This document shows, in pieces, positions 1 to 64,000 of a stretch of 64,000 nucleotides of DNA. The DNA lies in IMG/VR virus record IMGVR_UViG_3300028025_004808, positions 6,179 to 70,178 of that record; one strand, written 5' to 3'. Below the pieces are notes generated by a model. It searched no databases. It was given only the letters and a program-made list of their open reading frames with translations, and was not told the DNA's origin. The stretch is from a virus. Numbering within the stretch: the first letter of the stretch is position 1; every line of letters starts with the position of its first letter. The translations under genes were made by a program, and so were the position numbers.

Positions 1-1
1 A

Positions 2-1567
2 TTTGACAACAAGGGTGCAGAGAAAGACTTCACTATCTATGAGCCAACAAAGCCCGTAGTTACTGAGGTTATTGACGACAGCCGTGAAGGCTGGGTTGCT
101 TCACTTATTTCTATTATTAACTCATACTTAAAAGCAGACCAGAGTCCTGTTGAGTTTGACTACTCACTCATCCGCCCTGCTGGAACACCAATCAAAACAT
201 TCGGTGGTACTGCTGCTGGACATGCTTCTCTTGAGCGTTTGCACAAACACATTCGCTCAATGTTTAAGGGTCGTAACGGCGAAAAGTTGACACGTGTAGA
301 CATTGCTGATATTGGAAACATGATTGGTGTTTGCGTTGTTTCTGGAAATGTTCGTCGTTCTGCTGAACTTCTCATCGGCAGTCTTGAAGATGAGCAATTC
401 TTAAACCTGAAGAACTCTGCAGTATTCCCTGAGCGTAACTCTTATGACCCAGATGCTCCAGGTTGGGGATGGATGTCAAATAACTCTGTAGAAACATCTG
501 TTGGCAGAGACCTTTCTGGAATTGTTGAAGGAATTGCATTAAATGGAGAGCCAGGAGTTATTTGGCTTGACATGTCTCGCAAGTACGGTCGTTTAATTGA
601 CCCACCAAACAACAAAGACTGGCGTGTTGCTGGATACAACCCATGCGCAGAGCAGTCTCTTGAGTCATACGAATGTTGCACTCTTGTTGAGACTTACTTG
701 AACCGTCATGATTCTTTGGATGATTATAAGCGCACTCTCAAGTTTGCTTATCTGTATGCAAAGACAGTAACGCTTCTCCCAACTCACTGGGAAGAAACAA
801 ACGCAATCATGCAGCGCAACCGCCGTATTGGAACATCAATGTCTGGTGTTGCCAACTTTGCTGACAATGTAGGAATGCCAGTTCTTCGTGAATGGATGGA
901 TACTGGTTATAATACAGTTAAGGCGTACGATGTTTCGTACTCTGAGTGGCTTGGAATTCGTGAGTCAATCAAGATGACTACCGTTAAGCCTTCTGGAACT
1001 GTTTCAATTCTTGCTGGCGAGTCTCCTGGAGTTCACTGGACACCAGGCGGAAAGTTCTTTAACCGTGCAATCCGCTTTGCTAACGATGACCCAATGCTTC
1101 CATTGTTTACGATGGCAAATTATCGTGTTGAGCCAGCATCGGAATCTCCAGAAACAACTTCTGTTGTATTCTTCCCAATTGAATCAGATGCTGTTCGTTC
1201 TGAAAACGATGTAACTATCTTTGAAAAGATGTCACTAGCAGCCGCTGCTCAACGTTACTGGTCCGATAACTCGGTATCAGTTACAATTTCTTTTGATGCA
1301 GAAAAAGAAAAGGAACATGTGGGCACTGTACTCCATATGTATGACGGTCAACTTAAGACTGTTTCGTTCCTACCTCAAGGTAACTTCACTTATCCGCAGA
1401 TGCCGTATACGCAGATAACGGAAGAAGAGTACACAGAAGCCACAAAGGACCTTTTCCCCATTGATTTCTCTGGTGTTTACGCAGGCATGGCCGCTGATGC
1501 AATCGGCGAGTCTTATTGCACAACTGACTCCTGCGAAATTAAATTAATTAAGGACAATCAGGGATAA
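2..1567 (+). CDS. nrdJ: Class II (adenosylcobalamin-dependent) ribonucleotide reductase, 5'-truncated by window edge
   Basis: Frame is open from base 2 (FDNKGAEKDF...DDSREGW...IRPAGTPIKTFGG). Motifs: GNVRRSA, NPCAEQSLE (catalytic N/C/E), TTVKPSGTVS, C-terminal CTTDSC. Confidence 0.95.
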   Translation, partial: FDNKGAEKDFTIYEPTKPVVTEVIDDSREGWVASLISIINSYLKADQSPVEFDYSLIRPAGTPIKTFGGTAAGHASLERLHKHIRSMFKGRNGEKLTRVDIADIGNMIGVCVVSGNVRRSAELLIGSLEDEQFLNLKNSAVFPERNSYDPDAPGWGWMSNNSVETSVGRDLSGIVEGIALNGEPGVIWLDMSRKYGRLIDPPNNKDWRVAGYNPCAEQSLESYECCTLVETYLNRHDSLDDYKRTLKFAYLYAKTVTLLPTHWEETNAIMQRNRRIGTSMSGVANFADNVGMPVLREWMDTGYNTVKAYDVSYSEWLGIRESIKMTTVKPSGTVSILAGESPGVHWTPGGKFFNRAIRFANDDPMLPLFTMANYRVEPASESPETTSVVFFPIESDAVRSENDVTIFEKMSLAAAAQRYWSDNSVSVTISFDAEKEKEHVGTVLHMYDGQLKTVSFLPQGNFTYPQMPYTQITEEEYTEATKDLFPIDFSGVYAGMAADAIGESYCTTDSCEIKLIKDNQG

Positions 1568-1599
1568 TTACGCACATGGGGGTACCCATGATGTATCAT
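1568..1599 (+). promoter_or_regulatory. Putative promoter of the 128-aa gene: TTACGC-N20-TATCAT with spacer palindrome CATGGG-GGTA-CCCATG (1575-1590)
   Basis: Intergenic motif with the same architecture as elements at 5989, 29526 and 44249. Confidence 0.35.
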
Positions 1600-1647
1600 T
1601 TACAAAGAGCGCCGCGAGGCACAATCACTTCCCCATAGGAGACAAAA

Positions 1648-2034
1648 ATGTCAGCAATCATTGCACCACAAACCATTACCCTCACCATTCCAGGAACGCT
1701 TAGCACCAGCAGCATCGTTTCGGCAGCGATGCCTTTCAAGGGTGTCATTGTTGACGCTTATGTCGCTGTTACCACTGCTCCAGTCGGTTCTGCTTTGACC
1801 GCAGACCTCAAGGTTGGTAGTGATGTAGCAGCAGCGTTTTCAATTGCAGCCGCTGGAACATCGGACCAGGGAACCCTTACCGCGGCAAATGTTGACTTTG
1901 CTAAGGGCGACATTGTGAGCCTTGATGTATCGGCAGTTGGCTCAAGCACCGCAGGCGCAAACATGACCGTCACATTTGTTGTTGCTGAAGTTTCAGAAGC
2001 AACCCACATCACGGCTGTGGGCGTAAACGACTAA
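1648..2034 (+). CDS. Small beta-rich putative virion structural (capsid decoration/spike-like) protein
   Basis: AGGAGA RBS. Ala/Thr/Val/Ser-rich, alternating beta-strand pattern. Has its own terminator. Function inferred from composition only. Confidence 0.55.
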   Translation: MSAIIAPQTITLTIPGTLSTSSIVSAAMPFKGVIVDAYVAVTTAPVGSALTADLKVGSDVAAAFSIAAAGTSDQGTLTAANVDFAKGDIVSLDVSAVGSSTAGANMTVTFVVAEVSEATHITAVGVND

Positions 2035-2055
2035 TACTTACCTCCTAAGTAATTA

Positions 2056-2094
2056 CAAAACCCCCGCTCCGTACAAATAGGAGCGGGGGTTTTG
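2056..2094. terminator. Bidirectional intrinsic terminator between convergent genes
   Basis: CAAAA-CCCCCGCTCC-9 nt loop-GGAGCGGGGG-TTTTG perfect inverted repeat with T-tracts in both directions. Confidence 0.9.
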
Positions 2095-2130
2095 CTATCC
2101 CAAGGTAGCGGGAAATCTAGCCTTTTTTGA

Positions 2131-2484
2131 TTAAAGAGCGTATGGTTTTACATTGACTACATTGTCTGGGATTGCAGCAAATCTGCACTTTCCGTTTGGT
2201 TCAACTGGGTTGGCAACAATCTTGCACGAAGAACCGCCCTCGTAAAGAATGCAGTTTGAGCATTTAACTCCGATATTTGCTACATCGTTCTGCCAAGCAT
2301 CTTCATACCCAGACCAAATACCAGTGTAGTCTTTGTTAAATTTCCCATATTTGTTGGCTATCGCCACAAGGGCTGTGGCAAGTTCTCTTTCTTCATCAGT
2401 CACGAAAGGTTCTTTTTTTGGCTCGTTTTCAACCCTTATTGGAGCACCGCCAATAATTAGTTTTATTATTTCTTCACCGTTCAT
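2131..2484 (-). CDS. Hypothetical protein with C-terminal HiPIP-like four-cysteine domain
   Basis: KCSNCILYEGGSSCKIVANPVEPNGKCRF matches the HiPIP spacing C-x2-C...C...V-x-P-x-G-x-C. Confidence 0.6.
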   Translation of the reverse strand: MNGEEIIKLIIGGAPIRVENEPKKEPFVTDEERELATALVAIANKYGKFNKDYTGIWSGYEDAWQNDVANIGVKCSNCILYEGGSSCKIVANPVEPNGKCRFAAIPDNVVNVKPYAL

Positions 2485-2486
2485 AA

Positions 2487-3278
2487 TTATTTTTTCTTCT
2501 TCTTGGAGTTCTCGTACCTATCAAGCATTCTTCTGCCCTTAGCGGCGAGTCTTGCGGCATCTGATGCGTCCTGAGGCACTGGTTCGCCCCATGCTGCGGC
2601 TGATAGGGCAAGACGGGTAGGACGACCCTTTTCGTCTTTCATGGGCCCAGAAGGGTTTGTGAAGAATCTGGTAAGGAATGAGCCTTTACGACGCAACTTC
2701 TCGGGAGTGTTGGCTGCACCCATGACTCCAGGTTTAAGGTTTGCGCCTTCTGTTCTTTTAAAGAACTTGCGACCTGCGGCTGTAAGTCCACCTTTAGGGT
2801 CTTTTAGTCGTGCGCTTTTGGTTTCAACAGGAACACAGTTAGGGACCATTTTCCCTCTTTTCCCCATTTTCGTTCCAACCTGTTTGTAGCCCTGCCAGCA
2901 TGGGCCACCTTTTTCAAGAAGCCATTCTTGTCTTGCGTGAAATCTTGTTACCTGTTCGTTGATTGACTTTTTCTGGAGCGGTTCTCCACTATAAGAAACA
3001 GCCAGCCATTTAACTTGGGCTATTTGTCCTGCTGGTGTTGAATCTTCAAAATGTCTTCTAATCCAAGATTCTCTTAGTTCAAGAATTTCAACTTCTTCAG
3101 GCGTTTCTGCAACCCCACCATTTTCATAAATGGACATCAGAACTTCATTGACATAGTCGCCTTTTGAGCCTCCACCTATAGACCAGAGTTCTGGATAATT
3201 GCTCTTTAATTGCTTTGCATATTCAGGGTCAAAAACCTGCCACTGACTGTCTGAAAAGGAGATTATTGTCTCATCCAT
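2487..3278 (-). CDS. Modular phage head-region protein (CWxGY...VPNCVP motif; C-terminal DUF6321-like domain)
   Basis: GPCWQGYKQVGTKMGKRGKMVPNCVP, then ETK|S, then KDPKGGLTAAGRK...RRKGSFLTRF...GPMKDEKGRPTRLALSAAAWG. ATG at 3278 follows a GGGGA RBS. Confidence 0.65.
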   Translation of the reverse strand: MDETIISFSDSQWQVFDPEYAKQLKSNYPELWSIGGGSKGDYVNEVLMSIYENGGVAETPEEVEILELRESWIRRHFEDSTPAGQIAQVKWLAVSYSGEPLQKKSINEQVTRFHARQEWLLEKGGPCWQGYKQVGTKMGKRGKMVPNCVPVETKSARLKDPKGGLTAAGRKFFKRTEGANLKPGVMGAANTPEKLRRKGSFLTRFFTNPSGPMKDEKGRPTRLALSAAAWGEPVPQDASDAARLAAKGRRMLDRYENSKKKKK

Positions 3279-3522
3279 TTGATTTCCCCATAAGAGCATT
3301 CATTTCGTTCTTCATTCTCATACCTTCTGGCGTATTAGGGTCAAGGTCTGGTCTGTCTTCGCCAAAAACTGCTTTGTAGGCTTCACGCAAAGGAGCATCT
3401 CCACCAAGTGTTGATGCAAGGACTTGAAAGTCTGTTATTTTTTGGGCAAAAGCATCAATGGCTTTTTTTGACTTATTAATTGCTTCTTCTTCAGGACTGC
3501 CTGGCTCTGCATCGTGAAGCAT
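3271..3522 (-). CDS. Hypothetical protein (83 aa)
   Basis: Start and stop overlap the neighbouring genes in the operon. Confidence 0.6.
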   Translation of the reverse strand: MLHDAEPGSPEEEAINKSKKAIDAFAQKITDFQVLASTLGGDAPLREAYKAVFGEDRPDLDPNTPEGMRMKNEMNALMGKSNG

Positions 3523-3716
3523 TAGATGTCACGCTCTCTCTGCTTCTCGGCTACGACCCAAGGATTCTGGGGGTTAGCACCAGGATTTGAATTTTTTGAA
3601 CGCTCAAGAAACTCTTCAAACTCTTCATCATTGAATCCGTGTGGTTTTAATTGAGATTCATAAAATCTAAGAAATTCTTTCTTTGATTTCAATGTTTCGT
3701 CATTCGGGGTCGTCAT
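3522..3716 (-). CDS. Hypothetical protein (64 aa)
   Basis: AAGGA RBS. TAATG stop/start coupling with the next gene. Confidence 0.6.
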   Translation of the reverse strand: MTTPNDETLKSKKEFLRFYESQLKPHGFNDEEFEEFLERSKNSNPGANPQNPWVVAEKQRERDI

Positions 3717-3864
3717 ATTGGTCCTTGCCTGTTGTCTTCTTTTTGAGTGGCAATTTTATGCCATTATCTAGTGCCCAGTCTTCAAACTCTTCAGGAACAC
3801 CGCGCGAGTTTTTAGCATACTTAGCATACTTCTCAAAATGGTCGTCATTTTCTCTTTTAGACAT
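3700..3864 (-). CDS. Hypothetical protein (54 aa, below ORF-track cutoff)
   Basis: Translated by hand: MSKRENDDHFEKYAKYAKNSRGVPEEFEDWALDNGIKLPLKKKTTGKDQYDDPE*. Fills the gap in the minus-strand run. Confidence 0.5.
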   Translation of the reverse strand: MSKRENDDHFEKYAKYAKNSRGVPEEFEDWALDNGIKLPLKKKTTGKDQYDDPE

Positions 3865-3929
3865 CGCTATAGCCAATACCTGTTCATAGTACCAGTTTAG
3901 TATAAAAATATAAGACCTCTAAGAACTCC

Positions 3930-4490
3930 CTAAATTGCGTCTATTATTAAATGGACCCTATCTTGGCTGCTGTTGTTTGTAACACTGTGACTCTTTCCTA
4001 CGTTGTCTACAATCCATATTTCGCCAGGCTTTAAGTTCTTGGATTCATTGTCAACAGTAAATATGCAATTTTCGTTAGTTATTATCGGAACATGTATTCT
4101 GTGAGTTTCACTGTGCATTTTCGCAGTTACCGGATTGCCGACATCCCTGTGCTTGGGGATACTGGTGTGTGCCCTAAGCCTTGTCAGCATTGCTTGTTGA
4201 ATTTTTACCTTCCCAATTTTGTCTAGTGTGGCAAGAACAACTTCGTCTAGATAATTGCTAAATTTTTCATAATGTTTGTGCAGCACATCTGAGTTTAGTT
4301 TTTGATTTACGTCGTAAACCAAAGGAATAGTGTCAGTGTTCCCTCCGGCAGCACCGCCAATCTTTTTGCGTTCTAGATATTCAAGCCAGTCTTCTGGAGT
4401 CAATGACAGTACTTCACTAAGAAGGTTGTCAAATGATTGCATGTCTCCAATAAATTGAAACGATTCATTTTCTTTCATAACTTTTCCCAT
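3930..4490 (-). CDS. Aspartyl/asparaginyl beta-hydroxylase-family 2OG-Fe(II) oxygenase
   Basis: IPKHRD (HxD), HRIHVPIITN, LKPGEIW, HSVTN...DRVHLIID. Start uncertain (4490 or 4478). Confidence 0.85.
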   Translation of the reverse strand: MGKVMKENESFQFIGDMQSFDNLLSEVLSLTPEDWLEYLERKKIGGAAGGNTDTIPLVYDVNQKLNSDVLHKHYEKFSNYLDEVVLATLDKIGKVKIQQAMLTRLRAHTSIPKHRDVGNPVTAKMHSETHRIHVPIITNENCIFTVDNESKNLKPGEIWIVDNVGKSHSVTNNSSQDRVHLIIDAI

Positions 4491-4496
4491 ATATAG

Positions 4497-4537
4497 CAAA
4501 AACCCCGCCCGTACCGTTTAAAGGCACAGGCGGGGTT
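4497..4537 (-). terminator. Intrinsic terminator after the major capsid gene
   Basis: AACCCCGCC...GGCGGGGTT stem followed by a T-run on the minus strand, 13 nt after the MCP stop. Confidence 0.85.
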
Positions 4538-4549
4538 CCGCTATGTTAG

Positions 4550-5911
4550 TTATTCTCCGGTAGGAGCGTTGTCAAAGTCAACCTTGACGAAAGACTCTGG
4601 ACGCTTCACAGCAAGTGCCAGGCGCTGCTCTGCGAGCACCACGATGGCGTTGCGGACGAAGAAGTCAGAGTGCTGTTCCGAGATACGGATTGAAGCCTGC
4701 TCACGGTCGTACAACTGAGCGCCTGTACCGAATGCGCCGACAAGTGCGGTGCCTTCTGGAATTGCAGGAGTCTCAACGACTGGCAAACGCCAAACCTTTG
4801 GCTCGCCACCCATTGCGACAGAAACTGCCACGAGGTACTGGCCATTGCCATCCTTGGTCAACTCAATGTCTTCCCAATCGTTCGGGTGAAGAACGACACC
4901 AGATGGTTCGTAGTAAGCGAGGAAGGACAAGGTTGCGGCACGACGAATCGCATCTGCCTTGGTGTCCGACATTCCTGGTGTTGCTGAGTAAGCACCATCA
5001 GACCATGCGTATTCCTGGATACCAGCGGTATTGAGAACACCAGTAAGGTTTTCGCCACTGCCGTCGCCATTGAGGATTTGTGCATCTTCTTGAAGACGGA
5101 GACCGTACATCAATTCGTTGTCGATGATTGAACGCAACTGTGGCTCGTCTGCAAGCACGTTACGGTGTGCTGCTTCCCAGTGAGCAATGGTGCGTACTGG
5201 AGCCTGGTGGCCTTCAAAAACCATCGATGACTGTGGCTTAGCAGCGAAACCGGTGTTTCCGCTGTTGCGCTCAGCAACTGTACCTGCGTTGTTTGTTCCG
5301 CCTCCTGTTGCGGTGAAACCGAGCATACGGAAGTATTCAATAACTGCAGCAGTTGTGGTGCGGCTTGGGAACAAGTCACGAACGCGCTTTACACGCTGTG
5401 GCGACATGACCATTGGGTCACGCTGGATTGAACCGAACTGAGCATCTGCACCACGGCCCAATGTGCCTGATGGAAGTGCTGAGTAAACGTCCTTAACGCC
5501 GTATGCGCCATGAGTTGTGAGTGATGCTCCGAGTTGGAATGGAGAAGGCATGTTTGCGCCATTCTTTCCACCCTGAAGTGTCTTGAACTCTGGTGAGTTG
5601 AGGAACAAGTCACCGATTGAGTAAGAAGAACCGAGGCTCTTTACACTGTAACCTGCGGCAGCAGCGGTTGCGATTGACTCAACCGAAGCCTGTGAACCCC
5701 ACTGGTCTACTGTGTTCATTGCCTCAAGACCCTCAATGAGGCCCTTAAGTTCTTTGATATCGGTCATGTTCTTGTCGAACGCACTCTTTTGCTGAGAAGA
5801 AACAACAACGGTTCCGTCCTCAATCTTGAATGAGTCTGCAATTGCCTTGTTGTCGGCCATCTTGGCGCGAAGTGCTGATTGCAATTCTGAAAGTCTTGCT
5901 TGGTCTGACAT
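4550..5911 (-). CDS. HK97-fold major capsid protein with N-terminal delta (scaffold) domain
   Basis: VRTIAHW, LADEPQLRSIIDNELMYGL, QILNGDGSGENLTG, HPNDW, FVRNAIVVLAEQRLALAVKRPESF. Helical N-terminus ends at VK|SLG (K91). CAGGAGA RBS. Confidence 0.96.
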   Translation of the reverse strand: MSDQARLSELQSALRAKMADNKAIADSFKIEDGTVVVSSQQKSAFDKNMTDIKELKGLIEGLEAMNTVDQWGSQASVESIATAAAAGYSVKSLGSSYSIGDLFLNSPEFKTLQGGKNGANMPSPFQLGASLTTHGAYGVKDVYSALPSGTLGRGADAQFGSIQRDPMVMSPQRVKRVRDLFPSRTTTAAVIEYFRMLGFTATGGGTNNAGTVAERNSGNTGFAAKPQSSMVFEGHQAPVRTIAHWEAAHRNVLADEPQLRSIIDNELMYGLRLQEDAQILNGDGSGENLTGVLNTAGIQEYAWSDGAYSATPGMSDTKADAIRRAATLSFLAYYEPSGVVLHPNDWEDIELTKDGNGQYLVAVSVAMGGEPKVWRLPVVETPAIPEGTALVGAFGTGAQLYDREQASIRISEQHSDFFVRNAIVVLAEQRLALAVKRPESFVKVDFDNAPTGE

Positions 5912-5988
5912 TTTGTCTCCTGATTAGAATTGGATTGTTTTTTGGATATTCAAACGGCCCAGGTAAGCACCAAGCCCTGTATTAGAAA

Positions 5989-6023
5989 ATATTAACCCCT
6001 CTTGACTACCTGGTAGTGCAAGT
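5989..6023 (-). promoter_or_regulatory. Putative late promoter: ACTTGCACT-N19-TTAATAT with palindrome ACTACC-T-GGTAGT (6005-6017)
   Basis: The same 9-mer and identical spacing recur upstream of the prohead protease gene (29526-29560). Confidence 0.55.
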
Positions 6024-6030
6024 ATTGCAA

Positions 6031-6279
6031 TTATTCCGAAGGTTTCTGCAATTTGGAAATTGACGGACCAAAAAGTTTTTCAATCTTTTTATCCAACTTG
6101 TTGTCAACTAAACCGTATAAATCTTCAATTAAATCATTAATAGTTGGCTTAATTTCTTCTAAATCTTCGGCTTTTTCATCTTCGCCCGTAGCCCTTAAAA
6201 CAGCAATAAAGCGTTCAAGTTCGTCAATCTTTATTTTTTTTATTTCGGAAGGCGTTGCTTTTGAATTTAAAGATGTCAT
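6031..6279 (-). CDS. Small helical charged protein (candidate immunity protein/partner of the 1283-aa protein)
   Basis: ATGA overlap with the upstream stop. GAGGA RBS. Function inferred from position only. Confidence 0.6.
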   Translation of the reverse strand: MTSLNSKATPSEIKKIKIDELERFIAVLRATGEDEKAEDLEEIKPTINDLIEDLYGLVDNKLDKKIEKLFGPSISKLQKPSE

Positions 6280-9200
6280 CTGTTCCTCAAAACTTTAATT
6301 TCTATTCCAGGATAAGCAACTCTAATAATATTTAACCACTGAGACCTACTCATTGACGGGAATAAGTCTTCAAGCAAATCAATGGTTGACTCGTCTATCT
6401 CTGCAATGTTGTTATTAGGTGCTGCTCTTTCTGCTGGAGTTGATGTAATCATTCTTCCAACTTCTGCTATGAGTTCATGAACACCATATCTGGCATACTC
6501 AGAATATTTTTGTGCAATTTTATCAAGGATTCCACCTCTATCCCTGAGTATTTCTGAAATCATATCATCTCCGAACAAGAGTTCGTCTATTAGGGGCTCT
6601 AGATTTTTTATAAACTCTTCTCTATTTTCTTGCAATTGTTTAGTTATCTCATCTATTGCTGTTTTTCTTACTTTTGCATCGCTCAAGCCAGGATTATTTT
6701 TTTTGACTAGTTGCTGTACGGCGCTCAAAACTTTTTCTTCTAAATATTTAGGCATATCTTTGTCTTCAAAAATTTTTCTGACAACTGACTCTGGGTCTTG
6801 CACTAAGTCTGTCAAGCCTTGAAGGTAAGTATCAACTCTTGTTTCAAATGTTTTTTGGTCAGAGCCCATCAATAGCGCATCTAAATAGTGGAACCATTCG
6901 TGTCTTAATGTTTGGTTAACGGTATCAAATTTTTTGTTTTCAAAAGTTGAGCCTATTGCTTCGTGACTACCGCTCTTTACATGGTCTTTACTTACTACAA
7001 TTAGAGCGCCAAACGGAGTGTGATAAGCAGAAACGCCTTCCATTGGATTGCCATCCGTCATGCCATTTCCGTTAATGAACATTGGAAGCCCAAACTCTTC
7101 AACAAGTTGTCTAAATGCTTCGTTATTTGTTAGTTCGTCTTCTAAAACTTTTCTTAAGTTCTTTTGTTCTCGTGGGTCATATTTGGCATTTTTTAATAAA
7201 GTTTTTAAATAAACTTCCGAGTTTTCTCTATCAGAAATTATTGAATACTTCAAAGCAGGTATTGTTTCAAAAAGTCTTAAAATAAAATCATCATCTGTTT
7301 CTGATTGCGATTTAATCGGAACAAAATTATTTACTACTTTTCTAATACCTTCCGGTGTATCAAGTTGACCTTTTAGTGAAAAATTAGGTATTTCAAGCGG
7401 TCTTCTTGGACCTTCTTTTCTACCAATACCCTCTGTCGGTAAGTATCTCATTCCACTAGATACTTTTGCAAGTTTTTTTATTACATAATTAAGTGAGTTT
7501 TTAGGAGAACCGTCTTGTCTTTTATTAAGTCTGTCACTTAGTTTTGCGATGAAAGCAACTACGCGGGCTTCTATCTTTTTGTCAATGTCTTCTATTTCGG
7601 ATATAGATGTTTTAGCGCCTGTTCCTGGAGTTTTGCCAAACGGGCTAGACGAACCAATGGCACCTGGATTAGCAGGTGGAAGCGCCCCAGGAATTCCAGG
7701 AGGCGGAACTGCTGCTCCAGGGATTCCAGGTGGAGGAACTGGTCCTGGAGTTACAGGCTGAGGTTGTATTGGTGATGGCTTGTTTTGCGGTTTATTTTGT
7801 GGTGGCGTATATCTTCCACCTTTTTTAGGCTTTGAACTAGAAGCAAGACCCATGAACTCGTCTGATTCTTTTAATGCTTCACGTTCTCCATCGGAAAGAG
7901 TATTTCCTTCTCTTGGCTTAGGAGATAGTTTGTTTCCATTCATAAACTCATCAAGTTTTGTTTGGTCCAAGATGTCAAGTTTTCCATCTTTAAAAGATGC
8001 AATCAGTCTTGGTGGCTTGCCTTGTTCTACATTGTTGTCCCATATATAGAACTCATCTACTTCGCCATTTGATACAGCATCAGAAACCATTCGCGGAATA
8101 GAGCGAGCAAAGTGCCCTGTCTGGTCTGGAATCTTTCTTCCATCTCTTTGTTGGCGTTCTTTGATTCTCTTTGATGCTTCTTCTGCGGGAACATGCACCC
8201 AGTGGGCAACAACCCTGTCTCCGTTTTGTCTAGCCTGAGCAATTATTGCTCGCTGTCTTGTTGAGCCAGCGCCAGTAGCAACAAGGTCCATGCCTTCTTT
8301 GCGTGCGTCATCCATTGTTCTTTGAGCAGACCGAAGCGATTCGTCATGAACCATTGGAGCACCAGCACCATCGTTGTATCCAGTTAATCCAAGTTTAATA
8401 AAATCTGGGTCAACATGGGCTGCTTCGTTTCTGCTGGGGACAATTCCCTGAACAACAAGATGTTCGTCAAGAACTGTTGATTTGCCACCACCAGTAGTTC
8501 CGCCTACTAGATAAGTAGTTCTCTGTTTTTTGTTTTTGTTTGAAGGCTTTACCAATCCTCTGATGATTTCACCCATCTTGCGCCCACCAAGGTTTCTAAA
8601 TGGGTTTGTCTCAGATGCGTCTGGGTTCTCAAGACCTTCAATTTTGATTGGCTCTGCTTTTATCGGTTTTGAAACAGAAGCAAACCCGCGCGCACTTCTA
8701 GAAGAGGCACCAAAGTTTTCTATTGGAGTACCAGTAAGTTTTTCGCGTTGCTTTGGCGTTGTTGCGTCAAACCATTTTCCTACAGACGAAACAGAAAGAG
8801 TAGAGATGGGTTTTTCAACATCTTGAGGCTTTGGAACACCGGGAACATTTGGTCTTTCAAAAGCGCTTCCGTCTTGAAGCAAGCCATCTCCGTCACCGTC
8901 TTCTGCTCTAGGGTCAAATCTTTGAGTGATTGTTCTTGCAGAAAATCTTGATACGCCAGATATTTTTGGACCAATCGCTTTACCGATTATTTCCTCTACA
9001 AGACTCTTTTTTCTTTTCTTTAATTCATTTGAAAGAATAGTTCTAACTACTTTTTGAGTTCTTTTTTCTTGATTGTTTCTGCCAAGTGCAGTCATACCAG
9101 TCAGGTTGTTGTAATCAGTAAGATTTGTACATGGCATCCATACAGTTTTTCCTGATTTAGAAACTCTTCTACTGATTCCGATACATCCAAGTTGTTGTGC

Positions 9201-10127
9201 TCTTCTTCTTGCAGATTCAATATCGATAAATACGTCAGTGTCGTTGTCTCTAGGCGAATATGCAGCCTGAGCGCTCTTTGCAGACATTCTGCTGGGTGAG
9301 GTGCGACCTTGTGGTAAATATTGTGCAGCCTGTTCTTTGGACAGGTTCATTGCATAAGCATCAGCATCCTTTGGATTAGAAAACTTTCCTAGATGCTCTC
9401 CAGTCCTTTTATAGTGCTTCCACGCTTCTCTGTCGCTAACAATCTTTCCAGTACCATCTTGGTTTCTGATAACAGTAGGAATCAAAACTGTTAATTTGCC
9501 TTCAGTCATGCTGATTGAACGAACAGTACTGATTGAACCGTCTTTGTTTTTAACTACAGGTCGATTGTTTAGGTTTATGTTGCCTTTTACTACTTGCCCT
9601 TTAGGCGGTTTTTTATTAGTGTTTTTTGCTGGCACTCGTGTGTCATCAGGTCCGCCAGGGGTGGATGCAAAATAACCATCTCCGTCTCCATCTCTTTGCT
9701 TGCCTGAAGAACTTCCCGCCTGCTCTGAGCCTATAGTTTGTCCTAAACTCTTTGTAGAAACTCCTGAAGATGTTGAGGCACCATAAGTAATCGGCGGTAT
9801 TGAACCACCATTTACCAGGTTTACTGAATTCCTTGGGGACACAAGACCGCCATTGGGAAGTGAATCAACTCCAAAAACTCTTCTTTCGCGAAGTTTTTCC
9901 CAGCCGTCTCTTCTTTTTCTTCCCTTTTTCTTTCTTCTACCAGAGCGCTCTTTCATGTCGTCCAGCGTCATGCGAGATTTAACAGACTCAGGTTGAGTAA
10001 TTGTTAAGTATTGCTTAATTGACGAACACGGAATCCATTCGCCATGAGAGTTTTGGTGCGCGCCAAAGCATCCAATTTGCGCCGCTTGCTTAATTGCAAG
10101 CAGTTTGGATACAAACCCGTTTTCCAC
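6276..10127 (-). CDS. 1283-aa multidomain head-cargo protein: zeta-toxin-like P-loop kinase plus C-terminal HEXXH metallopeptidase
   Basis: Zeta family: GGTTGGGKST, HVDPDFIK, VHDES, R..R....GRKIP, WDNN. Zincin: TLRHEWFHYLD...SEYA....HELIAE. Also two DGDGDG motifs, a GNINLNNRP domain and two GCxG...PC motifs. Confidence 0.8.
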   Translation of the reverse strand: MENGFVSKLLAIKQAAQIGCFGAHQNSHGEWIPCSSIKQYLTITQPESVKSRMTLDDMKERSGRRKKKGRKRRDGWEKLRERRVFGVDSLPNGGLVSPRNSVNLVNGGSIPPITYGASTSSGVSTKSLGQTIGSEQAGSSSGKQRDGDGDGYFASTPGGPDDTRVPAKNTNKKPPKGQVVKGNINLNNRPVVKNKDGSISTVRSISMTEGKLTVLIPTVIRNQDGTGKIVSDREAWKHYKRTGEHLGKFSNPKDADAYAMNLSKEQAAQYLPQGRTSPSRMSAKSAQAAYSPRDNDTDVFIDIESARRRAQQLGCIGISRRVSKSGKTVWMPCTNLTDYNNLTGMTALGRNNQEKRTQKVVRTILSNELKKRKKSLVEEIIGKAIGPKISGVSRFSARTITQRFDPRAEDGDGDGLLQDGSAFERPNVPGVPKPQDVEKPISTLSVSSVGKWFDATTPKQREKLTGTPIENFGASSRSARGFASVSKPIKAEPIKIEGLENPDASETNPFRNLGGRKMGEIIRGLVKPSNKNKKQRTTYLVGGTTGGGKSTVLDEHLVVQGIVPSRNEAAHVDPDFIKLGLTGYNDGAGAPMVHDESLRSAQRTMDDARKEGMDLVATGAGSTRQRAIIAQARQNGDRVVAHWVHVPAEEASKRIKERQQRDGRKIPDQTGHFARSIPRMVSDAVSNGEVDEFYIWDNNVEQGKPPRLIASFKDGKLDILDQTKLDEFMNGNKLSPKPREGNTLSDGEREALKESDEFMGLASSSKPKKGGRYTPPQNKPQNKPSPIQPQPVTPGPVPPPGIPGAAVPPPGIPGALPPANPGAIGSSSPFGKTPGTGAKTSISEIEDIDKKIEARVVAFIAKLSDRLNKRQDGSPKNSLNYVIKKLAKVSSGMRYLPTEGIGRKEGPRRPLEIPNFSLKGQLDTPEGIRKVVNNFVPIKSQSETDDDFILRLFETIPALKYSIISDRENSEVYLKTLLKNAKYDPREQKNLRKVLEDELTNNEAFRQLVEEFGLPMFINGNGMTDGNPMEGVSAYHTPFGALIVVSKDHVKSGSHEAIGSTFENKKFDTVNQTLRHEWFHYLDALLMGSDQKTFETRVDTYLQGLTDLVQDPESVVRKIFEDKDMPKYLEEKVLSAVQQLVKKNNPGLSDAKVRKTAIDEITKQLQENREEFIKNLEPLIDELLFGDDMISEILRDRGGILDKIAQKYSEYARYGVHELIAEVGRMITSTPAERAAPNNNIAEIDESTIDLLEDLFPSMSRSQWLNIIRVAYPGIEIKVLRNR

Positions 10128-10132
10128 CGTAG

Positions 10133-10468
10133 TTAGAAAATTCCAGTTGGAAGGTCGCCGTCATCCATAGGGTCAGCATTTTCACGACCCTCTAATTTAA
10201 GAACTGCTTTTTGGGCTTCTTCTGGATTGTCGGCATATCTCTTCTGATACAAACGAGCCTCATCAAGGTCATCTGTCCACTTAGCGTCTACCGTAGAAAA
10301 CATGCGGTCGTAAGCATTTTCTTCTTTTGCATTTGCAAGAGCGAGTATTCTCTCTGTCTCTTTTTGAACATCTTTTTTAAATTCTTCTCTCTTTTTAAGA
10401 GAAGTAGTAAATGGTGGCCAATCAAGAATAAGTGAATACTCTTTGTGTTTTAGCATGAACTCTTCCAC
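10133..10468 (-). CDS. Hypothetical acidic protein (111 aa)
   Basis: Tightly packed between two giant ORFs on the same strand. Has a TVDAK|W segment. Confidence 0.65.
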   Translation of the reverse strand: MEEFMLKHKEYSLILDWPPFTTSLKKREEFKKDVQKETERILALANAKEENAYDRMFSTVDAKWTDDLDEARLYQKRYADNPEEAQKAVLKLEGRENADPMDDGDLPTGIF

Positions 10469-10470
10469 TA

Positions 10471-13400
10471 TTAACTCGCCTTCTGGGTTGCGTAGATTTC
10501 TTTCATTCTATCCGCAGTCATTGCTTCGTCAACAATGGCCAGTGCGCCTCTGTTGAACCATACTATTGGTGAGTTGCCTTCATGGTCTACGCCGTCATAT
10601 CCATAAATCATGGCTGCATAGTGTTCGTCTTTTGACGTAATTGACTCCATGTACTTGATTGCAGCCCATAATTCCTGCCTCATGGCTGGAGGTGCTGTTT
10701 CCATGTATTTAAAGAAGTTTGAAGCCAACTGTCCTGCTTCCGTAGACCAAAGTGGGTCTCCATCGGCAAGCGCTTTAGAAATTGCAGCCTTTAGTTCTTT
10801 GACCAAATCCTGGGGGTCAATGTCTTCTGCACTCTGAGTGCCTCCACCGATTCCACGAAGTGCTTTGTGTATTTCACCCCACATTTTTCCGTGCTCTGCT
10901 CGGAGTTTTCCTGCTTCTGAAATTGTCAAAACTCTTGAATCTGGGGAAATAAGAGCAAGCGTTCCCTGGTTGTAGGCAAGATATCCATCCCATCCAGTTC
11001 CTGGTCTAGACCAGTATTCTCCAGGACCATAAACAGCACCACCTTCACCAGTGATGAATCTTTCTGTGTCTTCAATGTAATCTTTAATCCATCCGATTGC
11101 ACCTGACTCATTGTCTGCTGGTGGTGGAGGGGTTCCGTGACCACGCTGAATTACCTTCCAGCCTTGACCAGCAAGGTATTCGGCGTCCGCTTCAGTAATC
11201 GGTGTAGCAAGAGCGTTGTACCCCTGAACAGTCCATACGTTTCCTAGTTCCTTACCAGCGTTCTGACCCTTTTGTTCTTGAAGTAGTTCAAGTGCTCTTG
11301 GGTCGTCTTTCCCTCTGAAAAGGACTGCAAGTTTTTGAATGCCCTTTTCGTCAACTGTTGGAACTCCGCCTTTTCCTGTTCCGAAAACTGTTGGGTTAGC
11401 GGTTCTGGTCTGGTCAATACTCTTATTGACATCAGCCTCGCTTGGTCCGCCCTTAAGCCTACGCTTGATTCTTCTTCCAGTTCTTGCAAGTGCTCGTCTG
11501 GCTCTTTCTCTTGCACCAGGTGCGCCTGGTCTTTCTTCACCAAGACGACGAACGGTACCTCTTTTTTGTCTGCGAAGTTCTCTCTTGCGACGAGCCGCTT
11601 CAGCATTATCAAAAATTCTGTCAGAGAAATCCTTAAGTTTGCTGCTCTTTTTTGCGCCAATCAATGAACGCTTTTTTCCTGCCTGTGCTTCTTCAAAACC
11701 TGTGAAGTAAGAAGATTCAGCATTAAGGTCAAGTTGCGGTTTTGTTTTAGGGTCATCAAAAGGACTTACGAATGGAGATTCTTCGCCCTTCTTTGGCTTT
11801 GATGAAATACCAGCAGAATGTGTTTTTCCAATTGCTGCTCTTCTTGATGTAGTGGTGAGATGTTCAACAAGACTCCAGTCGTCTCTTTCGGACATCGCAT
11901 CAAAAACCATCAAATCTTCTGCTGCGGAAGTAAACTCTAATTTTTCTTTTTGAAGTTTCTTTAATTGATTTTGCGCTGATTTAATTTGTTTGTCATCATC
12001 ACCTGGCGTAAGGGAAGATATTTGTTTTTCAAGAGTACTAATTTCACCATCAATTTGTCTTGTTATGCTGTCAACGAGTCTTCTGTATGAAGTAAGTGCT
12101 TCACCAGAAATTCTTGAATCTTTTGTTAATGGCTTCCCGTCAGCATCAGTCTTTGTAACGCCTCTGCCTTTTTGACCGACAAATGTTCCCCACCATGTTC
12201 CAGTACCAGTGTCGTCAGGAATTGCTTTAACCCATTCCTGAATTTGCTCATAACGCTTCTTGAGGTTTTCTTTAACAATTTCTTTTTGCTTGTCATCAAG
12301 GGTCTCGTGAAACTGACCGTCAGTGTCTTTCATCTTGTCAACACCAGGGCGGCGTCTAACAACCGCCTTGCCAGAGCGTGATGCAAAGCCTTCAACCTGA
12401 CGCTGAGTTCTGGCTTCAGAAACTCTTTTTGAAACACCACGAGCCTGTGCTGCTGGTTTTGCAGCATCAGCAGCCTGTTCAGGCTTTACTCTTCTTTGAC
12501 CACCAGGTTTGCGTGCTGCTGGCTTATTGTCTCCTGAGCCGCCTGCACGACGGGCAGCCCTACTTCCAGAAGAGCCTGAGTTTGCTCTATTGAGGTCTCT
12601 CCAGGCTCTAGTTGCTGCGCCTGTATCAACAGAGCCACCAGATGCACGGTCGTTTACGCCAGGTATTGCTGGTCGCTGGAATGGTGTTCCTTCTTGAACA
12701 ATGCCGTCGCCGTCGCCGTCCCAAGCCTTAGGGTCAAAGGACGCTGCTGCTGTACGACCTGCTCTTCTGGCAATTCTTGAACCTGAACCAATGCTTTCGC
12801 CTAGTCCTTTTTCGGAGATTCCGTTTTCAAGGCTCTTTGTTTCCAGTTCAGAAGCACTACCCATTTTTGTGCGCTCAATACCATTTGAGATAATGGCTGA
12901 TTTAAGACGCATTCCAATTCTTCTTTCAGAAGAACGACCAACCGCCGTATCAACACGCTGTCTTAAAGATTTGTTTTGCTCGCTATCAGGTGCTGCGTTA
13001 TACATCCACTTATCGAAGTTGAAAGCGTAATTGTTTGCTCTTGCTTCGTGAAGGAAACTTCCTTCTTTAATACTGCTGCGAACATGGAGGCATTTGTAGG
13101 AAACTGCTGCAGCATATTGATAAGCGGTAAAGTGACCAATAGGTGTGTCAACAACTGCTGGAACTCTTGATTCGGACTTAACTCTTACTGAACCAGCATG
13201 TCTGTATGCTTTTGATTTTACAAAATTAGATGCAGAACTCTCTCCGTAACCAAATGTTGTAATAAGAGATTTGATATCTGTGTCTGAAACGGTTTTAAAT
13301 GGTCCTTGAATTATTCCTGCTGGAATTTGTGACTCTTCAAGAGTCTTTGACTCAACAGAGTTTGCCCACTGTGCCCACTCTTTGCCTTGTCCGTCATAGC

Positions 13401-13488
13401 CGTAGTACTTGACGCCATATTCGTCTTGTACGGCAATAGCAAACTTCTCATTGCGTAGTGCGTCAAATAGAGTAGAAATTTGCTTCAT
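10471..13488 (-). CDS. 1005-aa head-cargo protein with C-terminal ADP-ribosyltransferase-like domain
   Basis: C-terminal IQRGHG...GEGGAVYGPGEYW...GYDGVD...IVWFNRGALAIV resembles ART-like tails of phage head-morphogenesis (MuF) proteins. Contains FDPKAWDGDGDGIVQEGTPFQRP. Confidence 0.65.
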   Translation of the reverse strand: MKQISTLFDALRNEKFAIAVQDEYGVKYYGYDGQGKEWAQWANSVESKTLEESQIPAGIIQGPFKTVSDTDIKSLITTFGYGESSASNFVKSKAYRHAGSVRVKSESRVPAVVDTPIGHFTAYQYAAAVSYKCLHVRSSIKEGSFLHEARANNYAFNFDKWMYNAAPDSEQNKSLRQRVDTAVGRSSERRIGMRLKSAIISNGIERTKMGSASELETKSLENGISEKGLGESIGSGSRIARRAGRTAAASFDPKAWDGDGDGIVQEGTPFQRPAIPGVNDRASGGSVDTGAATRAWRDLNRANSGSSGSRAARRAGGSGDNKPAARKPGGQRRVKPEQAADAAKPAAQARGVSKRVSEARTQRQVEGFASRSGKAVVRRRPGVDKMKDTDGQFHETLDDKQKEIVKENLKKRYEQIQEWVKAIPDDTGTGTWWGTFVGQKGRGVTKTDADGKPLTKDSRISGEALTSYRRLVDSITRQIDGEISTLEKQISSLTPGDDDKQIKSAQNQLKKLQKEKLEFTSAAEDLMVFDAMSERDDWSLVEHLTTTSRRAAIGKTHSAGISSKPKKGEESPFVSPFDDPKTKPQLDLNAESSYFTGFEEAQAGKKRSLIGAKKSSKLKDFSDRIFDNAEAARRKRELRRQKRGTVRRLGEERPGAPGARERARRALARTGRRIKRRLKGGPSEADVNKSIDQTRTANPTVFGTGKGGVPTVDEKGIQKLAVLFRGKDDPRALELLQEQKGQNAGKELGNVWTVQGYNALATPITEADAEYLAGQGWKVIQRGHGTPPPPADNESGAIGWIKDYIEDTERFITGEGGAVYGPGEYWSRPGTGWDGYLAYNQGTLALISPDSRVLTISEAGKLRAEHGKMWGEIHKALRGIGGGTQSAEDIDPQDLVKELKAAISKALADGDPLWSTEAGQLASNFFKYMETAPPAMRQELWAAIKYMESITSKDEHYAAMIYGYDGVDHEGNSPIVWFNRGALAIVDEAMTADRMKEIYATQKAS

Positions 13489-15488
13489 TTTTTTTCTCCG
13501 AAGATTTCAAGGAGTATGTTCTTACTGTTCTCATAATTGTTAATTCGTGTTTCAATAATTGTTGCAACAATGTCAAGATGGGCTTTTTCAGCGCCAGACA
13601 AGCGGCCGTCACTGTAAAGACGTGATTTTAATTGTGTGAAATTAAACTTCCTTGCTCTCAATAATAAAGCGTCAATTTCGCGCCTGAATGCAAGTTGTTG
13701 CTGTTTCTGCAGTTTTTGGAAATATTGACCGTATTTGTCATTTCCAGGAGAACTAAGGAAATCCTTGATTGTCATCTTTGTTCTCTCTGTAATTTTAATC
13801 TTGTCAAGGTCTGTAAGAGCAGAAGTAAAGTTGTTTGTCAGGACAGGGCGAACATTTTCGCCGTTGGATACTGGGACAATTGAGCCTGGGTCTCGCATTC
13901 TCTGGTCTGTAATCCAGTCAGAAACAAGTATTTTGGCAACGTCTTCAGGCTCATAGTCGGAAAAAGTCTTTCTTCTATCAACCTGATACCCACGAATAAT
14001 GTTGCCTGGGTCTTCTATTAGGTAGTCCCTCTTTGAGCCTGTACCAGAGAAGAATACGTCTGGTGACTCAAGGCCAATAAATTGCTGGAAATCAGAAGCG
14101 ACTCTTTGACCTATGTGCTCATTGTCTGCAGAAGATTTGTGCATGATGTATCTAGCGCCATTTGGACCAGTTACAACACTCCGCTTGGCATCAAGTTTCT
14201 GCAACTTGAATACATTGCTCTTTGAGATTGCTTGACCAAGAATTGATGGGTCAATCTCATTAAGACTCTTTCCAGCAGAAATTGCGCTTACTGCTTGGTC
14301 AAGGTCTGTTATCTGCTTGCCAACTTGTGACTCGCTGTCGTTTTCGCGGAGAGATTCGGCAAGTGGCTTTGCCTTCTTGCCCTTTCCAAACACCTCGTCT
14401 GCCCATCTTGGTAGTGAGCGACCGTTCTTAGAAACAACTTCATTTGGATTTTTAATATTGACGAAGTTTTCTGAATAACCGATTCCATCGCCAGTTTGAT
14501 TAACGACTTCTTTAAGACGAGCAGTTGGGTCATTTTGAACATCTATTTTTGCGGCAGAGTTAACTGTTCTACCTAGTTTTCTTCTTTCACCAACAGTGAG
14601 TGGTCTCTTTTTTTCAAGATTAATACTTGAGCCACCAGGAAGAACGTATGTCAATTTAGTTACTCCAGTATTGGACAAGAGACCTAATTCCTGTCCACCA
14701 ATCTCGTCAACGCTTTGAACGGAAAGAAGATATGTAGCACCTTCCATGTCTCTGTTGTCTGGAATTGCGCGCAAAACTTGCGCTGAAACTACTGGCTCAA
14801 GAACAAATCCGTCTTTTCTGACCATTCTTACGGCTGGTTTATCTGCTCTACCAATTTCAGATACAAGATTTTTTGCTGCCGCAGTCGCTGCTGGTCTGTT
14901 TTCGTTGCCAACCCTAGGAATCTGAGGTCTTCTAGAGTCAACAATGCTCTCGGGCATTGGCTCACCAGTGATGGCTCTTGAAGATGTCCTGCCAGGAGTA
15001 GCAACCCCTCTTGCGACTCTTCTAATTGCGCCGATTGCAAGACCTAAAGCCGAAGGAATATCAAAAAGTTTGGCTCCACATGTAGAGAACCTATTATCAG
15101 TAAATCTTCCGCCGTACTGGTAACCCTCAGGGCATCTTGATGTGCTGTCTCCACCTGGGCGTCTGCCAGGAATATTTGGCTTTCCTGGAGTAATACCTCT
15201 CCATCCAGCGGAGCGTATAGGGCTTCTTACGGCACCCATGTTTCCAGGAATTGCTACAGAAGCGCCTGCTCCCAATGCTTGACCTATTGTGCTGTGCGTT
15301 CCAATAAGACCAACTTTTATTCCATACTGTCTAGTTACCCCAGAGCGCTTTGACAGCGCTTTAAAATCAACGATGTTTTGGTCACCATTAAGACGTTTTT
15401 TGATAATAGAAACCACTTGTCGCGCACTTTTTGTGCCGACAAAAGAAATTCTTACCTTTACGTATTTTTCTTCTGGGATACTAAGCAT
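13485..15488 (-). CDS. 667-aa head-cargo protein with degenerate HipA/PI3K-like kinase domain
   Basis: EHIGQRVASDFQQFIGLESPDV...ILVSDWITDQRMRDPGSI...PVLTNN follows the kinase pattern E..AS.....LG...P / D.L....DR...N / IDN, with substitutions. Contains RCPEGYQYGGRFT motif. Confidence 0.55.
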   Translation of the reverse strand: MLSIPEEKYVKVRISFVGTKSARQVVSIIKKRLNGDQNIVDFKALSKRSGVTRQYGIKVGLIGTHSTIGQALGAGASVAIPGNMGAVRSPIRSAGWRGITPGKPNIPGRRPGGDSTSRCPEGYQYGGRFTDNRFSTCGAKLFDIPSALGLAIGAIRRVARGVATPGRTSSRAITGEPMPESIVDSRRPQIPRVGNENRPAATAAAKNLVSEIGRADKPAVRMVRKDGFVLEPVVSAQVLRAIPDNRDMEGATYLLSVQSVDEIGGQELGLLSNTGVTKLTYVLPGGSSINLEKKRPLTVGERRKLGRTVNSAAKIDVQNDPTARLKEVVNQTGDGIGYSENFVNIKNPNEVVSKNGRSLPRWADEVFGKGKKAKPLAESLRENDSESQVGKQITDLDQAVSAISAGKSLNEIDPSILGQAISKSNVFKLQKLDAKRSVVTGPNGARYIMHKSSADNEHIGQRVASDFQQFIGLESPDVFFSGTGSKRDYLIEDPGNIIRGYQVDRRKTFSDYEPEDVAKILVSDWITDQRMRDPGSIVPVSNGENVRPVLTNNFTSALTDLDKIKITERTKMTIKDFLSSPGNDKYGQYFQKLQKQQQLAFRREIDALLLRARKFNFTQLKSRLYSDGRLSGAEKAHLDIVATIIETRINNYENSKNILLEIFGEKK

Positions 15489-16108
15489 TAATCTTTTTCT
15501 GTTCCGTCGTAATCGACTTCCATTGTTCCATCTTCTGATTCGCCTTCTTGCGCCCAGTTTTTGGTATCTGAAAGTATTTTGTAAAAATCTTGTTCATCGG
15601 ATGCAAAAGTTTTTGCTACCAATGATGCGTATTTTTCATCATCTTCAGTGACTACATCATCATAAGCATCATCGTTCATTGATGCGGACTTGCCGTCTGG
15701 TTTTGCTATGTTCGCCATTCTTTTATCAAAATCTGCATCGGAAAACAATGAACCGTTAATTACATTTTTGATTTTTCTGCGACAGTTCTTCATTCCTGGG
15801 TGATGGCACCCTTCGTTTGGCCATAGACCAGTCGTCTCATGGTGCAGCCATGCACAGATGTTGTTCAATGGATACAGTTCTGGGTGGTCAGCAAGAATGA
15901 CTTTACATCTTCTGAAGCCACCAGGCTTTTTCATGATTGGGCGCCAGTAACGAAGGAGGCGCTCAAGGTTTCCTCTTCTTGGCCCACGACCCTTAAGTAC
16001 GTCGCCAGTAAATTTTTCCTGAGGAATTCCTATTATGGCGTCTTGCGGCGCTTTTTGTTCAAAGACAAAACCCTTGATTGTTCCCTTATATTCACCCCAT
16101 GTGGTCAT
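15488..16108 (-). CDS. Head-associated protein with Cys/His-rich domain
   Basis: GNLERLLRYW...PGGFRRC...LADH...ICAWLHHETTGLWP resembles a module I recall from actinophage head-maturation genes. Acidic C-terminus follows GK|S. Confidence 0.6.
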   Translation of the reverse strand: MTTWGEYKGTIKGFVFEQKAPQDAIIGIPQEKFTGDVLKGRGPRRGNLERLLRYWRPIMKKPGGFRRCKVILADHPELYPLNNICAWLHHETTGLWPNEGCHHPGMKNCRRKIKNVINGSLFSDADFDKRMANIAKPDGKSASMNDDAYDDVVTEDDEKYASLVAKTFASDEQDFYKILSDTKNWAQEGESEDGTMEVDYDGTEKD

Positions 16109-16545
16109 TTTGTCTCCATTTGGATTGGAAGGGTTTTCATTGTTTTTGCCCTAACTATTGATGTGTTTTGAGTTTCTAAAAGCGATTTAAATTCAGAAAT
16201 TCTGTAGTTGATGGATTTAGCCTTCATCTTTGATTTTAGAACATCAGAGACAATTTGAACACCAGATAACATATGCTCTGATATTTTCTGAGTTTTATTT
16301 ACAAAAACCCTGTTCCATCTATCTTCATCAGGTCCTTCTGGGTCTTCATTGTCCCACAGAAATTTATGAAAATTAGTTGATTTAATTGGCTTTAAAGTAT
16401 TTGACTTAGATGCCGTTTTCCAAAAGTTTACAACCTTTGAAGTTTCTCCATCAGACACAACGCCATCTGATTCTTTGTTTTTTGCGTCAATAATATAATA
16501 AAACTTTTTTTCTGAGTCTATTGTCCCAACAAATACGGCTTTCAT
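16105..16545 (-). CDS. Hypothetical protein (146 aa)
   Basis: ATGA overlaps at both ends. Several K|S sites near the C-terminus. Confidence 0.65.
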   Translation of the reverse strand: MKAVFVGTIDSEKKFYYIIDAKNKESDGVVSDGETSKVVNFWKTASKSNTLKPIKSTNFHKFLWDNEDPEGPDEDRWNRVFVNKTQKISEHMLSGVQIVSDVLKSKMKAKSINYRISEFKSLLETQNTSIVRAKTMKTLPIQMETK

Positions 16546-19500
16546 GATGCAACCTTTTCTGGCGTTTTGCTTGCTTTCTCTGGTGCAACTTTTTCTATTA
16601 TCCCACGTACTTCCATCTTTGCAAGCATTCTAAGAGCATCAATACCTGTTTTGGGATTTGGAGGAAGTGTCACCCATGTTCCTTCAGCCATTATGTCTAT
16701 TCCATTTTTGTTGGTAAAGATAACTTCTGGTATGCCGAAAGAAATTAATCTATCTCTTAACTCTATTGCTGATTCAACTTGCAATAAATAGGTCAGATAT
16801 TTAGGGTTATATCCTCCACCCAATAGGCCGCCCTTTTCAAAAAAGTCTTTGATTTCTGAATCTGTTTTCCCGCGTTTTTTTAATTCAGAAGAGATTCTGT
16901 TTTTTCCAGCAAATGGATGAGACTGAGATATTGGTTTCTTTTCTATCTCAAATATTGAAACCGGAATTTTAATATGCTCAATGTCGTTAAGGCTTATTTC
17001 TCCAACGAGGAATGCTTCAAAGTTTTCTTCGGTGTTCTTTTTTAAAACCTGAGAATAGTTTTTTTCAATCTTTGCTTGAAGTGCTGAAATTATTGAATCT
17101 TTTGCTTTTTCAATTCCGTTCATTGCGTCGCTAAAAATTGTCATAACAATTCTCTTTTGACTATCGTCAGTAAGCATTGAATATATTCCATTGGTTTCAT
17201 ATCCGTCAGAGCGGCCGTACCCAATACGGTTTGCATTTTCTGACCTGATGACAACCTCTATGCCTCTTCCATAATCGGAAAACTCTTCTGAACCAATTTT
17301 TGTACCAGAAGCATAAAGAGACTGTTCTACGGAATTTGTATAAAATTCATGGATTATTTCTACTGGTGTAAGCATAAATTCTGCAGAAGAATTTTCTCCA
17401 CCAATTATTTTGTCTCTATTTAATTTCATTGTTGACAACATCCTGCTATCAACATCAACATTTGCAATTCTTCCAGAAGTCAGAAAATCCTGTAAAGAAG
17501 CCTTTGACATAGAAATTCTTGTTCTTCTGTCAATTCCTCCAAATACTGAACCTGCTATCCCAATTAATGCAGAATATATTCCTTGCACACTATTTGTAAT
17601 TATGTAGTTATTTAGTTTTGTGTTGGATATAAACAGTTTTTTTTCTGCTTCTTCTTTTATTTCTTTAATTGCATCAGTCATCGCTTTTGTGAACAAATCG
17701 TAATATCTGTTAACTTCAACTTTTTCACCATTGACATAAACATAATTTTCGTTAAATAATGCATATCCCATTTCTTTAGCATCTTCAATTATTGTTTCCG
17801 CTTTTTCTAGCGTTATTTTTGAAATACCAGAATCTGCAGAATTTCTAGATGAAATTGTTTCATCACGTTTTGCTTTTTTATATTTGCTTGCAGTTGTAGA
17901 TAAAAGTTTTTTCACACCCTCATCGGTCGTCTTTTGCATAAACTTGACAAGGTTTTCTTCTGCTTTCTTCATGTATTCAATTGCAGAAGTTTGTTCAGTA
18001 ACTTCTGCTTCAACTACTCCATTTTTGTCAACATTAGTAATCTTCATTTTTCCTGGCGGAATCATAACTTCGCCAGACTTATCTACTTTTGCTTTTGAGC
18101 CAGCAGGGATAACTACCCTAACTTTGCTCTTTCTTTGATTTGCTTTAGCGTCGTTTTTGGGAACATTGTTTGCCCCAATGCCAGTTCCAAGTTCTTTAAT
18201 TTCAATATCAAAGAATCCAGACTTTTCATTCATTTCGGCAATTCTTTGTCTTATTTCAGCAATTCTTTTAGCAGATGCTCTCTTTAATTCCGATGACCTC
18301 TCTTGAAGAACTCCAGCCATACGCAAGGCGTTTTGTTTTGTTTCTTCGTCTGTGACTGCAACGCCGACTGTCTTCATTGCGTCAATGATTTCTTGAGGAA
18401 GTCCTTCTTTTGCAATGCGGTCAATACCGTATTGAGAAATTTTTCCAGCAACAGATTGTGTAATCCAGCCTTTTGCAACCATCATTTTTATTGCTGCTTC
18501 TGCAGCATCTCTGCTACCGCGTCTAGCAATTGGAATTATTGCTGCTGCAGGACCACCAATAGAGAAAGCAAGCGCCGCTTCTGCAGCCATATCAACGAGG
18601 TCTTCGTTCTCTGGGTCAAGACCTATTCTCTTCATTGTTTTTCTTGCTGCTTTAGAATTAAGCAATCTTCCAGCAATTCCTGCTGCTTTTCTAGAACGCG
18701 CTTCTGATGTGCTGGCGAATCCAATATTGTCTGGACTATCCATAACACGAAGTGTTTCAATCGTGTTGGTTTCAAAAAGTGAACCAATATCTTTAGAGTC
18801 AAGAATCATTTCTGTTTCAACAATTAAGTCATCACTGATTGTTGTTTTGTCAAGAATTCTTAAAACTGGAACAACGGTTTCTGTATCATCCAAGTTTGAA
18901 GAAGATGGAGGAGTTAATCCATATCTTTCATAAACTTGATTAAGAACAGTTCTGTCTCTAAGAGCAGCAGGTGACATACCTACAGTTGTGGGAAGTGGGG
19001 TATCTGTAAAAGCAGATGAAACTAAAGCAATTTCATCAGCAGAAAGTTTTGCATTTTGAGATGATGCAATGTTAGACACAGATGCCATTCCGCCTCGGTA
19101 TACGAATTCTGGTGGTGTCCACCTAATTGGCGGTGGAGGGAGTGGACCATTTTCTTGAATATGTTGATTTATGTCCCACAAGTCATTTAGTTGAGGAATA
19201 ACTGCTCTTTCAAGTTTATTTACAACAAATTTCCATTTTTCAACGGCTCTCTCCATCATTTCTAAATAAGCACGGCATGGTCCAATATCGTCATAATTTC
19301 CAACGTCTGCAGCAGCAACATCTGGAGGACATCCTGCTTCAAATTCTGCAATAGCGTTTGCAAGATTTGCATCTGCTTCAAAAAGTTTTTGTCTTAGTTT
19401 TTGAATTGATTCAACAAGTTTGCTGTTTTCTTCTTCACTTAAAACTTCGCCTCTTCTTAGTTTTTGAGCCAATTCTTCAATTTGCTCAATTGTTAGTGGA

Positions 19501-22169
19501 AGTTCATCTAGTGCATCATTTAAGAATTTTTTCTTTTCTCTGTCGCTCGGGTTCTGGTTTCCAGTTCTAAGCCTTATGTTTCTTATTGAGCGCCATGTAG
19601 ATTTTATTCCACCTTTACGCTTTGAAGAACGGTCTCTTGGGTCTTCTGGCGTGCCATCAATAAGGTCGTCAATATCTTCGCCCGTAGCATCACCATCACG
19701 CAATTTGCGAGGAATTTTTCCATTTCTTCTTCTGCTGAAAGGGTCGTGGATTCTTCCTCCTCCGCCTCCTCCGCCTCCTCCGCCTTCAGAACCACCATCG
19801 CCAGTAGATGGTGCTTCTGGCATGTCTATTGATATGTCGTCAGTAGACCACCACATGTCTCCCCACGCTGGGCGAGATGGGGTTGGAGCATCCGTAGGAG
19901 TGTCTGGGATAGTTCCATCTGGAGTAGTTGTGCCACCAGGAAGCGGAGGAATTCCATCAAGAGTTATTGTCGCAGGACCAAATACAGTATCTATCGCTTT
20001 ATCTAAGTCTGGGTCATCTCCAATTAAGCCAACTTTTCTATTGGCTGCAAGTTCTGCCATCGTTTCAAGCAACGCAAGACTTCTTGCAGCGTTTGCCTTC
20101 CTAGCAAGTTCTGGGTCACCAGAAGCGCTTGCTGCTATTGCTACCAGTGCGTCCTGTTGTTTGTCTCCAGAATACGCTCCTGCGACTCCATCAAGTCTTG
20201 CAGTAATCAGGTCTTCAATATCTGCACCTAATGCCTCTCTTAGCATTTGAGGGTCAGCGTTAGTTAAAAACTCTTGTGCCAGTAGAAATAAATCATTGCT
20301 ACTCATTGTTGACAAATCAGTGGCTGGATATCTTCCTGGTTCAAGAGCATGCATTTGAGCCATGTAATTTGCTATAGCAATGACTTGGTCAAAGTGATAA
20401 ATCTCATGTGCTGCTGCTTGAGCACCAAAGTCTCTCCATCCACGACCTTGCATCGCTGCTAAGTCAACACCATAAGTAAAAGCCCAATGTCTTCCAGTTT
20501 CATCCGCAGCCATTGCTGCTGCAATCGCAGCCCATTGTTCTTCCGTAGAGCCGCCAGTCGCTTGATACAGGTCCATATGACCTGCTGGTGGCCCACCGCG
20601 GTGACCTGCTATTGCAGGACCAGAACCAACGTAAAGAAAGTTGGGACCAGCCATTCCGTTTAAAGTTTCAAAATTATAACCATCAAGAACTCCGCCAGTA
20701 CCAGAATTAGCGTCAAAATCAACAGTTATTCTTATGTCTTTAAGTGATTGAGGCCTATCAATCGCATCTAAAGCAATCTGCTCAAAAGCACCTATTCTGA
20801 GGTCTCTTTCTCGTCTTGCCGCAGCATCTATTGCCATCGTAAAAGGAGTTCCACCAGAAGCAATTTCATCAAGATATTTTTGTTCTAATTGAGCAGGAGT
20901 CAATGCGCCGTAATACTGCTCAATTACTTGTGCATGCTGTTCAAAGAATTTTTTTCTTACCCATACTTTATGTGTGTCTTCGTTTCCACCAACATAAAAA
21001 ACATGGCCATCAGCAGCAAGACCAAACTCTGGAATTTGACCCATTGCTTCAAGAAGTTTAATTAAGTCTTTTTCTTCATCTCCAGTAAAAGAAACACCAC
21101 GAGCCGCCATAACTGCAAGAACTCTTGGGTCTGCTTTAAGGTCTTCTACTCTGCCTGTTTTTTCGGCAGCAATTCTTGCCATTCTTTCTGTTTTGTTCTC
21201 AGTCAAACGCATTATGGCTCTGAGCGCTGGGGCTATGGCTCCTCTGTAGGAGGGGTCTTTATATTTTTCTCCAACAAGATGACCAGGACCGCCAAGAACT
21301 CTTTCTGCCATTGATGCGAGACCTCGCAAACCAGACTGCCTGTAAACATCACGTATTTCTGCTGCAGAAATTCCAACCCTAAGAAGATTTTCTGTCATGC
21401 TGACACCGCCGCCATCAGACATGATTGTTGCAATTGATGTAGCGATTGCTGCTAGGTCAACTGCTGTAACAGCAAAACATCCTTCACCCCGCTCGTTGGT
21501 AAATCTGTTTGCTGCTGGTGTACCAGGAGGGCATCTAAATTTTCCTAAAGCATCAATAACTAGGCCTGTTGCTCTAGCCGTAAAATGTATAAGTTTTTGT
21601 CCAGGATTAGCCTCGGCAATTGTTCTTCCTAAACCTTTTTCCTCCATGCCTTGATTCATGTACGGAGAAAACGGGTCATACGGGTCATAGCCCGTTGACA
21701 TAATTGGCTTACCAGTTCTTGGGTCAACTCGGTGTCTTGTTACAGATACTTTTACATTGCCGGAAACTTTAGGAGTATTTGTTTCTCCGTACTTAACCCA
21801 TCCAAAGTTTGGAACTGGTTCTGGCGACATTAAAGCCGCTTTTCTTTCAGGTTCTGTAACGTGAAGTTTTAGATAAGAATCAGGAGTTTTTTTAGCAGTT
21901 GGGTCAAGGACTATTCCTGCATAGTTTTCTAATTTAGATGCTCTTTCGCTTTCTAAGCCTCTTTTTTTACCGTCTGAGTCTCCAGAGTTTGGCGACACTA
22001 AAGGCATCGCTGCTTTAATTGAGACGTCGGCAATAAGTCTCTCAGTGCTGGAAGTTACCCTTACTCCTGCTTTGAATAAAAGAGCGGCAATGTCTGGGTC
22101 AAAGCGTTTCTGTTTTTTTTCTATGCCAGGAGCGTAGTGGCGAATTTTTTTATAGTTCACCCCCGTCAT
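16542..22169 (-). CDS. 1875-aa multidomain head-cargo protein (HEXXH peptidase-like; ART-like and DUF3626-like regions)
   Basis: AAAHEIYHFDQ...LLETMAE. RVVIPAGSK...EVMIPPGKMKITNV is a VIP2-ART C-terminal pattern. YGRGIEVVI...RIGYGRSD...FEAFLVGEISLNDIEHI is DUF3626-like. Contains FRCPPGTPAANRFT. Confidence 0.6.
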   Translation of the reverse strand: MTGVNYKKIRHYAPGIEKKQKRFDPDIAALLFKAGVRVTSSTERLIADVSIKAAMPLVSPNSGDSDGKKRGLESERASKLENYAGIVLDPTAKKTPDSYLKLHVTEPERKAALMSPEPVPNFGWVKYGETNTPKVSGNVKVSVTRHRVDPRTGKPIMSTGYDPYDPFSPYMNQGMEEKGLGRTIAEANPGQKLIHFTARATGLVIDALGKFRCPPGTPAANRFTNERGEGCFAVTAVDLAAIATSIATIMSDGGGVSMTENLLRVGISAAEIRDVYRQSGLRGLASMAERVLGGPGHLVGEKYKDPSYRGAIAPALRAIMRLTENKTERMARIAAEKTGRVEDLKADPRVLAVMAARGVSFTGDEEKDLIKLLEAMGQIPEFGLAADGHVFYVGGNEDTHKVWVRKKFFEQHAQVIEQYYGALTPAQLEQKYLDEIASGGTPFTMAIDAAARRERDLRIGAFEQIALDAIDRPQSLKDIRITVDFDANSGTGGVLDGYNFETLNGMAGPNFLYVGSGPAIAGHRGGPPAGHMDLYQATGGSTEEQWAAIAAAMAADETGRHWAFTYGVDLAAMQGRGWRDFGAQAAAHEIYHFDQVIAIANYMAQMHALEPGRYPATDLSTMSSNDLFLLAQEFLTNADPQMLREALGADIEDLITARLDGVAGAYSGDKQQDALVAIAASASGDPELARKANAARSLALLETMAELAANRKVGLIGDDPDLDKAIDTVFGPATITLDGIPPLPGGTTTPDGTIPDTPTDAPTPSRPAWGDMWWSTDDISIDMPEAPSTGDGGSEGGGGGGGGGGRIHDPFSRRRNGKIPRKLRDGDATGEDIDDLIDGTPEDPRDRSSKRKGGIKSTWRSIRNIRLRTGNQNPSDREKKKFLNDALDELPLTIEQIEELAQKLRRGEVLSEEENSKLVESIQKLRQKLFEADANLANAIAEFEAGCPPDVAAADVGNYDDIGPCRAYLEMMERAVEKWKFVVNKLERAVIPQLNDLWDINQHIQENGPLPPPPIRWTPPEFVYRGGMASVSNIASSQNAKLSADEIALVSSAFTDTPLPTTVGMSPAALRDRTVLNQVYERYGLTPPSSSNLDDTETVVPVLRILDKTTISDDLIVETEMILDSKDIGSLFETNTIETLRVMDSPDNIGFASTSEARSRKAAGIAGRLLNSKAARKTMKRIGLDPENEDLVDMAAEAALAFSIGGPAAAIIPIARRGSRDAAEAAIKMMVAKGWITQSVAGKISQYGIDRIAKEGLPQEIIDAMKTVGVAVTDEETKQNALRMAGVLQERSSELKRASAKRIAEIRQRIAEMNEKSGFFDIEIKELGTGIGANNVPKNDAKANQRKSKVRVVIPAGSKAKVDKSGEVMIPPGKMKITNVDKNGVVEAEVTEQTSAIEYMKKAEENLVKFMQKTTDEGVKKLLSTTASKYKKAKRDETISSRNSADSGISKITLEKAETIIEDAKEMGYALFNENYVYVNGEKVEVNRYYDLFTKAMTDAIKEIKEEAEKKLFISNTKLNNYIITNSVQGIYSALIGIAGSVFGGIDRRTRISMSKASLQDFLTSGRIANVDVDSRMLSTMKLNRDKIIGGENSSAEFMLTPVEIIHEFYTNSVEQSLYASGTKIGSEEFSDYGRGIEVVIRSENANRIGYGRSDGYETNGIYSMLTDDSQKRIVMTIFSDAMNGIEKAKDSIISALQAKIEKNYSQVLKKNTEENFEAFLVGEISLNDIEHIKIPVSIFEIEKKPISQSHPFAGKNRISSELKKRGKTDSEIKDFFEKGGLLGGGYNPKYLTYLLQVESAIELRDRLISFGIPEVIFTNKNGIDIMAEGTWVTLPPNPKTGIDALRMLAKMEVRGIIEKVAPEKASKTPEKVAS

Positions 22170-22185
22170 ACGGGCCTACGCTTTC

Positions 22186-23586
22186 TTAGATACTCGGGTC
22201 GGTGTTTCTAAACTCCTCCTCAAGGAGTTCAAATTCAATGAGCGAAGATTTGATGTCATCTGGAAGGTCTGCTGATTTTTCTGAACCGCTTACCCAGTTG
22301 CTTGGAATAAGTTTTTCTTCACCAAGAGCCTTTGCACGCTTCATGATGTGACGCTTTGCTGCTTCCTTGTCGCTTGCACGACCATATGCTGAAATAGCAT
22401 TCTTGAGGTCAGATGCATTAGCAATTGGGAAAGAGCCGTCTGGAAGAGCGGTCCCCTCTTTAGCCATTTGGTTTCTAACATCTTCGGTGAAAGCACGCTT
22501 GAGTGCAATTTCTGCTGCTTCTGCTTCAATTGCTTCTGCTTCTTCTGGTTCGTACTTGTCGTATCCAAGAACTTCACCGTCAAGAGAAACGAAAACGTCG
22601 TATGACTTTCCATCAAGTCCTTCAATTTCAACTGCGTAAGCGTCAAAGCCTTCAAAAATGTCTGGCTCAACTGCTACAACATCGCCCTGAATTGACTTGA
22701 CAGCAATCTCTGCAGCCTCATGAAGGTCAATAACCATGATTGAGTCAAGAGCAGACTTTTGCTCAAAAGCGCTGTCGTCCAACTTGTGGAAGCCGAGAAC
22801 TTCTGCGGTTGTTCCGTCAACAAAAACTTCTACTGAGCGACCATCTTTAGTGTGTACATCAACAACAAACATGTCTGCATCTGAAGAATAACCAGAATCA
22901 AGAACTGTTCCATTGAACATCTTTTCGGCAATTCCCTCAACAGAAAGAAGACCAGGCATTCCCTTTTCGGCAACACAACCACCAGGGCAGTCGTCACAAA
23001 CGGAAGAACCGCCTGGGTAAACTTTTCTTTCAATTGCGCACATGTATGCGTTTCTGCCAAGTTCTGCAGACTTTGCACCCATTGTTGCAAGACGACGCTT
23101 GCGTGCTGACTCAAGGTCGTCACTCATGCCGTACATCTTCATTTCTTCGTCATCGGCTTCTTCATCGCCCATGTCTTCTTCGTCGTCTTCTTCTTCGTCA
23201 TCTTCGCCTGGCATTCCCATACCAACTGCTTTTCTTGACTTCTTCATCGGCATTTCTGCGTCTTCGTCTTCTTCTTCGTCCATAGGCATGCCCATACCCA
23301 TGCCCTTTTTGCCCTGACCCATGACAGATACTTCGTCGTCTTCTTCATCATCAGTGATGAGGTCTTGGTTCATGTTTCTTCCTGGAATTGGCTTCTTGGA
23401 ACCCATTTCATATCCCTTTTCGTCGTATTCTTCGACTGGAACCATCTTCATTTCAATGGGCATTGCACCGCACTTGCCACATACTTTTGCGCCAGGCGTG
23501 TACCCGCACTCAGTAGCATTTGCGCCCTTTGCACACTTCAGGACATTGCCGTCTGCATCAACGCTGACTTCAACTTTTTCTGCCAT
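22186..23586 (-). CDS. 466-aa acidic head protein with Cys clusters, PepSY-like repeats and DUF6582-like C-terminus (possible scaffold or protease regulator)
   Basis: EAAEIAVKSIQGDVVAVE...AYAVEI...GKSYDVFVSLDGEVL is PepSY-like, with a second copy upstream. ALPDGSFPIANASDLKNAISAYGRA...KRHIMKRAKALG. Poly-D/E tracts. CAGGAG RBS. Confidence 0.7.
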   Translation of the reverse strand: MAEKVEVSVDADGNVLKCAKGANATECGYTPGAKVCGKCGAMPIEMKMVPVEEYDEKGYEMGSKKPIPGRNMNQDLITDDEEDDEVSVMGQGKKGMGMGMPMDEEEDEDAEMPMKKSRKAVGMGMPGEDDEEEDDEEDMGDEEADDEEMKMYGMSDDLESARKRRLATMGAKSAELGRNAYMCAIERKVYPGGSSVCDDCPGGCVAEKGMPGLLSVEGIAEKMFNGTVLDSGYSSDADMFVVDVHTKDGRSVEVFVDGTTAEVLGFHKLDDSAFEQKSALDSIMVIDLHEAAEIAVKSIQGDVVAVEPDIFEGFDAYAVEIEGLDGKSYDVFVSLDGEVLGYDKYEPEEAEAIEAEAAEIALKRAFTEDVRNQMAKEGTALPDGSFPIANASDLKNAISAYGRASDKEAAKRHIMKRAKALGEEKLIPSNWVSGSEKSADLPDDIKSSLIEFELLEEEFRNTDPSI

Positions 23587-23649
23587 TATTTACTCCTGTT
23601 GTTGTAAGTACGGACGCAGTGTCAATACCAAAATTAATTAGTGTCTCTA

Positions 23650-23678
23650 AGTATAACTTAGCACGCTAGTTCCGTCAG
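23650..23678 (-). promoter_or_regulatory. Putative sigma70-like promoter CTGACG-N17-TATACT with imperfect palindrome in spacer
   Basis: Intergenic, upstream of the 466-aa gene. Spacer region reads AACTAGC-GT-GCTAAGTT. Confidence 0.4.
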
Positions 23679-23690
23679 TTATGACCACTA

Positions 23691-26600
23691 TTATGCTTCG
23701 GGAACTATATTTATGGTTCTACTTTGTCCGCGTGAATTTGTTGCTGTTCGTGTTGTGTCTGTTATTGCGTTTGTCTTTTTATCAATAAATGTTGACTTGG
23801 CTGCACCAGCAACCATCTCAATAAGTTTTGAATACCAAGCGATTCTTTTTTCTCCGCCGTCAGCAAGTTGAGTGTCAAGAGCAAACATAAGACCATCAAG
23901 AATCTGGTCTGCCTCTTCAGCGGTAAAGTAAATACTTCCCACATTTGTTCTTCTGCTTCCAGTTTTTCCTGCTTCGTCTCTGGAAATTAATTCAGACAGT
24001 TTTCTGAGACCAGCAATTGCTCTCTTATCCCCGTCTTTGGTTGCTCTTTTTATTTCTTTGTCTAGAGATGATTGAACATCTTTAAAGAATGTCGCCTCAT
24101 CTGTAATCATTGTCTTTCCGCCAGCAGAGGTTGAAGCAAAACCTCTTGTCCCAGGCTTGCCAGTACCGTTAAGTTTTTTAAGGTCTTTTTGGATGTCTTG
24201 TGCAAGGTTTATGTTAAATTTTTTGCTTGTTCCACCAGTTGCCGAAGCAAAATTAATTTGACTGCTTGACGGTTTTTTGCCTCCGATAATCCACTCATCT
24301 TCAGAATAGGCAGTTCTTGTTCCCAAAAGGGTTTTAAGAATCTTTCTTGCTGCTGCCAAGTTGGCTCTTTCGTCTGGAGTTAACTGTTCGTCTTCAAATG
24401 CGCTGACATAGTCATCTAAAACTTCAATTGTTCTATCAAGGCTCCTGATGGTGAAGTCATATCCATTTTCTTGCAAAGATGTCGTAACTTCATCCCACAA
24501 GTCTCTGTGCTCGTTTATTTCAGAATCGCTTGAATCAATTCTTGATGACGAGGCGTCAATTGCCTCAAGAAACTTATCAAGTCTTGATTCTCTTTCTGTT
24601 TTTGCATCCTGAGCGTTTGAAGACTTTTTAATCTTGGGGGCTTTTGGTTCTGAAGATGTTTCGCGTTTTGGTTTAGCCGCTGCACCTTCTGTTGGTTCTC
24701 TAGGAACGCCCATTCTTTCAATTGTTCTTTGTTCTTCTCTTCTTGCAGCGAGTTCTGCTCTTCTCGCAGCAGGAGACATTTCTGCAAGTTCTTCTTTGTC
24801 CATTTGGTCGCCAAGGTCGGCAAGAAGTTTTCTATAAGCAACGCGAGACATTTCGCTTCCGCTATCTGGGTTGCCTTGAGTCAAAGCCCATTGAAATTTT
24901 TCGTCTGTTGTAAGTTCATCCCAATTATCTGGCTTTATTTCATCAAATGTTTTGCCAGCAAATTGAGTTTCTGCACCAACTTCAGTACCTGCTCTATTTT
25001 TTTCTCCTTCTCGTCTTGCTCTTCCTGGAGCAAGATTTCCACCTGGAACCATTTCGCCAACTCCACGGGCTCTTCTTGCTCCGCCTCCACGCTCGTCATC
25101 ACCAGGACCATCAATATTTGATGCAAATCCAACCCTTGAAGCGCTTACTGAACGAGCGGGTTTCTTTGTTAGTGAAGCAAATGGTTTTGCTTTAGCACCA
25201 GAAGCATCGCTTCGTGATGTATCAGACGGGTTGTCAACCAACTTTCCTGTTGACCAGTGGTCGACAATCCAGTCTCTTCTAGCAATAAGAATTTGAGCAA
25301 GCCTGTCTCCATCTTCTTTGTCGCTAATTTGCTGGGAAACCAATTTCTTGATGTCGTCATCTGTTACTTGAGAAAGTTCTTTTACTTGTCTCGCAACCTC
25401 TGAAGGTTCAATGTCTTTGTAGTAAGCCTTGGAGACAGCGGTCTGAACAGGCTGTCCAGAACGTGTTACGCCATTTATTAAGTTTTCAACTTCGTCAACT
25501 TTAGGACCAAACGGTGGGTTTGTCTTTAAACCACTGTATCTCTGCGCTCTAAATATCAAGCCACCACCAGAGTCGGCCATTACTGCCTCTCCGTTAGGAC
25601 CCTGGACAATGTTTGACATATTGCCAGTGCCGTCCCAGTTTGCAAGCCATGCATTAGCAATAAGGCTTCTTTGAACTGATGCTTTAAACTTTGAGTCTTT
25701 AGACATCTGAGAATGACTTACTTCTCTTATTCTGTCATCCCATTCACTGACTCTTTGAAGTTTTCCGTTATGAACACCACGGTTGTAGTCAATGGTCGGA
25801 ACACCAAGAAGTTGATACAGTTTGCTTGTCAAAATTTCTGTTTCTCCGCGGAATTCTTCGCCAGACCTAGAATGCTTTACATAGTAAACCTTTCCAGTTT
25901 TTGGGTCCATATATCTTCCTGCTTCGTTAAGACCTCCTGCACCACCGACTTTTTTCCAGCCAGTAGTTGTGTGGACGTAGGGAAGTGGTCCTGCTCCAAA
26001 AGTTAATGCGTCTCTAAATCCTGCAGTTGGCTGACTTGTGTTTGATGCAAAGCGGCGTGGTCCTCCACTTCCTGGTCCCATGTTTGAATACATGGTGCGA
26101 AGCGCTTTCCATCTAGAAGCCGACATTTGTCCGCTGTTGCTATCATGCTCTCGGATAATTTCTTGAGCAACACGAAGACCTTTTTGCTGACGAGCCCACG
26201 CAACGTATTGTCTTTGCTGTAGTTCGGTCATATCTGTTGGTGCGCCATTATTGGCACGTTTCCCAGAAGAGGCAAACCCCTTTGATTTCTTGGGATTGGC
26301 TATTTCGTTGATGTCGTATTTTCCATCAAGAGATTCTGCTGCTTGATGCAATACACCGTAAATATCAGAAGAAACAACACCGTTGTCAAAAGAATCTTCA
26401 ATTGCAGCAGCAATATCATCAAACTGCTGTGGTGTTACTTCGAATTTTCCACCTTTTGACTCTTCAAGAATCTTCTTCATTGCGAGCAAAGGCTGACGGT
26501 TTTTTGTATTGTCAAGAAGCATTCCAACTTCTTCATTAAGAACACCAATTGTGTCATCATCAAGGGTGATTGAGAGGTTCTTTTGAGGAGTAACTGTTCC

Positions 26601-29498
26601 GTCTTTGGTAATTTTCTTTCTTGGCGTTTTTCCAGATGAAGCAAGTCCTGGATTTACACGAGCAAGACCTTCACTCTCTTCAAGAATTCTGCGAGCATCT
26701 TCTCTTGAAACAACACCAGTAATTTCTCCACTTTCAAGACCTTCTGCTATTCCTTCATTAATTACGGTGTTTAGTTCGTCTAATTCATCCTGACTAATAT
26801 CGCCTTGCTCAACGTTGCGTCCGCCGTTAGGTACGCCTGTTAGTTGTTCAATTTCTTCGTCTGACAAACCAAATTCTCTTAATTTTTCAAATACAGCATT
26901 ATCGCGTTCTGCTCTCATATTGCGTGCTTCGGTAGCATCAACATTTCCCCGTTCATCTCTTTGTATGCCCGTAGGTCTTACAATTCGATTATTGCCACTG
27001 CCGCTATTAGAAGCAAAAACACGAATGTTTTCTTTTTCAATTTTGCCTCTATCTGCTCTGTATTTAGAATCTCTACGAGTCATATTTAGGTAGTCAATTA
27101 AATCGCCACCAGTGATTTTTTCATCACCAAATTCTTTAGCAAGAGAGACGATTAAGGGGTTTGCACCGTCTTTTGACGCGCCTTCGCGCAATGCATCAGC
27201 AAGTTCATTTACTAATTCTTCAGGCTCAATTGACGGGTCGTTTTCTATAATTCCATCAATTGCTTTTTCTAATTCGTAATTAAAATCTTCAAGAGACATT
27301 TTCCCATCAATAATTTTTTCAGAATCGCTACGTAATAGGTTTACGCCATCCTGTAAACGCAATGTTTCTTCAAGGTCTTCTGGTTCTCCGCCTTCTCTTA
27401 GCGATGTCATCAAAAGTTGTCTGTCTAATCTTGCTGATTCTTTTGCTTCTTCTATTGTTCTGTAAGAATCAGGTTCACGTCTTTTCTCCCAAAAAGACTT
27501 AGAACGAGAAGTTAATTGTTTAAAAACGTCATCAAGGTCATTGCTTGCGTTATCTACAATTTCTTTAATTTCTTCTATTTCACTGTCGGTTCCTGTTTTT
27601 TTAACAGAGTCAACATGCAGGTCAAGCATTTTCTGAATGGAAAATGCCATGTCATCCATAAAATCTTCAATTTTTTCTTGTGAAGAAAATTGTTCAATAA
27701 TTTTTTCGTCAGAAAGCATTTCCGCTAATCGTTTTCTTGCATTAGATACAGACTTACCAACACTGTCTTTAAGTTTTTCATCAGTAAGGTTTGTTAATAC
27801 TTCTTTTGCCCCATCAATAATTTTTGAAGAGTCTCCCTTGCGCCCTACGGCAGACGCTGCAGCGTCTTCCATGCGTTTAACTAAAGATTTTGGCAATTCG
27901 TTTTTTGAAACAACTTCTCCGCTTACGGATTGTGCTGCTGGGACAACGCCTGATTGACTGGCAAATCCCTCTGTTGCTCTTCTTTTGTTTACTTTTCCTC
28001 TGGTTGAAAAGTCATTAACACCAGGAATTGCAGGGCGTTGGAAGGGCGTTCCTTCCTGAACGATTCCGTCATTATCTCCGTCCCATGCGTTCGGGTCGAA
28101 GTTTGCGGAAGCAGCCCTACCGGCTGCCCTTACTTTTCCCGGGCTACCACCGATACTTCTACCGATTCCCTTCTGGGCGTTATCTATAGCCTCAACCAGG
28201 TCTTTTGTTATGCCTGACGTAATTAGGATTCCATCTTCTGTAACTACGGATTCAACCCTGTGGTAATCAAAAATTGGGTCAAGCAATGATTTGGTGTTAA
28301 ACGCTTCTTCTAGTTTAACGGGAATCAGATAACTCTTTGTTTCAAGGTCTTCTTTTTCTGCAGAAGAAATTACATCTTGAAGGTTTTCAAGAATTGCTTT
28401 TAATTTTGAAAGATTTTTCTTGTTGATTGTCTTGCCAACTTTTTCATCAATCTCTTCAGCAATTAAATCTTCTAATTGCTCAATCTGAGATGCAAGGTCT
28501 GATTTTTCGTCAGATTTCGGCATAATTTCTCCATAGCCCTGCTGATATCCAGGCTTTACCTGCATTGGCATTGATGGCATCTGTGATGGAACGACAATGC
28601 GTGAACCGCTATTTCCGCTATTAGTTACCTCTGGCTTACCAAACATAAATGTTGAGTAATTGTCTGGAGTGTGATAACCGATTCTATAAACGGTTGGCGC
28701 TCCATTGGGAGAGAACTTCATGAATACAGCAGTACTCTCAGTTGCTTCAATCAATTTAATTTTTGAGTTAGTTCTTTCAGAAATTTCTCTTTCAAGGCGC
28801 TGACGCTGTTCTCCACCAAGTGGGCGAGCCAGGCCTTCAGCAAAAATTGGCTTTTCTGATTCGTAATCGTCGTCATCGTCTTCCCGAATTACAATCATGT
28901 TTGGTTTTTGCGGCATTTGTCCCATCATATGATGAGGACCCATCATGCCCCAGCCTTTTTCTGATTCAGCCAAAGTGATGGCATCGTCAGACTTGACGGA
29001 TATTGTTCCCGTCAATTGATTGGCTCCATGAAGAACTGGAGAGACTTCGTAAAGTTCTACTTCTTTAAGAACATTGGCTTGCATGTTTGGGTCAAAGATT
29101 GCATCAAGAGTCTTATATCCAATTGACCATTCTTGTTCTTGCCCAAAGAAAGCAACATTTGCAAACGCTTCGCGACCCTTTTCGGAGTTCAGGTTGAACT
29201 GAACTCTTGCGTAAAGACCACCAATGCCAGCCTTAAGCATCTTGGACGGAAGCCTTCTATCGCCTGGAGCAACTTCGTAAATCTCTAGAACTTTACCGAT
29301 TGGGTCGTTCCAGTTGTGTCCCCAAACCACTCTTGGCTTGCGTCTTTGAAGGCTTTTTGCAAAAGCGCCAGATATAAGAACATCACCCACGGAGTCTTTA
29401 TTCCCAATGCCAGCAACGAAGCACTCAACAATTCCCTGTGCTTCATCAATATTAAACTGTCCAGGCATGGCCTTGAACTCAATGTTGGTGCTTGCCAT
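23691..29498 (-). CDS. HK97-family prohead protease (N-terminal ~170 aa) fused to ~1750-aa multidomain extension including a PI3/4-kinase/HipA-like domain
   Basis: S78 protease: GNKDSVGDVLISGAF, WGHNWNDPIGK, EWSIGY, LYEVSPVLHGAN. Kinase: YYVK, E.EILTSKLYQLLGVP, NAWLANWD...NI, MADSGGGLIFRAQ. Lies between portal and MCP. Confidence 0.9.
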   Translation of the reverse strand: MASTNIEFKAMPGQFNIDEAQGIVECFVAGIGNKDSVGDVLISGAFAKSLQRRKPRVVWGHNWNDPIGKVLEIYEVAPGDRRLPSKMLKAGIGGLYARVQFNLNSEKGREAFANVAFFGQEQEWSIGYKTLDAIFDPNMQANVLKEVELYEVSPVLHGANQLTGTISVKSDDAITLAESEKGWGMMGPHHMMGQMPQKPNMIVIREDDDDDYESEKPIFAEGLARPLGGEQRQRLEREISERTNSKIKLIEATESTAVFMKFSPNGAPTVYRIGYHTPDNYSTFMFGKPEVTNSGNSGSRIVVPSQMPSMPMQVKPGYQQGYGEIMPKSDEKSDLASQIEQLEDLIAEEIDEKVGKTINKKNLSKLKAILENLQDVISSAEKEDLETKSYLIPVKLEEAFNTKSLLDPIFDYHRVESVVTEDGILITSGITKDLVEAIDNAQKGIGRSIGGSPGKVRAAGRAASANFDPNAWDGDNDGIVQEGTPFQRPAIPGVNDFSTRGKVNKRRATEGFASQSGVVPAAQSVSGEVVSKNELPKSLVKRMEDAAASAVGRKGDSSKIIDGAKEVLTNLTDEKLKDSVGKSVSNARKRLAEMLSDEKIIEQFSSQEKIEDFMDDMAFSIQKMLDLHVDSVKKTGTDSEIEEIKEIVDNASNDLDDVFKQLTSRSKSFWEKRREPDSYRTIEEAKESARLDRQLLMTSLREGGEPEDLEETLRLQDGVNLLRSDSEKIIDGKMSLEDFNYELEKAIDGIIENDPSIEPEELVNELADALREGASKDGANPLIVSLAKEFGDEKITGGDLIDYLNMTRRDSKYRADRGKIEKENIRVFASNSGSGNNRIVRPTGIQRDERGNVDATEARNMRAERDNAVFEKLREFGLSDEEIEQLTGVPNGGRNVEQGDISQDELDELNTVINEGIAEGLESGEITGVVSREDARRILEESEGLARVNPGLASSGKTPRKKITKDGTVTPQKNLSITLDDDTIGVLNEEVGMLLDNTKNRQPLLAMKKILEESKGGKFEVTPQQFDDIAAAIEDSFDNGVVSSDIYGVLHQAAESLDGKYDINEIANPKKSKGFASSGKRANNGAPTDMTELQQRQYVAWARQQKGLRVAQEIIREHDSNSGQMSASRWKALRTMYSNMGPGSGGPRRFASNTSQPTAGFRDALTFGAGPLPYVHTTTGWKKVGGAGGLNEAGRYMDPKTGKVYYVKHSRSGEEFRGETEILTSKLYQLLGVPTIDYNRGVHNGKLQRVSEWDDRIREVSHSQMSKDSKFKASVQRSLIANAWLANWDGTGNMSNIVQGPNGEAVMADSGGGLIFRAQRYSGLKTNPPFGPKVDEVENLINGVTRSGQPVQTAVSKAYYKDIEPSEVARQVKELSQVTDDDIKKLVSQQISDKEDGDRLAQILIARRDWIVDHWSTGKLVDNPSDTSRSDASGAKAKPFASLTKKPARSVSASRVGFASNIDGPGDDERGGGARRARGVGEMVPGGNLAPGRARREGEKNRAGTEVGAETQFAGKTFDEIKPDNWDELTTDEKFQWALTQGNPDSGSEMSRVAYRKLLADLGDQMDKEELAEMSPAARRAELAARREEQRTIERMGVPREPTEGAAAKPKRETSSEPKAPKIKKSSNAQDAKTERESRLDKFLEAIDASSSRIDSSDSEINEHRDLWDEVTTSLQENGYDFTIRSLDRTIEVLDDYVSAFEDEQLTPDERANLAAARKILKTLLGTRTAYSEDEWIIGGKKPSSSQINFASATGGTSKKFNINLAQDIQKDLKKLNGTGKPGTRGFASTSAGGKTMITDEATFFKDVQSSLDKEIKRATKDGDKRAIAGLRKLSELISRDEAGKTGSRRTNVGSIYFTAEEADQILDGLMFALDTQLADGGEKRIAWYSKLIEMVAGAAKSTFIDKKTNAITDTTRTATNSRGQSRTINIVPEA

Positions 29499-29525
29499 GT
29501 CTTCTCCCTAAGGCTTAGTAAAAAG

Positions 29526-29560
29526 ATAATAAACCACTAAGTGGTGCTGCCAGTGCAAGT
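29526..29560 (-). promoter_or_regulatory. Putative late promoter: ACTTGCACT-N19-TTATTAT with palindrome ACCACT-A-AGTGGT (29533-29545)
   Basis: Matches the element upstream of MCP in 9-mer sequence and spacing. Confidence 0.55.
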
Positions 29561-29593
29561 TTTGTTTTAGTTTATTTATATTGAATATATAAA

Positions 29594-31627
29594 CTACATC
29601 CTGGAGCCCATTGACCAGGCAATTCTCGCTTCAGTTTCTGCAATTTCGTTTCTCTTCTTCGCTATCAAGTTGGTAAATATCCCTACAAGTGAAGTTCTAA
29701 GAGCAGTAGACCTGTCGTCACCATCAGAGATATTAAGCGTTCCGAGGATTGCGTTAGTTATTTGTTCTGATGTTTCGTCATTTATAGATTTAATTCTTGC
29801 TATCTGAGAATTTACTTGCGTAACAACATCTGCGCTTGTTATCGGAGTTTTGATTAGTGATTTTTCAGCAAATATTGTTTGCGAATCAGCAATGATGGCG
29901 TTCAGCACTGGCTTGATGTCTTCTTCAATCTGTTTAGACCATATGTCTGATTGGAAGATGCTTTCAGTGTCAAGGAATCCAGTAATGAGTTGCTTTCTGG
30001 CTTTTACACCTGCTGCTTTTTCAAGAACGACTCTCTGCTGTCTTTCAAAAATTCGCTCAAGACTTCTGTCAAGAATTTCTGTCCACCTAGTGAGCGTTAT
30101 CTCTTCTTTGTCATCTGCAGATTTTGTCTGAATTCCGCCCTTTGGAGCAGATGCCTGCTGTGGTGCCATTTCTGCTGGCGCAGCCTCTGCTGGTGCCATT
30201 CCTGCGCCTTCTGCCATTCCTTGACCCTGTGCAGCAAGTTCCATTGCCCCTTGCATTGTCGTTGGGTCTGGTGGAGCACCTTCTGCACCTGGCATGGCTC
30301 CTGGTGGCATCCCAGGCATTCCAGGCGCTCCTGGTGGCATTCCAGCACTTCCTGGAGGTCCTGCGACACCAGCCTGAGGAGGCTGTTCCATCTTCTTCTT
30401 GGTGTTTGCGATTGGTGTCAAGTTTGGGTTGAGAAGAAGTGAGTCAGCCAAATCGCTTTCAACTTCTTTTCTTCCGATTTTTTCTCGGTATTCATTGAGA
30501 CTGATTAGTCCTTGTGTGAACTCTTCTTTGGTGTATCTATTTCTTTCCTGCTCATACAAAATCAAAACAGGAACATTGGATACATCAAAATCAACGTAAT
30601 ACTCATCATCAAGTTCATCTAACGCTCTAGCGATTGGCTCCAAGTGTGGAAGCATTGTCTCGTTCCAGAAGACTCTGATTTCTTCTCCAGCGTTGGAGAA
30701 AGTACGACCAGAAGCATTGCCGATTACTGACTCTGGAACACCAAAAGAAGCAAGGATTTCTTCTTTTGTGATTTGACGCATCTGAATGTAAGCAGCGTCT
30801 CTAGGGTTCGCCGATGTATCAACAAAATCTGCTCCATCATCTGAGGAGATAACAGTTGTTGCACCAACGCGAGAAAGGTTTCCTCTAAATCTGTTTCTTA
30901 ACTCTTCTTTGTCGTCATCATCTACTTCGCCACGAAGAACAAGAAGACCGCCAGGTCTGCCGTCATTAATCAGGTAGTTGCGGTTATAGACCTTTGCCAA
31001 GTTCTCAATTTCAATTGCGATACCAGCAGCCTCAAGTGGAGTCATAGACAAGTACGGGTCAAGCGGATGAGGTTTTCTAATCCAGATGACATCCTTTGGT
31101 CTCATATTGATGACAGCGCCATTTGGCATTCTTACTTCATATCCAGCAACAAAGTTCTTTGGGTCTGGAATTGGTGCTGTTGATTGTGGCGGAAGAAGGT
31201 TGAGGGCAATGACGCCGCCGTCTTTTCCATATATTTTTTCAATGAAAACGCCTCGTGTACTCATCAACAACTGAGAAGAAAGTCTGTATCGGAAGATAAA
31301 TGAGTTTTCTCCGATATTTGACTTGGTATTAAGGATTTTAAGAATGTCCGAGTTTTTAGCCTTAGAGCCCTTAAGTATCTCGCCTTGCGGTGAGTTATCT
31401 TTTTTAAGGATTATTGGCAGTCTTGCTTGGTTGCCAGCGATTGCGTCAATACATCTAGCCACCCATGTGACCTTCTGCATTCCCTCTTTGTAAACACGCT
31501 CAATATCCCATGAGTCCGTATAGGGGCGACCCACGAAACCGGGAGAGTGAGAAATGGGCGCACCAGGTCCAACAGCCTTTTGCGACTGATTGTTAAGCGA
31601 TTTGTTGTTGTAATTGTTCCAAGCCAT
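29594..31627 (-). CDS. HK97-family portal protein with C-terminal MuF-like extension
   Basis: WVARCIDAIA, YLSMTPLEAA, NDGRPGGLL, EEILASFGVPESVIG, GLISLNEYREKIG. Then a P/G/M/A linker, QTK|S, and a helical domain ending IAETEARIAW. Confidence 0.93.
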   Translation of the reverse strand: MAWNNYNNKSLNNQSQKAVGPGAPISHSPGFVGRPYTDSWDIERVYKEGMQKVTWVARCIDAIAGNQARLPIILKKDNSPQGEILKGSKAKNSDILKILNTKSNIGENSFIFRYRLSSQLLMSTRGVFIEKIYGKDGGVIALNLLPPQSTAPIPDPKNFVAGYEVRMPNGAVINMRPKDVIWIRKPHPLDPYLSMTPLEAAGIAIEIENLAKVYNRNYLINDGRPGGLLVLRGEVDDDDKEELRNRFRGNLSRVGATTVISSDDGADFVDTSANPRDAAYIQMRQITKEEILASFGVPESVIGNASGRTFSNAGEEIRVFWNETMLPHLEPIARALDELDDEYYVDFDVSNVPVLILYEQERNRYTKEEFTQGLISLNEYREKIGRKEVESDLADSLLLNPNLTPIANTKKKMEQPPQAGVAGPPGSAGMPPGAPGMPGMPPGAMPGAEGAPPDPTTMQGAMELAAQGQGMAEGAGMAPAEAAPAEMAPQQASAPKGGIQTKSADDKEEITLTRWTEILDRSLERIFERQQRVVLEKAAGVKARKQLITGFLDTESIFQSDIWSKQIEEDIKPVLNAIIADSQTIFAEKSLIKTPITSADVVTQVNSQIARIKSINDETSEQITNAILGTLNISDGDDRSTALRTSLVGIFTNLIAKKRNEIAETEARIAWSMGSRM

Positions 31628-31629
31628 CT

Positions 31630-31854
31630 TTACTCAATACCTAATAGGAACCCTAGTATCCCGCATGTAACACCCGCCACTATAAAACCAAAGGCGAGCG
31701 AAATTACACCCGCTCCCACACTTGTGAATATAATAAATCCTACCATTAGCGTGTAGGATATAAATGACCTTGTTAACACTCTTCGCATTTTTGCAAAAAA
31801 AGTAATAATACTGTTTACTAGTTTGGAGATTGCGGTGGTGATGAAATTGCTCAT
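31630..31854 (-). CDS. Small membrane protein upstream of portal
   Basis: Two hydrophobic segments. Small TM genes commonly precede portal genes. Alternative start at 31875. Confidence 0.65.
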   Translation of the reverse strand: MSNFITTAISKLVNSIITFFAKMRRVLTRSFISYTLMVGFIIFTSVGAGVISLAFGFIVAGVTCGILGFLLGIE

Positions 31855-31913
31855 ACGACTAACACCGTAGCGCATAAAAAACCTTTATGCCGTAACACCA
31901 TCGTGAGAAAAAA

Positions 31914-33218
31914 ATGACCGACTGGGCAAAAGTTTTAGAATACCTAGAACCTAAGAAGCCTCCGTTTTGCCCTGAAGAGCCATCTTTGACGCAAAAAGTA
32001 TTTCTTAGAACAAATTCAATTGAAGCCTTATTCGGCGGGGCTGCTGGTGGGGGAAAGTCTTCTGCGCTATTGATGTCTGCCCTTCAGTATGTAGATGTAC
32101 CAAACTATTCAGCAATTTTGTTCAGACGCACATATGCCGACTTGGCGCTTCCTGGTGCTTTGATGGACAGATTCAAGTCATGGATGGACGAAATGGACGG
32201 CATTCACTGGAACGCAAACAGTTATGTCGCTACTTTTCCTTCTGGCGCAAGAATCTCGTTCGGGTATCTAAACAACACCAACGACTACCTCAGATACAAG
32301 GGTTCCGAATTCCAGTTCATCGGAATGGACGAAGTTACAGAAATCCGTGAATCCGACTATCGCTACATGTTCTCCCGTTTGCGCCGACCTGCTTCTGGTC
32401 CGCTATCTCAAGTCCCTCTTCGTATGCGTTCGGCCTCTAACCCAGCCCCCAACTGGGTTAGACAAAGATTTATTGTTGAAGGTCTTGAGAAGGGACGCAT
32501 CTTTGTTCCCTCAAAGTTGACGGATAACCCTGGAATTGACGCAGATTCCTACCGTCAAGCCTTGCAAGCCCTTGACCCAATTGAGCGTCGTCGTCTTGAA
32601 GAGGGTGACTGGTGGAGCACAACGCTTGGGACCATGTTTGATAGGGAATCCATAGTTATTATTGATACAGAAGATGTCCCAGTTGTCTCATCTGCGGCAA
32701 GAGCAGTGAGGTTTTGGGACTTGGCTGCAACAGAACCTTCTCCGTCAAACCCTAACCCTGACTGGACCGTAGGTACATTGATGCTGTTTGATGCTGGAAT
32801 TGCCTACATCCTTGATGTCAGAAAAGCCAGAGTGAAGAACGAAAAGGTAGAGCAGTTTATAGCCCAAACAGCCTATGAAGATGGTCATGGAGTCACCATC
32901 AGGATGGAGCAAGAACCAGGCTCGTCTGGCAAGGCTCTCATAGACCAGTACGCCAGATATGTGGTTCCAGGGTATGATTTTGAAGGAATTCGCTCAACTG
33001 GTGACAAAGTGACCAGAGCAAGACCATTTGCTGCCGCTGCAGCGAATGGAAACGTAAGAATCGTAAGAGGACCGTGGCTTACAGAATGGCTAGACGAACT
33101 TTCTTCATTTCCCGAAGCATGCGACCACGATGACCAAGTTGACTCGGCTGTCGGTGCTTTCACATATTTGACTGGTCTAGGGTTGCCACAAAGAAAAATT
33201 GTCAGTATCATCGTCTAG
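31914..33218 (+). CDS. terL: Terminase large subunit
   Basis: Walker A GGAAGGGKS, Walker B FIGMDE, coupling motif SASNP, nuclease WDLAA...DWTVG and FPEACDHDDQVDS. Confidence 0.96.
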   Translation: MTDWAKVLEYLEPKKPPFCPEEPSLTQKVFLRTNSIEALFGGAAGGGKSSALLMSALQYVDVPNYSAILFRRTYADLALPGALMDRFKSWMDEMDGIHWNANSYVATFPSGARISFGYLNNTNDYLRYKGSEFQFIGMDEVTEIRESDYRYMFSRLRRPASGPLSQVPLRMRSASNPAPNWVRQRFIVEGLEKGRIFVPSKLTDNPGIDADSYRQALQALDPIERRRLEEGDWWSTTLGTMFDRESIVIIDTEDVPVVSSAARAVRFWDLAATEPSPSNPNPDWTVGTLMLFDAGIAYILDVRKARVKNEKVEQFIAQTAYEDGHGVTIRMEQEPGSSGKALIDQYARYVVPGYDFEGIRSTGDKVTRARPFAAAAANGNVRIVRGPWLTEWLDELSSFPEACDHDDQVDSAVGAFTYLTGLGLPQRKIVSIIV

Positions 33219-33241
33219 GTATTAACTATTGGAGGTTATAG

Positions 33242-33745
33242 GTGCTAAACCCAGCAGACGTTTCTGCGTTACTAATTAAACTGGACGATTATCTAAATAG
33301 CGAAGAAGTCCAATCTCTACCACTAGACGAAGCCCTCTCTCAACTCGTTGCTCTCAACGATGTCAAAAAGGAACTGGCAGGCATCTACGACTCATATGCG
33401 GCAAAAATGACGCACAGAATGCAGTCGGAAAATTCCACAATCATCACTCTTCGTTCAGGTGAAGAAATCAAATGCATGACTGGAGCCCCACGAAAGAAGT
33501 GGGATAACGAAAACTTAATGTCCACTGTTTACGACAGAATCCATCAGTCGTCCGTTGATATGGATACTGGAGAAGTCAGGTTGTCAGACAAGGAAATTGT
33601 CATTAAACTTCTTGACTACCTGAGCCCTTCTTATTGGCGGGTTAAGGCTTTAAACGACATAGGAATTAACGCTGATATGTATTGCGAAACTGGCGAACCA
33701 AAAACCAATGTCGCGATTTATGGTTCTAAAAAAGGAGATAAGTAA
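33242..33745 (+). CDS. Hypothetical protein of the recombination cluster
   Basis: GGAGG RBS. Translationally coupled to the Rad52/Sak gene. Confidence 0.7.
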   Translation: MLNPADVSALLIKLDDYLNSEEVQSLPLDEALSQLVALNDVKKELAGIYDSYAAKMTHRMQSENSTIITLRSGEEIKCMTGAPRKKWDNENLMSTVYDRIHQSSVDMDTGEVRLSDKEIVIKLLDYLSPSYWRVKALNDIGINADMYCETGEPKTNVAIYGSKKGDK

Positions 33746-34482
33746 TGGCAACTAAAAAGATTGTGACCGAAGAGGTCAGCGAAGAAACGGCAACTACAAC
33801 AGTAACCGACTACCTCGTTGAGCGTAAGAAAACTCAGGACAAGCGCATTGCTCAAATGCAGTCTGAGTTCAATGAGCCATTCCCCAAGGAAGTTGAACGC
33901 CAACTCAAAAAGGGTGGAGCATCGCTCACTTATATCCCTGTCAGTGAAGTAATCAGCCGACTGAATAAAGTTCTCGGTTTTGACGGATGGTCATACGAAA
34001 TCGTCAAGTGCGAGCGTGACTCCCTTGACCCTGACTTTATTATTGCCCATGTGAGAATGACTGTTTACCCCCCTGGTGGCGACAACTTTACAATTGTTTC
34101 TAAAGATGGTTTTGGTGGTCAAAAAATCAAGCGCACCAAAAACGGCGACATTGTTGACCTTGGCGATGAGTTCAAGGGTGCCGTATCCGATGCTCTCAAA
34201 AAGGCTGCTCAGGCACTTGGTGTCGGTCTCTACCTTGCTCGCAGTGAAGAGGCAATGGAGATTGAAGCAGAGGCATCTATTGACCCTGTGATTGAAGAAC
34301 TGTGGGAGCAATTCGTCAGTCTCTCCAAGGGTCTTACATCAGAGATGAAAACAAAACTTAATGAGTTTTGGCTTGGATACGCAGGCGATAGGCCAAAGCC
34401 GACGAAGACAACTGCGCAGAAAGCAGACCTTGAATCACTAATTGAGCAGTGCATTATGTACAGCCTCAATGATGGTCAATAA
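33745..34482 (+). CDS. Rad52/Sak-family single-strand annealing protein
   Basis: LTYIPVSEVISRLNKVLGFDGWSYEI, KGAVSDALKKAAQALGVGLYL. Confidence 0.9.
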   Translation: MATKKIVTEEVSEETATTTVTDYLVERKKTQDKRIAQMQSEFNEPFPKEVERQLKKGGASLTYIPVSEVISRLNKVLGFDGWSYEIVKCERDSLDPDFIIAHVRMTVYPPGGDNFTIVSKDGFGGQKIKRTKNGDIVDLGDEFKGAVSDALKKAAQALGVGLYLARSEEAMEIEAEASIDPVIEELWEQFVSLSKGLTSEMKTKLNEFWLGYAGDRPKPTKTTAQKADLESLIEQCIMYSLNDGQ

Positions 34483-35241
34483 GTGTTTACCCCTCCACCG
34501 CACCTTTCTCCATCTTCTATCGGAACATTTAATCAATGTCCGTTGAAGTTCAAATACTCAAAAATAGACATGATAAAGGACGACCCTACTGAGGCAACTC
34601 TTTTAGGAAACTTTGTCCATGACGTTCTTGAGGCTATGTACAAGTTGGACAGTAGCGATAGAACGCAGAATTCTGCAAAGCAGATTGCTACAGACCTGTG
34701 GGCTGATTCATGGTTTGAGAGAGTTGAACCCTGGGTCAGGGATGGCGAGCCAATGCGTTTATTCCGATGGAAAGCATGGTGGTGTATTGAGAATTTGTGG
34801 AAGATTGAAAATCCGCAAACTCTTTCACCAATTGGTCTTGAGCATGAACTCAACGGAAAAATTGCTGGCGTAGCGATTAAAGGATTTATAGACAGATTCT
34901 CAGAGGAAGGTTCAGGATATGTTATTTCGGACTACAAAACAGGAAAAACACCAAAAGCAAATTGGGTTCAGGATAAGTTCTTCCAACTCGTTGTTTATTC
35001 ACATCTCCTTGACTCAACTGGAGTTGGAAAAGCAGAAAGCGTTGAACTCCTATATCTCAAAGACGGAGTATCCTTCAAGCAGGATGTCACCGAACAAATG
35101 CTTCTTGATGTCGAAAAACAAGTATCAGAAGTAAAAGAAAAGATTGACATTAGTTGTCAAAATGAAGATTTCAAAGCGAACAAATCAATCCTTTGTGATT
35201 GGTGTTCTTACAGAAAGGTATGCCCTGCATGGCGGTCATGA
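34483..35241 (+). CDS. PD-(D/E)XK RecB/Cas4-like exonuclease
   Basis: HLSPSSI..FNQCP, GNFVHDVLE, GFIDR, ISDYKTGK, QLVVY, C-terminal CDWCSYRKVCP (Fe-S cysteines). Confidence 0.92.
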   Translation: MFTPPPHLSPSSIGTFNQCPLKFKYSKIDMIKDDPTEATLLGNFVHDVLEAMYKLDSSDRTQNSAKQIATDLWADSWFERVEPWVRDGEPMRLFRWKAWWCIENLWKIENPQTLSPIGLEHELNGKIAGVAIKGFIDRFSEEGSGYVISDYKTGKTPKANWVQDKFFQLVVYSHLLDSTGVGKAESVELLYLKDGVSFKQDVTEQMLLDVEKQVSEVKEKIDISCQNEDFKANKSILCDWCSYRKVCPAWRS

Positions 35242-35747
35242 TTAGTGATGATGCTTTCGCCCGAATGGTTTCGGAGGATGTTAAAAACAAAATTTCATCT
35301 CCAGAAAAAGGTGTTCTTATGCAACCTGAAAACTGGCACAGATGGAAAGAATCACTCCTTCTATTGGTTGACAACCTAGACAGACAAATTGATTCTCTTG
35401 CTTCAGACGCAGACGCAGACGCAGAGCGCTACTTGTCAATGGGCAGGAGCGGAGAACGACTTGCCTCTGCTGCTGCTCGCGACTATCAGTTCAGAATTAA
35501 AAAAATTGACAGATTTAAGTTTCATGTAAATCGTCGTCTTGATGAAGTCATGGTGATGATTGAAACAGGCGAAGTCAAGAAAGAAGACGGCTGGGAAAAG
35601 GCTGCATTTTTTGAAAACGCAATCTTTAGGCACAGGGCTCTTTTGCGAGAATTTGAACTTGAAGAAACATCGATTGACAGGGCTCTTTGGGCTGCGCTTG
35701 AAGGCAAATGGGAATTTGATTCAATTGATTCAATTGACGAGGACTAA
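35238..35747 (+). CDS. Hypothetical helical protein
   Basis: ATGA overlap with the exonuclease stop. Confidence 0.7.
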   Translation: MISDDAFARMVSEDVKNKISSPEKGVLMQPENWHRWKESLLLLVDNLDRQIDSLASDADADAERYLSMGRSGERLASAAARDYQFRIKKIDRFKFHVNRRLDEVMVMIETGEVKKEDGWEKAAFFENAIFRHRALLREFELEETSIDRALWAALEGKWEFDSIDSIDED

Positions 35748-35888
35748 ATGCAGATAAATATAGACGAGGTAATGAATTCGCTTTCTGAGCAGATTGCGGC
35801 TCTCATTAAAGACAATGCAATGCTCCGCGTTCTTGTGTCTCAACTTGAATCTGAACTAGACTCACTGCGTGCGTCACAGGTCAAATAA
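35748..35888 (+). CDS. Small coiled-coil protein (46 aa, below ORF-track cutoff)
   Basis: GAGGA RBS. MQINIDEVMNSLSEQIAALIKDNAMLRVLVSQLESELDSLRASQVK* has a heptad pattern. Confidence 0.6.
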   Translation: MQINIDEVMNSLSEQIAALIKDNAMLRVLVSQLESELDSLRASQVK

Positions 35889-36171
35889 AAAACAGGCTGA
35901 ATACAAAATCAGAATTCCCCTTGTAAAGAGGCTTCTGGAAGAAAGACCGCTTTGCGAAGCGTGTCCTGTGTTTGCAAAACATGACGAGTTGGTTACATAT
36001 GTTAGAAACCGCTCAGTTGATATTCATGAGATAATTAGGCGCTCGCAAGGTGGCTCAATCCTTGACGAAGAAAACTTGATGGCTGTATGTCGTCCTTGCC
36101 ATACCCGTATTGGTAATTATCCTCAACTTTCATTTGACCTAGGCTTAGCCAAAAGGGGATGGGAGAGATGA
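35869..36171 (+). CDS. HNH endonuclease
   Basis: CEAC...DIHEIIRRSQGGS...NLMAVCRPCH. Confidence 0.88.
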   Translation: MRHRSNKKQAEYKIRIPLVKRLLEERPLCEACPVFAKHDELVTYVRNRSVDIHEIIRRSQGGSILDEENLMAVCRPCHTRIGNYPQLSFDLGLAKRGWER

Positions 36172-36698
36172 GGCTAATGGGTCTTGACCTGTCGCTTACA
36201 TCAACTGGCGTTTCCATAGAAGGCGTAACTAGCGTTATTCAATCTAAGGCAAAAGGTGCTGAGCGTCTTTCTGAGGTAACTAAAAGCATATTGCACGAGT
36301 GTCTAGAAAAAGAAATTTCCTGCGTTGTAATTGAAGGTTACTCTTTTGCTTCTAGGAGCGGTCAGGCTTTCAGTATTGGGGAACTGGGCGGATGTGTTCG
36401 CATGACATTGTTTGAATGCAATATCCCTATTATTGAAGTGCCGCCTACATGCCGTGCAAAGTTTGCAACTGGACGAGGCAACGCATCAAAAGGGGAAGTC
36501 ATATCTGCTATCTCAGCAAAAACTGGAATTATATTTAGTGGCGCTTCCGGCAACGATGAATGCGATGCATGGGTGCTTGAGCATATGGCTTTAACTTATT
36601 TGGGCAAATCTCAATATAAGTGGACAAAAGAGCAGTTATCTGCTCTTGACAAAATAGACTGGTTAGAAATCAAAGGAGCAAATAGTGGCGAGAAATAA
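36168..36698 (+). CDS. ruvC: RuvC-like Holliday junction resolvase
   Basis: MGLDLSLTSTG, VVIEGY, KFATGRGNASKGEV, NDECDA. Confidence 0.9.
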   Translation: MRLMGLDLSLTSTGVSIEGVTSVIQSKAKGAERLSEVTKSILHECLEKEISCVVIEGYSFASRSGQAFSIGELGGCVRMTLFECNIPIIEVPPTCRAKFATGRGNASKGEVISAISAKTGIIFSGASGNDECDAWVLEHMALTYLGKSQYKWTKEQLSALDKIDWLEIKGANSGEK

Positions 36699-37032
36699 CC
36701 CGATTAGTCAGGTTGAAATTGAGAGCGAATTAATGAGGCTCATGGAATTTCTTGAAAGCGAAACAGAGGCTTTTGAGACACTTGCTACTGACATGGCTAA
36801 AAAAGAAGCCCTCTATAAATCCAATTGGGCAAAAGAATATCTTTCTGCAAAAGGCTCAATCAAAGAACGTGAAGCATGGGCTGATTACAAACTTGCCGAT
36901 GAGAACTTTGACTTCAAGATTGCTGAAGCGCTTCTCAAATCAAAGCGGGAAAAACTGCTATCTTTGCGTACATCAATAGACGCTCTTAGAACTCTTAACG
37001 CCAATGTGCGTGTACAGGTTGGTCATCACTAA
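36685..37032 (+). CDS. Hypothetical coiled-coil protein
   Basis: AAGGAG RBS. Long amphipathic helices. Confidence 0.7.
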   Translation: MARNNPISQVEIESELMRLMEFLESETEAFETLATDMAKKEALYKSNWAKEYLSAKGSIKEREAWADYKLADENFDFKIAEALLKSKREKLLSLRTSIDALRTLNANVRVQVGHH

Positions 37033-37805
37033 TGAAAATATCAAAAGACTTACTGCCACTTGCTCTCTCTGTTGAGGACCTTAAGCCTCTTCAGAAGAAC
37101 CCTAGAAAAGGCAATGTTGAAGCAATTATGTCTTCATACAAAGAATTTGGTCAGATGAAGCCCATTGTTGTTAGACCAGAGGGCGATGGAACATATGTGG
37201 TTATTGCTGGAAATCACCAACTGCAGGCTGCAAAGAATTTAGGTTGGGAAAAGATTGCAGCAGTTCAAATGAATGTTGACGAAGCCCAAGCCGTTGCTTT
37301 TGCTCTTGCAGACAACCGAACGATGGAACTTGGCCACACAGACAACTCTGTTCTCAATGAAATGGTTGTTGACATGTGGGATGATTTCCCAGAACTTTTT
37401 GAAGGTCTTGGTTGGGACGAATTTGAAATAGCAGCGATTGAAGAAAGCCAGTTTGCATCAGAAGAAGTTTCGCCAATCGCTGATGGCTACTTTACGCCTG
37501 TGATGGTTAACAACCCTCCACAAGCACCTGTGAACATCATTGTTGAAGAAGATGCAGATGGAGACAGAAAGATAGTTGCTGGCAAGGATGTAGACCACAA
37601 CCAGGTTGCTATCTCGGGTAGCACCCTTGTTTCTCCAGGTTCTGCTCCACAAGCCGTTGTTCAATACACGATTGTTTTTGACAACCCAGACCAACAGCGC
37701 CGTTGGTACGACTTTGTTCGCTACCTGAGGAATGACCCAGGTATTTCTGGAACAACAACTGCCGAGAAGTTGATTGACTTTATTGATATGCATACAGAGG
37801 TTTAA
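37032..37805 (+). CDS. ParB/Srx-like N-terminal domain protein
   Basis: KNPRKG, EFGQMKPIVV, VIAGNHQLQAAKNLGW, LADNR. Typical of phage DNA-modification-associated ParB proteins. Confidence 0.88.
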   Translation: MKISKDLLPLALSVEDLKPLQKNPRKGNVEAIMSSYKEFGQMKPIVVRPEGDGTYVVIAGNHQLQAAKNLGWEKIAAVQMNVDEAQAVAFALADNRTMELGHTDNSVLNEMVVDMWDDFPELFEGLGWDEFEIAAIEESQFASEEVSPIADGYFTPVMVNNPPQAPVNIIVEEDADGDRKIVAGKDVDHNQVAISGSTLVSPGSAPQAVVQYTIVFDNPDQQRRWYDFVRYLRNDPGISGTTTAEKLIDFIDMHTEV

Positions 37806-37988
37806 GTGAAAATTCATCACCCAGACAATGCCTACGATTTACAAAAAATTCTCGTACAACTAGTTCGCAGTAAGAAGAAAGCGCGTACTGAATCTGTCGT
37901 ACTTAGCAATGTTTTGATGCATGATATTGTCAGCAGATTAATTGAACTTGAGAATAAAGTTGAATCCCTAGAGGCAAACAATGACTAA
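37806..37988 (+). CDS. Hypothetical protein (60 aa)
   Basis: Fills the operon gap and overlaps the next start. Confidence 0.5.
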   Translation: MKIHHPDNAYDLQKILVQLVRSKKKARTESVVLSNVLMHDIVSRLIELENKVESLEANND

Positions 37989-39126
37989 GCAGAGAATGTT
38001 TCTTAACATCAGTTGCGTTGATGCTGCTAGACAGAGGATAAGACATGTCTACGATACTTTTGATACTGTTTGTGTTCAGTTTTCTGGAGGAAAGGACAGC
38101 ACAGCGGTTCTTTACTTGGCTAAAGAAATTCATGAAGAACGAGGACTCGGACCAGTAAAAGTAATCTTCCGAGACGAAGAACTTGTCAGTCCTGCTATCT
38201 ACGAGTATGTAAATAAAGTTAGGCAGTACGACTGGGTTGACATGGAATGGTATTGCCTTCCAGTTCCTCAAGAAGTATGGGTTCTTGGCATTAGACAAAA
38301 TATTCTGACATGGGATTCCCAGCGTGCCGATAAAGGTGAACTCGTCAGAGAAATGCCGCCTTGGTCAATCAATGCATCTCACTTTGGACTTCCTATGGGT
38401 GAGCCTCTTCCTGAGATTATTGACTACTACACAATGCAGGGCAAAACAGGCAGTGTCGCTTTTGTTACTGGCGTACGGGCAAATGAGTCGATGGTTCGCT
38501 ACAGGTCTCTGGTGCAAAAAGTTCACGAGAACTACATCGCTACACCCTTCCGAATGAAGCGCTCAATACCTATGAAATTTGCAAAAGTCATTTACGACTG
38601 GCAGATAGATGACGTAATGAAGTTTATTGCTGAAGAGCACGGTGCAGAATATTGCGAGTATTACGACCTTGCGGCAATGACTGGCTCCAATACGCGAGTC
38701 GGTGTTCCTCTCCACGGTGTCGCTATTAGGCGCATAGGAGACCTTGTAGCCACCGAGCCGGACTTCTACGACAGATTGTGGGAGATATGGCCTGACATCG
38801 ACGCTCAGAGGCGCTGGTGGACAGAATTTGATATGGAGAAGTACATAGAGAGTTACGCCATAGACGGATTTGAGGGTGCCAAGAGATGTGTTGAGGACAA
38901 CACCTCCGATGAGCACGATAGGAGACGAGGCTTTGCCTATATTGCCGACTTTAGACGCAAGCACCTCCGTGACCCGTATTCGTATCCAATGAACTGGCTT
39001 ATCAGGAATCTTTTGCTTGGCGAGATATCAATTGCCTCTGCAGCGCCAGTTGGTCCAAAAACTAAAGCAGATACGCTGAGACAAAAAGCAGCACAACAGG
39101 AGTTAGACAACAATGAACAATATTGA
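37981..39126 (+). CDS. PAPS-reductase/PP-loop family protein (IbrA-like)
   Basis: QFSGGKDS PP-loop, FRDEE, WYCLP, GVRANESMVR, IYDW...DV. Confidence 0.88.
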   Translation: MTKQRMFLNISCVDAARQRIRHVYDTFDTVCVQFSGGKDSTAVLYLAKEIHEERGLGPVKVIFRDEELVSPAIYEYVNKVRQYDWVDMEWYCLPVPQEVWVLGIRQNILTWDSQRADKGELVREMPPWSINASHFGLPMGEPLPEIIDYYTMQGKTGSVAFVTGVRANESMVRYRSLVQKVHENYIATPFRMKRSIPMKFAKVIYDWQIDDVMKFIAEEHGAEYCEYYDLAAMTGSNTRVGVPLHGVAIRRIGDLVATEPDFYDRLWEIWPDIDAQRRWWTEFDMEKYIESYAIDGFEGAKRCVEDNTSDEHDRRRGFAYIADFRRKHLRDPYSYPMNWLIRNLLLGEISIASAAPVGPKTKADTLRQKAAQQELDNNEQY

Positions 39127-39664
39127 GATGGTTAAATTCAGTGACTTAGTCATTGCTCCGTTTAAGGCAACTTACATTCTTAGGCCAGACCTTCTTGCTC
39201 TTTCGGCATCTCTTAGAGACCTCGGCTTCATTATTCCCGTAATTGTGCAAGAGTCAACAAATATTGTGATAGATGGAAATGAGCGTGTATTGATTGCGCA
39301 AAAACAAAAGTCAATATCAAAGATTGTTGGCGAAGATTGCCCTGTAATCAAAATTAAATGCGACAATCTTGAAGCGCAGATGTTGCATCTTAGGCTGAAT
39401 AGGTCTAGGGGTACTTTGTTGGCAAAACCAACATCTCAAATTGTTAGAAACCTTGTCAAGTCTCGCAAATATGAAAAGGCTGAACTTGGTGCTCTTCTGC
39501 AAATGAAGGGCGATGAACTTCAGTTGCTTCTTGACGGTTCACTTATTAAGCAGAGAAAAATCTCTGAGCACTCATATTCTCGGGCATGGGTTCCAGTTGA
39601 AGCGGATGCAAAAGTAACCGAAATTCAAATGTCAATAGAAAAACCACCCAATGCAGACAGATAA
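39113..39664 (+). CDS. ParB-like protein (IbrB-like)
   Basis: SLRDLGFIIPVIV, VIDGNER, LRLNRSRG, C-terminal YSRAWVP. Directly follows the IbrA-like gene. Confidence 0.8.
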   Translation: MNNIEMVKFSDLVIAPFKATYILRPDLLALSASLRDLGFIIPVIVQESTNIVIDGNERVLIAQKQKSISKIVGEDCPVIKIKCDNLEAQMLHLRLNRSRGTLLAKPTSQIVRNLVKSRKYEKAELGALLQMKGDELQLLLDGSLIKQRKISEHSYSRAWVPVEADAKVTEIQMSIEKPPNADR

Positions 39665-39707
39665 ATTTCCTATAATGTACAATTAGGCTACCTACAGAGG
39701 AGACTCT

Positions 39708-39944
39708 ATGAAAATTCGGAATAGAACTGGCATCAAGCCCCAAGTAACCGCTTATCCTCAAAAAAGAAGAGGCGGAAGAGGCGGTCGTGCTTCACGCGGC
39801 GGAAGACTCCGTAGAGCAGCACGCGCTGCTGCTGCAGGAGCAAACGCAGCCCTTGGTCGTGGTGGCGCAAGAGAAGAAACAGTCGGCGATGTTATTCGTG
39901 AGGCTGGACGCGCTATCAGAAACCGCTTCGGACGAAGAAGATAA
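39708..39944 (+). CDS. Small Arg/Gly/Ala-rich basic protein (protamine-like)
   Basis: GAGGAG RBS and TACAAT upstream. KRRGGRGGRASRGGRLRRAARAAAAG...RNRFGRRR. Confidence 0.65.
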   Translation: MKIRNRTGIKPQVTAYPQKRRGGRGGRASRGGRLRRAARAAAAGANAALGRGGAREETVGDVIREAGRAIRNRFGRRR

Positions 39945-39969
39945 TTCTTACCCATTACGGGGGTAATCA

Positions 39970-40857
39970 ATGCTTGTAACTACGCAAGACCTTGTCACGT
40001 ATATGGACATCTCTTTGTCCCTAAGGCAGCAAGATGCTGCAGATATTGTGCTGTCTGGTCTTCAGTCAGAACTTGAGGCTTACTTGAATAGGCCTGTAGA
40101 AGTTACTGAATTTACTGAAGAGTACATAGTTCCAGCAGATTACTTAGCCTCTCCGATGTCATCTTTCTTTTATCAAAGAAACCTTGAGTCATCTTTTTAT
40201 ACTGCAAGTGGAAATTCAAATCAAACGGCTACCAATTATGCAATGCCTCCAGAAACTATTTATTTAAGAAATTCTCCAGTTTCAAAAGTTAAAAGCATAA
40301 TGATAAACAACCAGTGGACAACGCCAACATACTTAGGGGAAGCCGTTAGAAAAGAAGGCGTAATTACCAATGCCTCTTACTCGGCAGGAAAAATTACATA
40401 CACATCAGTAGGACATAAATTAACTGTTGGTCTTTATCTGACTGTTGAAAATATGGCTCCTAGTGGTTATAACGTTGTAAGAACCAAGATTGTTGAAGTT
40501 GGAGGAAACACTTTTACTGTTTTATCTTCACAAAACCCTGGTTCTGTTACTGATTCAAGCGGTACGTATCTTGGATATGGAACAAACTACGCTGTTCGTA
40601 GATATGGAATAGACATCTACAATATGGTCGCTGGAGACATAGTTACCGTGAATTACGAGGCTGGTCTTGATGGAGATACAATCCCATTTTTAAAACTTTT
40701 GATACTTAGAGCGGCAACAAGAGAAATGCAAAATATGCACGACGATGTTGTTGGTATCAAGGATATTCAGACAAGAAATGTTGCTCCTCTTGAAACTGGT
40801 TTTACAGAAAGAGAACTTCAGTCTGTAAAACAATATAAAAGAATCAGAGTTGCTTAA
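39970..40857 (+). CDS. Head-to-tail adaptor/connector
   Basis: LVTTQDLVTYM...QSELEAYLNRP and VTVNYEAG...LILRAA..., with a beta-rich insertion. First gene of the neck cluster. Confidence 0.7.
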   Translation: MLVTTQDLVTYMDISLSLRQQDAADIVLSGLQSELEAYLNRPVEVTEFTEEYIVPADYLASPMSSFFYQRNLESSFYTASGNSNQTATNYAMPPETIYLRNSPVSKVKSIMINNQWTTPTYLGEAVRKEGVITNASYSAGKITYTSVGHKLTVGLYLTVENMAPSGYNVVRTKIVEVGGNTFTVLSSQNPGSVTDSSGTYLGYGTNYAVRRYGIDIYNMVAGDIVTVNYEAGLDGDTIPFLKLLILRAATREMQNMHDDVVGIKDIQTRNVAPLETGFTERELQSVKQYKRIRVA

Positions 40858-41303
40858 TGGCTTCTATAATTCGTGTACAAACTGATTACAACGGTCTTAA
40901 AGCAATAAGATACATAGAAAAAGTTGAACACGCGGCACAAAATTTAAAGCCTGTATTAAAAAAAGCAAAACGCGATTTAGAAGAAATATATGTAGACCAT
41001 TTTCTTTCTAACGGCGGTGGGACATGGGAACCTCTTGACCCTGAATATGGAACATGGAAAGCATCTAGGTTTCCCGGTTCGCCAACATTGATTCGTACTG
41101 GAGAGTTGTTCCAGGCGGTTTCAAAACTGGAGACTGACAAACTGGAGGACATGTCGGCATCGTTTTATGTTGACTCAGAAATTGCTGGTTTTCATCAGTT
41201 TGGAACATGGAGCATGCCTAAAAGAGAACTCATATTTGAGCCCCCTATGTTTGCCAAAAAACTTGCTGAAGAAATTGCTGACCACATTGAGGGAGAAATC
41301 TAA
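40857..41303 (+). CDS. Virion morphogenesis/tail completion protein (Mu gpG/P2 gpS-like)
   Basis: WEPL, LIRTGEL, FHQFGTWSMPKR. Confidence 0.75.
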   Translation: MASIIRVQTDYNGLKAIRYIEKVEHAAQNLKPVLKKAKRDLEEIYVDHFLSNGGGTWEPLDPEYGTWKASRFPGSPTLIRTGELFQAVSKLETDKLEDMSASFYVDSEIAGFHQFGTWSMPKRELIFEPPMFAKKLAEEIADHIEGEI

Positions 41304-41890
41304 TGGAAGTCATGTATGGGGCTCATTTCCCTAAAACCTATGTAAATGAGTATCTAAAACAGGATATTCCAGAGAGAGTTATTGATTACAGAAACGCATG
41401 GAATCTTGACGATATTGAACTTCCATCTCCAGTTTCGTATTTCATCTATGAACCGATTGCTTTAGATTCATGGCCGACAATTATCACGGTTGTTATGTCA
41501 ACAAACTCAATGACAAGAATTGGTTACGATTCAACAAATCCTCTTTACAGAATTTCTTATTCAATGAGAACCTATGTTTGGGTCAGAACTGAACAATCTG
41601 AGCCGACAACACTTATGCGAGACAGGCTTACAACCGTTGTCCGTACCGCTTTGCTTGACTATCCATGCCTGACAGCAGTTGACCCAAAAAATTACTTTAA
41701 GGTTGAAATTGATGAGTCAACCATGCAGGAACAGTTTTCTGATTTAACCCTCTTAAAGGGCGACAGAGTCTTAGCGGGCGCTTATTTGTCTTATACCCTT
41801 AACATAGACGAATCAATCGGTCGCAGGAACAAGGGCATATTTAGTGAAAAAGAAATTGAATACCAACAATTGTCTTTTTTGCCAGATTGA
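41303..41890 (+). CDS. Putative tail terminator/neck protein
   Basis: Position before the sheath. WPTIITV and beta-strand pattern. Confidence 0.55.
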   Translation: MEVMYGAHFPKTYVNEYLKQDIPERVIDYRNAWNLDDIELPSPVSYFIYEPIALDSWPTIITVVMSTNSMTRIGYDSTNPLYRISYSMRTYVWVRTEQSEPTTLMRDRLTTVVRTALLDYPCLTAVDPKNYFKVEIDESTMQEQFSDLTLLKGDRVLAGAYLSYTLNIDESIGRRNKGIFSEKEIEYQQLSFLPD

Positions 41891-41927
41891 TTGTTGTACA
41901 CTAACTAATTGAGCATCAGGAGTATTT

Positions 41928-42278
41928 ATGACGCATGAACACGGATTTCAAAAAATCAAGAACGACCTGTCGTTTGATTGCGACGGAAGTCATGTCGTGC
42001 TTGAAAATGTTTCTGGAAGAACGCTTTTTGCTGGTGGTGTGAGTCTTTTCCCTGAAGATAAAGGTTTCTATTGTGGACAAGACAAAAAAATCGACAAATT
42101 TATTAAAGAGAATAAATTAAAAGTCGTTGAAGAGAATTCGGCAAAACCAAAGCCTCGGAAACCCAAAGAAGAAAAATCGGAAGAAACTTCTGTAACAGTT
42201 GCAGACGTTGATGCCGAAGCATCTGTACAATTGGGTTCATCCGAAGATGACATTGCACCATCAACTGAGCAATCATAA
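41928..42278 (+). CDS. Hypothetical protein
   Basis: CAGGAG RBS. Disordered acidic C-terminus. Confidence 0.65.
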   Translation: MTHEHGFQKIKNDLSFDCDGSHVVLENVSGRTLFAGGVSLFPEDKGFYCGQDKKIDKFIKENKLKVVEENSAKPKPRKPKEEKSEETSVTVADVDAEASVQLGSSEDDIAPSTEQS

Positions 42279-42296
42279 ACAACGGAGAGAGGTCAC

Positions 42297-43763
42297 ATGC
42301 CTGGAGTAGTTATAACCACAGCAGTACGCACTGGTCCAACAAGCGATACAGTTCGCGAGTCTTCGCAAGCCTTTTTTGTTGGCCTTGCAGAGAAGGGTAC
42401 AGCAGACGAAGCAGTTCTCGTATTGAGCCTTGCCGAGTTTGAAGAGAAGTTTGGCGGCTACGTCACATACGGATACCTTCACCCAACTGTTCAGGCTTTC
42501 TTTGAAGAGGGTGGCACACAGTGCTACATCGCAAGAGTTGTTGGTCCAGGCGCAGATATTGCAACCTTGAACCTCAACGAGGGTGGAGTTGGCGGTTCAA
42601 ACTGCATCACTCTTACAGCAAACGGTCCTGGCAACTGGTCAAACAACCTTAAAATTCAAGTACTTGCATCAGGTAACAAGAGAAACATTAAGTTTTTATA
42701 CAATGACAACCAGGTTTATTCAACAGGCCTCAAGTCAACAAACGCAGAACTCGTAAACGCAATTAACAACAGCCCTGTTGCAGGAAACTATGCAACTGCA
42801 TCAAAGTTGACAGACGACTTGCCAGAAGTTATGTCTGCAACTGCACTTAGTGGTGGCGATGACGACAGAACACACAACTCGGTTGACGAGACATTCACTG
42901 CTTATGTTGCTGCTCTTGAGTTGTTTAACGATGCTTTTGGTCCTGGTGCGGTTTCTTGCCCAGAAACACACACAATCAACACTGACCTTATTGCTCATGC
43001 AAATGCCTACAACAGAGTTGCAATCTTGCACACTGCTTCGGGCGATGATGCTGATGATGCAAAGGCAGAAGCAGACGACCTCACTGGTGAAACTGGTTCA
43101 GAGCATGCAGCCCTTTACTACCCTTGGGTTTTCACTCCAACCAACGTAACTGGCGTAACTAGACTTATTCCACCAGACGGATTCGTTGCTGGTGCAAGAG
43201 CGTCGGCGCACAACAGCGTTGGTCCACACCAGCCTGCTGCTGGTGCAATTGCTGCAGCAAGATTCATCAACGGAGTTGAAGTAGACATTAACAAGACAAT
43301 CGGAGACGACCTTGACGAAAATAACGTCAATGCTGTCCGCATTATTGCAAACGGTGTTCGCGTCTACGGAGCACGCTCACTCTCTACCGATACTGAGAAC
43401 TTCAGATTCATCAGCGTTCAAGACACAGTGAATACGGTTGTCCACAACGCAAACCGCTCAATGGAAGACTTGCTGTTCTCCCCAATTGATGGAAGAAATG
43501 CATTGTTCACGGAAATTGAAGGTCGCTTGAAGTCGATTTGTGAAATTCTTGCTAGAGAAGGTTCTTTGTACCCAGCGTATGATGGAAACGGCGCACTTAT
43601 TGACGCTGGCTTTACAGTCAAGTGTGACTCTTCAATCAATACAACTGCACAACTTGCCGAAGGCAAAGTTACGGCTCAGATTGGCTTGAGAGTGGCACCA
43701 ATTGGTGACAAGATTGAAGTAACAATCATCAAATCAAATCTCACTGGTTCAGTGACGGTATAG
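42297..43763 (+). CDS. Contractile tail sheath protein
   Basis: MPGVVI, FFEEGG..CYIARV, ALYYPWV, PPDGFVAG, GVRVYGARSL, FTVKCDSSINT. Confidence 0.95.
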   Translation: MPGVVITTAVRTGPTSDTVRESSQAFFVGLAEKGTADEAVLVLSLAEFEEKFGGYVTYGYLHPTVQAFFEEGGTQCYIARVVGPGADIATLNLNEGGVGGSNCITLTANGPGNWSNNLKIQVLASGNKRNIKFLYNDNQVYSTGLKSTNAELVNAINNSPVAGNYATASKLTDDLPEVMSATALSGGDDDRTHNSVDETFTAYVAALELFNDAFGPGAVSCPETHTINTDLIAHANAYNRVAILHTASGDDADDAKAEADDLTGETGSEHAALYYPWVFTPTNVTGVTRLIPPDGFVAGARASAHNSVGPHQPAAGAIAAARFINGVEVDINKTIGDDLDENNVNAVRIIANGVRVYGARSLSTDTENFRFISVQDTVNTVVHNANRSMEDLLFSPIDGRNALFTEIEGRLKSICEILAREGSLYPAYDGNGALIDAGFTVKCDSSINTTAQLAEGKVTAQIGLRVAPIGDKIEVTIIKSNLTGSVTV

Positions 43764-43776
43764 CAGGAGAATATAA

Positions 43777-44229
43777 ATGAAGTTATCACAGAGGCAAATA
43801 GTTGCATCAATCGTTCCAGTAACGCAGACAGCACCTAAATGGGGCTCTTTTAAGTTTGCTCAAGTTTCTGGTGGAGAAATCACCGCTTCGGTAGAAAAAA
43901 TCTACCTCGGTGGAAAACTTTTTCCAGAAGTTTTGTGTGCTCCTGCAGAAATTGGTGACATCACTTTGACTGCTCACTTTGATGACGACAATGTTGTTTC
44001 AGAGACAGAGGCTGGAATTGCCAAGAAACTTGAAACACTTAGAGGTCTTGTTGGCCAGGCTTACTACAACATTCAAGTCTCAACGCTTGACTGCGGAATT
44101 AACGTTGCAGGATTGTCAAGAACATATACCAATGCTCTTCTCGTTGGACTTACCGAGCCTGACGGTGACTCCTCGTCTGGTGCTCCAGCGACATTCGCAC
44201 TGACATTCTCAATCCAGAGCGTTTCCTGA
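43777..44229 (+). CDS. Tail tube protein
   Basis: 150 aa directly after the sheath. FAQVSGGEI, DITLT, C-terminal FALTF. Confidence 0.8.
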   Translation: MKLSQRQIVASIVPVTQTAPKWGSFKFAQVSGGEITASVEKIYLGGKLFPEVLCAPAEIGDITLTAHFDDDNVVSETEAGIAKKLETLRGLVGQAYYNIQVSTLDCGINVAGLSRTYTNALLVGLTEPDGDSSSGAPATFALTFSIQSVS

Positions 44230-44248
44230 TATAAAAAAACACAAGTAG

Positions 44249-44279
44249 TTGCGCCACGATAAGTTTCGTGTGCTAATGT
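44249..44279 (+). promoter_or_regulatory. Putative promoter TTGCGC-N19-TAATGT with spacer inverted repeat CACGA-N6-TCGTG
   Basis: Intergenic. The -10-like box ends 7 nt before the chaperone ATG (possible leaderless mRNA). Confidence 0.45.
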
Positions 44280-44286
44280 CTCTGCT

Positions 44287-44826
44287 ATGACAGAAAACTC
44301 ACTTTATACAGAGCCTGAAGACCCAAAGAAGTCAGAAGCAAAGAAGACATTGCAGACCGCAAAGGCTCCTGAAGCAAAACTTCTTGACAAACTGAAGGAC
44401 GCAATTCAGAAGAAAGTTGAGCGCCCAGTTGTGCGTCTTGATGTTCCTGAGCGCCCAGGTGTTTCTTTGAGAATCAGTCCAAACATTACACAGCATCAAT
44501 TGAAGCAGTGGAGAAAGCAGTCTGGCGAAGACACGAAGCAGGGGCTTGATTCAATTAAGTTCTCTTGCCATGTGATTGGTCATACAACTGTTGGAGTTAT
44601 CTTTGACGGAGAAGAAGTTTTTGACGAAAATGGTTATGAACTCAACTTCGCTGCAGATGAGATTCTTCAGATGACAGACACGACACGACCAATCCCAGAA
44701 GCAGTTCGTGCTTTCTTTGGAGTTGACCCACACCTTGAAGCGGCAGCACTTGCAATCCTTGATGCTGCTGGATACTCGGACACGGTTGACACGTCGGACC
44801 CTACGATGGAGTCTTCGACGAACTAG
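44287..44826 (+). CDS. Tail assembly chaperone (G)
   Basis: Lies between tube and tape measure. Ends ...DPTMESSTN. Confidence 0.8.
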   Translation: MTENSLYTEPEDPKKSEAKKTLQTAKAPEAKLLDKLKDAIQKKVERPVVRLDVPERPGVSLRISPNITQHQLKQWRKQSGEDTKQGLDSIKFSCHVIGHTTVGVIFDGEEVFDENGYELNFAADEILQMTDTTRPIPEAVRAFFGVDPHLEAAALAILDAAGYSDTVDTSDPTMESSTN

Positions 44827-44996
44827 TAAAAGAGTCCGTCATCGTGTCAGCGGCACGAATGGGCGAACTTTTTGGTACTGACCCTCTTAGGCTCCTAGAC
44901 TGCACAGACGATGAATGGTTGATACGTCTTGCCTGTGCTAAAGTTATAGCAAACGATAAAGAAGAACAAGATAGACGGTCCAAAAACGCCGGTTAG
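44799..44996 (+). CDS. Tail assembly chaperone -1 frame extension (GT), likely by programmed frameshift at GAC-CCT
   Basis: The -1 frame is open for 65 codons: PYDGVFDELVKESVIVSAARMGELFGTDPLRLLDCTDDEWLIRLACAKVI...NAG*. It fills the gap to the tape measure gene. Confidence 0.7.
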   Translation, partial: PYDGVFDELVKESVIVSAARMGELFGTDPLRLLDCTDDEWLIRLACAKVIANDKEEQDRRSKNAG

Positions 44997-45028
44997 TCTC
45001 TAGTTCTTTTATTCCTATTGGGGTTACA

Positions 45029-48000
45029 ATGGCCGGTGTTCAGACAGAAATAAAAATTGATGTCGACTATACGGGTCATAGAGAAGCGCGTAAAGCGATA
45101 AGAGACTTTAGCAACCTTGATAGAGTTGTAAAAAAAAGCGCTGCGACATTTGCATCAGCCAGCGGAGGCGGTAGTGGGGGCAGCGCAGGTGGCGGTGTAA
45201 CGAAGTACTGGGGAAGACTCCGTAAATCAGTAACCGAGTTTGACAAAGCCGTATCTATGGTTGCCAAAGTTGGCTTAAAAGGCTTGTCCCTAGCAATGAA
45301 GGGCTCAGTCATTGAGATGGGCCTAATGGCTGTTGCCATGCTAGGCGTGCATGCTGCCTTTGTTGTCGGTAATGCGGCTATGAAGGCTATGCGTGCCCTA
45401 CAGGGTCCACTAGCCGCAGGAATGGCGGCAATTGTTGCTGCAGCGTCAGCCGCTGCTGCGGCTATACGCGAAAATCAAGCAGCAATGTATGCCTACAAAA
45501 CAACCAGTAAAAAAGAGTTTGGTTCAACATTAAACCAAACAAGACAAGTTATGCGTGCTCTTCACACGGACACATATCTTGCAACCGCTGGTGTTGAGAC
45601 TTTAAATAAGGCATTTGCTGCTGTTTCCAAAAACTCAACATTTACAATGAAAAGCCAAAAGACATTAAAAGGTTTGATGGACTTTGCTTCTGCAGGGCAA
45701 CCGCTAGACCAAGGTGTCCAAAAAGCAGGAGAGTTAATTGCGGCTCTTCAAAACGTAAAAACTACATGGTCTGAAACAAAGATTGCGGCAGAAGCACTAT
45801 TCCCTGATAAACAGGCGATGGAAAAAGCAATGAAGAAGTTGAAGATTACAACTAAAAAAGGTCTTCAAAAAGCAATTGATACTGGCTCTCTTGCAAAAGA
45901 AGCAGGAGTAGAAGGACAGTTTGAACAAGTTTCTGGAACTTTAATAAACAAACTTAAGGGTTATTTCACCATCCTTAGAAACCAATTTGCAGACTTGGGT
46001 CAACCAATGCTTGAACCATTAAAACATGCAGCGGAAGAAGTGTTTAGAATTTTAAGAAGAGGATTTGTAAAAATTTCTTCTTCTACTAGGTCTTTTGGTA
46101 TGGGAAACATGCTTCACGGATTGGTAACTCTTGTTCAAAAAGCGACAGATAAAATTGTTTCATTTATCAATAACAACACCCACACTGTTGAAGGAATGTT
46201 TACTAAATTAGGAAATTGGTGGGACAGATTTAGAGATGGATTTGACGTAATAACTGATAAATTGCGTCCGCTTATTAGTGGCGCAAAAGTCATTGAAGGT
46301 TTCTTTTATGAAATATTTCAACACGTTAAAAATATTTTTAATTCTAAGTTTGGCGATTTCAACGAATTTTTAACAAAAAACGAAGGCGCTATAAAAGAAC
46401 TTGGCGGTGGAATTGGACTACTCCTTGAAAACATATCTGCAGCAATGGGTGAATTTACAAAATTGCAGCAAAAACTACTTCCATTTGTTAATGACCTAGT
46501 CAAAGGTCTTGCACAGATAGCCGGACAAATTACAACAGTAATGAAGGCGTTGAATAAAATGGGCAGCGGACCGCTTGGTGCTCTTGGGGTCATTCTCGCC
46601 ATGCGTGGCGGAATGAGGGGTATGCAGTCAATGTACGCCCAGGGTGGCTACAAGATGGTCATGGTTAACGGCAAACAACAAATGGTGCCAAGTGGTCCTG
46701 GCGGACCTGGCGGACCAGGTGGAGGACCAGGTGGAGGACCAACGGTTGTTCACGGACCTCCTACTGGTGGCCTTGGAACAACTCATGCAACTCCACCAAC
46801 TATTCCGACTATTCCGATTCCGCCAATTCCAACTCCTACTGGAACTACTCCTCCTACAACTCCAAGAACACCAACAACTCCTACAACTCCTCCTGGAACT
46901 CCTGCTTTCCCAAGTTCATCAAGAACACCACTTCAAAGACCTGAATACGAAGTGTTTAAAAGAGCGCCAAAAGGGGGGACATATATTGGTGGCAAGTTTT
47001 ATAAAGGTGGTTCGTTCCTTCCTACTTCACAAATCACAGCACCTGAGCGTTCTTACTATGGAATAGAAGACATTGCTCGTCCTGGAAGCATGTCTCCAAT
47101 GGCAGATGTAGCCACAGATGTCGGCATGGTATCTATGCGTGCTGGTACGCCAGTAGCACCAGCGGCGGCTGCTGCAAGTGCATCTGCTGGTCTTGCTTCT
47201 GCATCTTCTCCAACTTTTTCTTCTGGAAGCGTTCCTCTTAACAGAGCAGGAAAACCAATGGCCCCTCCAGGAGGCATTGAGTACAACGGAAGATTCTATA
47301 GACAAGGTCAACAACTTCCCGATGGGTTCGCTTCTTCTTCTGGTGGAAGTCCCACTGGTCCTACTCCTCCAAGCGGAGGAGGCGGTGGCGGAGGCGGCGG
47401 AGCAACCCCTCCTGGTGGCACAGGACCAACTCCTCCTACCCCTAGAAGAACAAGAAGATTTATTAACAACCTTCAAAGACCTGGAACAACTGGTGGAACT
47501 TTTATAAAAGGTCTTAAAAAAATAATGGATGGACCTGACCAGATGTGGCTTCCAGGCGCTGGTGGTGGCGAAGGAGAGATGAGAGACGTTGCTGGAATGA
47601 CTGATGAAGAGTTCAGACAAGCAAGGGTCTATAACAAAGCATTTGGTGAAGGTGCTTACAAAGATGGAAAACTTCCGTCATCTGGTGGAAGTGGAGAATT
47701 AACAAGAAGAGCAAAATTTAGACAGCGCGCAATTAAAAACAGAACAAAAATGGACGGCTATAGAGGAAGACGAAACCGTGCGATGCTGGGAAGCAACACA
47801 GCAAAAATGGGAGCATCTTTTGTACTTGGCGCTGGTTCGCAATTTGCTTCAGAAGAAGCACAGGGCGCAATGGCTGCAGGCGCTGCAGTAGCGCAATCAA
47901 ACCCACTTGCTGGTGTTGCTGTTGCTGGTCTAGGAACCGCTATGAACGCAAGAACCGTAAAAGGTGGTGGAGTAAGCGGAGCACTAGGAGGTGCCGCTGC

Positions 48001-49945
48001 TGGAGCAATGATTGGCTCTGCAATTCCTGGAATAGGCACTGCCGTTGGAGCAGTAGTCGGAACACTTGTTGGCGGTATTGGCGGAATGGTCATGGGCTAT
48101 CTAAACAGGGAAAAAATAAAAGCCCAAAAAGCAAAGGCTGTTGCTGAAAAACAAATTAATTCAATTATCAATACTTCTTTAAGTTCTACTCTTGGAGCCG
48201 TCCAATCTGAATCAAAAAATGGTGGTCGTGACGCACAGGGCAAAGAAATAGGACCATCATCATTAAGAACTGCTTTTGAAGACCCAATGAAAGTTATTAG
48301 AGCACAACAAGAACTTCTTAAAGTTGGCACTGGAAGTGGAGTTTATGACGCTAACGGAATAATGAAAAGCCCTGACGAAGTAGCGGAAATACTTTCAACC
48401 AAAGGTGGAGTCACTTTTAGCGACGAAGATAAAAAAAATATAGCCGCTAAGCCAGAAGAATATCTTAATAAACTTCGTAAAGATGGTGCTGCAAACCTTG
48501 CGGCAATGGGTCCATTGCAGGACAAGTTTAATGCGCGAATGGACGCTCTAAAAACAATGACTGGTAAGACAGACCAGGAAATAATGGATATGGCTGGAAG
48601 CCTTGGCATAAATCTTTATGATGCAACTGTTGACTTTAAAGACGTAGTTGAGGGCCTTGGTGTAGCAATGGAAAAAACAAAAGAACAAATGAATGCTGTA
48701 ACAGTTTCTGCAGTTGTTGATTCTTTTTCTATTTTTGATGATGCAATAAAAAAATGGGACACTCCACGAATTCTTGATGAAATGGCCAGAACTTTTAGAG
48801 ACAAAGCAAACAGCGGAACACTTACATTTAAAGATAAAGCGGAATTTTTACAAGGTGTTGGAGAACAAAATACTACTTTGTTTGGAAGTGGCGGTATTGC
48901 ACAGGCTCAGTTTGAAGAATCTTTCCAAGCAGGTGGTTCAGCATTTAAAAAGGGTGGCGCTCTTTATGGAATGGACCCAGAAACTTTTTCTGGTGACAAA
49001 GAGATTCAAGCATTGCTGGACCAACAAAGAACAAAAGCAAGAACTGACCTTGGTCAACAGTATGCAGACCAGTTGAACTCTCAACTAAAAGGCACTGGCA
49101 AGATGGTCGACGCTAACGCAGTAATTGACAAAGTCATGAATATGTCAACAGATGAACTTGCTGCACTTGACATAAAGGCTCAAGGAAAATTTGACACCAG
49201 TAAAGTTCGTGGAGCAAAAAGCAAAGAGTCGGCAGTTTTGGGTGTTGCTGGAATGAGCGACCTTGAACTTATTAGTACATCAAAAGGCAAAAAAGGTGGA
49301 AAGGGAGATACTTCCGCTCTTGATACTGCTGCACTAGGAATTTCAGATGCAGCATCAGAACTTATAGGAAGTATGGACGAATTCTTTAAGAGAGATAAAG
49401 AAAATAAGCCAGACTGGTTCACAAAAGAAGCATTTAAAGAACTTATTGATTCTGATGATACATCAACGCCAAGAGGCGCAGGTATTGGTGACACAACTTC
49501 TAGCAAACTTGCAATAACAATGGGCAGACATTCTGCTATGGATGCTTCGCTTACAGGAAAAAGAACAGTCACGTCTTCCTACAGAACAACAGGGCTTGGC
49601 TCTGTTAACTCAGACCATGTAACTGGTCGCGCATACGATTTAGTCGGTCAAAACCTTGGTCAATATCAAACACTTGCTAAAGCAGGTGGAGGATTTGCAG
49701 AGTTCCACGGAACAAATGCTTCAAGACATCTTCATGTAGTACCTGGTCCAGGTGCAATTGGAGATACGCGCGTACCTGTTGCATCTTCAAATAAGCGGCC
49801 ATCAATGGGTATGTCAAGTACTAGTGGAGACACAAACTACTCTTTCTATATTCAGGGTGGAAAGAATGCTTCTCCTCAAGAAATTGCAGACCAGGTAATG
49901 ATGAAAATTAAAGACACTGAACGCTCAAACAGAGAGAGGAGATAG
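45029..49945 (+). CDS. Tape measure protein with C-terminal M15/LAS-type peptidase domain
   Basis: 1638 aa after the chaperones. Helical Ala/Gly-rich with TM-like segments. VTSSYR...SDHVTGRAYD...HLHV is a zinc peptidase signature. Confidence 0.9.
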   Translation: MAGVQTEIKIDVDYTGHREARKAIRDFSNLDRVVKKSAATFASASGGGSGGSAGGGVTKYWGRLRKSVTEFDKAVSMVAKVGLKGLSLAMKGSVIEMGLMAVAMLGVHAAFVVGNAAMKAMRALQGPLAAGMAAIVAAASAAAAAIRENQAAMYAYKTTSKKEFGSTLNQTRQVMRALHTDTYLATAGVETLNKAFAAVSKNSTFTMKSQKTLKGLMDFASAGQPLDQGVQKAGELIAALQNVKTTWSETKIAAEALFPDKQAMEKAMKKLKITTKKGLQKAIDTGSLAKEAGVEGQFEQVSGTLINKLKGYFTILRNQFADLGQPMLEPLKHAAEEVFRILRRGFVKISSSTRSFGMGNMLHGLVTLVQKATDKIVSFINNNTHTVEGMFTKLGNWWDRFRDGFDVITDKLRPLISGAKVIEGFFYEIFQHVKNIFNSKFGDFNEFLTKNEGAIKELGGGIGLLLENISAAMGEFTKLQQKLLPFVNDLVKGLAQIAGQITTVMKALNKMGSGPLGALGVILAMRGGMRGMQSMYAQGGYKMVMVNGKQQMVPSGPGGPGGPGGGPGGGPTVVHGPPTGGLGTTHATPPTIPTIPIPPIPTPTGTTPPTTPRTPTTPTTPPGTPAFPSSSRTPLQRPEYEVFKRAPKGGTYIGGKFYKGGSFLPTSQITAPERSYYGIEDIARPGSMSPMADVATDVGMVSMRAGTPVAPAAAAASASAGLASASSPTFSSGSVPLNRAGKPMAPPGGIEYNGRFYRQGQQLPDGFASSSGGSPTGPTPPSGGGGGGGGGATPPGGTGPTPPTPRRTRRFINNLQRPGTTGGTFIKGLKKIMDGPDQMWLPGAGGGEGEMRDVAGMTDEEFRQARVYNKAFGEGAYKDGKLPSSGGSGELTRRAKFRQRAIKNRTKMDGYRGRRNRAMLGSNTAKMGASFVLGAGSQFASEEAQGAMAAGAAVAQSNPLAGVAVAGLGTAMNARTVKGGGVSGALGGAAAGAMIGSAIPGIGTAVGAVVGTLVGGIGGMVMGYLNREKIKAQKAKAVAEKQINSIINTSLSSTLGAVQSESKNGGRDAQGKEIGPSSLRTAFEDPMKVIRAQQELLKVGTGSGVYDANGIMKSPDEVAEILSTKGGVTFSDEDKKNIAAKPEEYLNKLRKDGAANLAAMGPLQDKFNARMDALKTMTGKTDQEIMDMAGSLGINLYDATVDFKDVVEGLGVAMEKTKEQMNAVTVSAVVDSFSIFDDAIKKWDTPRILDEMARTFRDKANSGTLTFKDKAEFLQGVGEQNTTLFGSGGIAQAQFEESFQAGGSAFKKGGALYGMDPETFSGDKEIQALLDQQRTKARTDLGQQYADQLNSQLKGTGKMVDANAVIDKVMNMSTDELAALDIKAQGKFDTSKVRGAKSKESAVLGVAGMSDLELISTSKGKKGGKGDTSALDTAALGISDAASELIGSMDEFFKRDKENKPDWFTKEAFKELIDSDDTSTPRGAGIGDTTSSKLAITMGRHSAMDASLTGKRTVTSSYRTTGLGSVNSDHVTGRAYDLVGQNLGQYQTLAKAGGGFAEFHGTNASRHLHVVPGPGAIGDTRVPVASSNKRPSMGMSSTSGDTNYSFYIQGGKNASPQEIADQVMMKIKDTERSNRERR

Positions 49946-49947
49946 TC

Positions 49948-51555
<1,608 letters not shown>

Positions 51556-51557
51556 AC

Positions 51558-53246
51558 ATGTTTACTTCTGATTCTTTACAAATAGGTGATTTAACTAAAA
51601 AACAAATGTCTGTTGTTGCTCAAAATATTTTGAGCGTGAGTGTTAGTTATTCAATGGACATGGCCGCTCAACTAACCATAAAAATAGTTGACCCAGGTCT
51701 TGAGATGGGTTCAAACAGTTATTTTATAGTTGGTAGAGACGTTGTTTACGAAACAACTGCAATAAGGCCTGTTGAAACATTAACTATAGAACCAGATATA
51801 TACCCTTTATTTTCAAGAATACGACACGTTTATGAAATTAGTAGAGTGAGTGTTTCACAGGGGGATGCTGGTGCATCTCCGGTATATACCCTAGAAGCAA
51901 TGCCAAAAGCAATTCAGCAAATGAAAAGAGATAAAAAACCCGGAAACATAAGTGGCTCTGGATATGAATTTGTAAGACGCGCTGCAATCAAATATGGATT
52001 AAAATTTGTTGGAGAAAAAAGCACAAAAGTTAAAGCAGGTTCAAAAAACTCAGGAACAGGACAACAAGATTCTGTGTGGGACAGAATAACAAATATTGCT
52101 GGCGAGTCGCAATACGTTGTTTTTGTTGTTGACGGAACGCTGTATTTTGGCACACAAAAATGGTTTTTATATAAATGGGGTACTTCTAGGTTGCAGGGAA
52201 AACCTGTACTTGATAAAAAAGGAAAACCTGTTTTGAACAAAGACAAAACAGTAAAACTTCAACCAAATAAACATTTTATTCCATTTGAATACCCTGGAAC
52301 AGAAGATTCAAAAAAACGATTTGAAATTCTTTCTATGCCTCAATTGACAAAAGGCGAAAACGACCCAATGGAGACAGAGGGTTCTGCAACCGTTCATAGA
52401 GACAATGGTGTTGGCTTGCGGCCAGGTATGACTATACGAATAAACAATATTCCGCATATGCAAAAATACTATTTGATTACAAGTGTTAATTTTGAAGAAC
52501 AGTTAACTGACCCTGTTTCTGTTCAGTTTAGAACACCTGAAAGACTTGAAGTAAATGGAAAGATAAAAATAAAACCTCTTCCTATTGGAAAAATAGTTAA
52601 CAGCGAATATTTTTCTACTAAAAGCAATATTATGGGTACATCTTCAATAGGAATGCCTAACTACAACGACACGCAACCAACTCAAATTCCAGTTGGAACA
52701 ACACCATTTCCTATCGGAGAACAAACAAAAGCAAGATTACCTAACTCAAGAAGACTTGCTTCTCACCCAACATTAAAAGAAGAAATAAAATTAATAGTTC
52801 CAAAACCTCTTCTTAGTGCTGCTTCTTTAATAGACAGAAACAATTTTTTACAGGCTGGAAATATAGATATGTGGAATAGACCTTTGCTTCCTTCTACATA
52901 TAAAACTGAAACATTAACCAAGTGTAGAACTTTGTCAATGTTTTATCACTCAACAACATTTATTTATGAAGAGCAAACATTTAATGCTTATGTTATTCTT
53001 GAGCGTTTATTTTGTGTTGATGGAACAGTTATAGAACTTAGCGAATCAGAAGCAATAGATAAATACGAATCTGAGTCAATTCATCATGGAATTTTTTATC
53101 AAACAGCAGGACTAGATAAAGTCAACGCTTACATGTATGTACTTATTCAAGCACAAATGTTGACAGTTTTAAAAAGATTTCCTTCGAATGGAAAAGAAGT
53201 TTGGTCTGGCGCTGCAGTAATTCCCGATAGGAATAGGTGTTTTTAA
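51558..53246 (+). CDS. Baseplate hub (gpD/gp27-like) with C-terminal accessory domain
   Basis: SVSVSYSMDMAAQLTIKIVDP, DSVWDRI..IA, DGTLYFG, LRPGMTI...YLITSV. Confidence 0.7.
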   Translation: MFTSDSLQIGDLTKKQMSVVAQNILSVSVSYSMDMAAQLTIKIVDPGLEMGSNSYFIVGRDVVYETTAIRPVETLTIEPDIYPLFSRIRHVYEISRVSVSQGDAGASPVYTLEAMPKAIQQMKRDKKPGNISGSGYEFVRRAAIKYGLKFVGEKSTKVKAGSKNSGTGQQDSVWDRITNIAGESQYVVFVVDGTLYFGTQKWFLYKWGTSRLQGKPVLDKKGKPVLNKDKTVKLQPNKHFIPFEYPGTEDSKKRFEILSMPQLTKGENDPMETEGSATVHRDNGVGLRPGMTIRINNIPHMQKYYLITSVNFEEQLTDPVSVQFRTPERLEVNGKIKIKPLPIGKIVNSEYFSTKSNIMGTSSIGMPNYNDTQPTQIPVGTTPFPIGEQTKARLPNSRRLASHPTLKEEIKLIVPKPLLSAASLIDRNNFLQAGNIDMWNRPLLPSTYKTETLTKCRTLSMFYHSTTFIYEEQTFNAYVILERLFCVDGTVIELSESEAIDKYESESIHHGIFYQTAGLDKVNAYMYVLIQAQMLTVLKRFPSNGKEVWSGAAVIPDRNRCF

Positions 53247-53593
53247 TGATAGTAGGAGTCAATAGGACAAAAGCCTCGTCGCATCCAACAAGAGCAGATG
53301 GAATATATCTTGGAGTTGTTAAGCGTGTATTGCCAAATAACAAGGTTTACGTATACATACCAAAACTTTCAAATACCGTCGGTCCAATGCAGGTTGTCAA
53401 CACTATTAGCGGATTTCAAATTTCTGAAGGCAATCGTGTGTTGTGTGCTAATGTCGGCGGTGGAACAGAAGAGATGTACGTAATCGGGCATCTTGCTCAA
53501 CAGGCTTCTACTGATGTTTCAGCGGAAGTTGTTCAAGAAATTTCTAATGAATCAAGAGATATTAAAATTATTATGTTTATGGACATTGCATAA
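53246..53593 (+). CDS. Short baseplate spike (gpV-like OB-fold)
   Basis: GIYLGVVKRV, VYVYIPKL, GNRVLC...G....YVIG. Confidence 0.65.
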   Translation: MIVGVNRTKASSHPTRADGIYLGVVKRVLPNNKVYVYIPKLSNTVGPMQVVNTISGFQISEGNRVLCANVGGGTEEMYVIGHLAQQASTDVSAEVVQEISNESRDIKIIMFMDIA

Positions 53594-53613
53594 ATGCTGT
53601 GGGATAATTGAAT

Positions 53614-53910
53614 ATGGACTGTCTTTCTTTTCCAATAAAATTTACTTCAGGTCGTATAAAGACATTGCCCGAAGGAAGTTATGAATACTATAGACAAATA
53701 CTTACATTTAGTTTATTAACAGAAGTTGGAGAACACCCAATAACACCAGACTTTGGTGTACTGGACCCTACTTTCATATCCATAGAACCGATAGATTTTG
53801 TTATTAATGCAGCAAGATTTTTGCCCGAAGTTGAAATTGTTGGGATAAATCCTTCACTGAGAGAAGACGGCTCGCTTAACGTAGAATTTGATTTCCGAGT
53901 GAGGACATAA
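53614..53910 (+). CDS. Baseplate wedge protein (gp25/gpW-like)
   Basis: LSFPIKF, LLTEVGEHPITPDFG, PEVEI. Confidence 0.8.
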   Translation: MDCLSFPIKFTSGRIKTLPEGSYEYYRQILTFSLLTEVGEHPITPDFGVLDPTFISIEPIDFVINAARFLPEVEIVGINPSLREDGSLNVEFDFRVRT

Positions 53911-53911
53911 A

Positions 53912-55120
53912 ATGCCAATAAATTTTTCTCAATATGTATCGCTTACACCGTTTGACTCTTCACCAACGGCAATATATTTAGACGCAATAGATTACGCACG
54001 AGTTGCTTTACCAGAATTTCAACCTCGTCAGGGAACTCCTGAAGATGCAATACTGCAGGCTGTTTCATATGTAAGCGGATTAAATATTGCCGCTATAAAT
54101 AGAATTCCTGACAGATTGATGGCTGGTCTTGTTGGGATGATGGGCGTTATTTTAGATGATGGCTCAAAAACTATTGCAGATATTAAATTTACTTCTACAA
54201 CAACAGATGGAGCAGTAGTTCCTCAAGGAACAGTGGTCAGATATGAATTTGAGTTTTTGGGCGAAAGAAGTGCTCTTTACTTTGAAACTACTGAAGAACT
54301 AATAATTGCAGCAGTTGATATTGAAGACCCGCTTCCATATGGCAGTGTTGAAGCACAATCTCTTGAAATTGGATTAACTATCCCTTTGGCAGTTGGAACT
54401 CTTTTAGAAATTGAAACACCAACAACAGATATTCTTCAAGCAGAACTTGAATCAATAGTAACTTCTGGAACTAACCCTGAAACTGAAATTGAATATTTAA
54501 CAAGGTCTGTTAACTATCTTGGTTCGCTTTCTTCTTCTTTTGCAAAAGCATCTCAAGTTGATTCATTTATAGCGTCTGGATATGGAAATATAGTTTCTCG
54601 TTCAAAAACTTACGACCTTACAGACCCAGATGGCGACCTTGAGTTAGATGACCCGGATGAAGTAGGTTATGTGACTATATTTGTTTATGGTATTGGCGAT
54701 TTTGTTTCTCCAGAACTAAAAACAGATTTGCTTATTGATATTCAAGAAAAAACCGTTGCTGGCCTGGAAATAGGGATTAACAATGTAAATCTTGTAGAAC
54801 TTGACGTAACAGCATCTATTGCTTATTCGTCCGATTACGAATCAGCGGTAATAGCAAATAATGTTAAATCTGCTTTGTCTTCTTATTTTTCTCCTGAAAA
54901 TTATAGATTTTCAGACGGTATTAAACTTTCTGAATTTTATGGAATAATTTCTGGCGTTCGTGGTGTTGTTTATATGACAGAACTATCCGTAGAACCCAAA
55001 TCTGCTACTTACGGCTCAAATGATGTTGCTGGAAATATTGACTACGTATTTAAGGGCTCGCTTCCTTCTATTTCTTTTGACGACATCGTCTTAACACTTA
55101 ATTCGGTAGCGTTGCAATGA
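53912..55120 (+). CDS. Baseplate J-like protein
   Basis: GTPEDAILQA, VVPQGTVV, GTNPETEIEYLTR, GYVTIFV, ISGVRGV. Confidence 0.85.
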   Translation: MPINFSQYVSLTPFDSSPTAIYLDAIDYARVALPEFQPRQGTPEDAILQAVSYVSGLNIAAINRIPDRLMAGLVGMMGVILDDGSKTIADIKFTSTTTDGAVVPQGTVVRYEFEFLGERSALYFETTEELIIAAVDIEDPLPYGSVEAQSLEIGLTIPLAVGTLLEIETPTTDILQAELESIVTSGTNPETEIEYLTRSVNYLGSLSSSFAKASQVDSFIASGYGNIVSRSKTYDLTDPDGDLELDDPDEVGYVTIFVYGIGDFVSPELKTDLLIDIQEKTVAGLEIGINNVNLVELDVTASIAYSSDYESAVIANNVKSALSSYFSPENYRFSDGIKLSEFYGIISGVRGVVYMTELSVEPKSATYGSNDVAGNIDYVFKGSLPSISFDDIVLTLNSVALQ

Positions 55121-56724
55121 AAACAATTCAAAGACTTAATGATTATCAGTCTTTAAGGGCGTACAATTTTGTTTCTTTGGATTCTGTTAATATTCTTGAT
55201 ACAAATACAAATTCTGGATGGTATATATCAAGTGGAAACGGTTCATTAATTGTTTCTGGTGAAAACTTTTTTTGTAGTTCTCATTACGTTTTAAAAATAA
55301 ATCCAATTAACAAAGAGCCTATAACTTTAAGACTTGATTTCGACACAGAAACAACTCCATTTGAAATTGAAGATATAGGTCAAAGATTTGTTTTTACTTC
55401 TGTATTAAATTGCAACTTAGGCAATCCTCAGGTGTCTGCATTGATTTGCAACTCTAACGATGGATGCGGTGAACCAAATATAAGAAACCTTGTTGGTGGC
55501 TCTTGGGATGCAGTAAGGTCAAATGTGTTGACGGTTACAGGACTGGAAGACGGTGTTGACGCATACGGCATAACCGTAACTATTTCAAACCACAGCCCAA
55601 ACTTTGACCCAAATTTTGACCAATTGGCTAACCCAGGAGTTGTGCCTACACCTCTTTCAACAATATATCTTTCTACGCCAAACTTGGTGAATGACTCGGC
55701 TTGGGCAAATAATCCGGTTATTCAAAACATAAGACCTTATATACCTAATTTTTTTGAAAGTTATGACTCAAATGAACTAGACCCAACTTGGCCATTCTTT
55801 AGACTTGTTGATGTACTTACAGATGGAATAGCAGACAGTATGTTTCAGTACTCCGAATGGTTTCAATATGAAAAATCTGAATTACCTGCCAACTTTAGTG
55901 CTGCCGACATAGGAACAAGAAGCAGGCTTACTGACTACAACAATGTTAGAGATGAAAATCTTGATTGGCTTGCTCAGTTTTCTGGTCGTCAAGTAACTAA
56001 GCAGTTATACGATGCAAACAATACGGAGATAATAACCGATACTGAAGCATACAGAATTGCTCAACTTTATCCAGCCATTTACGGACGCGGTTCTGGGACT
56101 CAAGGTTCATTAAGAGCCGCTGCACAGTTTGTTCTAACTGGCGAAAAAACAGTATCTGTTAGCCAAAGATATGACGCTGGAAGCGGAGCAAATCCTTGGA
56201 ACATAAGAATTACAACTTTAGGTTCGGAAACGCCAGATGTTGACTACAGAGGAAAAGTGGTAGCAGCCTCTACTGCAAATGTAAATATTTCTAGCGGTCT
56301 TGAAAATGGCGACATTATTGACGGAGTAACTCTTGTGACGGGCAATAAAGTTCTTTTAAAGAATCAATCAACACAGTCACAAAACGGCGTCTATACAGTC
56401 GTTGCTTCTGGAGCGGCATCTAGGTCTACAGACTTTGACACTGGATGGAATGGTACGACAGGAGAAATTAAACAAGGCGCAGTATGGTACGTCACTCAAG
56501 GCGACACAAACGGTGACAAGTCTTTTGAAGTTTCTACTACTGGAAATATCACTATTGGCTCTACAGCAATAAATTTTTCTAGTTTTGCTGGTTCACCTAA
56601 TGTGTTAAGTGTTGTGGCAGAAGCAAAGCCAATGGGGTACAAGATTTATCATACGATTGTTGATGAATTTACATTGACTCTTGGTAGCGGCACATTCGGA
56701 GTTCTCGGTACTGCCACCTTGTAG
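55117..56724 (+). CDS. Baseplate wedge/tail protein (P2 gpI-like) with inserted fibre-type domain
   Basis: LDWLAQFSG, RGSGTQGSLRAAAQ, AKPMG. Insertion GNKVLLKNQSTQSQNGVY. Confidence 0.7.
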   Translation: MKTIQRLNDYQSLRAYNFVSLDSVNILDTNTNSGWYISSGNGSLIVSGENFFCSSHYVLKINPINKEPITLRLDFDTETTPFEIEDIGQRFVFTSVLNCNLGNPQVSALICNSNDGCGEPNIRNLVGGSWDAVRSNVLTVTGLEDGVDAYGITVTISNHSPNFDPNFDQLANPGVVPTPLSTIYLSTPNLVNDSAWANNPVIQNIRPYIPNFFESYDSNELDPTWPFFRLVDVLTDGIADSMFQYSEWFQYEKSELPANFSAADIGTRSRLTDYNNVRDENLDWLAQFSGRQVTKQLYDANNTEIITDTEAYRIAQLYPAIYGRGSGTQGSLRAAAQFVLTGEKTVSVSQRYDAGSGANPWNIRITTLGSETPDVDYRGKVVAASTANVNISSGLENGDIIDGVTLVTGNKVLLKNQSTQSQNGVYTVVASGAASRSTDFDTGWNGTTGEIKQGAVWYVTQGDTNGDKSFEVSTTGNITIGSTAINFSSFAGSPNVLSVVAEAKPMGYKIYHTIVDEFTLTLGSGTFGVLGTATL

Positions 56725-56769
56725 CCATTGTTATAAGGCACAATATATAAGAGGTTTTAAGGTGGTCAC

Positions 56770-57135
56770 ATGATTGCAGGAAATTACAACATACTCTGTG
56801 AGCAAGGTGTTACTTTTACGCGCGTCATAGCCATTGAGCAGCCAAGCGCAGAAGACCCAGAGGTCTTTGAGCCGTATCCGCTTACTGACCACACCGCAAG
56901 AATGCAAGTTCGTAGAACAGTAGAGTCAACTAGCCCTTTAATTACTCTGACTACAGAAAATGGTCGCATATCTCTTAATGAGCCTGATGGAGTTATAACT
57001 ATAGTTATAAGCGCTGCAGATACGTCTGCTTTAACCTCAAGCGGCGTGTACGACCTAGAAATAATTGATGACTCTGGCAATGTTTCTAGAGTTATTCAAG
57101 GAACATTTACGTTGTCGCTAGAGGTAACTAGATGA
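56770..57135 (+). CDS. Small tail-associated beta-sandwich protein
   Basis: YNILCEQGVTF, ARMQVR, GVYDLEI, RVIQGTF...EVTR. Common pattern in phage fibre regions. Confidence 0.7.
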   Translation: MIAGNYNILCEQGVTFTRVIAIEQPSAEDPEVFEPYPLTDHTARMQVRRTVESTSPLITLTTENGRISLNEPDGVITIVISAADTSALTSSGVYDLEIIDDSGNVSRVIQGTFTLSLEVTR

Positions 57136-57446
57136 GTAATTCAGTTCCAAACAACGTCAATGTTTATCAAGATACTCCTAATAGGGTAACTGTTGACCAA
57201 GACTCACCAAATATAGTTGTTGTTCGTTCAACTTCACCAAGTTCGTCAAGTTCAAGAAGGCATATCCACACTCAAGGTGTTGCGTCTGCTGAATGGGTAA
57301 TCACCCATACCCTTGGTGGCTACCCATCTGTGTCCATTGTTGATTCTGCAAAAACAGCAGTCTTTGGTGAAGTACAATATGACAGTACGACACAGGTGAC
57401 AGTTTCTTTCACGGTGCCGTTCTCTGGATACGCATATCTAACTTAA
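57132..57446 (+). CDS. Small tail-fibre-associated protein
   Basis: HTQGVASAEWVITHTLGGYPSVSIVD...FSGYAYL. Confidence 0.7.
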   Translation: MSNSVPNNVNVYQDTPNRVTVDQDSPNIVVVRSTSPSSSSSRRHIHTQGVASAEWVITHTLGGYPSVSIVDSAKTAVFGEVQYDSTTQVTVSFTVPFSGYAYLT

Positions 57447-57458
57447 AGGCGAGGGCCA

Positions 57459-58754
57459 ATGGCAACTAAATTTCTCACAAATATTGACCTAAACCAGAAT
57501 CAACTGGTTAACGCCACCTTTGAAGTTCTTGGCACAGCCCCAAGCACTGGTAACTTTGAAGGTCGGATGTACTACAACAGTACTACCGACAGCATTGAAA
57601 TCTATGGCAATGGTGCATGGCGCAAGGTTGTAAACAGCATCTCTTCTGGTGGTGGCGTAGGGATTGCTGAAGCCCTTACTGTTTCAGAGTCCAATGGCGT
57701 TGTAACCCTCACTCTCAATGTTGCAGATACCGACTCTGCTGGTTTGCTTTCATCCGCATTCTGGAATGACCTTAATGGGGCAACATCAGATGCAACAGCA
57801 TCTAAGTTGGTCAAGCGTGACGCAAATGGCAATATCAAGGTTGCCGAACCAACCGATGCTGCCCATGCTGCTACAAAGGGCTATGTAGACGCAGCCCGTG
57901 CAGGTCTTGATGTTAAGCAATCAGTTCGTGCAGCGACAACTGGACCAGTCAACCTTTCCACAGGACTTGAGGCTGGCGACACTCTTGACACTACCGTAAC
58001 CCTTGCTGAAGGTAACCGAGTTCTTGTTAAGGACCAAGCAACAGCATCTCAAAACGGTATCTATGTTGTCCAGGCTTCTGGTGCAGCAGTTCGTGCAACA
58101 GACTTTGATGGCACTGGTGAAGTTTCTGGTGGAGCATTTACTTTTGTTGAAGAAGGTACTGTCAACGCCGACTCTGGATGGGTTGTAACAAGCAACGGAG
58201 CGATTGCTGTCGGAACAGACGCAATCAACTGGGCACAGTTCTCTGGTGCTGGTTCAATCACGGCTGGTGACGGTCTCACTAAGACTGGTAACACAATTGA
58301 TGTTGTCGGTACGACTGACCGTATTTCGGTATCTGCAAACGCTGTAGACATTGCTTCTACATATGCTGGTCAGAACACGATTACAACGCTTGGCACAATC
58401 ACCACTGGTGTTTGGAATGGCACTGATGTTGCCGTCACAGACGGTGGTACTGGTGCTTCAACAGCAGCAGATGCTCGTACAAACCTCGCAAGCACCTCAA
58501 CTTCTGGTCAGACAACTTCTGTTGCAGTTCTTGCAAGAGTCGTTCACCAGGCTTGTGCTGCTTCTTCAGTTGGTGTTTCAACCACAACCGTTACGCACAA
58601 CTTTGGAACAAAGAATGTAACTGTTCAGGTTTATCAAGTTTCAACTGGCGAGACCGTAAACTGTGATGTTGTTCGCTCAAGCAATGATGCTGTTGTTGTT
58701 ACAATGAACGGAACAATCTCTTCTGACGATTTCCATATCGTAGTAACAGGTTAA
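57459..58754 (+). CDS. Tail fibre/structural protein
   Basis: AATKGYVD, GLDVKQSVRAATT, RVLVKDQATASQNGIY, QFSGAGSITAGDGLTKTGNT. Confidence 0.8.
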   Translation: MATKFLTNIDLNQNQLVNATFEVLGTAPSTGNFEGRMYYNSTTDSIEIYGNGAWRKVVNSISSGGGVGIAEALTVSESNGVVTLTLNVADTDSAGLLSSAFWNDLNGATSDATASKLVKRDANGNIKVAEPTDAAHAATKGYVDAARAGLDVKQSVRAATTGPVNLSTGLEAGDTLDTTVTLAEGNRVLVKDQATASQNGIYVVQASGAAVRATDFDGTGEVSGGAFTFVEEGTVNADSGWVVTSNGAIAVGTDAINWAQFSGAGSITAGDGLTKTGNTIDVVGTTDRISVSANAVDIASTYAGQNTITTLGTITTGVWNGTDVAVTDGGTGASTAADARTNLASTSTSGQTTSVAVLARVVHQACAASSVGVSTTTVTHNFGTKNVTVQVYQVSTGETVNCDVVRSSNDAVVVTMNGTISSDDFHIVVTG

Positions 58755-58781
58755 TAGTCTGCCCTGAGGGGCAAAATGTAG

Positions 58782-63460
<4,679 letters not shown>

Positions 63461-63461
<1 letters not shown>

Positions 63462-63793
63462 TGGCATTAACACAAAAAAGACTATTTGGTCCTGCTGCGG
63501 CTGTGACCTCACCAACCGACGATGCGACTGGTCGCTATGTAGTACCAACTTCTACAACGACAATAGTTAAGCAAATTTTGTTTTGTAACACCAGTTCATC
63601 GGCGGGCACTGTTCGTTTGGCTGTTGGGACTACAGCAACTGCGGCAAACAGAATTATTTCAGACTTGACAGTTGCTGGCAATGAAACAATTTCATTTAAC
63701 TGTTCATTGGTTATGACTGCAGCGGAAAAACTATTTTTCGTAGCAAATGCCACAACGATGACAATTACGGTGAACGGAGTAGAGGAAGCCTAA
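63461..63793 (+). CDS. Small beta-rich fibre-associated protein
   Basis: TAATG coupling to the collagen fibre. YVVP...IVKQILFCNT...ITVNGVE. Confidence 0.7.
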
Positions 63794-63795
63794 CC

Positions 63796-63999
63796 ATGCC
63801 TGGCATATCTCGCTATCCAACAACGAGTCCATTTATTGACTCTGCTGACCCTGTTTACGGAACAGGGATGGACGGCGACGCAGTTCTTGATGGTTCAACA
63901 ACAGTTTTAGGAATGGCTCCTTCTGCAAGCGTCTACACAATGACAAGAGATATGTTCTTTGACGACCTAACTCTTAATGCGAGCGTAAGGCTTGCTCCT
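63796..63999 (+). CDS. Structural protein, 3'-truncated by window edge
   Basis: GAGGA RBS. MPGISRYPTTSPFIDSADPVYGTGMDGDAVLDG... stays open to the window end. Confidence 0.65.
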   Translation, partial: MPGISRYPTTSPFIDSADPVYGTGMDGDAVLDGSTTVLGMAPSASVYTMTRDMFFDDLTLNASVRLAP

Positions 64000-64000
64000 A

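Follow-up and report, generated by a model that had tools for sequence, protein, structure and literature searches.

The region between the portal and capsid genes of this phage spans ~23 kb and largely encodes multi-enzyme giant proteins. We analysed a window of 64,000 nucleotides (the whole stretch of DNA examined) from a record of 70 kb that is ~47% complete, its complete relatives measuring 137–169 kb. The head genes are distant kin of actinobacteriophage head genes, and a capsid relative is encoded in 330 of 332 candidate IMG/VR stretches, which gives a lineage with 330 IMG/VR relatives. Homologue counts given out of 80 refer to 80 related loci. The full portal-to-capsid comparison covers 10 relatives (G001–G010), which together with the window make up the 11 genomes mentioned below.

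Gene content of the portal-to-capsid block

A protease fusion gene opens the block and nine more ORFs follow, of 466, 1875, 146, 206, 667, 1005, 111, 1283 and 82 aa, all on the minus strand and separated by 1–4 base overlaps or 2–104 base gaps.

29594..31627, minus strand: portal protein, 677 aa, bordering the block upstream (PF04860, 2.2e-48; 57–80% identity in 10 relatives)
23691..29498, minus strand: protease polyprotein, 1935 aa, with an N-terminal S78 domain, then the shared cassette, linker-separated modules and a kinase-like domain (ORF and domain matches)
29001..29432, minus strand: S78 (HK97-type) prohead serine protease domain, residues 23–166 (PF04586, 8.7e-11, above the Pfam cut-off)
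28008..28181, minus strand: shared cassette K-G-I-G..SIG..R.ARRAGR..FDPNAWDGD.DGIVQEGTPFQRPAIPGV, also in the 1005-aa and 1283-aa proteins
25242..25982, minus strand: kinase-like domain (HipA/CtkA/PI3-4-kinase-like), residues ~1173–1419 (AF2 and Foldseek)
22186..23586, minus strand: 466-aa acidic protein, C-terminal half conserved, without the linker motif
16542..22169, minus strand: 1875-aa giant protein with an invariant R-C-P-P-G..RFTNERGE.C element, AHExxH and two linker sites
16105..16545, minus strand: 146-aa conserved protein without motif or known family (homologues in 33/80 loci)
15488..16108, minus strand: 206-aa conserved Cys/His-rich protein without a G-preceded motif (homologues in 47/80 loci, 54–88% identity)
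13485..15488, minus strand: 667-aa protein without motif or known family (homologues in 53/80 loci)
10471..13488, minus strand: 1005-aa protein with the cassette in its N-terminal part, GFAS at residue 368, a helical middle and a C-terminal alpha/beta domain
10474..11256, minus strand: that C-terminal alpha/beta domain, residues ~745–1005, a PolyVal-type ART candidate
10133..10468, minus strand: 111-aa small conserved protein without motif (homologues in 23/80 loci)
6276..10127, minus strand: 1283-aa protein with DUF3721, the cassette, a zeta-toxin-like P-loop kinase, a Pro-rich linker and an RHEWFHYLD zincin-type domain
8118..8546, minus strand: Zeta_toxin domain, residues 528–670 of the 1283-aa protein (PF06414, 1.7e-11, above cut-off)
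6031..6279, minus strand: 82-aa ORF, poorly conserved (homologue in 1/80 loci)
4550..5911, minus strand: HK97-fold major capsid protein with an N-terminal delta region (PF05065, 1.3e-43)

The initial annotation had described a co-oriented block of this size between protease/portal and capsid gene, and all of the ORFs that it named are there, mostly overlapping or abutting. The synteny search that it proposed found the order from portal to capsid gene kept in 10/10 fetched relatives, over a span of 23–36 kb, and comparison at this level supports the block as a conserved head-module unit.

The S78 match ends at residue 166 of 1935, leaving the extension of ~1750 aa noted initially. The region also matches phrog_80 (1.1e-28) and is 70–90% identical to its relatives; its VVWGHNWN and EQEWSIGY motifs are kept in 11/11 genomes, and the surroundings of the catalytic motifs are invariant. 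Alignment of 11 paralogous and orthologous copies of the shared cassette gives 14 invariant columns, making the cassette a candidate address element. The AF2 model of the kinase-like part has a pLDDT of 75–97, and its top Foldseek match is the H. pylori kinase CtkA (3akl_A, E 3.4e-4, TMt 0.56), with many protein kinases and HipT ranking behind it. The closest named Atlas families are PI3_PI4_kinase, HipA_2 and LepB_N, and the motifs YYVK, E.E, AWLANWD..N..N and ID.GG are kept in 6/6; the predicted fold thus supports the kinase-like call made earlier. This module is shuffled among relatives, lying in the protease fusion in the window and G001/G002 and at the C-terminal end of the 1005-like protein in G003–G005; no kinase homologue was found in G006–G010, where the linker motifs are still there.

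Both HEXXH motifs expected from the initial annotation are present and invariant in 5/5 aligned homologues. The zincin-type AHExxH of the 1875-aa protein occupies residues 588–592 (window 20394–20408), upstream of linker sites at residues 1027 (GMAS) and 1151 (GFAS), and the protein has no Pfam or PDB profile match. In 11/11 genomes the homologous giant has an HExxH at a comparable position, and the 260 residues around it share 16–47% identity with those of the window, compared with 70–90% for the S78 domain. In the 1283-aa protein, which carries DUF3721 (PF12518, 1.8e-11) and linker sites at residues 153, 482 and 761, the zeta-like domain proposed earlier is a clear profile match, and the same region matches phrog_16619, annotated 'minor head protein' (1.5e-9). 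Its HEWFH (window 6888–6902) is accompanied by an equally invariant HELIAE, and this C-terminal zincin module occurs in some relatives and is missing from several others.

The ART-like domain fared less well. For the C-terminal domain of the 1005-aa protein, the nearest named Atlas cluster is PF18760 ART-PolyVal (score 0.92) and a BFVD match is named 'PolyVal ADP-ribosyltransferase' (E 0.04, TMt 0.34); against this, no PDB fold matched at E<=1e-3 and a Pfam ART family matched in 0/13 homologues. The domain may, weakly, be an ART of PolyVal type. Profile searches found no MuF domain in any block protein, and no Pfam 'LPD' or ART-PolyVal model matched them. The four giants (1935, 1875, 1005 and 1283 aa) are best read as phage-type 'polyvalent' proteins, strings of apparently unrelated modules that comprise an S78 protease, a HipA/CtkA-like kinase, a zeta-toxin-like kinase, two zincin-type HEXXH motifs, a possible PolyVal-type ADP-ribosyltransferase and helical modules with no assigned function.

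Not all of the ~23 kb looks like toxin cargo, as first proposed: the giants do carry enzyme domains, but about one-fifth of the block length, in the ORFs of 466, 146, 206, 667, 111 and 82 aa, lacks the motif as well as any recognised enzyme domain. The 466-aa protein has homologues at 49–75% identity in 14 loci and is in all ten fetched blocks; its sole profile match, PepSY, is sub-threshold, and it is possibly a scaffold or core protein. The 667-aa protein is among the most widely kept members of the block, with 640 database relatives; among the 120 of these that were listed, none has a Pfam domain or is named anything but 'hypothetical protein'. Neither this protein nor the shared cassette has a match in isolated phages, so there is no cultured relative for a check. 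Homologues of the 146-, 206- and 667-aa proteins are widespread among the related loci, and the 466-aa protein is in all ten blocks. These proteins look like head parts and not toxin cargo; the signal-less conserved proteins (466, 146, 206, 667 and 111 aa) probably have structural or loading roles inside the head.

A linker motif that varies between genomes

Within the block, a short peptide motif is limited to the multidomain proteins. It reads G-[F/L/M]-A-S in the window, and its variants in relatives are GFSS, GLAS, GMAS, GLRS, GMRS, LSSG, ISGRMG and ITGAM. The window holds 7 copies of GFAS against 0.13 in shuffles (maximum 3, 1000 shuffles), bearing out the shared motifs seen at first inspection. 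Copies per genome of the other variants are 5–6 for GFSS, 15 for GLAS, 13 for GMAS, 15 for GLRS, 8 for GMRS, 12 and 9 for LSSG, 13 for ISGR and 7 for ITGA, where shuffling gives means of 0.11–0.29 per variant and maxima of 2–4 (1000 shuffles). Portal, capsid and downstream ORFs hold 0–1 copies, and the cross-table of motif by genome is near-diagonal. Counted over the window, G[FLM]AS has 11 occurrences in the 7587 residues of the block and two in the tape measure protein; the remaining 11866 residues contain none. The wider pattern [GRVPN]-[FL]-A-S has nine sites in the 1935-aa protein, with the hydrophobic residue at 512, 828, 952, 1075, 1150, 1440, 1458, 1750 and 1787; a tenth match, LAS at residue 335 (SDLASQ), is without such context and was left out of the count.

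Orthologous sites change in step between genomes, for example QRQVEGFASRSG, QRQVDGLASRSS and QQVERGMASRAE. The 12-base words that code for the copies are nearly all different, which argues for selection on the peptide and not for a DNA repeat. All five sites within the 786 residues modelled with AF2 have pLDDT <50 and lie between folded domains. Every variant contains Ser or Thr, and the hydrophobic residue is the most constant feature. These properties (genome-specific, concerted, in predicted disordered linkers) support the view that the motif behaves like a selected processing signal. Some module junctions are motif-less: a plain basic linker joins the kinase to the 1005-like protein in G003–G005.

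The motif also occurs outside the block, in the tape measure protein and, in partial form, in the capsid protein.

45029..49945, plus strand: tape measure protein, 1638 aa, with TFAS (F at residue 41), GLAS (722) and GFAS (767)
5624..5647, minus strand: variable capsid junction VKSLGSS, capsid residues 89–96, resembling the linker motif class

The tape measure proteins of 6/10 genomes (window counted) contain the exact variant of their own genome (P<=0.012 each). Near the capsid delta-domain junction the form is partial, with only three motif residues matched. There, [QH]L[ST]SRE is found in 27/80 loci, and LSSG-type words are among the top three tetrapeptides of upstream ORFs in 15 of those 27 compared with 0/53 others, although the junction classes are clades and few independent events lie behind these counts. 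Loci of the GLRS/GMRS/GFRS class have EG[LF]REA at the junction, and another conserved sequence of the capsid protein, QFGS/SFGT, shows no variation in line with the motif. In the window's clade, SVKS is found at the end of the S78 domain and again at the capsid junction, and the window's VK-SLGS resembles the HK97 K|SLGS junction.

Proposed cutting, packaging and delivery

The most likely role of the linker peptide is to signal the cutting of proteins that would be packed in the virion and injected into the host. We infer that a phage-encoded protease would cut the giants at this signal into separate products, which would travel in the virion and enter the host along with the DNA; the tape measure protein bears the same signal as the giants. 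Packaging and processing have been predicted for polyvalent proteins (PMC5512222), and head proteins of T4 and SPN3US are described as cut by the prohead protease and then ejected (PMC7411985). In full, this best explanation holds that polyvalent effector polyproteins are cut by a phage protease, packaged and delivered, that the source is a large uncultured myovirus and that the interval is the effector-and-core part of its head module; taken jointly, we give it about an even chance. Several observations count against it: the motif is also in the tape measure protein, which assembles outside the head, some module junctions are motif-less, the capsid junctions follow clades and the ART call is weak.

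The initial annotation pointed to the S78 protease as the cutter, which is not settled. We lean towards the fused S78 domain because similar sequences stand at the capsid delta-domain junction, and a candidate zincin found in every genome seems nearly as likely. The S78 domain keeps 70–90% identity between genomes whose motifs have hardly a position in common, and this near-constancy fits poorly with co-evolution of protease and motif; the motif in the tape measure protein and the fast-evolving candidate zincin of 11/11 genomes also weigh here. In that alternative, the same cargo would be cut by the zincin-type metallopeptidase of the 1875-like giant, before assembly or after ejection, and S78 would only mature the capsid, perhaps at HK97-like V-K|S sites. 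Its HExxH is universal among the genomes, and its flanks diverge on the scale of the motif, as S78 does not. The P1' position of many zincins prefers a hydrophobic residue, and the most constant residue of the motif would suit it. A motif in a non-head component and the SVKS common to S78 domain end and capsid junction also agree with a zincin cutter, and MPTase-mediated processing was proposed by Iyer et al. (PMC5512222). Yet no Pfam or PDB profile match to a zincin fold was found, an arms race over host targets would equally explain the rapid divergence, and in the LSSG and G[LMF]RS clades the capsid junction resembles the cargo motif, capsid maturation being a known prohead protease task. 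As a complete account we regard the zincin version as possible but doubtful.

A host enzyme is a far weaker candidate. In staphylococcal phage 80alpha, capsid and scaffold proteins are cut between F and A by Prp, the L27 protease of the host, and the same motif lies on another phage's tail protein (PMC5744158); the F-A-S of the window resembles this site, and a cytoplasmic enzyme could reach head and tail proteins alike. GLRS, LSSG, ISGRMG and ITGAM in close relatives are, however, hard to square with a conserved housekeeping protease that itself has a conserved substrate, and the phage itself encodes two candidate proteases, which leaves this reading highly improbable. The motif could also be an uncut linker feature in proteins that stay whole, such as a site for docking or phosphorylation, or a hinge that long proteins need for threading through the tail. 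The Ser/Thr of every variant, the kinase of some genomes, the motif-less junctions and the virion RNA polymerase of phage N4, which is packaged unprocessed (PMC5512222), are in keeping with this; but the motifs persist in G006–G010, where no kinase homologue was found, up to 15 sites per genome change together, pointing to one specific reader, and short recurrent motifs in disordered head-protein linkers of T4 and SPN3US are cut sites (PMC7411985). We consider it improbable. Much the same holds for the view that the giants are late cytoplasmic, lysis-associated, tail or decoration proteins that lie in the head cluster by chance. Between portal and protease, the distantly related actinophages Gray and Cantare have genes whose annotations read lysin B, hydrolase-type 'minor tail proteins', RNA ligase and VIP2-like toxin. 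That view nonetheless sits badly with a portal-capsid position kept in 10/10 relatives, with one cargo string fused to a prohead protease, with a motif that recurs in the tape measure protein and at the capsid junction, and with the 'minor head protein' match of the zeta region, and it is unlikely to be right.

Relation to known systems

HK97 gp4 belongs to the same protease family (PF04586), and HK97 shares the capsid fold and N-terminal delta region, but it has no packaged effector set, and the protease there is a small stand-alone protein. The C-terminal tail of that protease reportedly targets it to the prohead, a finding ascribed to Duda et al. in 2013. The nearest isolates are Gordonia phage Gray (Bendigovirus) and Brevibacterium phage Cantare (capsid 48%, portal 41–43%, protease 38–39%), which also have extra head-module genes, including an annotated VIP2-like ADP-ribosyltransferase toxin and 970–1040-aa proteins; there, however, these genes sit between the portal and an unfused protease, and the window's cargo proteins have no detectable homologue in either phage. 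MuF-fused polymorphic toxins likewise tie toxin domains to a head protein for delivery, but differ from this block, where no MuF domain was detected. In T4 (IPI-III, Alt; gp21) and phiKZ-like giant phages such as SPN3US (gp245), one prohead protease recognises a short shared motif in the capsid protein and in many internal head proteins and cuts there; the cleaved proteins remain in the head until they are ejected, and targeting peptides load the cargo (PMC7411985; see also PMC5694885 and PMC10052503). Those systems use T4 gp21-type proteases, motifs ending in Glu and mostly single proteins with N-terminal propeptides, whereas the window, known from sequence alone, has an S78 (HK97-type) protease fused to cargo, multi-enzyme strings and a hydrophobic-small-Ser/Gly motif that varies among close relatives.

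The initial annotation named no description at this scale for an HK97 protease lineage; large polyvalent proteins with this mix of domains are, in fact, in Iyer, Burroughs, Anand, de Souza and Aravind 2017 (PMC5512222). As described there, they are giants of portal-terminase phages encoded among virion genes, with zincin-like peptidase, ART, kinase and zeta-like domains in shuffled combinations, and the paper predicts head packaging, processing and injection for them. Here, by comparison, the protease domain is N-terminal in 11/11 genomes. The passages of that paper considered here mention neither a genome-specific linker motif nor a link to tape measure protein or capsid junction, and its supplementary architecture lists may hold similar cases. 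The domain mix is thus already known from polyvalent proteins, and the new result is the variation of the linker motif.

Gene block between the portal and capsid genes

Bases 6179-70178 of a 70,178-base IMG/VR virus record (completeness 47% by CheckV) make up the window, which encodes a block of giant multidomain ORFs between its portal and capsid genes. All of the ORFs that the initial annotation had placed between the protease and the capsid gene are present on the minus strand, and neighbouring ORFs overlap by 1-4 bases or are separated by small gaps.

Genes of the portal-to-capsid block in the window, in gene order
29594-31627, minus strand: portal (PF04860, 2.2e-48)
23691-29498, minus strand: 1935-aa fusion ORF, residues 23-166 being an HK97-type prohead protease S78 (PF04586, 8.7e-11; phrog_80, 1.1e-28)
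after the fusion, minus strand: ORFs of 466, 1875, 146, 206, 667, 1005, 111, 1283 and 82 aa, in that gene order
4550-5911, minus strand: HK97-fold capsid gene (PF05065, 1.3e-43; family match begins at residue 172)

The large terminase gene is divergently transcribed. The window also encodes baseplate J and a 1638-aa tape measure protein, and the phage is therefore contractile-tailed; no tRNA genes were found in the window. Adjoining the capsid gene downstream is a 189-aa PF05118 Asp/Asn beta-hydroxylase-family protein (3930-4499, minus strand; 3.8e-17), with homologues in 29 of 80 related loci. A PF01507 PAPS-reductase-family protein (37981-39126, plus strand; 1.7e-9) lies in a plus-strand module, where the initial annotation had proposed a DNA-modification cassette.

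No nucleotide match to the block was found among 50,697 isolated phage records. The best isolated relatives of the capsid protein belong to Brevibacterium phage Cantare and to Gordonia phages of the Gray/GMA6 type (46-49% identity), and the portal and protease are likewise related to those of Gray and Cantare. The portal, protease and capsid were the only matches in these two phages by tblastn, and, outside the protease domain, the giant proteins proposed to ride in the virion (1935, 1875, 1005 and 1283 aa, hereafter the cargo) have no homologue there. A capsid relative is encoded in 330 of 332 candidate IMG/VR stretches. Homologues were counted in the best 80 loci, none of which extends more than 10 kb upstream of the capsid gene: those of the 1283-aa protein occur in 76, of the 667-aa protein in 53, of the 206-aa protein in 47, of the 146-aa protein in 33, of the 1005-aa protein in 32 and of the 111-aa protein in 23. 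The 667-aa protein has 640 database relatives, and none of the 120 listed has a Pfam domain, nor is any of them named as more than a 'hypothetical protein'.

Ten related virus records (G001-G010; capsid identity 71-93%) were compared with the window over the full portal-to-capsid stretch. Synteny, proposed earlier as a check, held throughout, with an identical gene order in 10/10: portal, S78 fusion, 466-like, 1875-like giant, 146, 206, 667, 1005-like, 111, 1283-like and capsid (the 466-like gene of G001 and G002 was recovered by tblastn). Sizes range from 789 to 3563 aa for the S78 fusion, 1635 to 2491 aa for the 1875-like protein and 221 to 3687 aa for the 1283-like protein. Eight relatives have a portal-to-capsid span of 23-25 kb and the other two one of about 35-36 kb; the block makes up ~15-26% of the genome in four CheckV-100% complete relatives (137-169 kb; three with terminal repeats).

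Domains of the giant proteins and their shuffling

The S78 domain (PF04586, 42.7 bits against a cut-off of 21) is N-terminal in all eleven genomes, and its GH61NWN and WS125IGY motifs, which by analogy we take to be the catalytic pair, are conserved in 11/11. The zeta-like domain noted earlier is borne out at the sequence level in the 1283-aa protein: a Zeta_toxin match above the Pfam cut-off (PF06414, 1.7e-11, 44.3 bits against 22.3) and a Walker A motif in the translation, GGTTGGGKST, point to the Zeta toxin/AAA_33 P-loop kinase family. DUF3721 also matches this protein above its Pfam cut-off (1.8e-11). The DUF3721 motif occurs twice in it (6276-10127, minus strand), at residues 5-36 and about 305-334, the second being sub-threshold (E 0.0021).

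Residues 1150-1440 of the fusion form a kinase-like segment with no sequence-profile match in Pfam or PDB, whose YYVK lysine, E.E, AWLANWD..N..N and ID.GG motifs are conserved in 6/6 homologues. Two related loci were left out of this alignment because of an in-frame stop within the matched stretch; the single stop in each kinase-module homologue (L015:6188-6829 and L017:2248-2889) could reflect a decaying module, recoding or sequencing error. An AlphaFold2 model of fusion residues 1150-1935, built from an 11-row alignment, has a mean pLDDT of 68.8, with 75-97 in the kinase part. The best Foldseek match of the kinase model is H. pylori CtkA (3akl_A; E 3.4e-4, TMt 0.56), ahead of many protein kinases, PI3K and HipT, and the nearest named Atlas clusters are PI3_PI4_kinase, HipA_2 and LepB_N. 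The predicted kinase fold, the conserved Lys and the catalytic-loop Asp/Asn thus uphold the proposed kinase-like domain and suggest a HipA/CtkA/PI3-4-kinase-like enzyme.

Two HEXXH domains had also been proposed. Their motifs are present and invariant in 5/5 aligned homologues, as RHEWFHYLD with a downstream HELIAE in the 1283-aa protein and as AHExxHxxQ in the 1875-aa protein; a Glu-bearing helix downstream of the HEXXH is likewise invariant (5/5), and in all eleven genomes the 1875-like protein has an HExxH at a comparable position. However, neither region has a Pfam or PDB sequence-profile match, and the zincin fold is putative. The 1875-like protein also carries GKFRCPPGTPAAN.FTNERGE.CF, invariant in 5/5, and an R-C-P-x-G..RFT..R...C element is common to the 1875-aa (16542-22169, minus strand) and 667-aa (13485-15488, minus strand) proteins.

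For an ART-like domain in the C-terminal part of the 1005-aa protein, two weak leads agree. The nearest named Atlas cluster is PF18760 ART-PolyVal (score 0.92), a family carried by 12 of 30 hits, and Foldseek against BFVD returned 'PolyVal ADP-ribosyltransferase' proteins at E 0.04 and 0.069. Against this, the C-terminal 638 residues have no PDB Foldseek match at E<=1e-3 (PARP appears only at E about 3), and 0/13 homologues of the domain match a Pfam ART family. In the wide VIA fold search of this part, the hits were filled by helical hairpins (model residues 97-166), so that the alpha/beta domain was barely probed. Pfam at E<=1 gave only chance-level matches for ten cut segments of block proteins, the PHROG hits of the block were limited to the protease, a single 'minor head protein' family and two weak hits to unknown families, and PDB sequence-profile searches with four alignments (A1, A2, A4, A5) gave nothing meaningful.

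Several unrelated catalytic domains are thus joined in single polypeptides: the 1935-aa protein combines S78 with the predicted kinase fold, and the 1283-aa protein combines Zeta_toxin with an invariant HEXXH domain. Modules differ in place between genomes. The kinase module is part of the protease fusion in the window, G001 and G002 and stands at the C-terminal end of the 1005-like protein in G003-G005. Five loci encode the putative zincin at the C-terminus of the 1283-aa protein, and others lack it. A DUF6321-like protein (270 aa) has its own gene downstream of the capsid gene in the window (2487-3299, minus strand), and its C-terminal domain (62-84% identical) is joined directly behind the S78 domain in G006, G007 and G009. 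The fusion, 1005-aa and 1283-aa proteins share a 55-residue cassette, K-[GS]-[IL]-G..IG..R.ARRAGR..FDPNAWDGD.DG..Q.G..F.RP, which is kept in relatives and is a candidate loading element. Neither the cassette nor the 667-aa protein has a match in isolated phages.

A genome-specific motif in the linkers

The short motif said to be shared by proteins of the block is strongly enriched there over shuffled sequence. The fusion of the window has it nine times as [GRVPN]-[FL]-A-S, and the 1875-, 1005- and 1283-aa proteins have it as G-[FLM]-A-S or Y-F-A-S; the 206-aa protein has a single TFAS, and the motif is absent from the 466-, 146-, 667-, 111- and 82-aa proteins, the portal and the capsid. Counts of G[FLM]AS are 11 over the 7587 residues of the block, two in the tape measure protein and zero over the 11,866 residues of all other ORFs. 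All five motif sites in the modelled segment lie between folded domains at pLDDT below 50, and some module junctions are without a motif.

GFAS is not common to the relatives; each genome has its own variant, which ranks first or close to first among the tetrapeptides of its block, and the genome-by-motif table is nearly diagonal.

Own motif variant of the window and of each of the ten relatives (number in parentheses)
Window (G000): GFAS (7)
G002, G001: GFSS (5, 6)
G003: GLAS (15)
G004: R-GMAS-R (13)
G005: GLRS (15) and GMRS (4)
G007: GMRS (8) and GFRS (3)
G010, G008: [KR]-LSSG-[KR] (12, 9)
G009: ISGRMG (13-15)
G006: [IV]TGAM (7-11)

Shuffled proteins hold a mean of 0.11-0.29 copies and a maximum of 2-4 (1000 shuffles), and counts in the portal, capsid and downstream ORFs are 0-1. 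Orthologous sites switch together with the variant of the genome. The 12-base words behind the motif copies are almost all distinct (15 words for 15 GLRS sites, for example), and it is therefore the peptide, not a DNA repeat, that is maintained.

The tape measure protein (45029-49945, plus strand) carries TFAS at residue 41, GLAS at 722 and GFAS at 767, and its homologues carry their own genome's variant in the same two regions, one close to the N-terminus and one central and rich in Gly/Ser. In this protein, six of ten genomes, the window among them, have 2-3 exact copies of their own tetrapeptide variant (P<=0.012 each, 5000 shuffles), three further genomes have near-variants (GFRS, KFSSGR, GRMG) and one has none. 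Tape measure proteins are cut during tail assembly in T5 and lambda (bioRxiv 10.1101/2022.09.20.507954).

In the capsid protein, residues 89-96 form a variable stretch after a conserved AAAAG and before KSIG..F, reading VKSLGSS in the window. This junction is K-G-L-G/D in GLAS, GMAS and GLRS genomes (KGLGSQ in G005), and EG[LF]REA in GMRS/GFRS relatives and additional loci of GLRS type; the LSSG class has [QH]L[ST]SRE (27 of 80 loci). LSSG-type words are among the top three tetrapeptides of the ORFs up to 10 kb upstream in 15 of the 27 [QH]L[ST]SRE loci, against 0 of the 53 others. Three residues of the cargo motif recur at the junction in LSSG- and G[LF]R-class loci, and the likeness is looser in the class of the window. 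With a match of just three residues, and with classes that are clades, the agreement counts as few independent events. Another conserved capsid site, QFGS, does not vary with the motif.

A second short peptide, SVKS, ends the S78 domain (GTISVKSDD; fusion residues about 176-180, window 28959-28970 region), with close variants in 11/11 genomes, and the same SVKS stands at the capsid junction in the clade of the window (YSVKSLG, 5624-5647). It resembles the K|S junction of HK97 and may, separately from the linker motif, mark a cut site of that HK97-like K|S kind.

Candidate readers of the motif and likeness to known systems

A short signal in disordered linkers, apparently rewritten in concert at 10-20 sites per genome across several unrelated proteins and held by selection at the peptide level, would imply one specific reader, for which a protease is the obvious candidate. 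We give the S78 protease a slight edge. Its domain is joined to the protein richest in motif sites, and the capsid junction resembles the motif. Yet the S78 domain is 70-90% identical across the eleven genomes, with invariant catalytic surroundings, whereas the region around the universal HExxH of the 1875-like protein has diverged to 16-47%, which favours that putative zincin as the reader. The tape measure protein carries the motif without being a head component, and SVKS, with its presumed HK97 K|S likeness, both ends the S78 domain and sits at the capsid junction of the window's clade; these points also speak for the zincin and against S78. Taken together, the two sides leave S78 only slightly ahead of the putative zincin.

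Both enzymes have precedents. In T4 and SPN3US, the capsid protein is cleaved at a short motif by the prohead protease, as are many internal head proteins that are ejected later (PMC7411985), and zincin domains have been proposed to cut polyvalent proteins into working units (PMC5512222). Cutting by a host protease is a minor alternative with its own precedent in 80alpha and Prp (PMC5744158). The F|A cut of 80alpha was dropped as support for phage S78 cutting, the cutter there being the host protease Prp (PMC5744158).

The class to which these proteins may belong is known: Iyer et al. (2017) described phage polyvalent proteins with the same domain repertoire and predicted their packaging and processing (PMC5512222). 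As in that class, the proteins occur in a portal-terminase phage and are encoded among virion genes (portal, terminase, capsid and baseplate J are present, with the order kept in 10/10). In contrast, S78 is N-terminal here, at residues 23-166 of 1935, while that study states that assemblin-like peptidases are always C-terminal (PMC5512222). The N-terminal S78 fusion thus differs from the polyvalent proteins described there, as do the conserved 23-36-kb head-module unit with its fixed set of motif-free companion proteins and the genome-specific motif variants common to the tape measure protein and partly to the capsid junction. A literature search, with supplementary lists outside its reach, found no account of the lineage, an N-terminal S78-cargo fusion, the head-module unit or a genome-specific motif.

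In this uncultured lineage, a possible parallel to the T4 and phiKZ ejection proteins is that the cargo is strongly enriched in one short motif, of which the capsid junction shares three residues (LSSG and G[LF]R classes). Unlike the MuF-fused polymorphic toxins, the block proteins show no MuF (Phage_Mu_F) match among the families listed at E<=0.01. The cultured phages Gray (L001, 6739-18448) and Cantare (L002, 6387-12118) also have a multi-gene head-module insert, between the portal and a stand-alone protease, annotated with RNA ligase, a VIP2-like ADP-ribosyltransferase toxin, 970-1040-aa proteins, hydrolases and lysin B; they would offer cultured systems for studying head-packaged effectors.

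The initial observation is confirmed, and its interpretation as capsid-packaged effector polyproteins is partly supported, by the conserved block, the zeta and kinase domains and the motif; the ART-like domain and the zincin fold are putative. We regard the evidence as evenly poised on whether these are phage polyvalent polyproteins cut at the linker signal by a phage protease, carried in the virion and injected. More tentatively, and with rather more doubt than belief, the observations may be joined in a private, fast-changing 'cut-here' code. In it, a 4-6-residue linker signal, rewritten in concert at 10-20 sites per genome, would mark those proteins that are expected to leave the virion, the tape measure protein and the cargo polyproteins of the head. 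The capsid junction matches it in part, and a co-evolving phage protease would read it. The 15-26% of a 137-169-kb genome would then encode modular, shuffled, injected enzymes freed from polyproteins. If so, a change of code could prevent cross-processing when infections are mixed, or could protect the phage from host factors that block or imitate the site.

The motif variants are natural swap experiments, and the eleven genomes supply matched sets of protease and sites that can be tested by co-expression. The motif also offers a handle for predicting where domains begin and end in thousands of giant phage proteins that lack annotation, and helps to pick candidate injected anti-defence or host-takeover enzymes. 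If the proposal is true, the ejection-protein principle of T4 and phiKZ would reach another protease family, and metagenome-abundant HK97-lineage phages would deliver a large, changeable enzyme set of kinases, a zeta-like toxin, peptidases and perhaps an ADP-ribosyltransferase.
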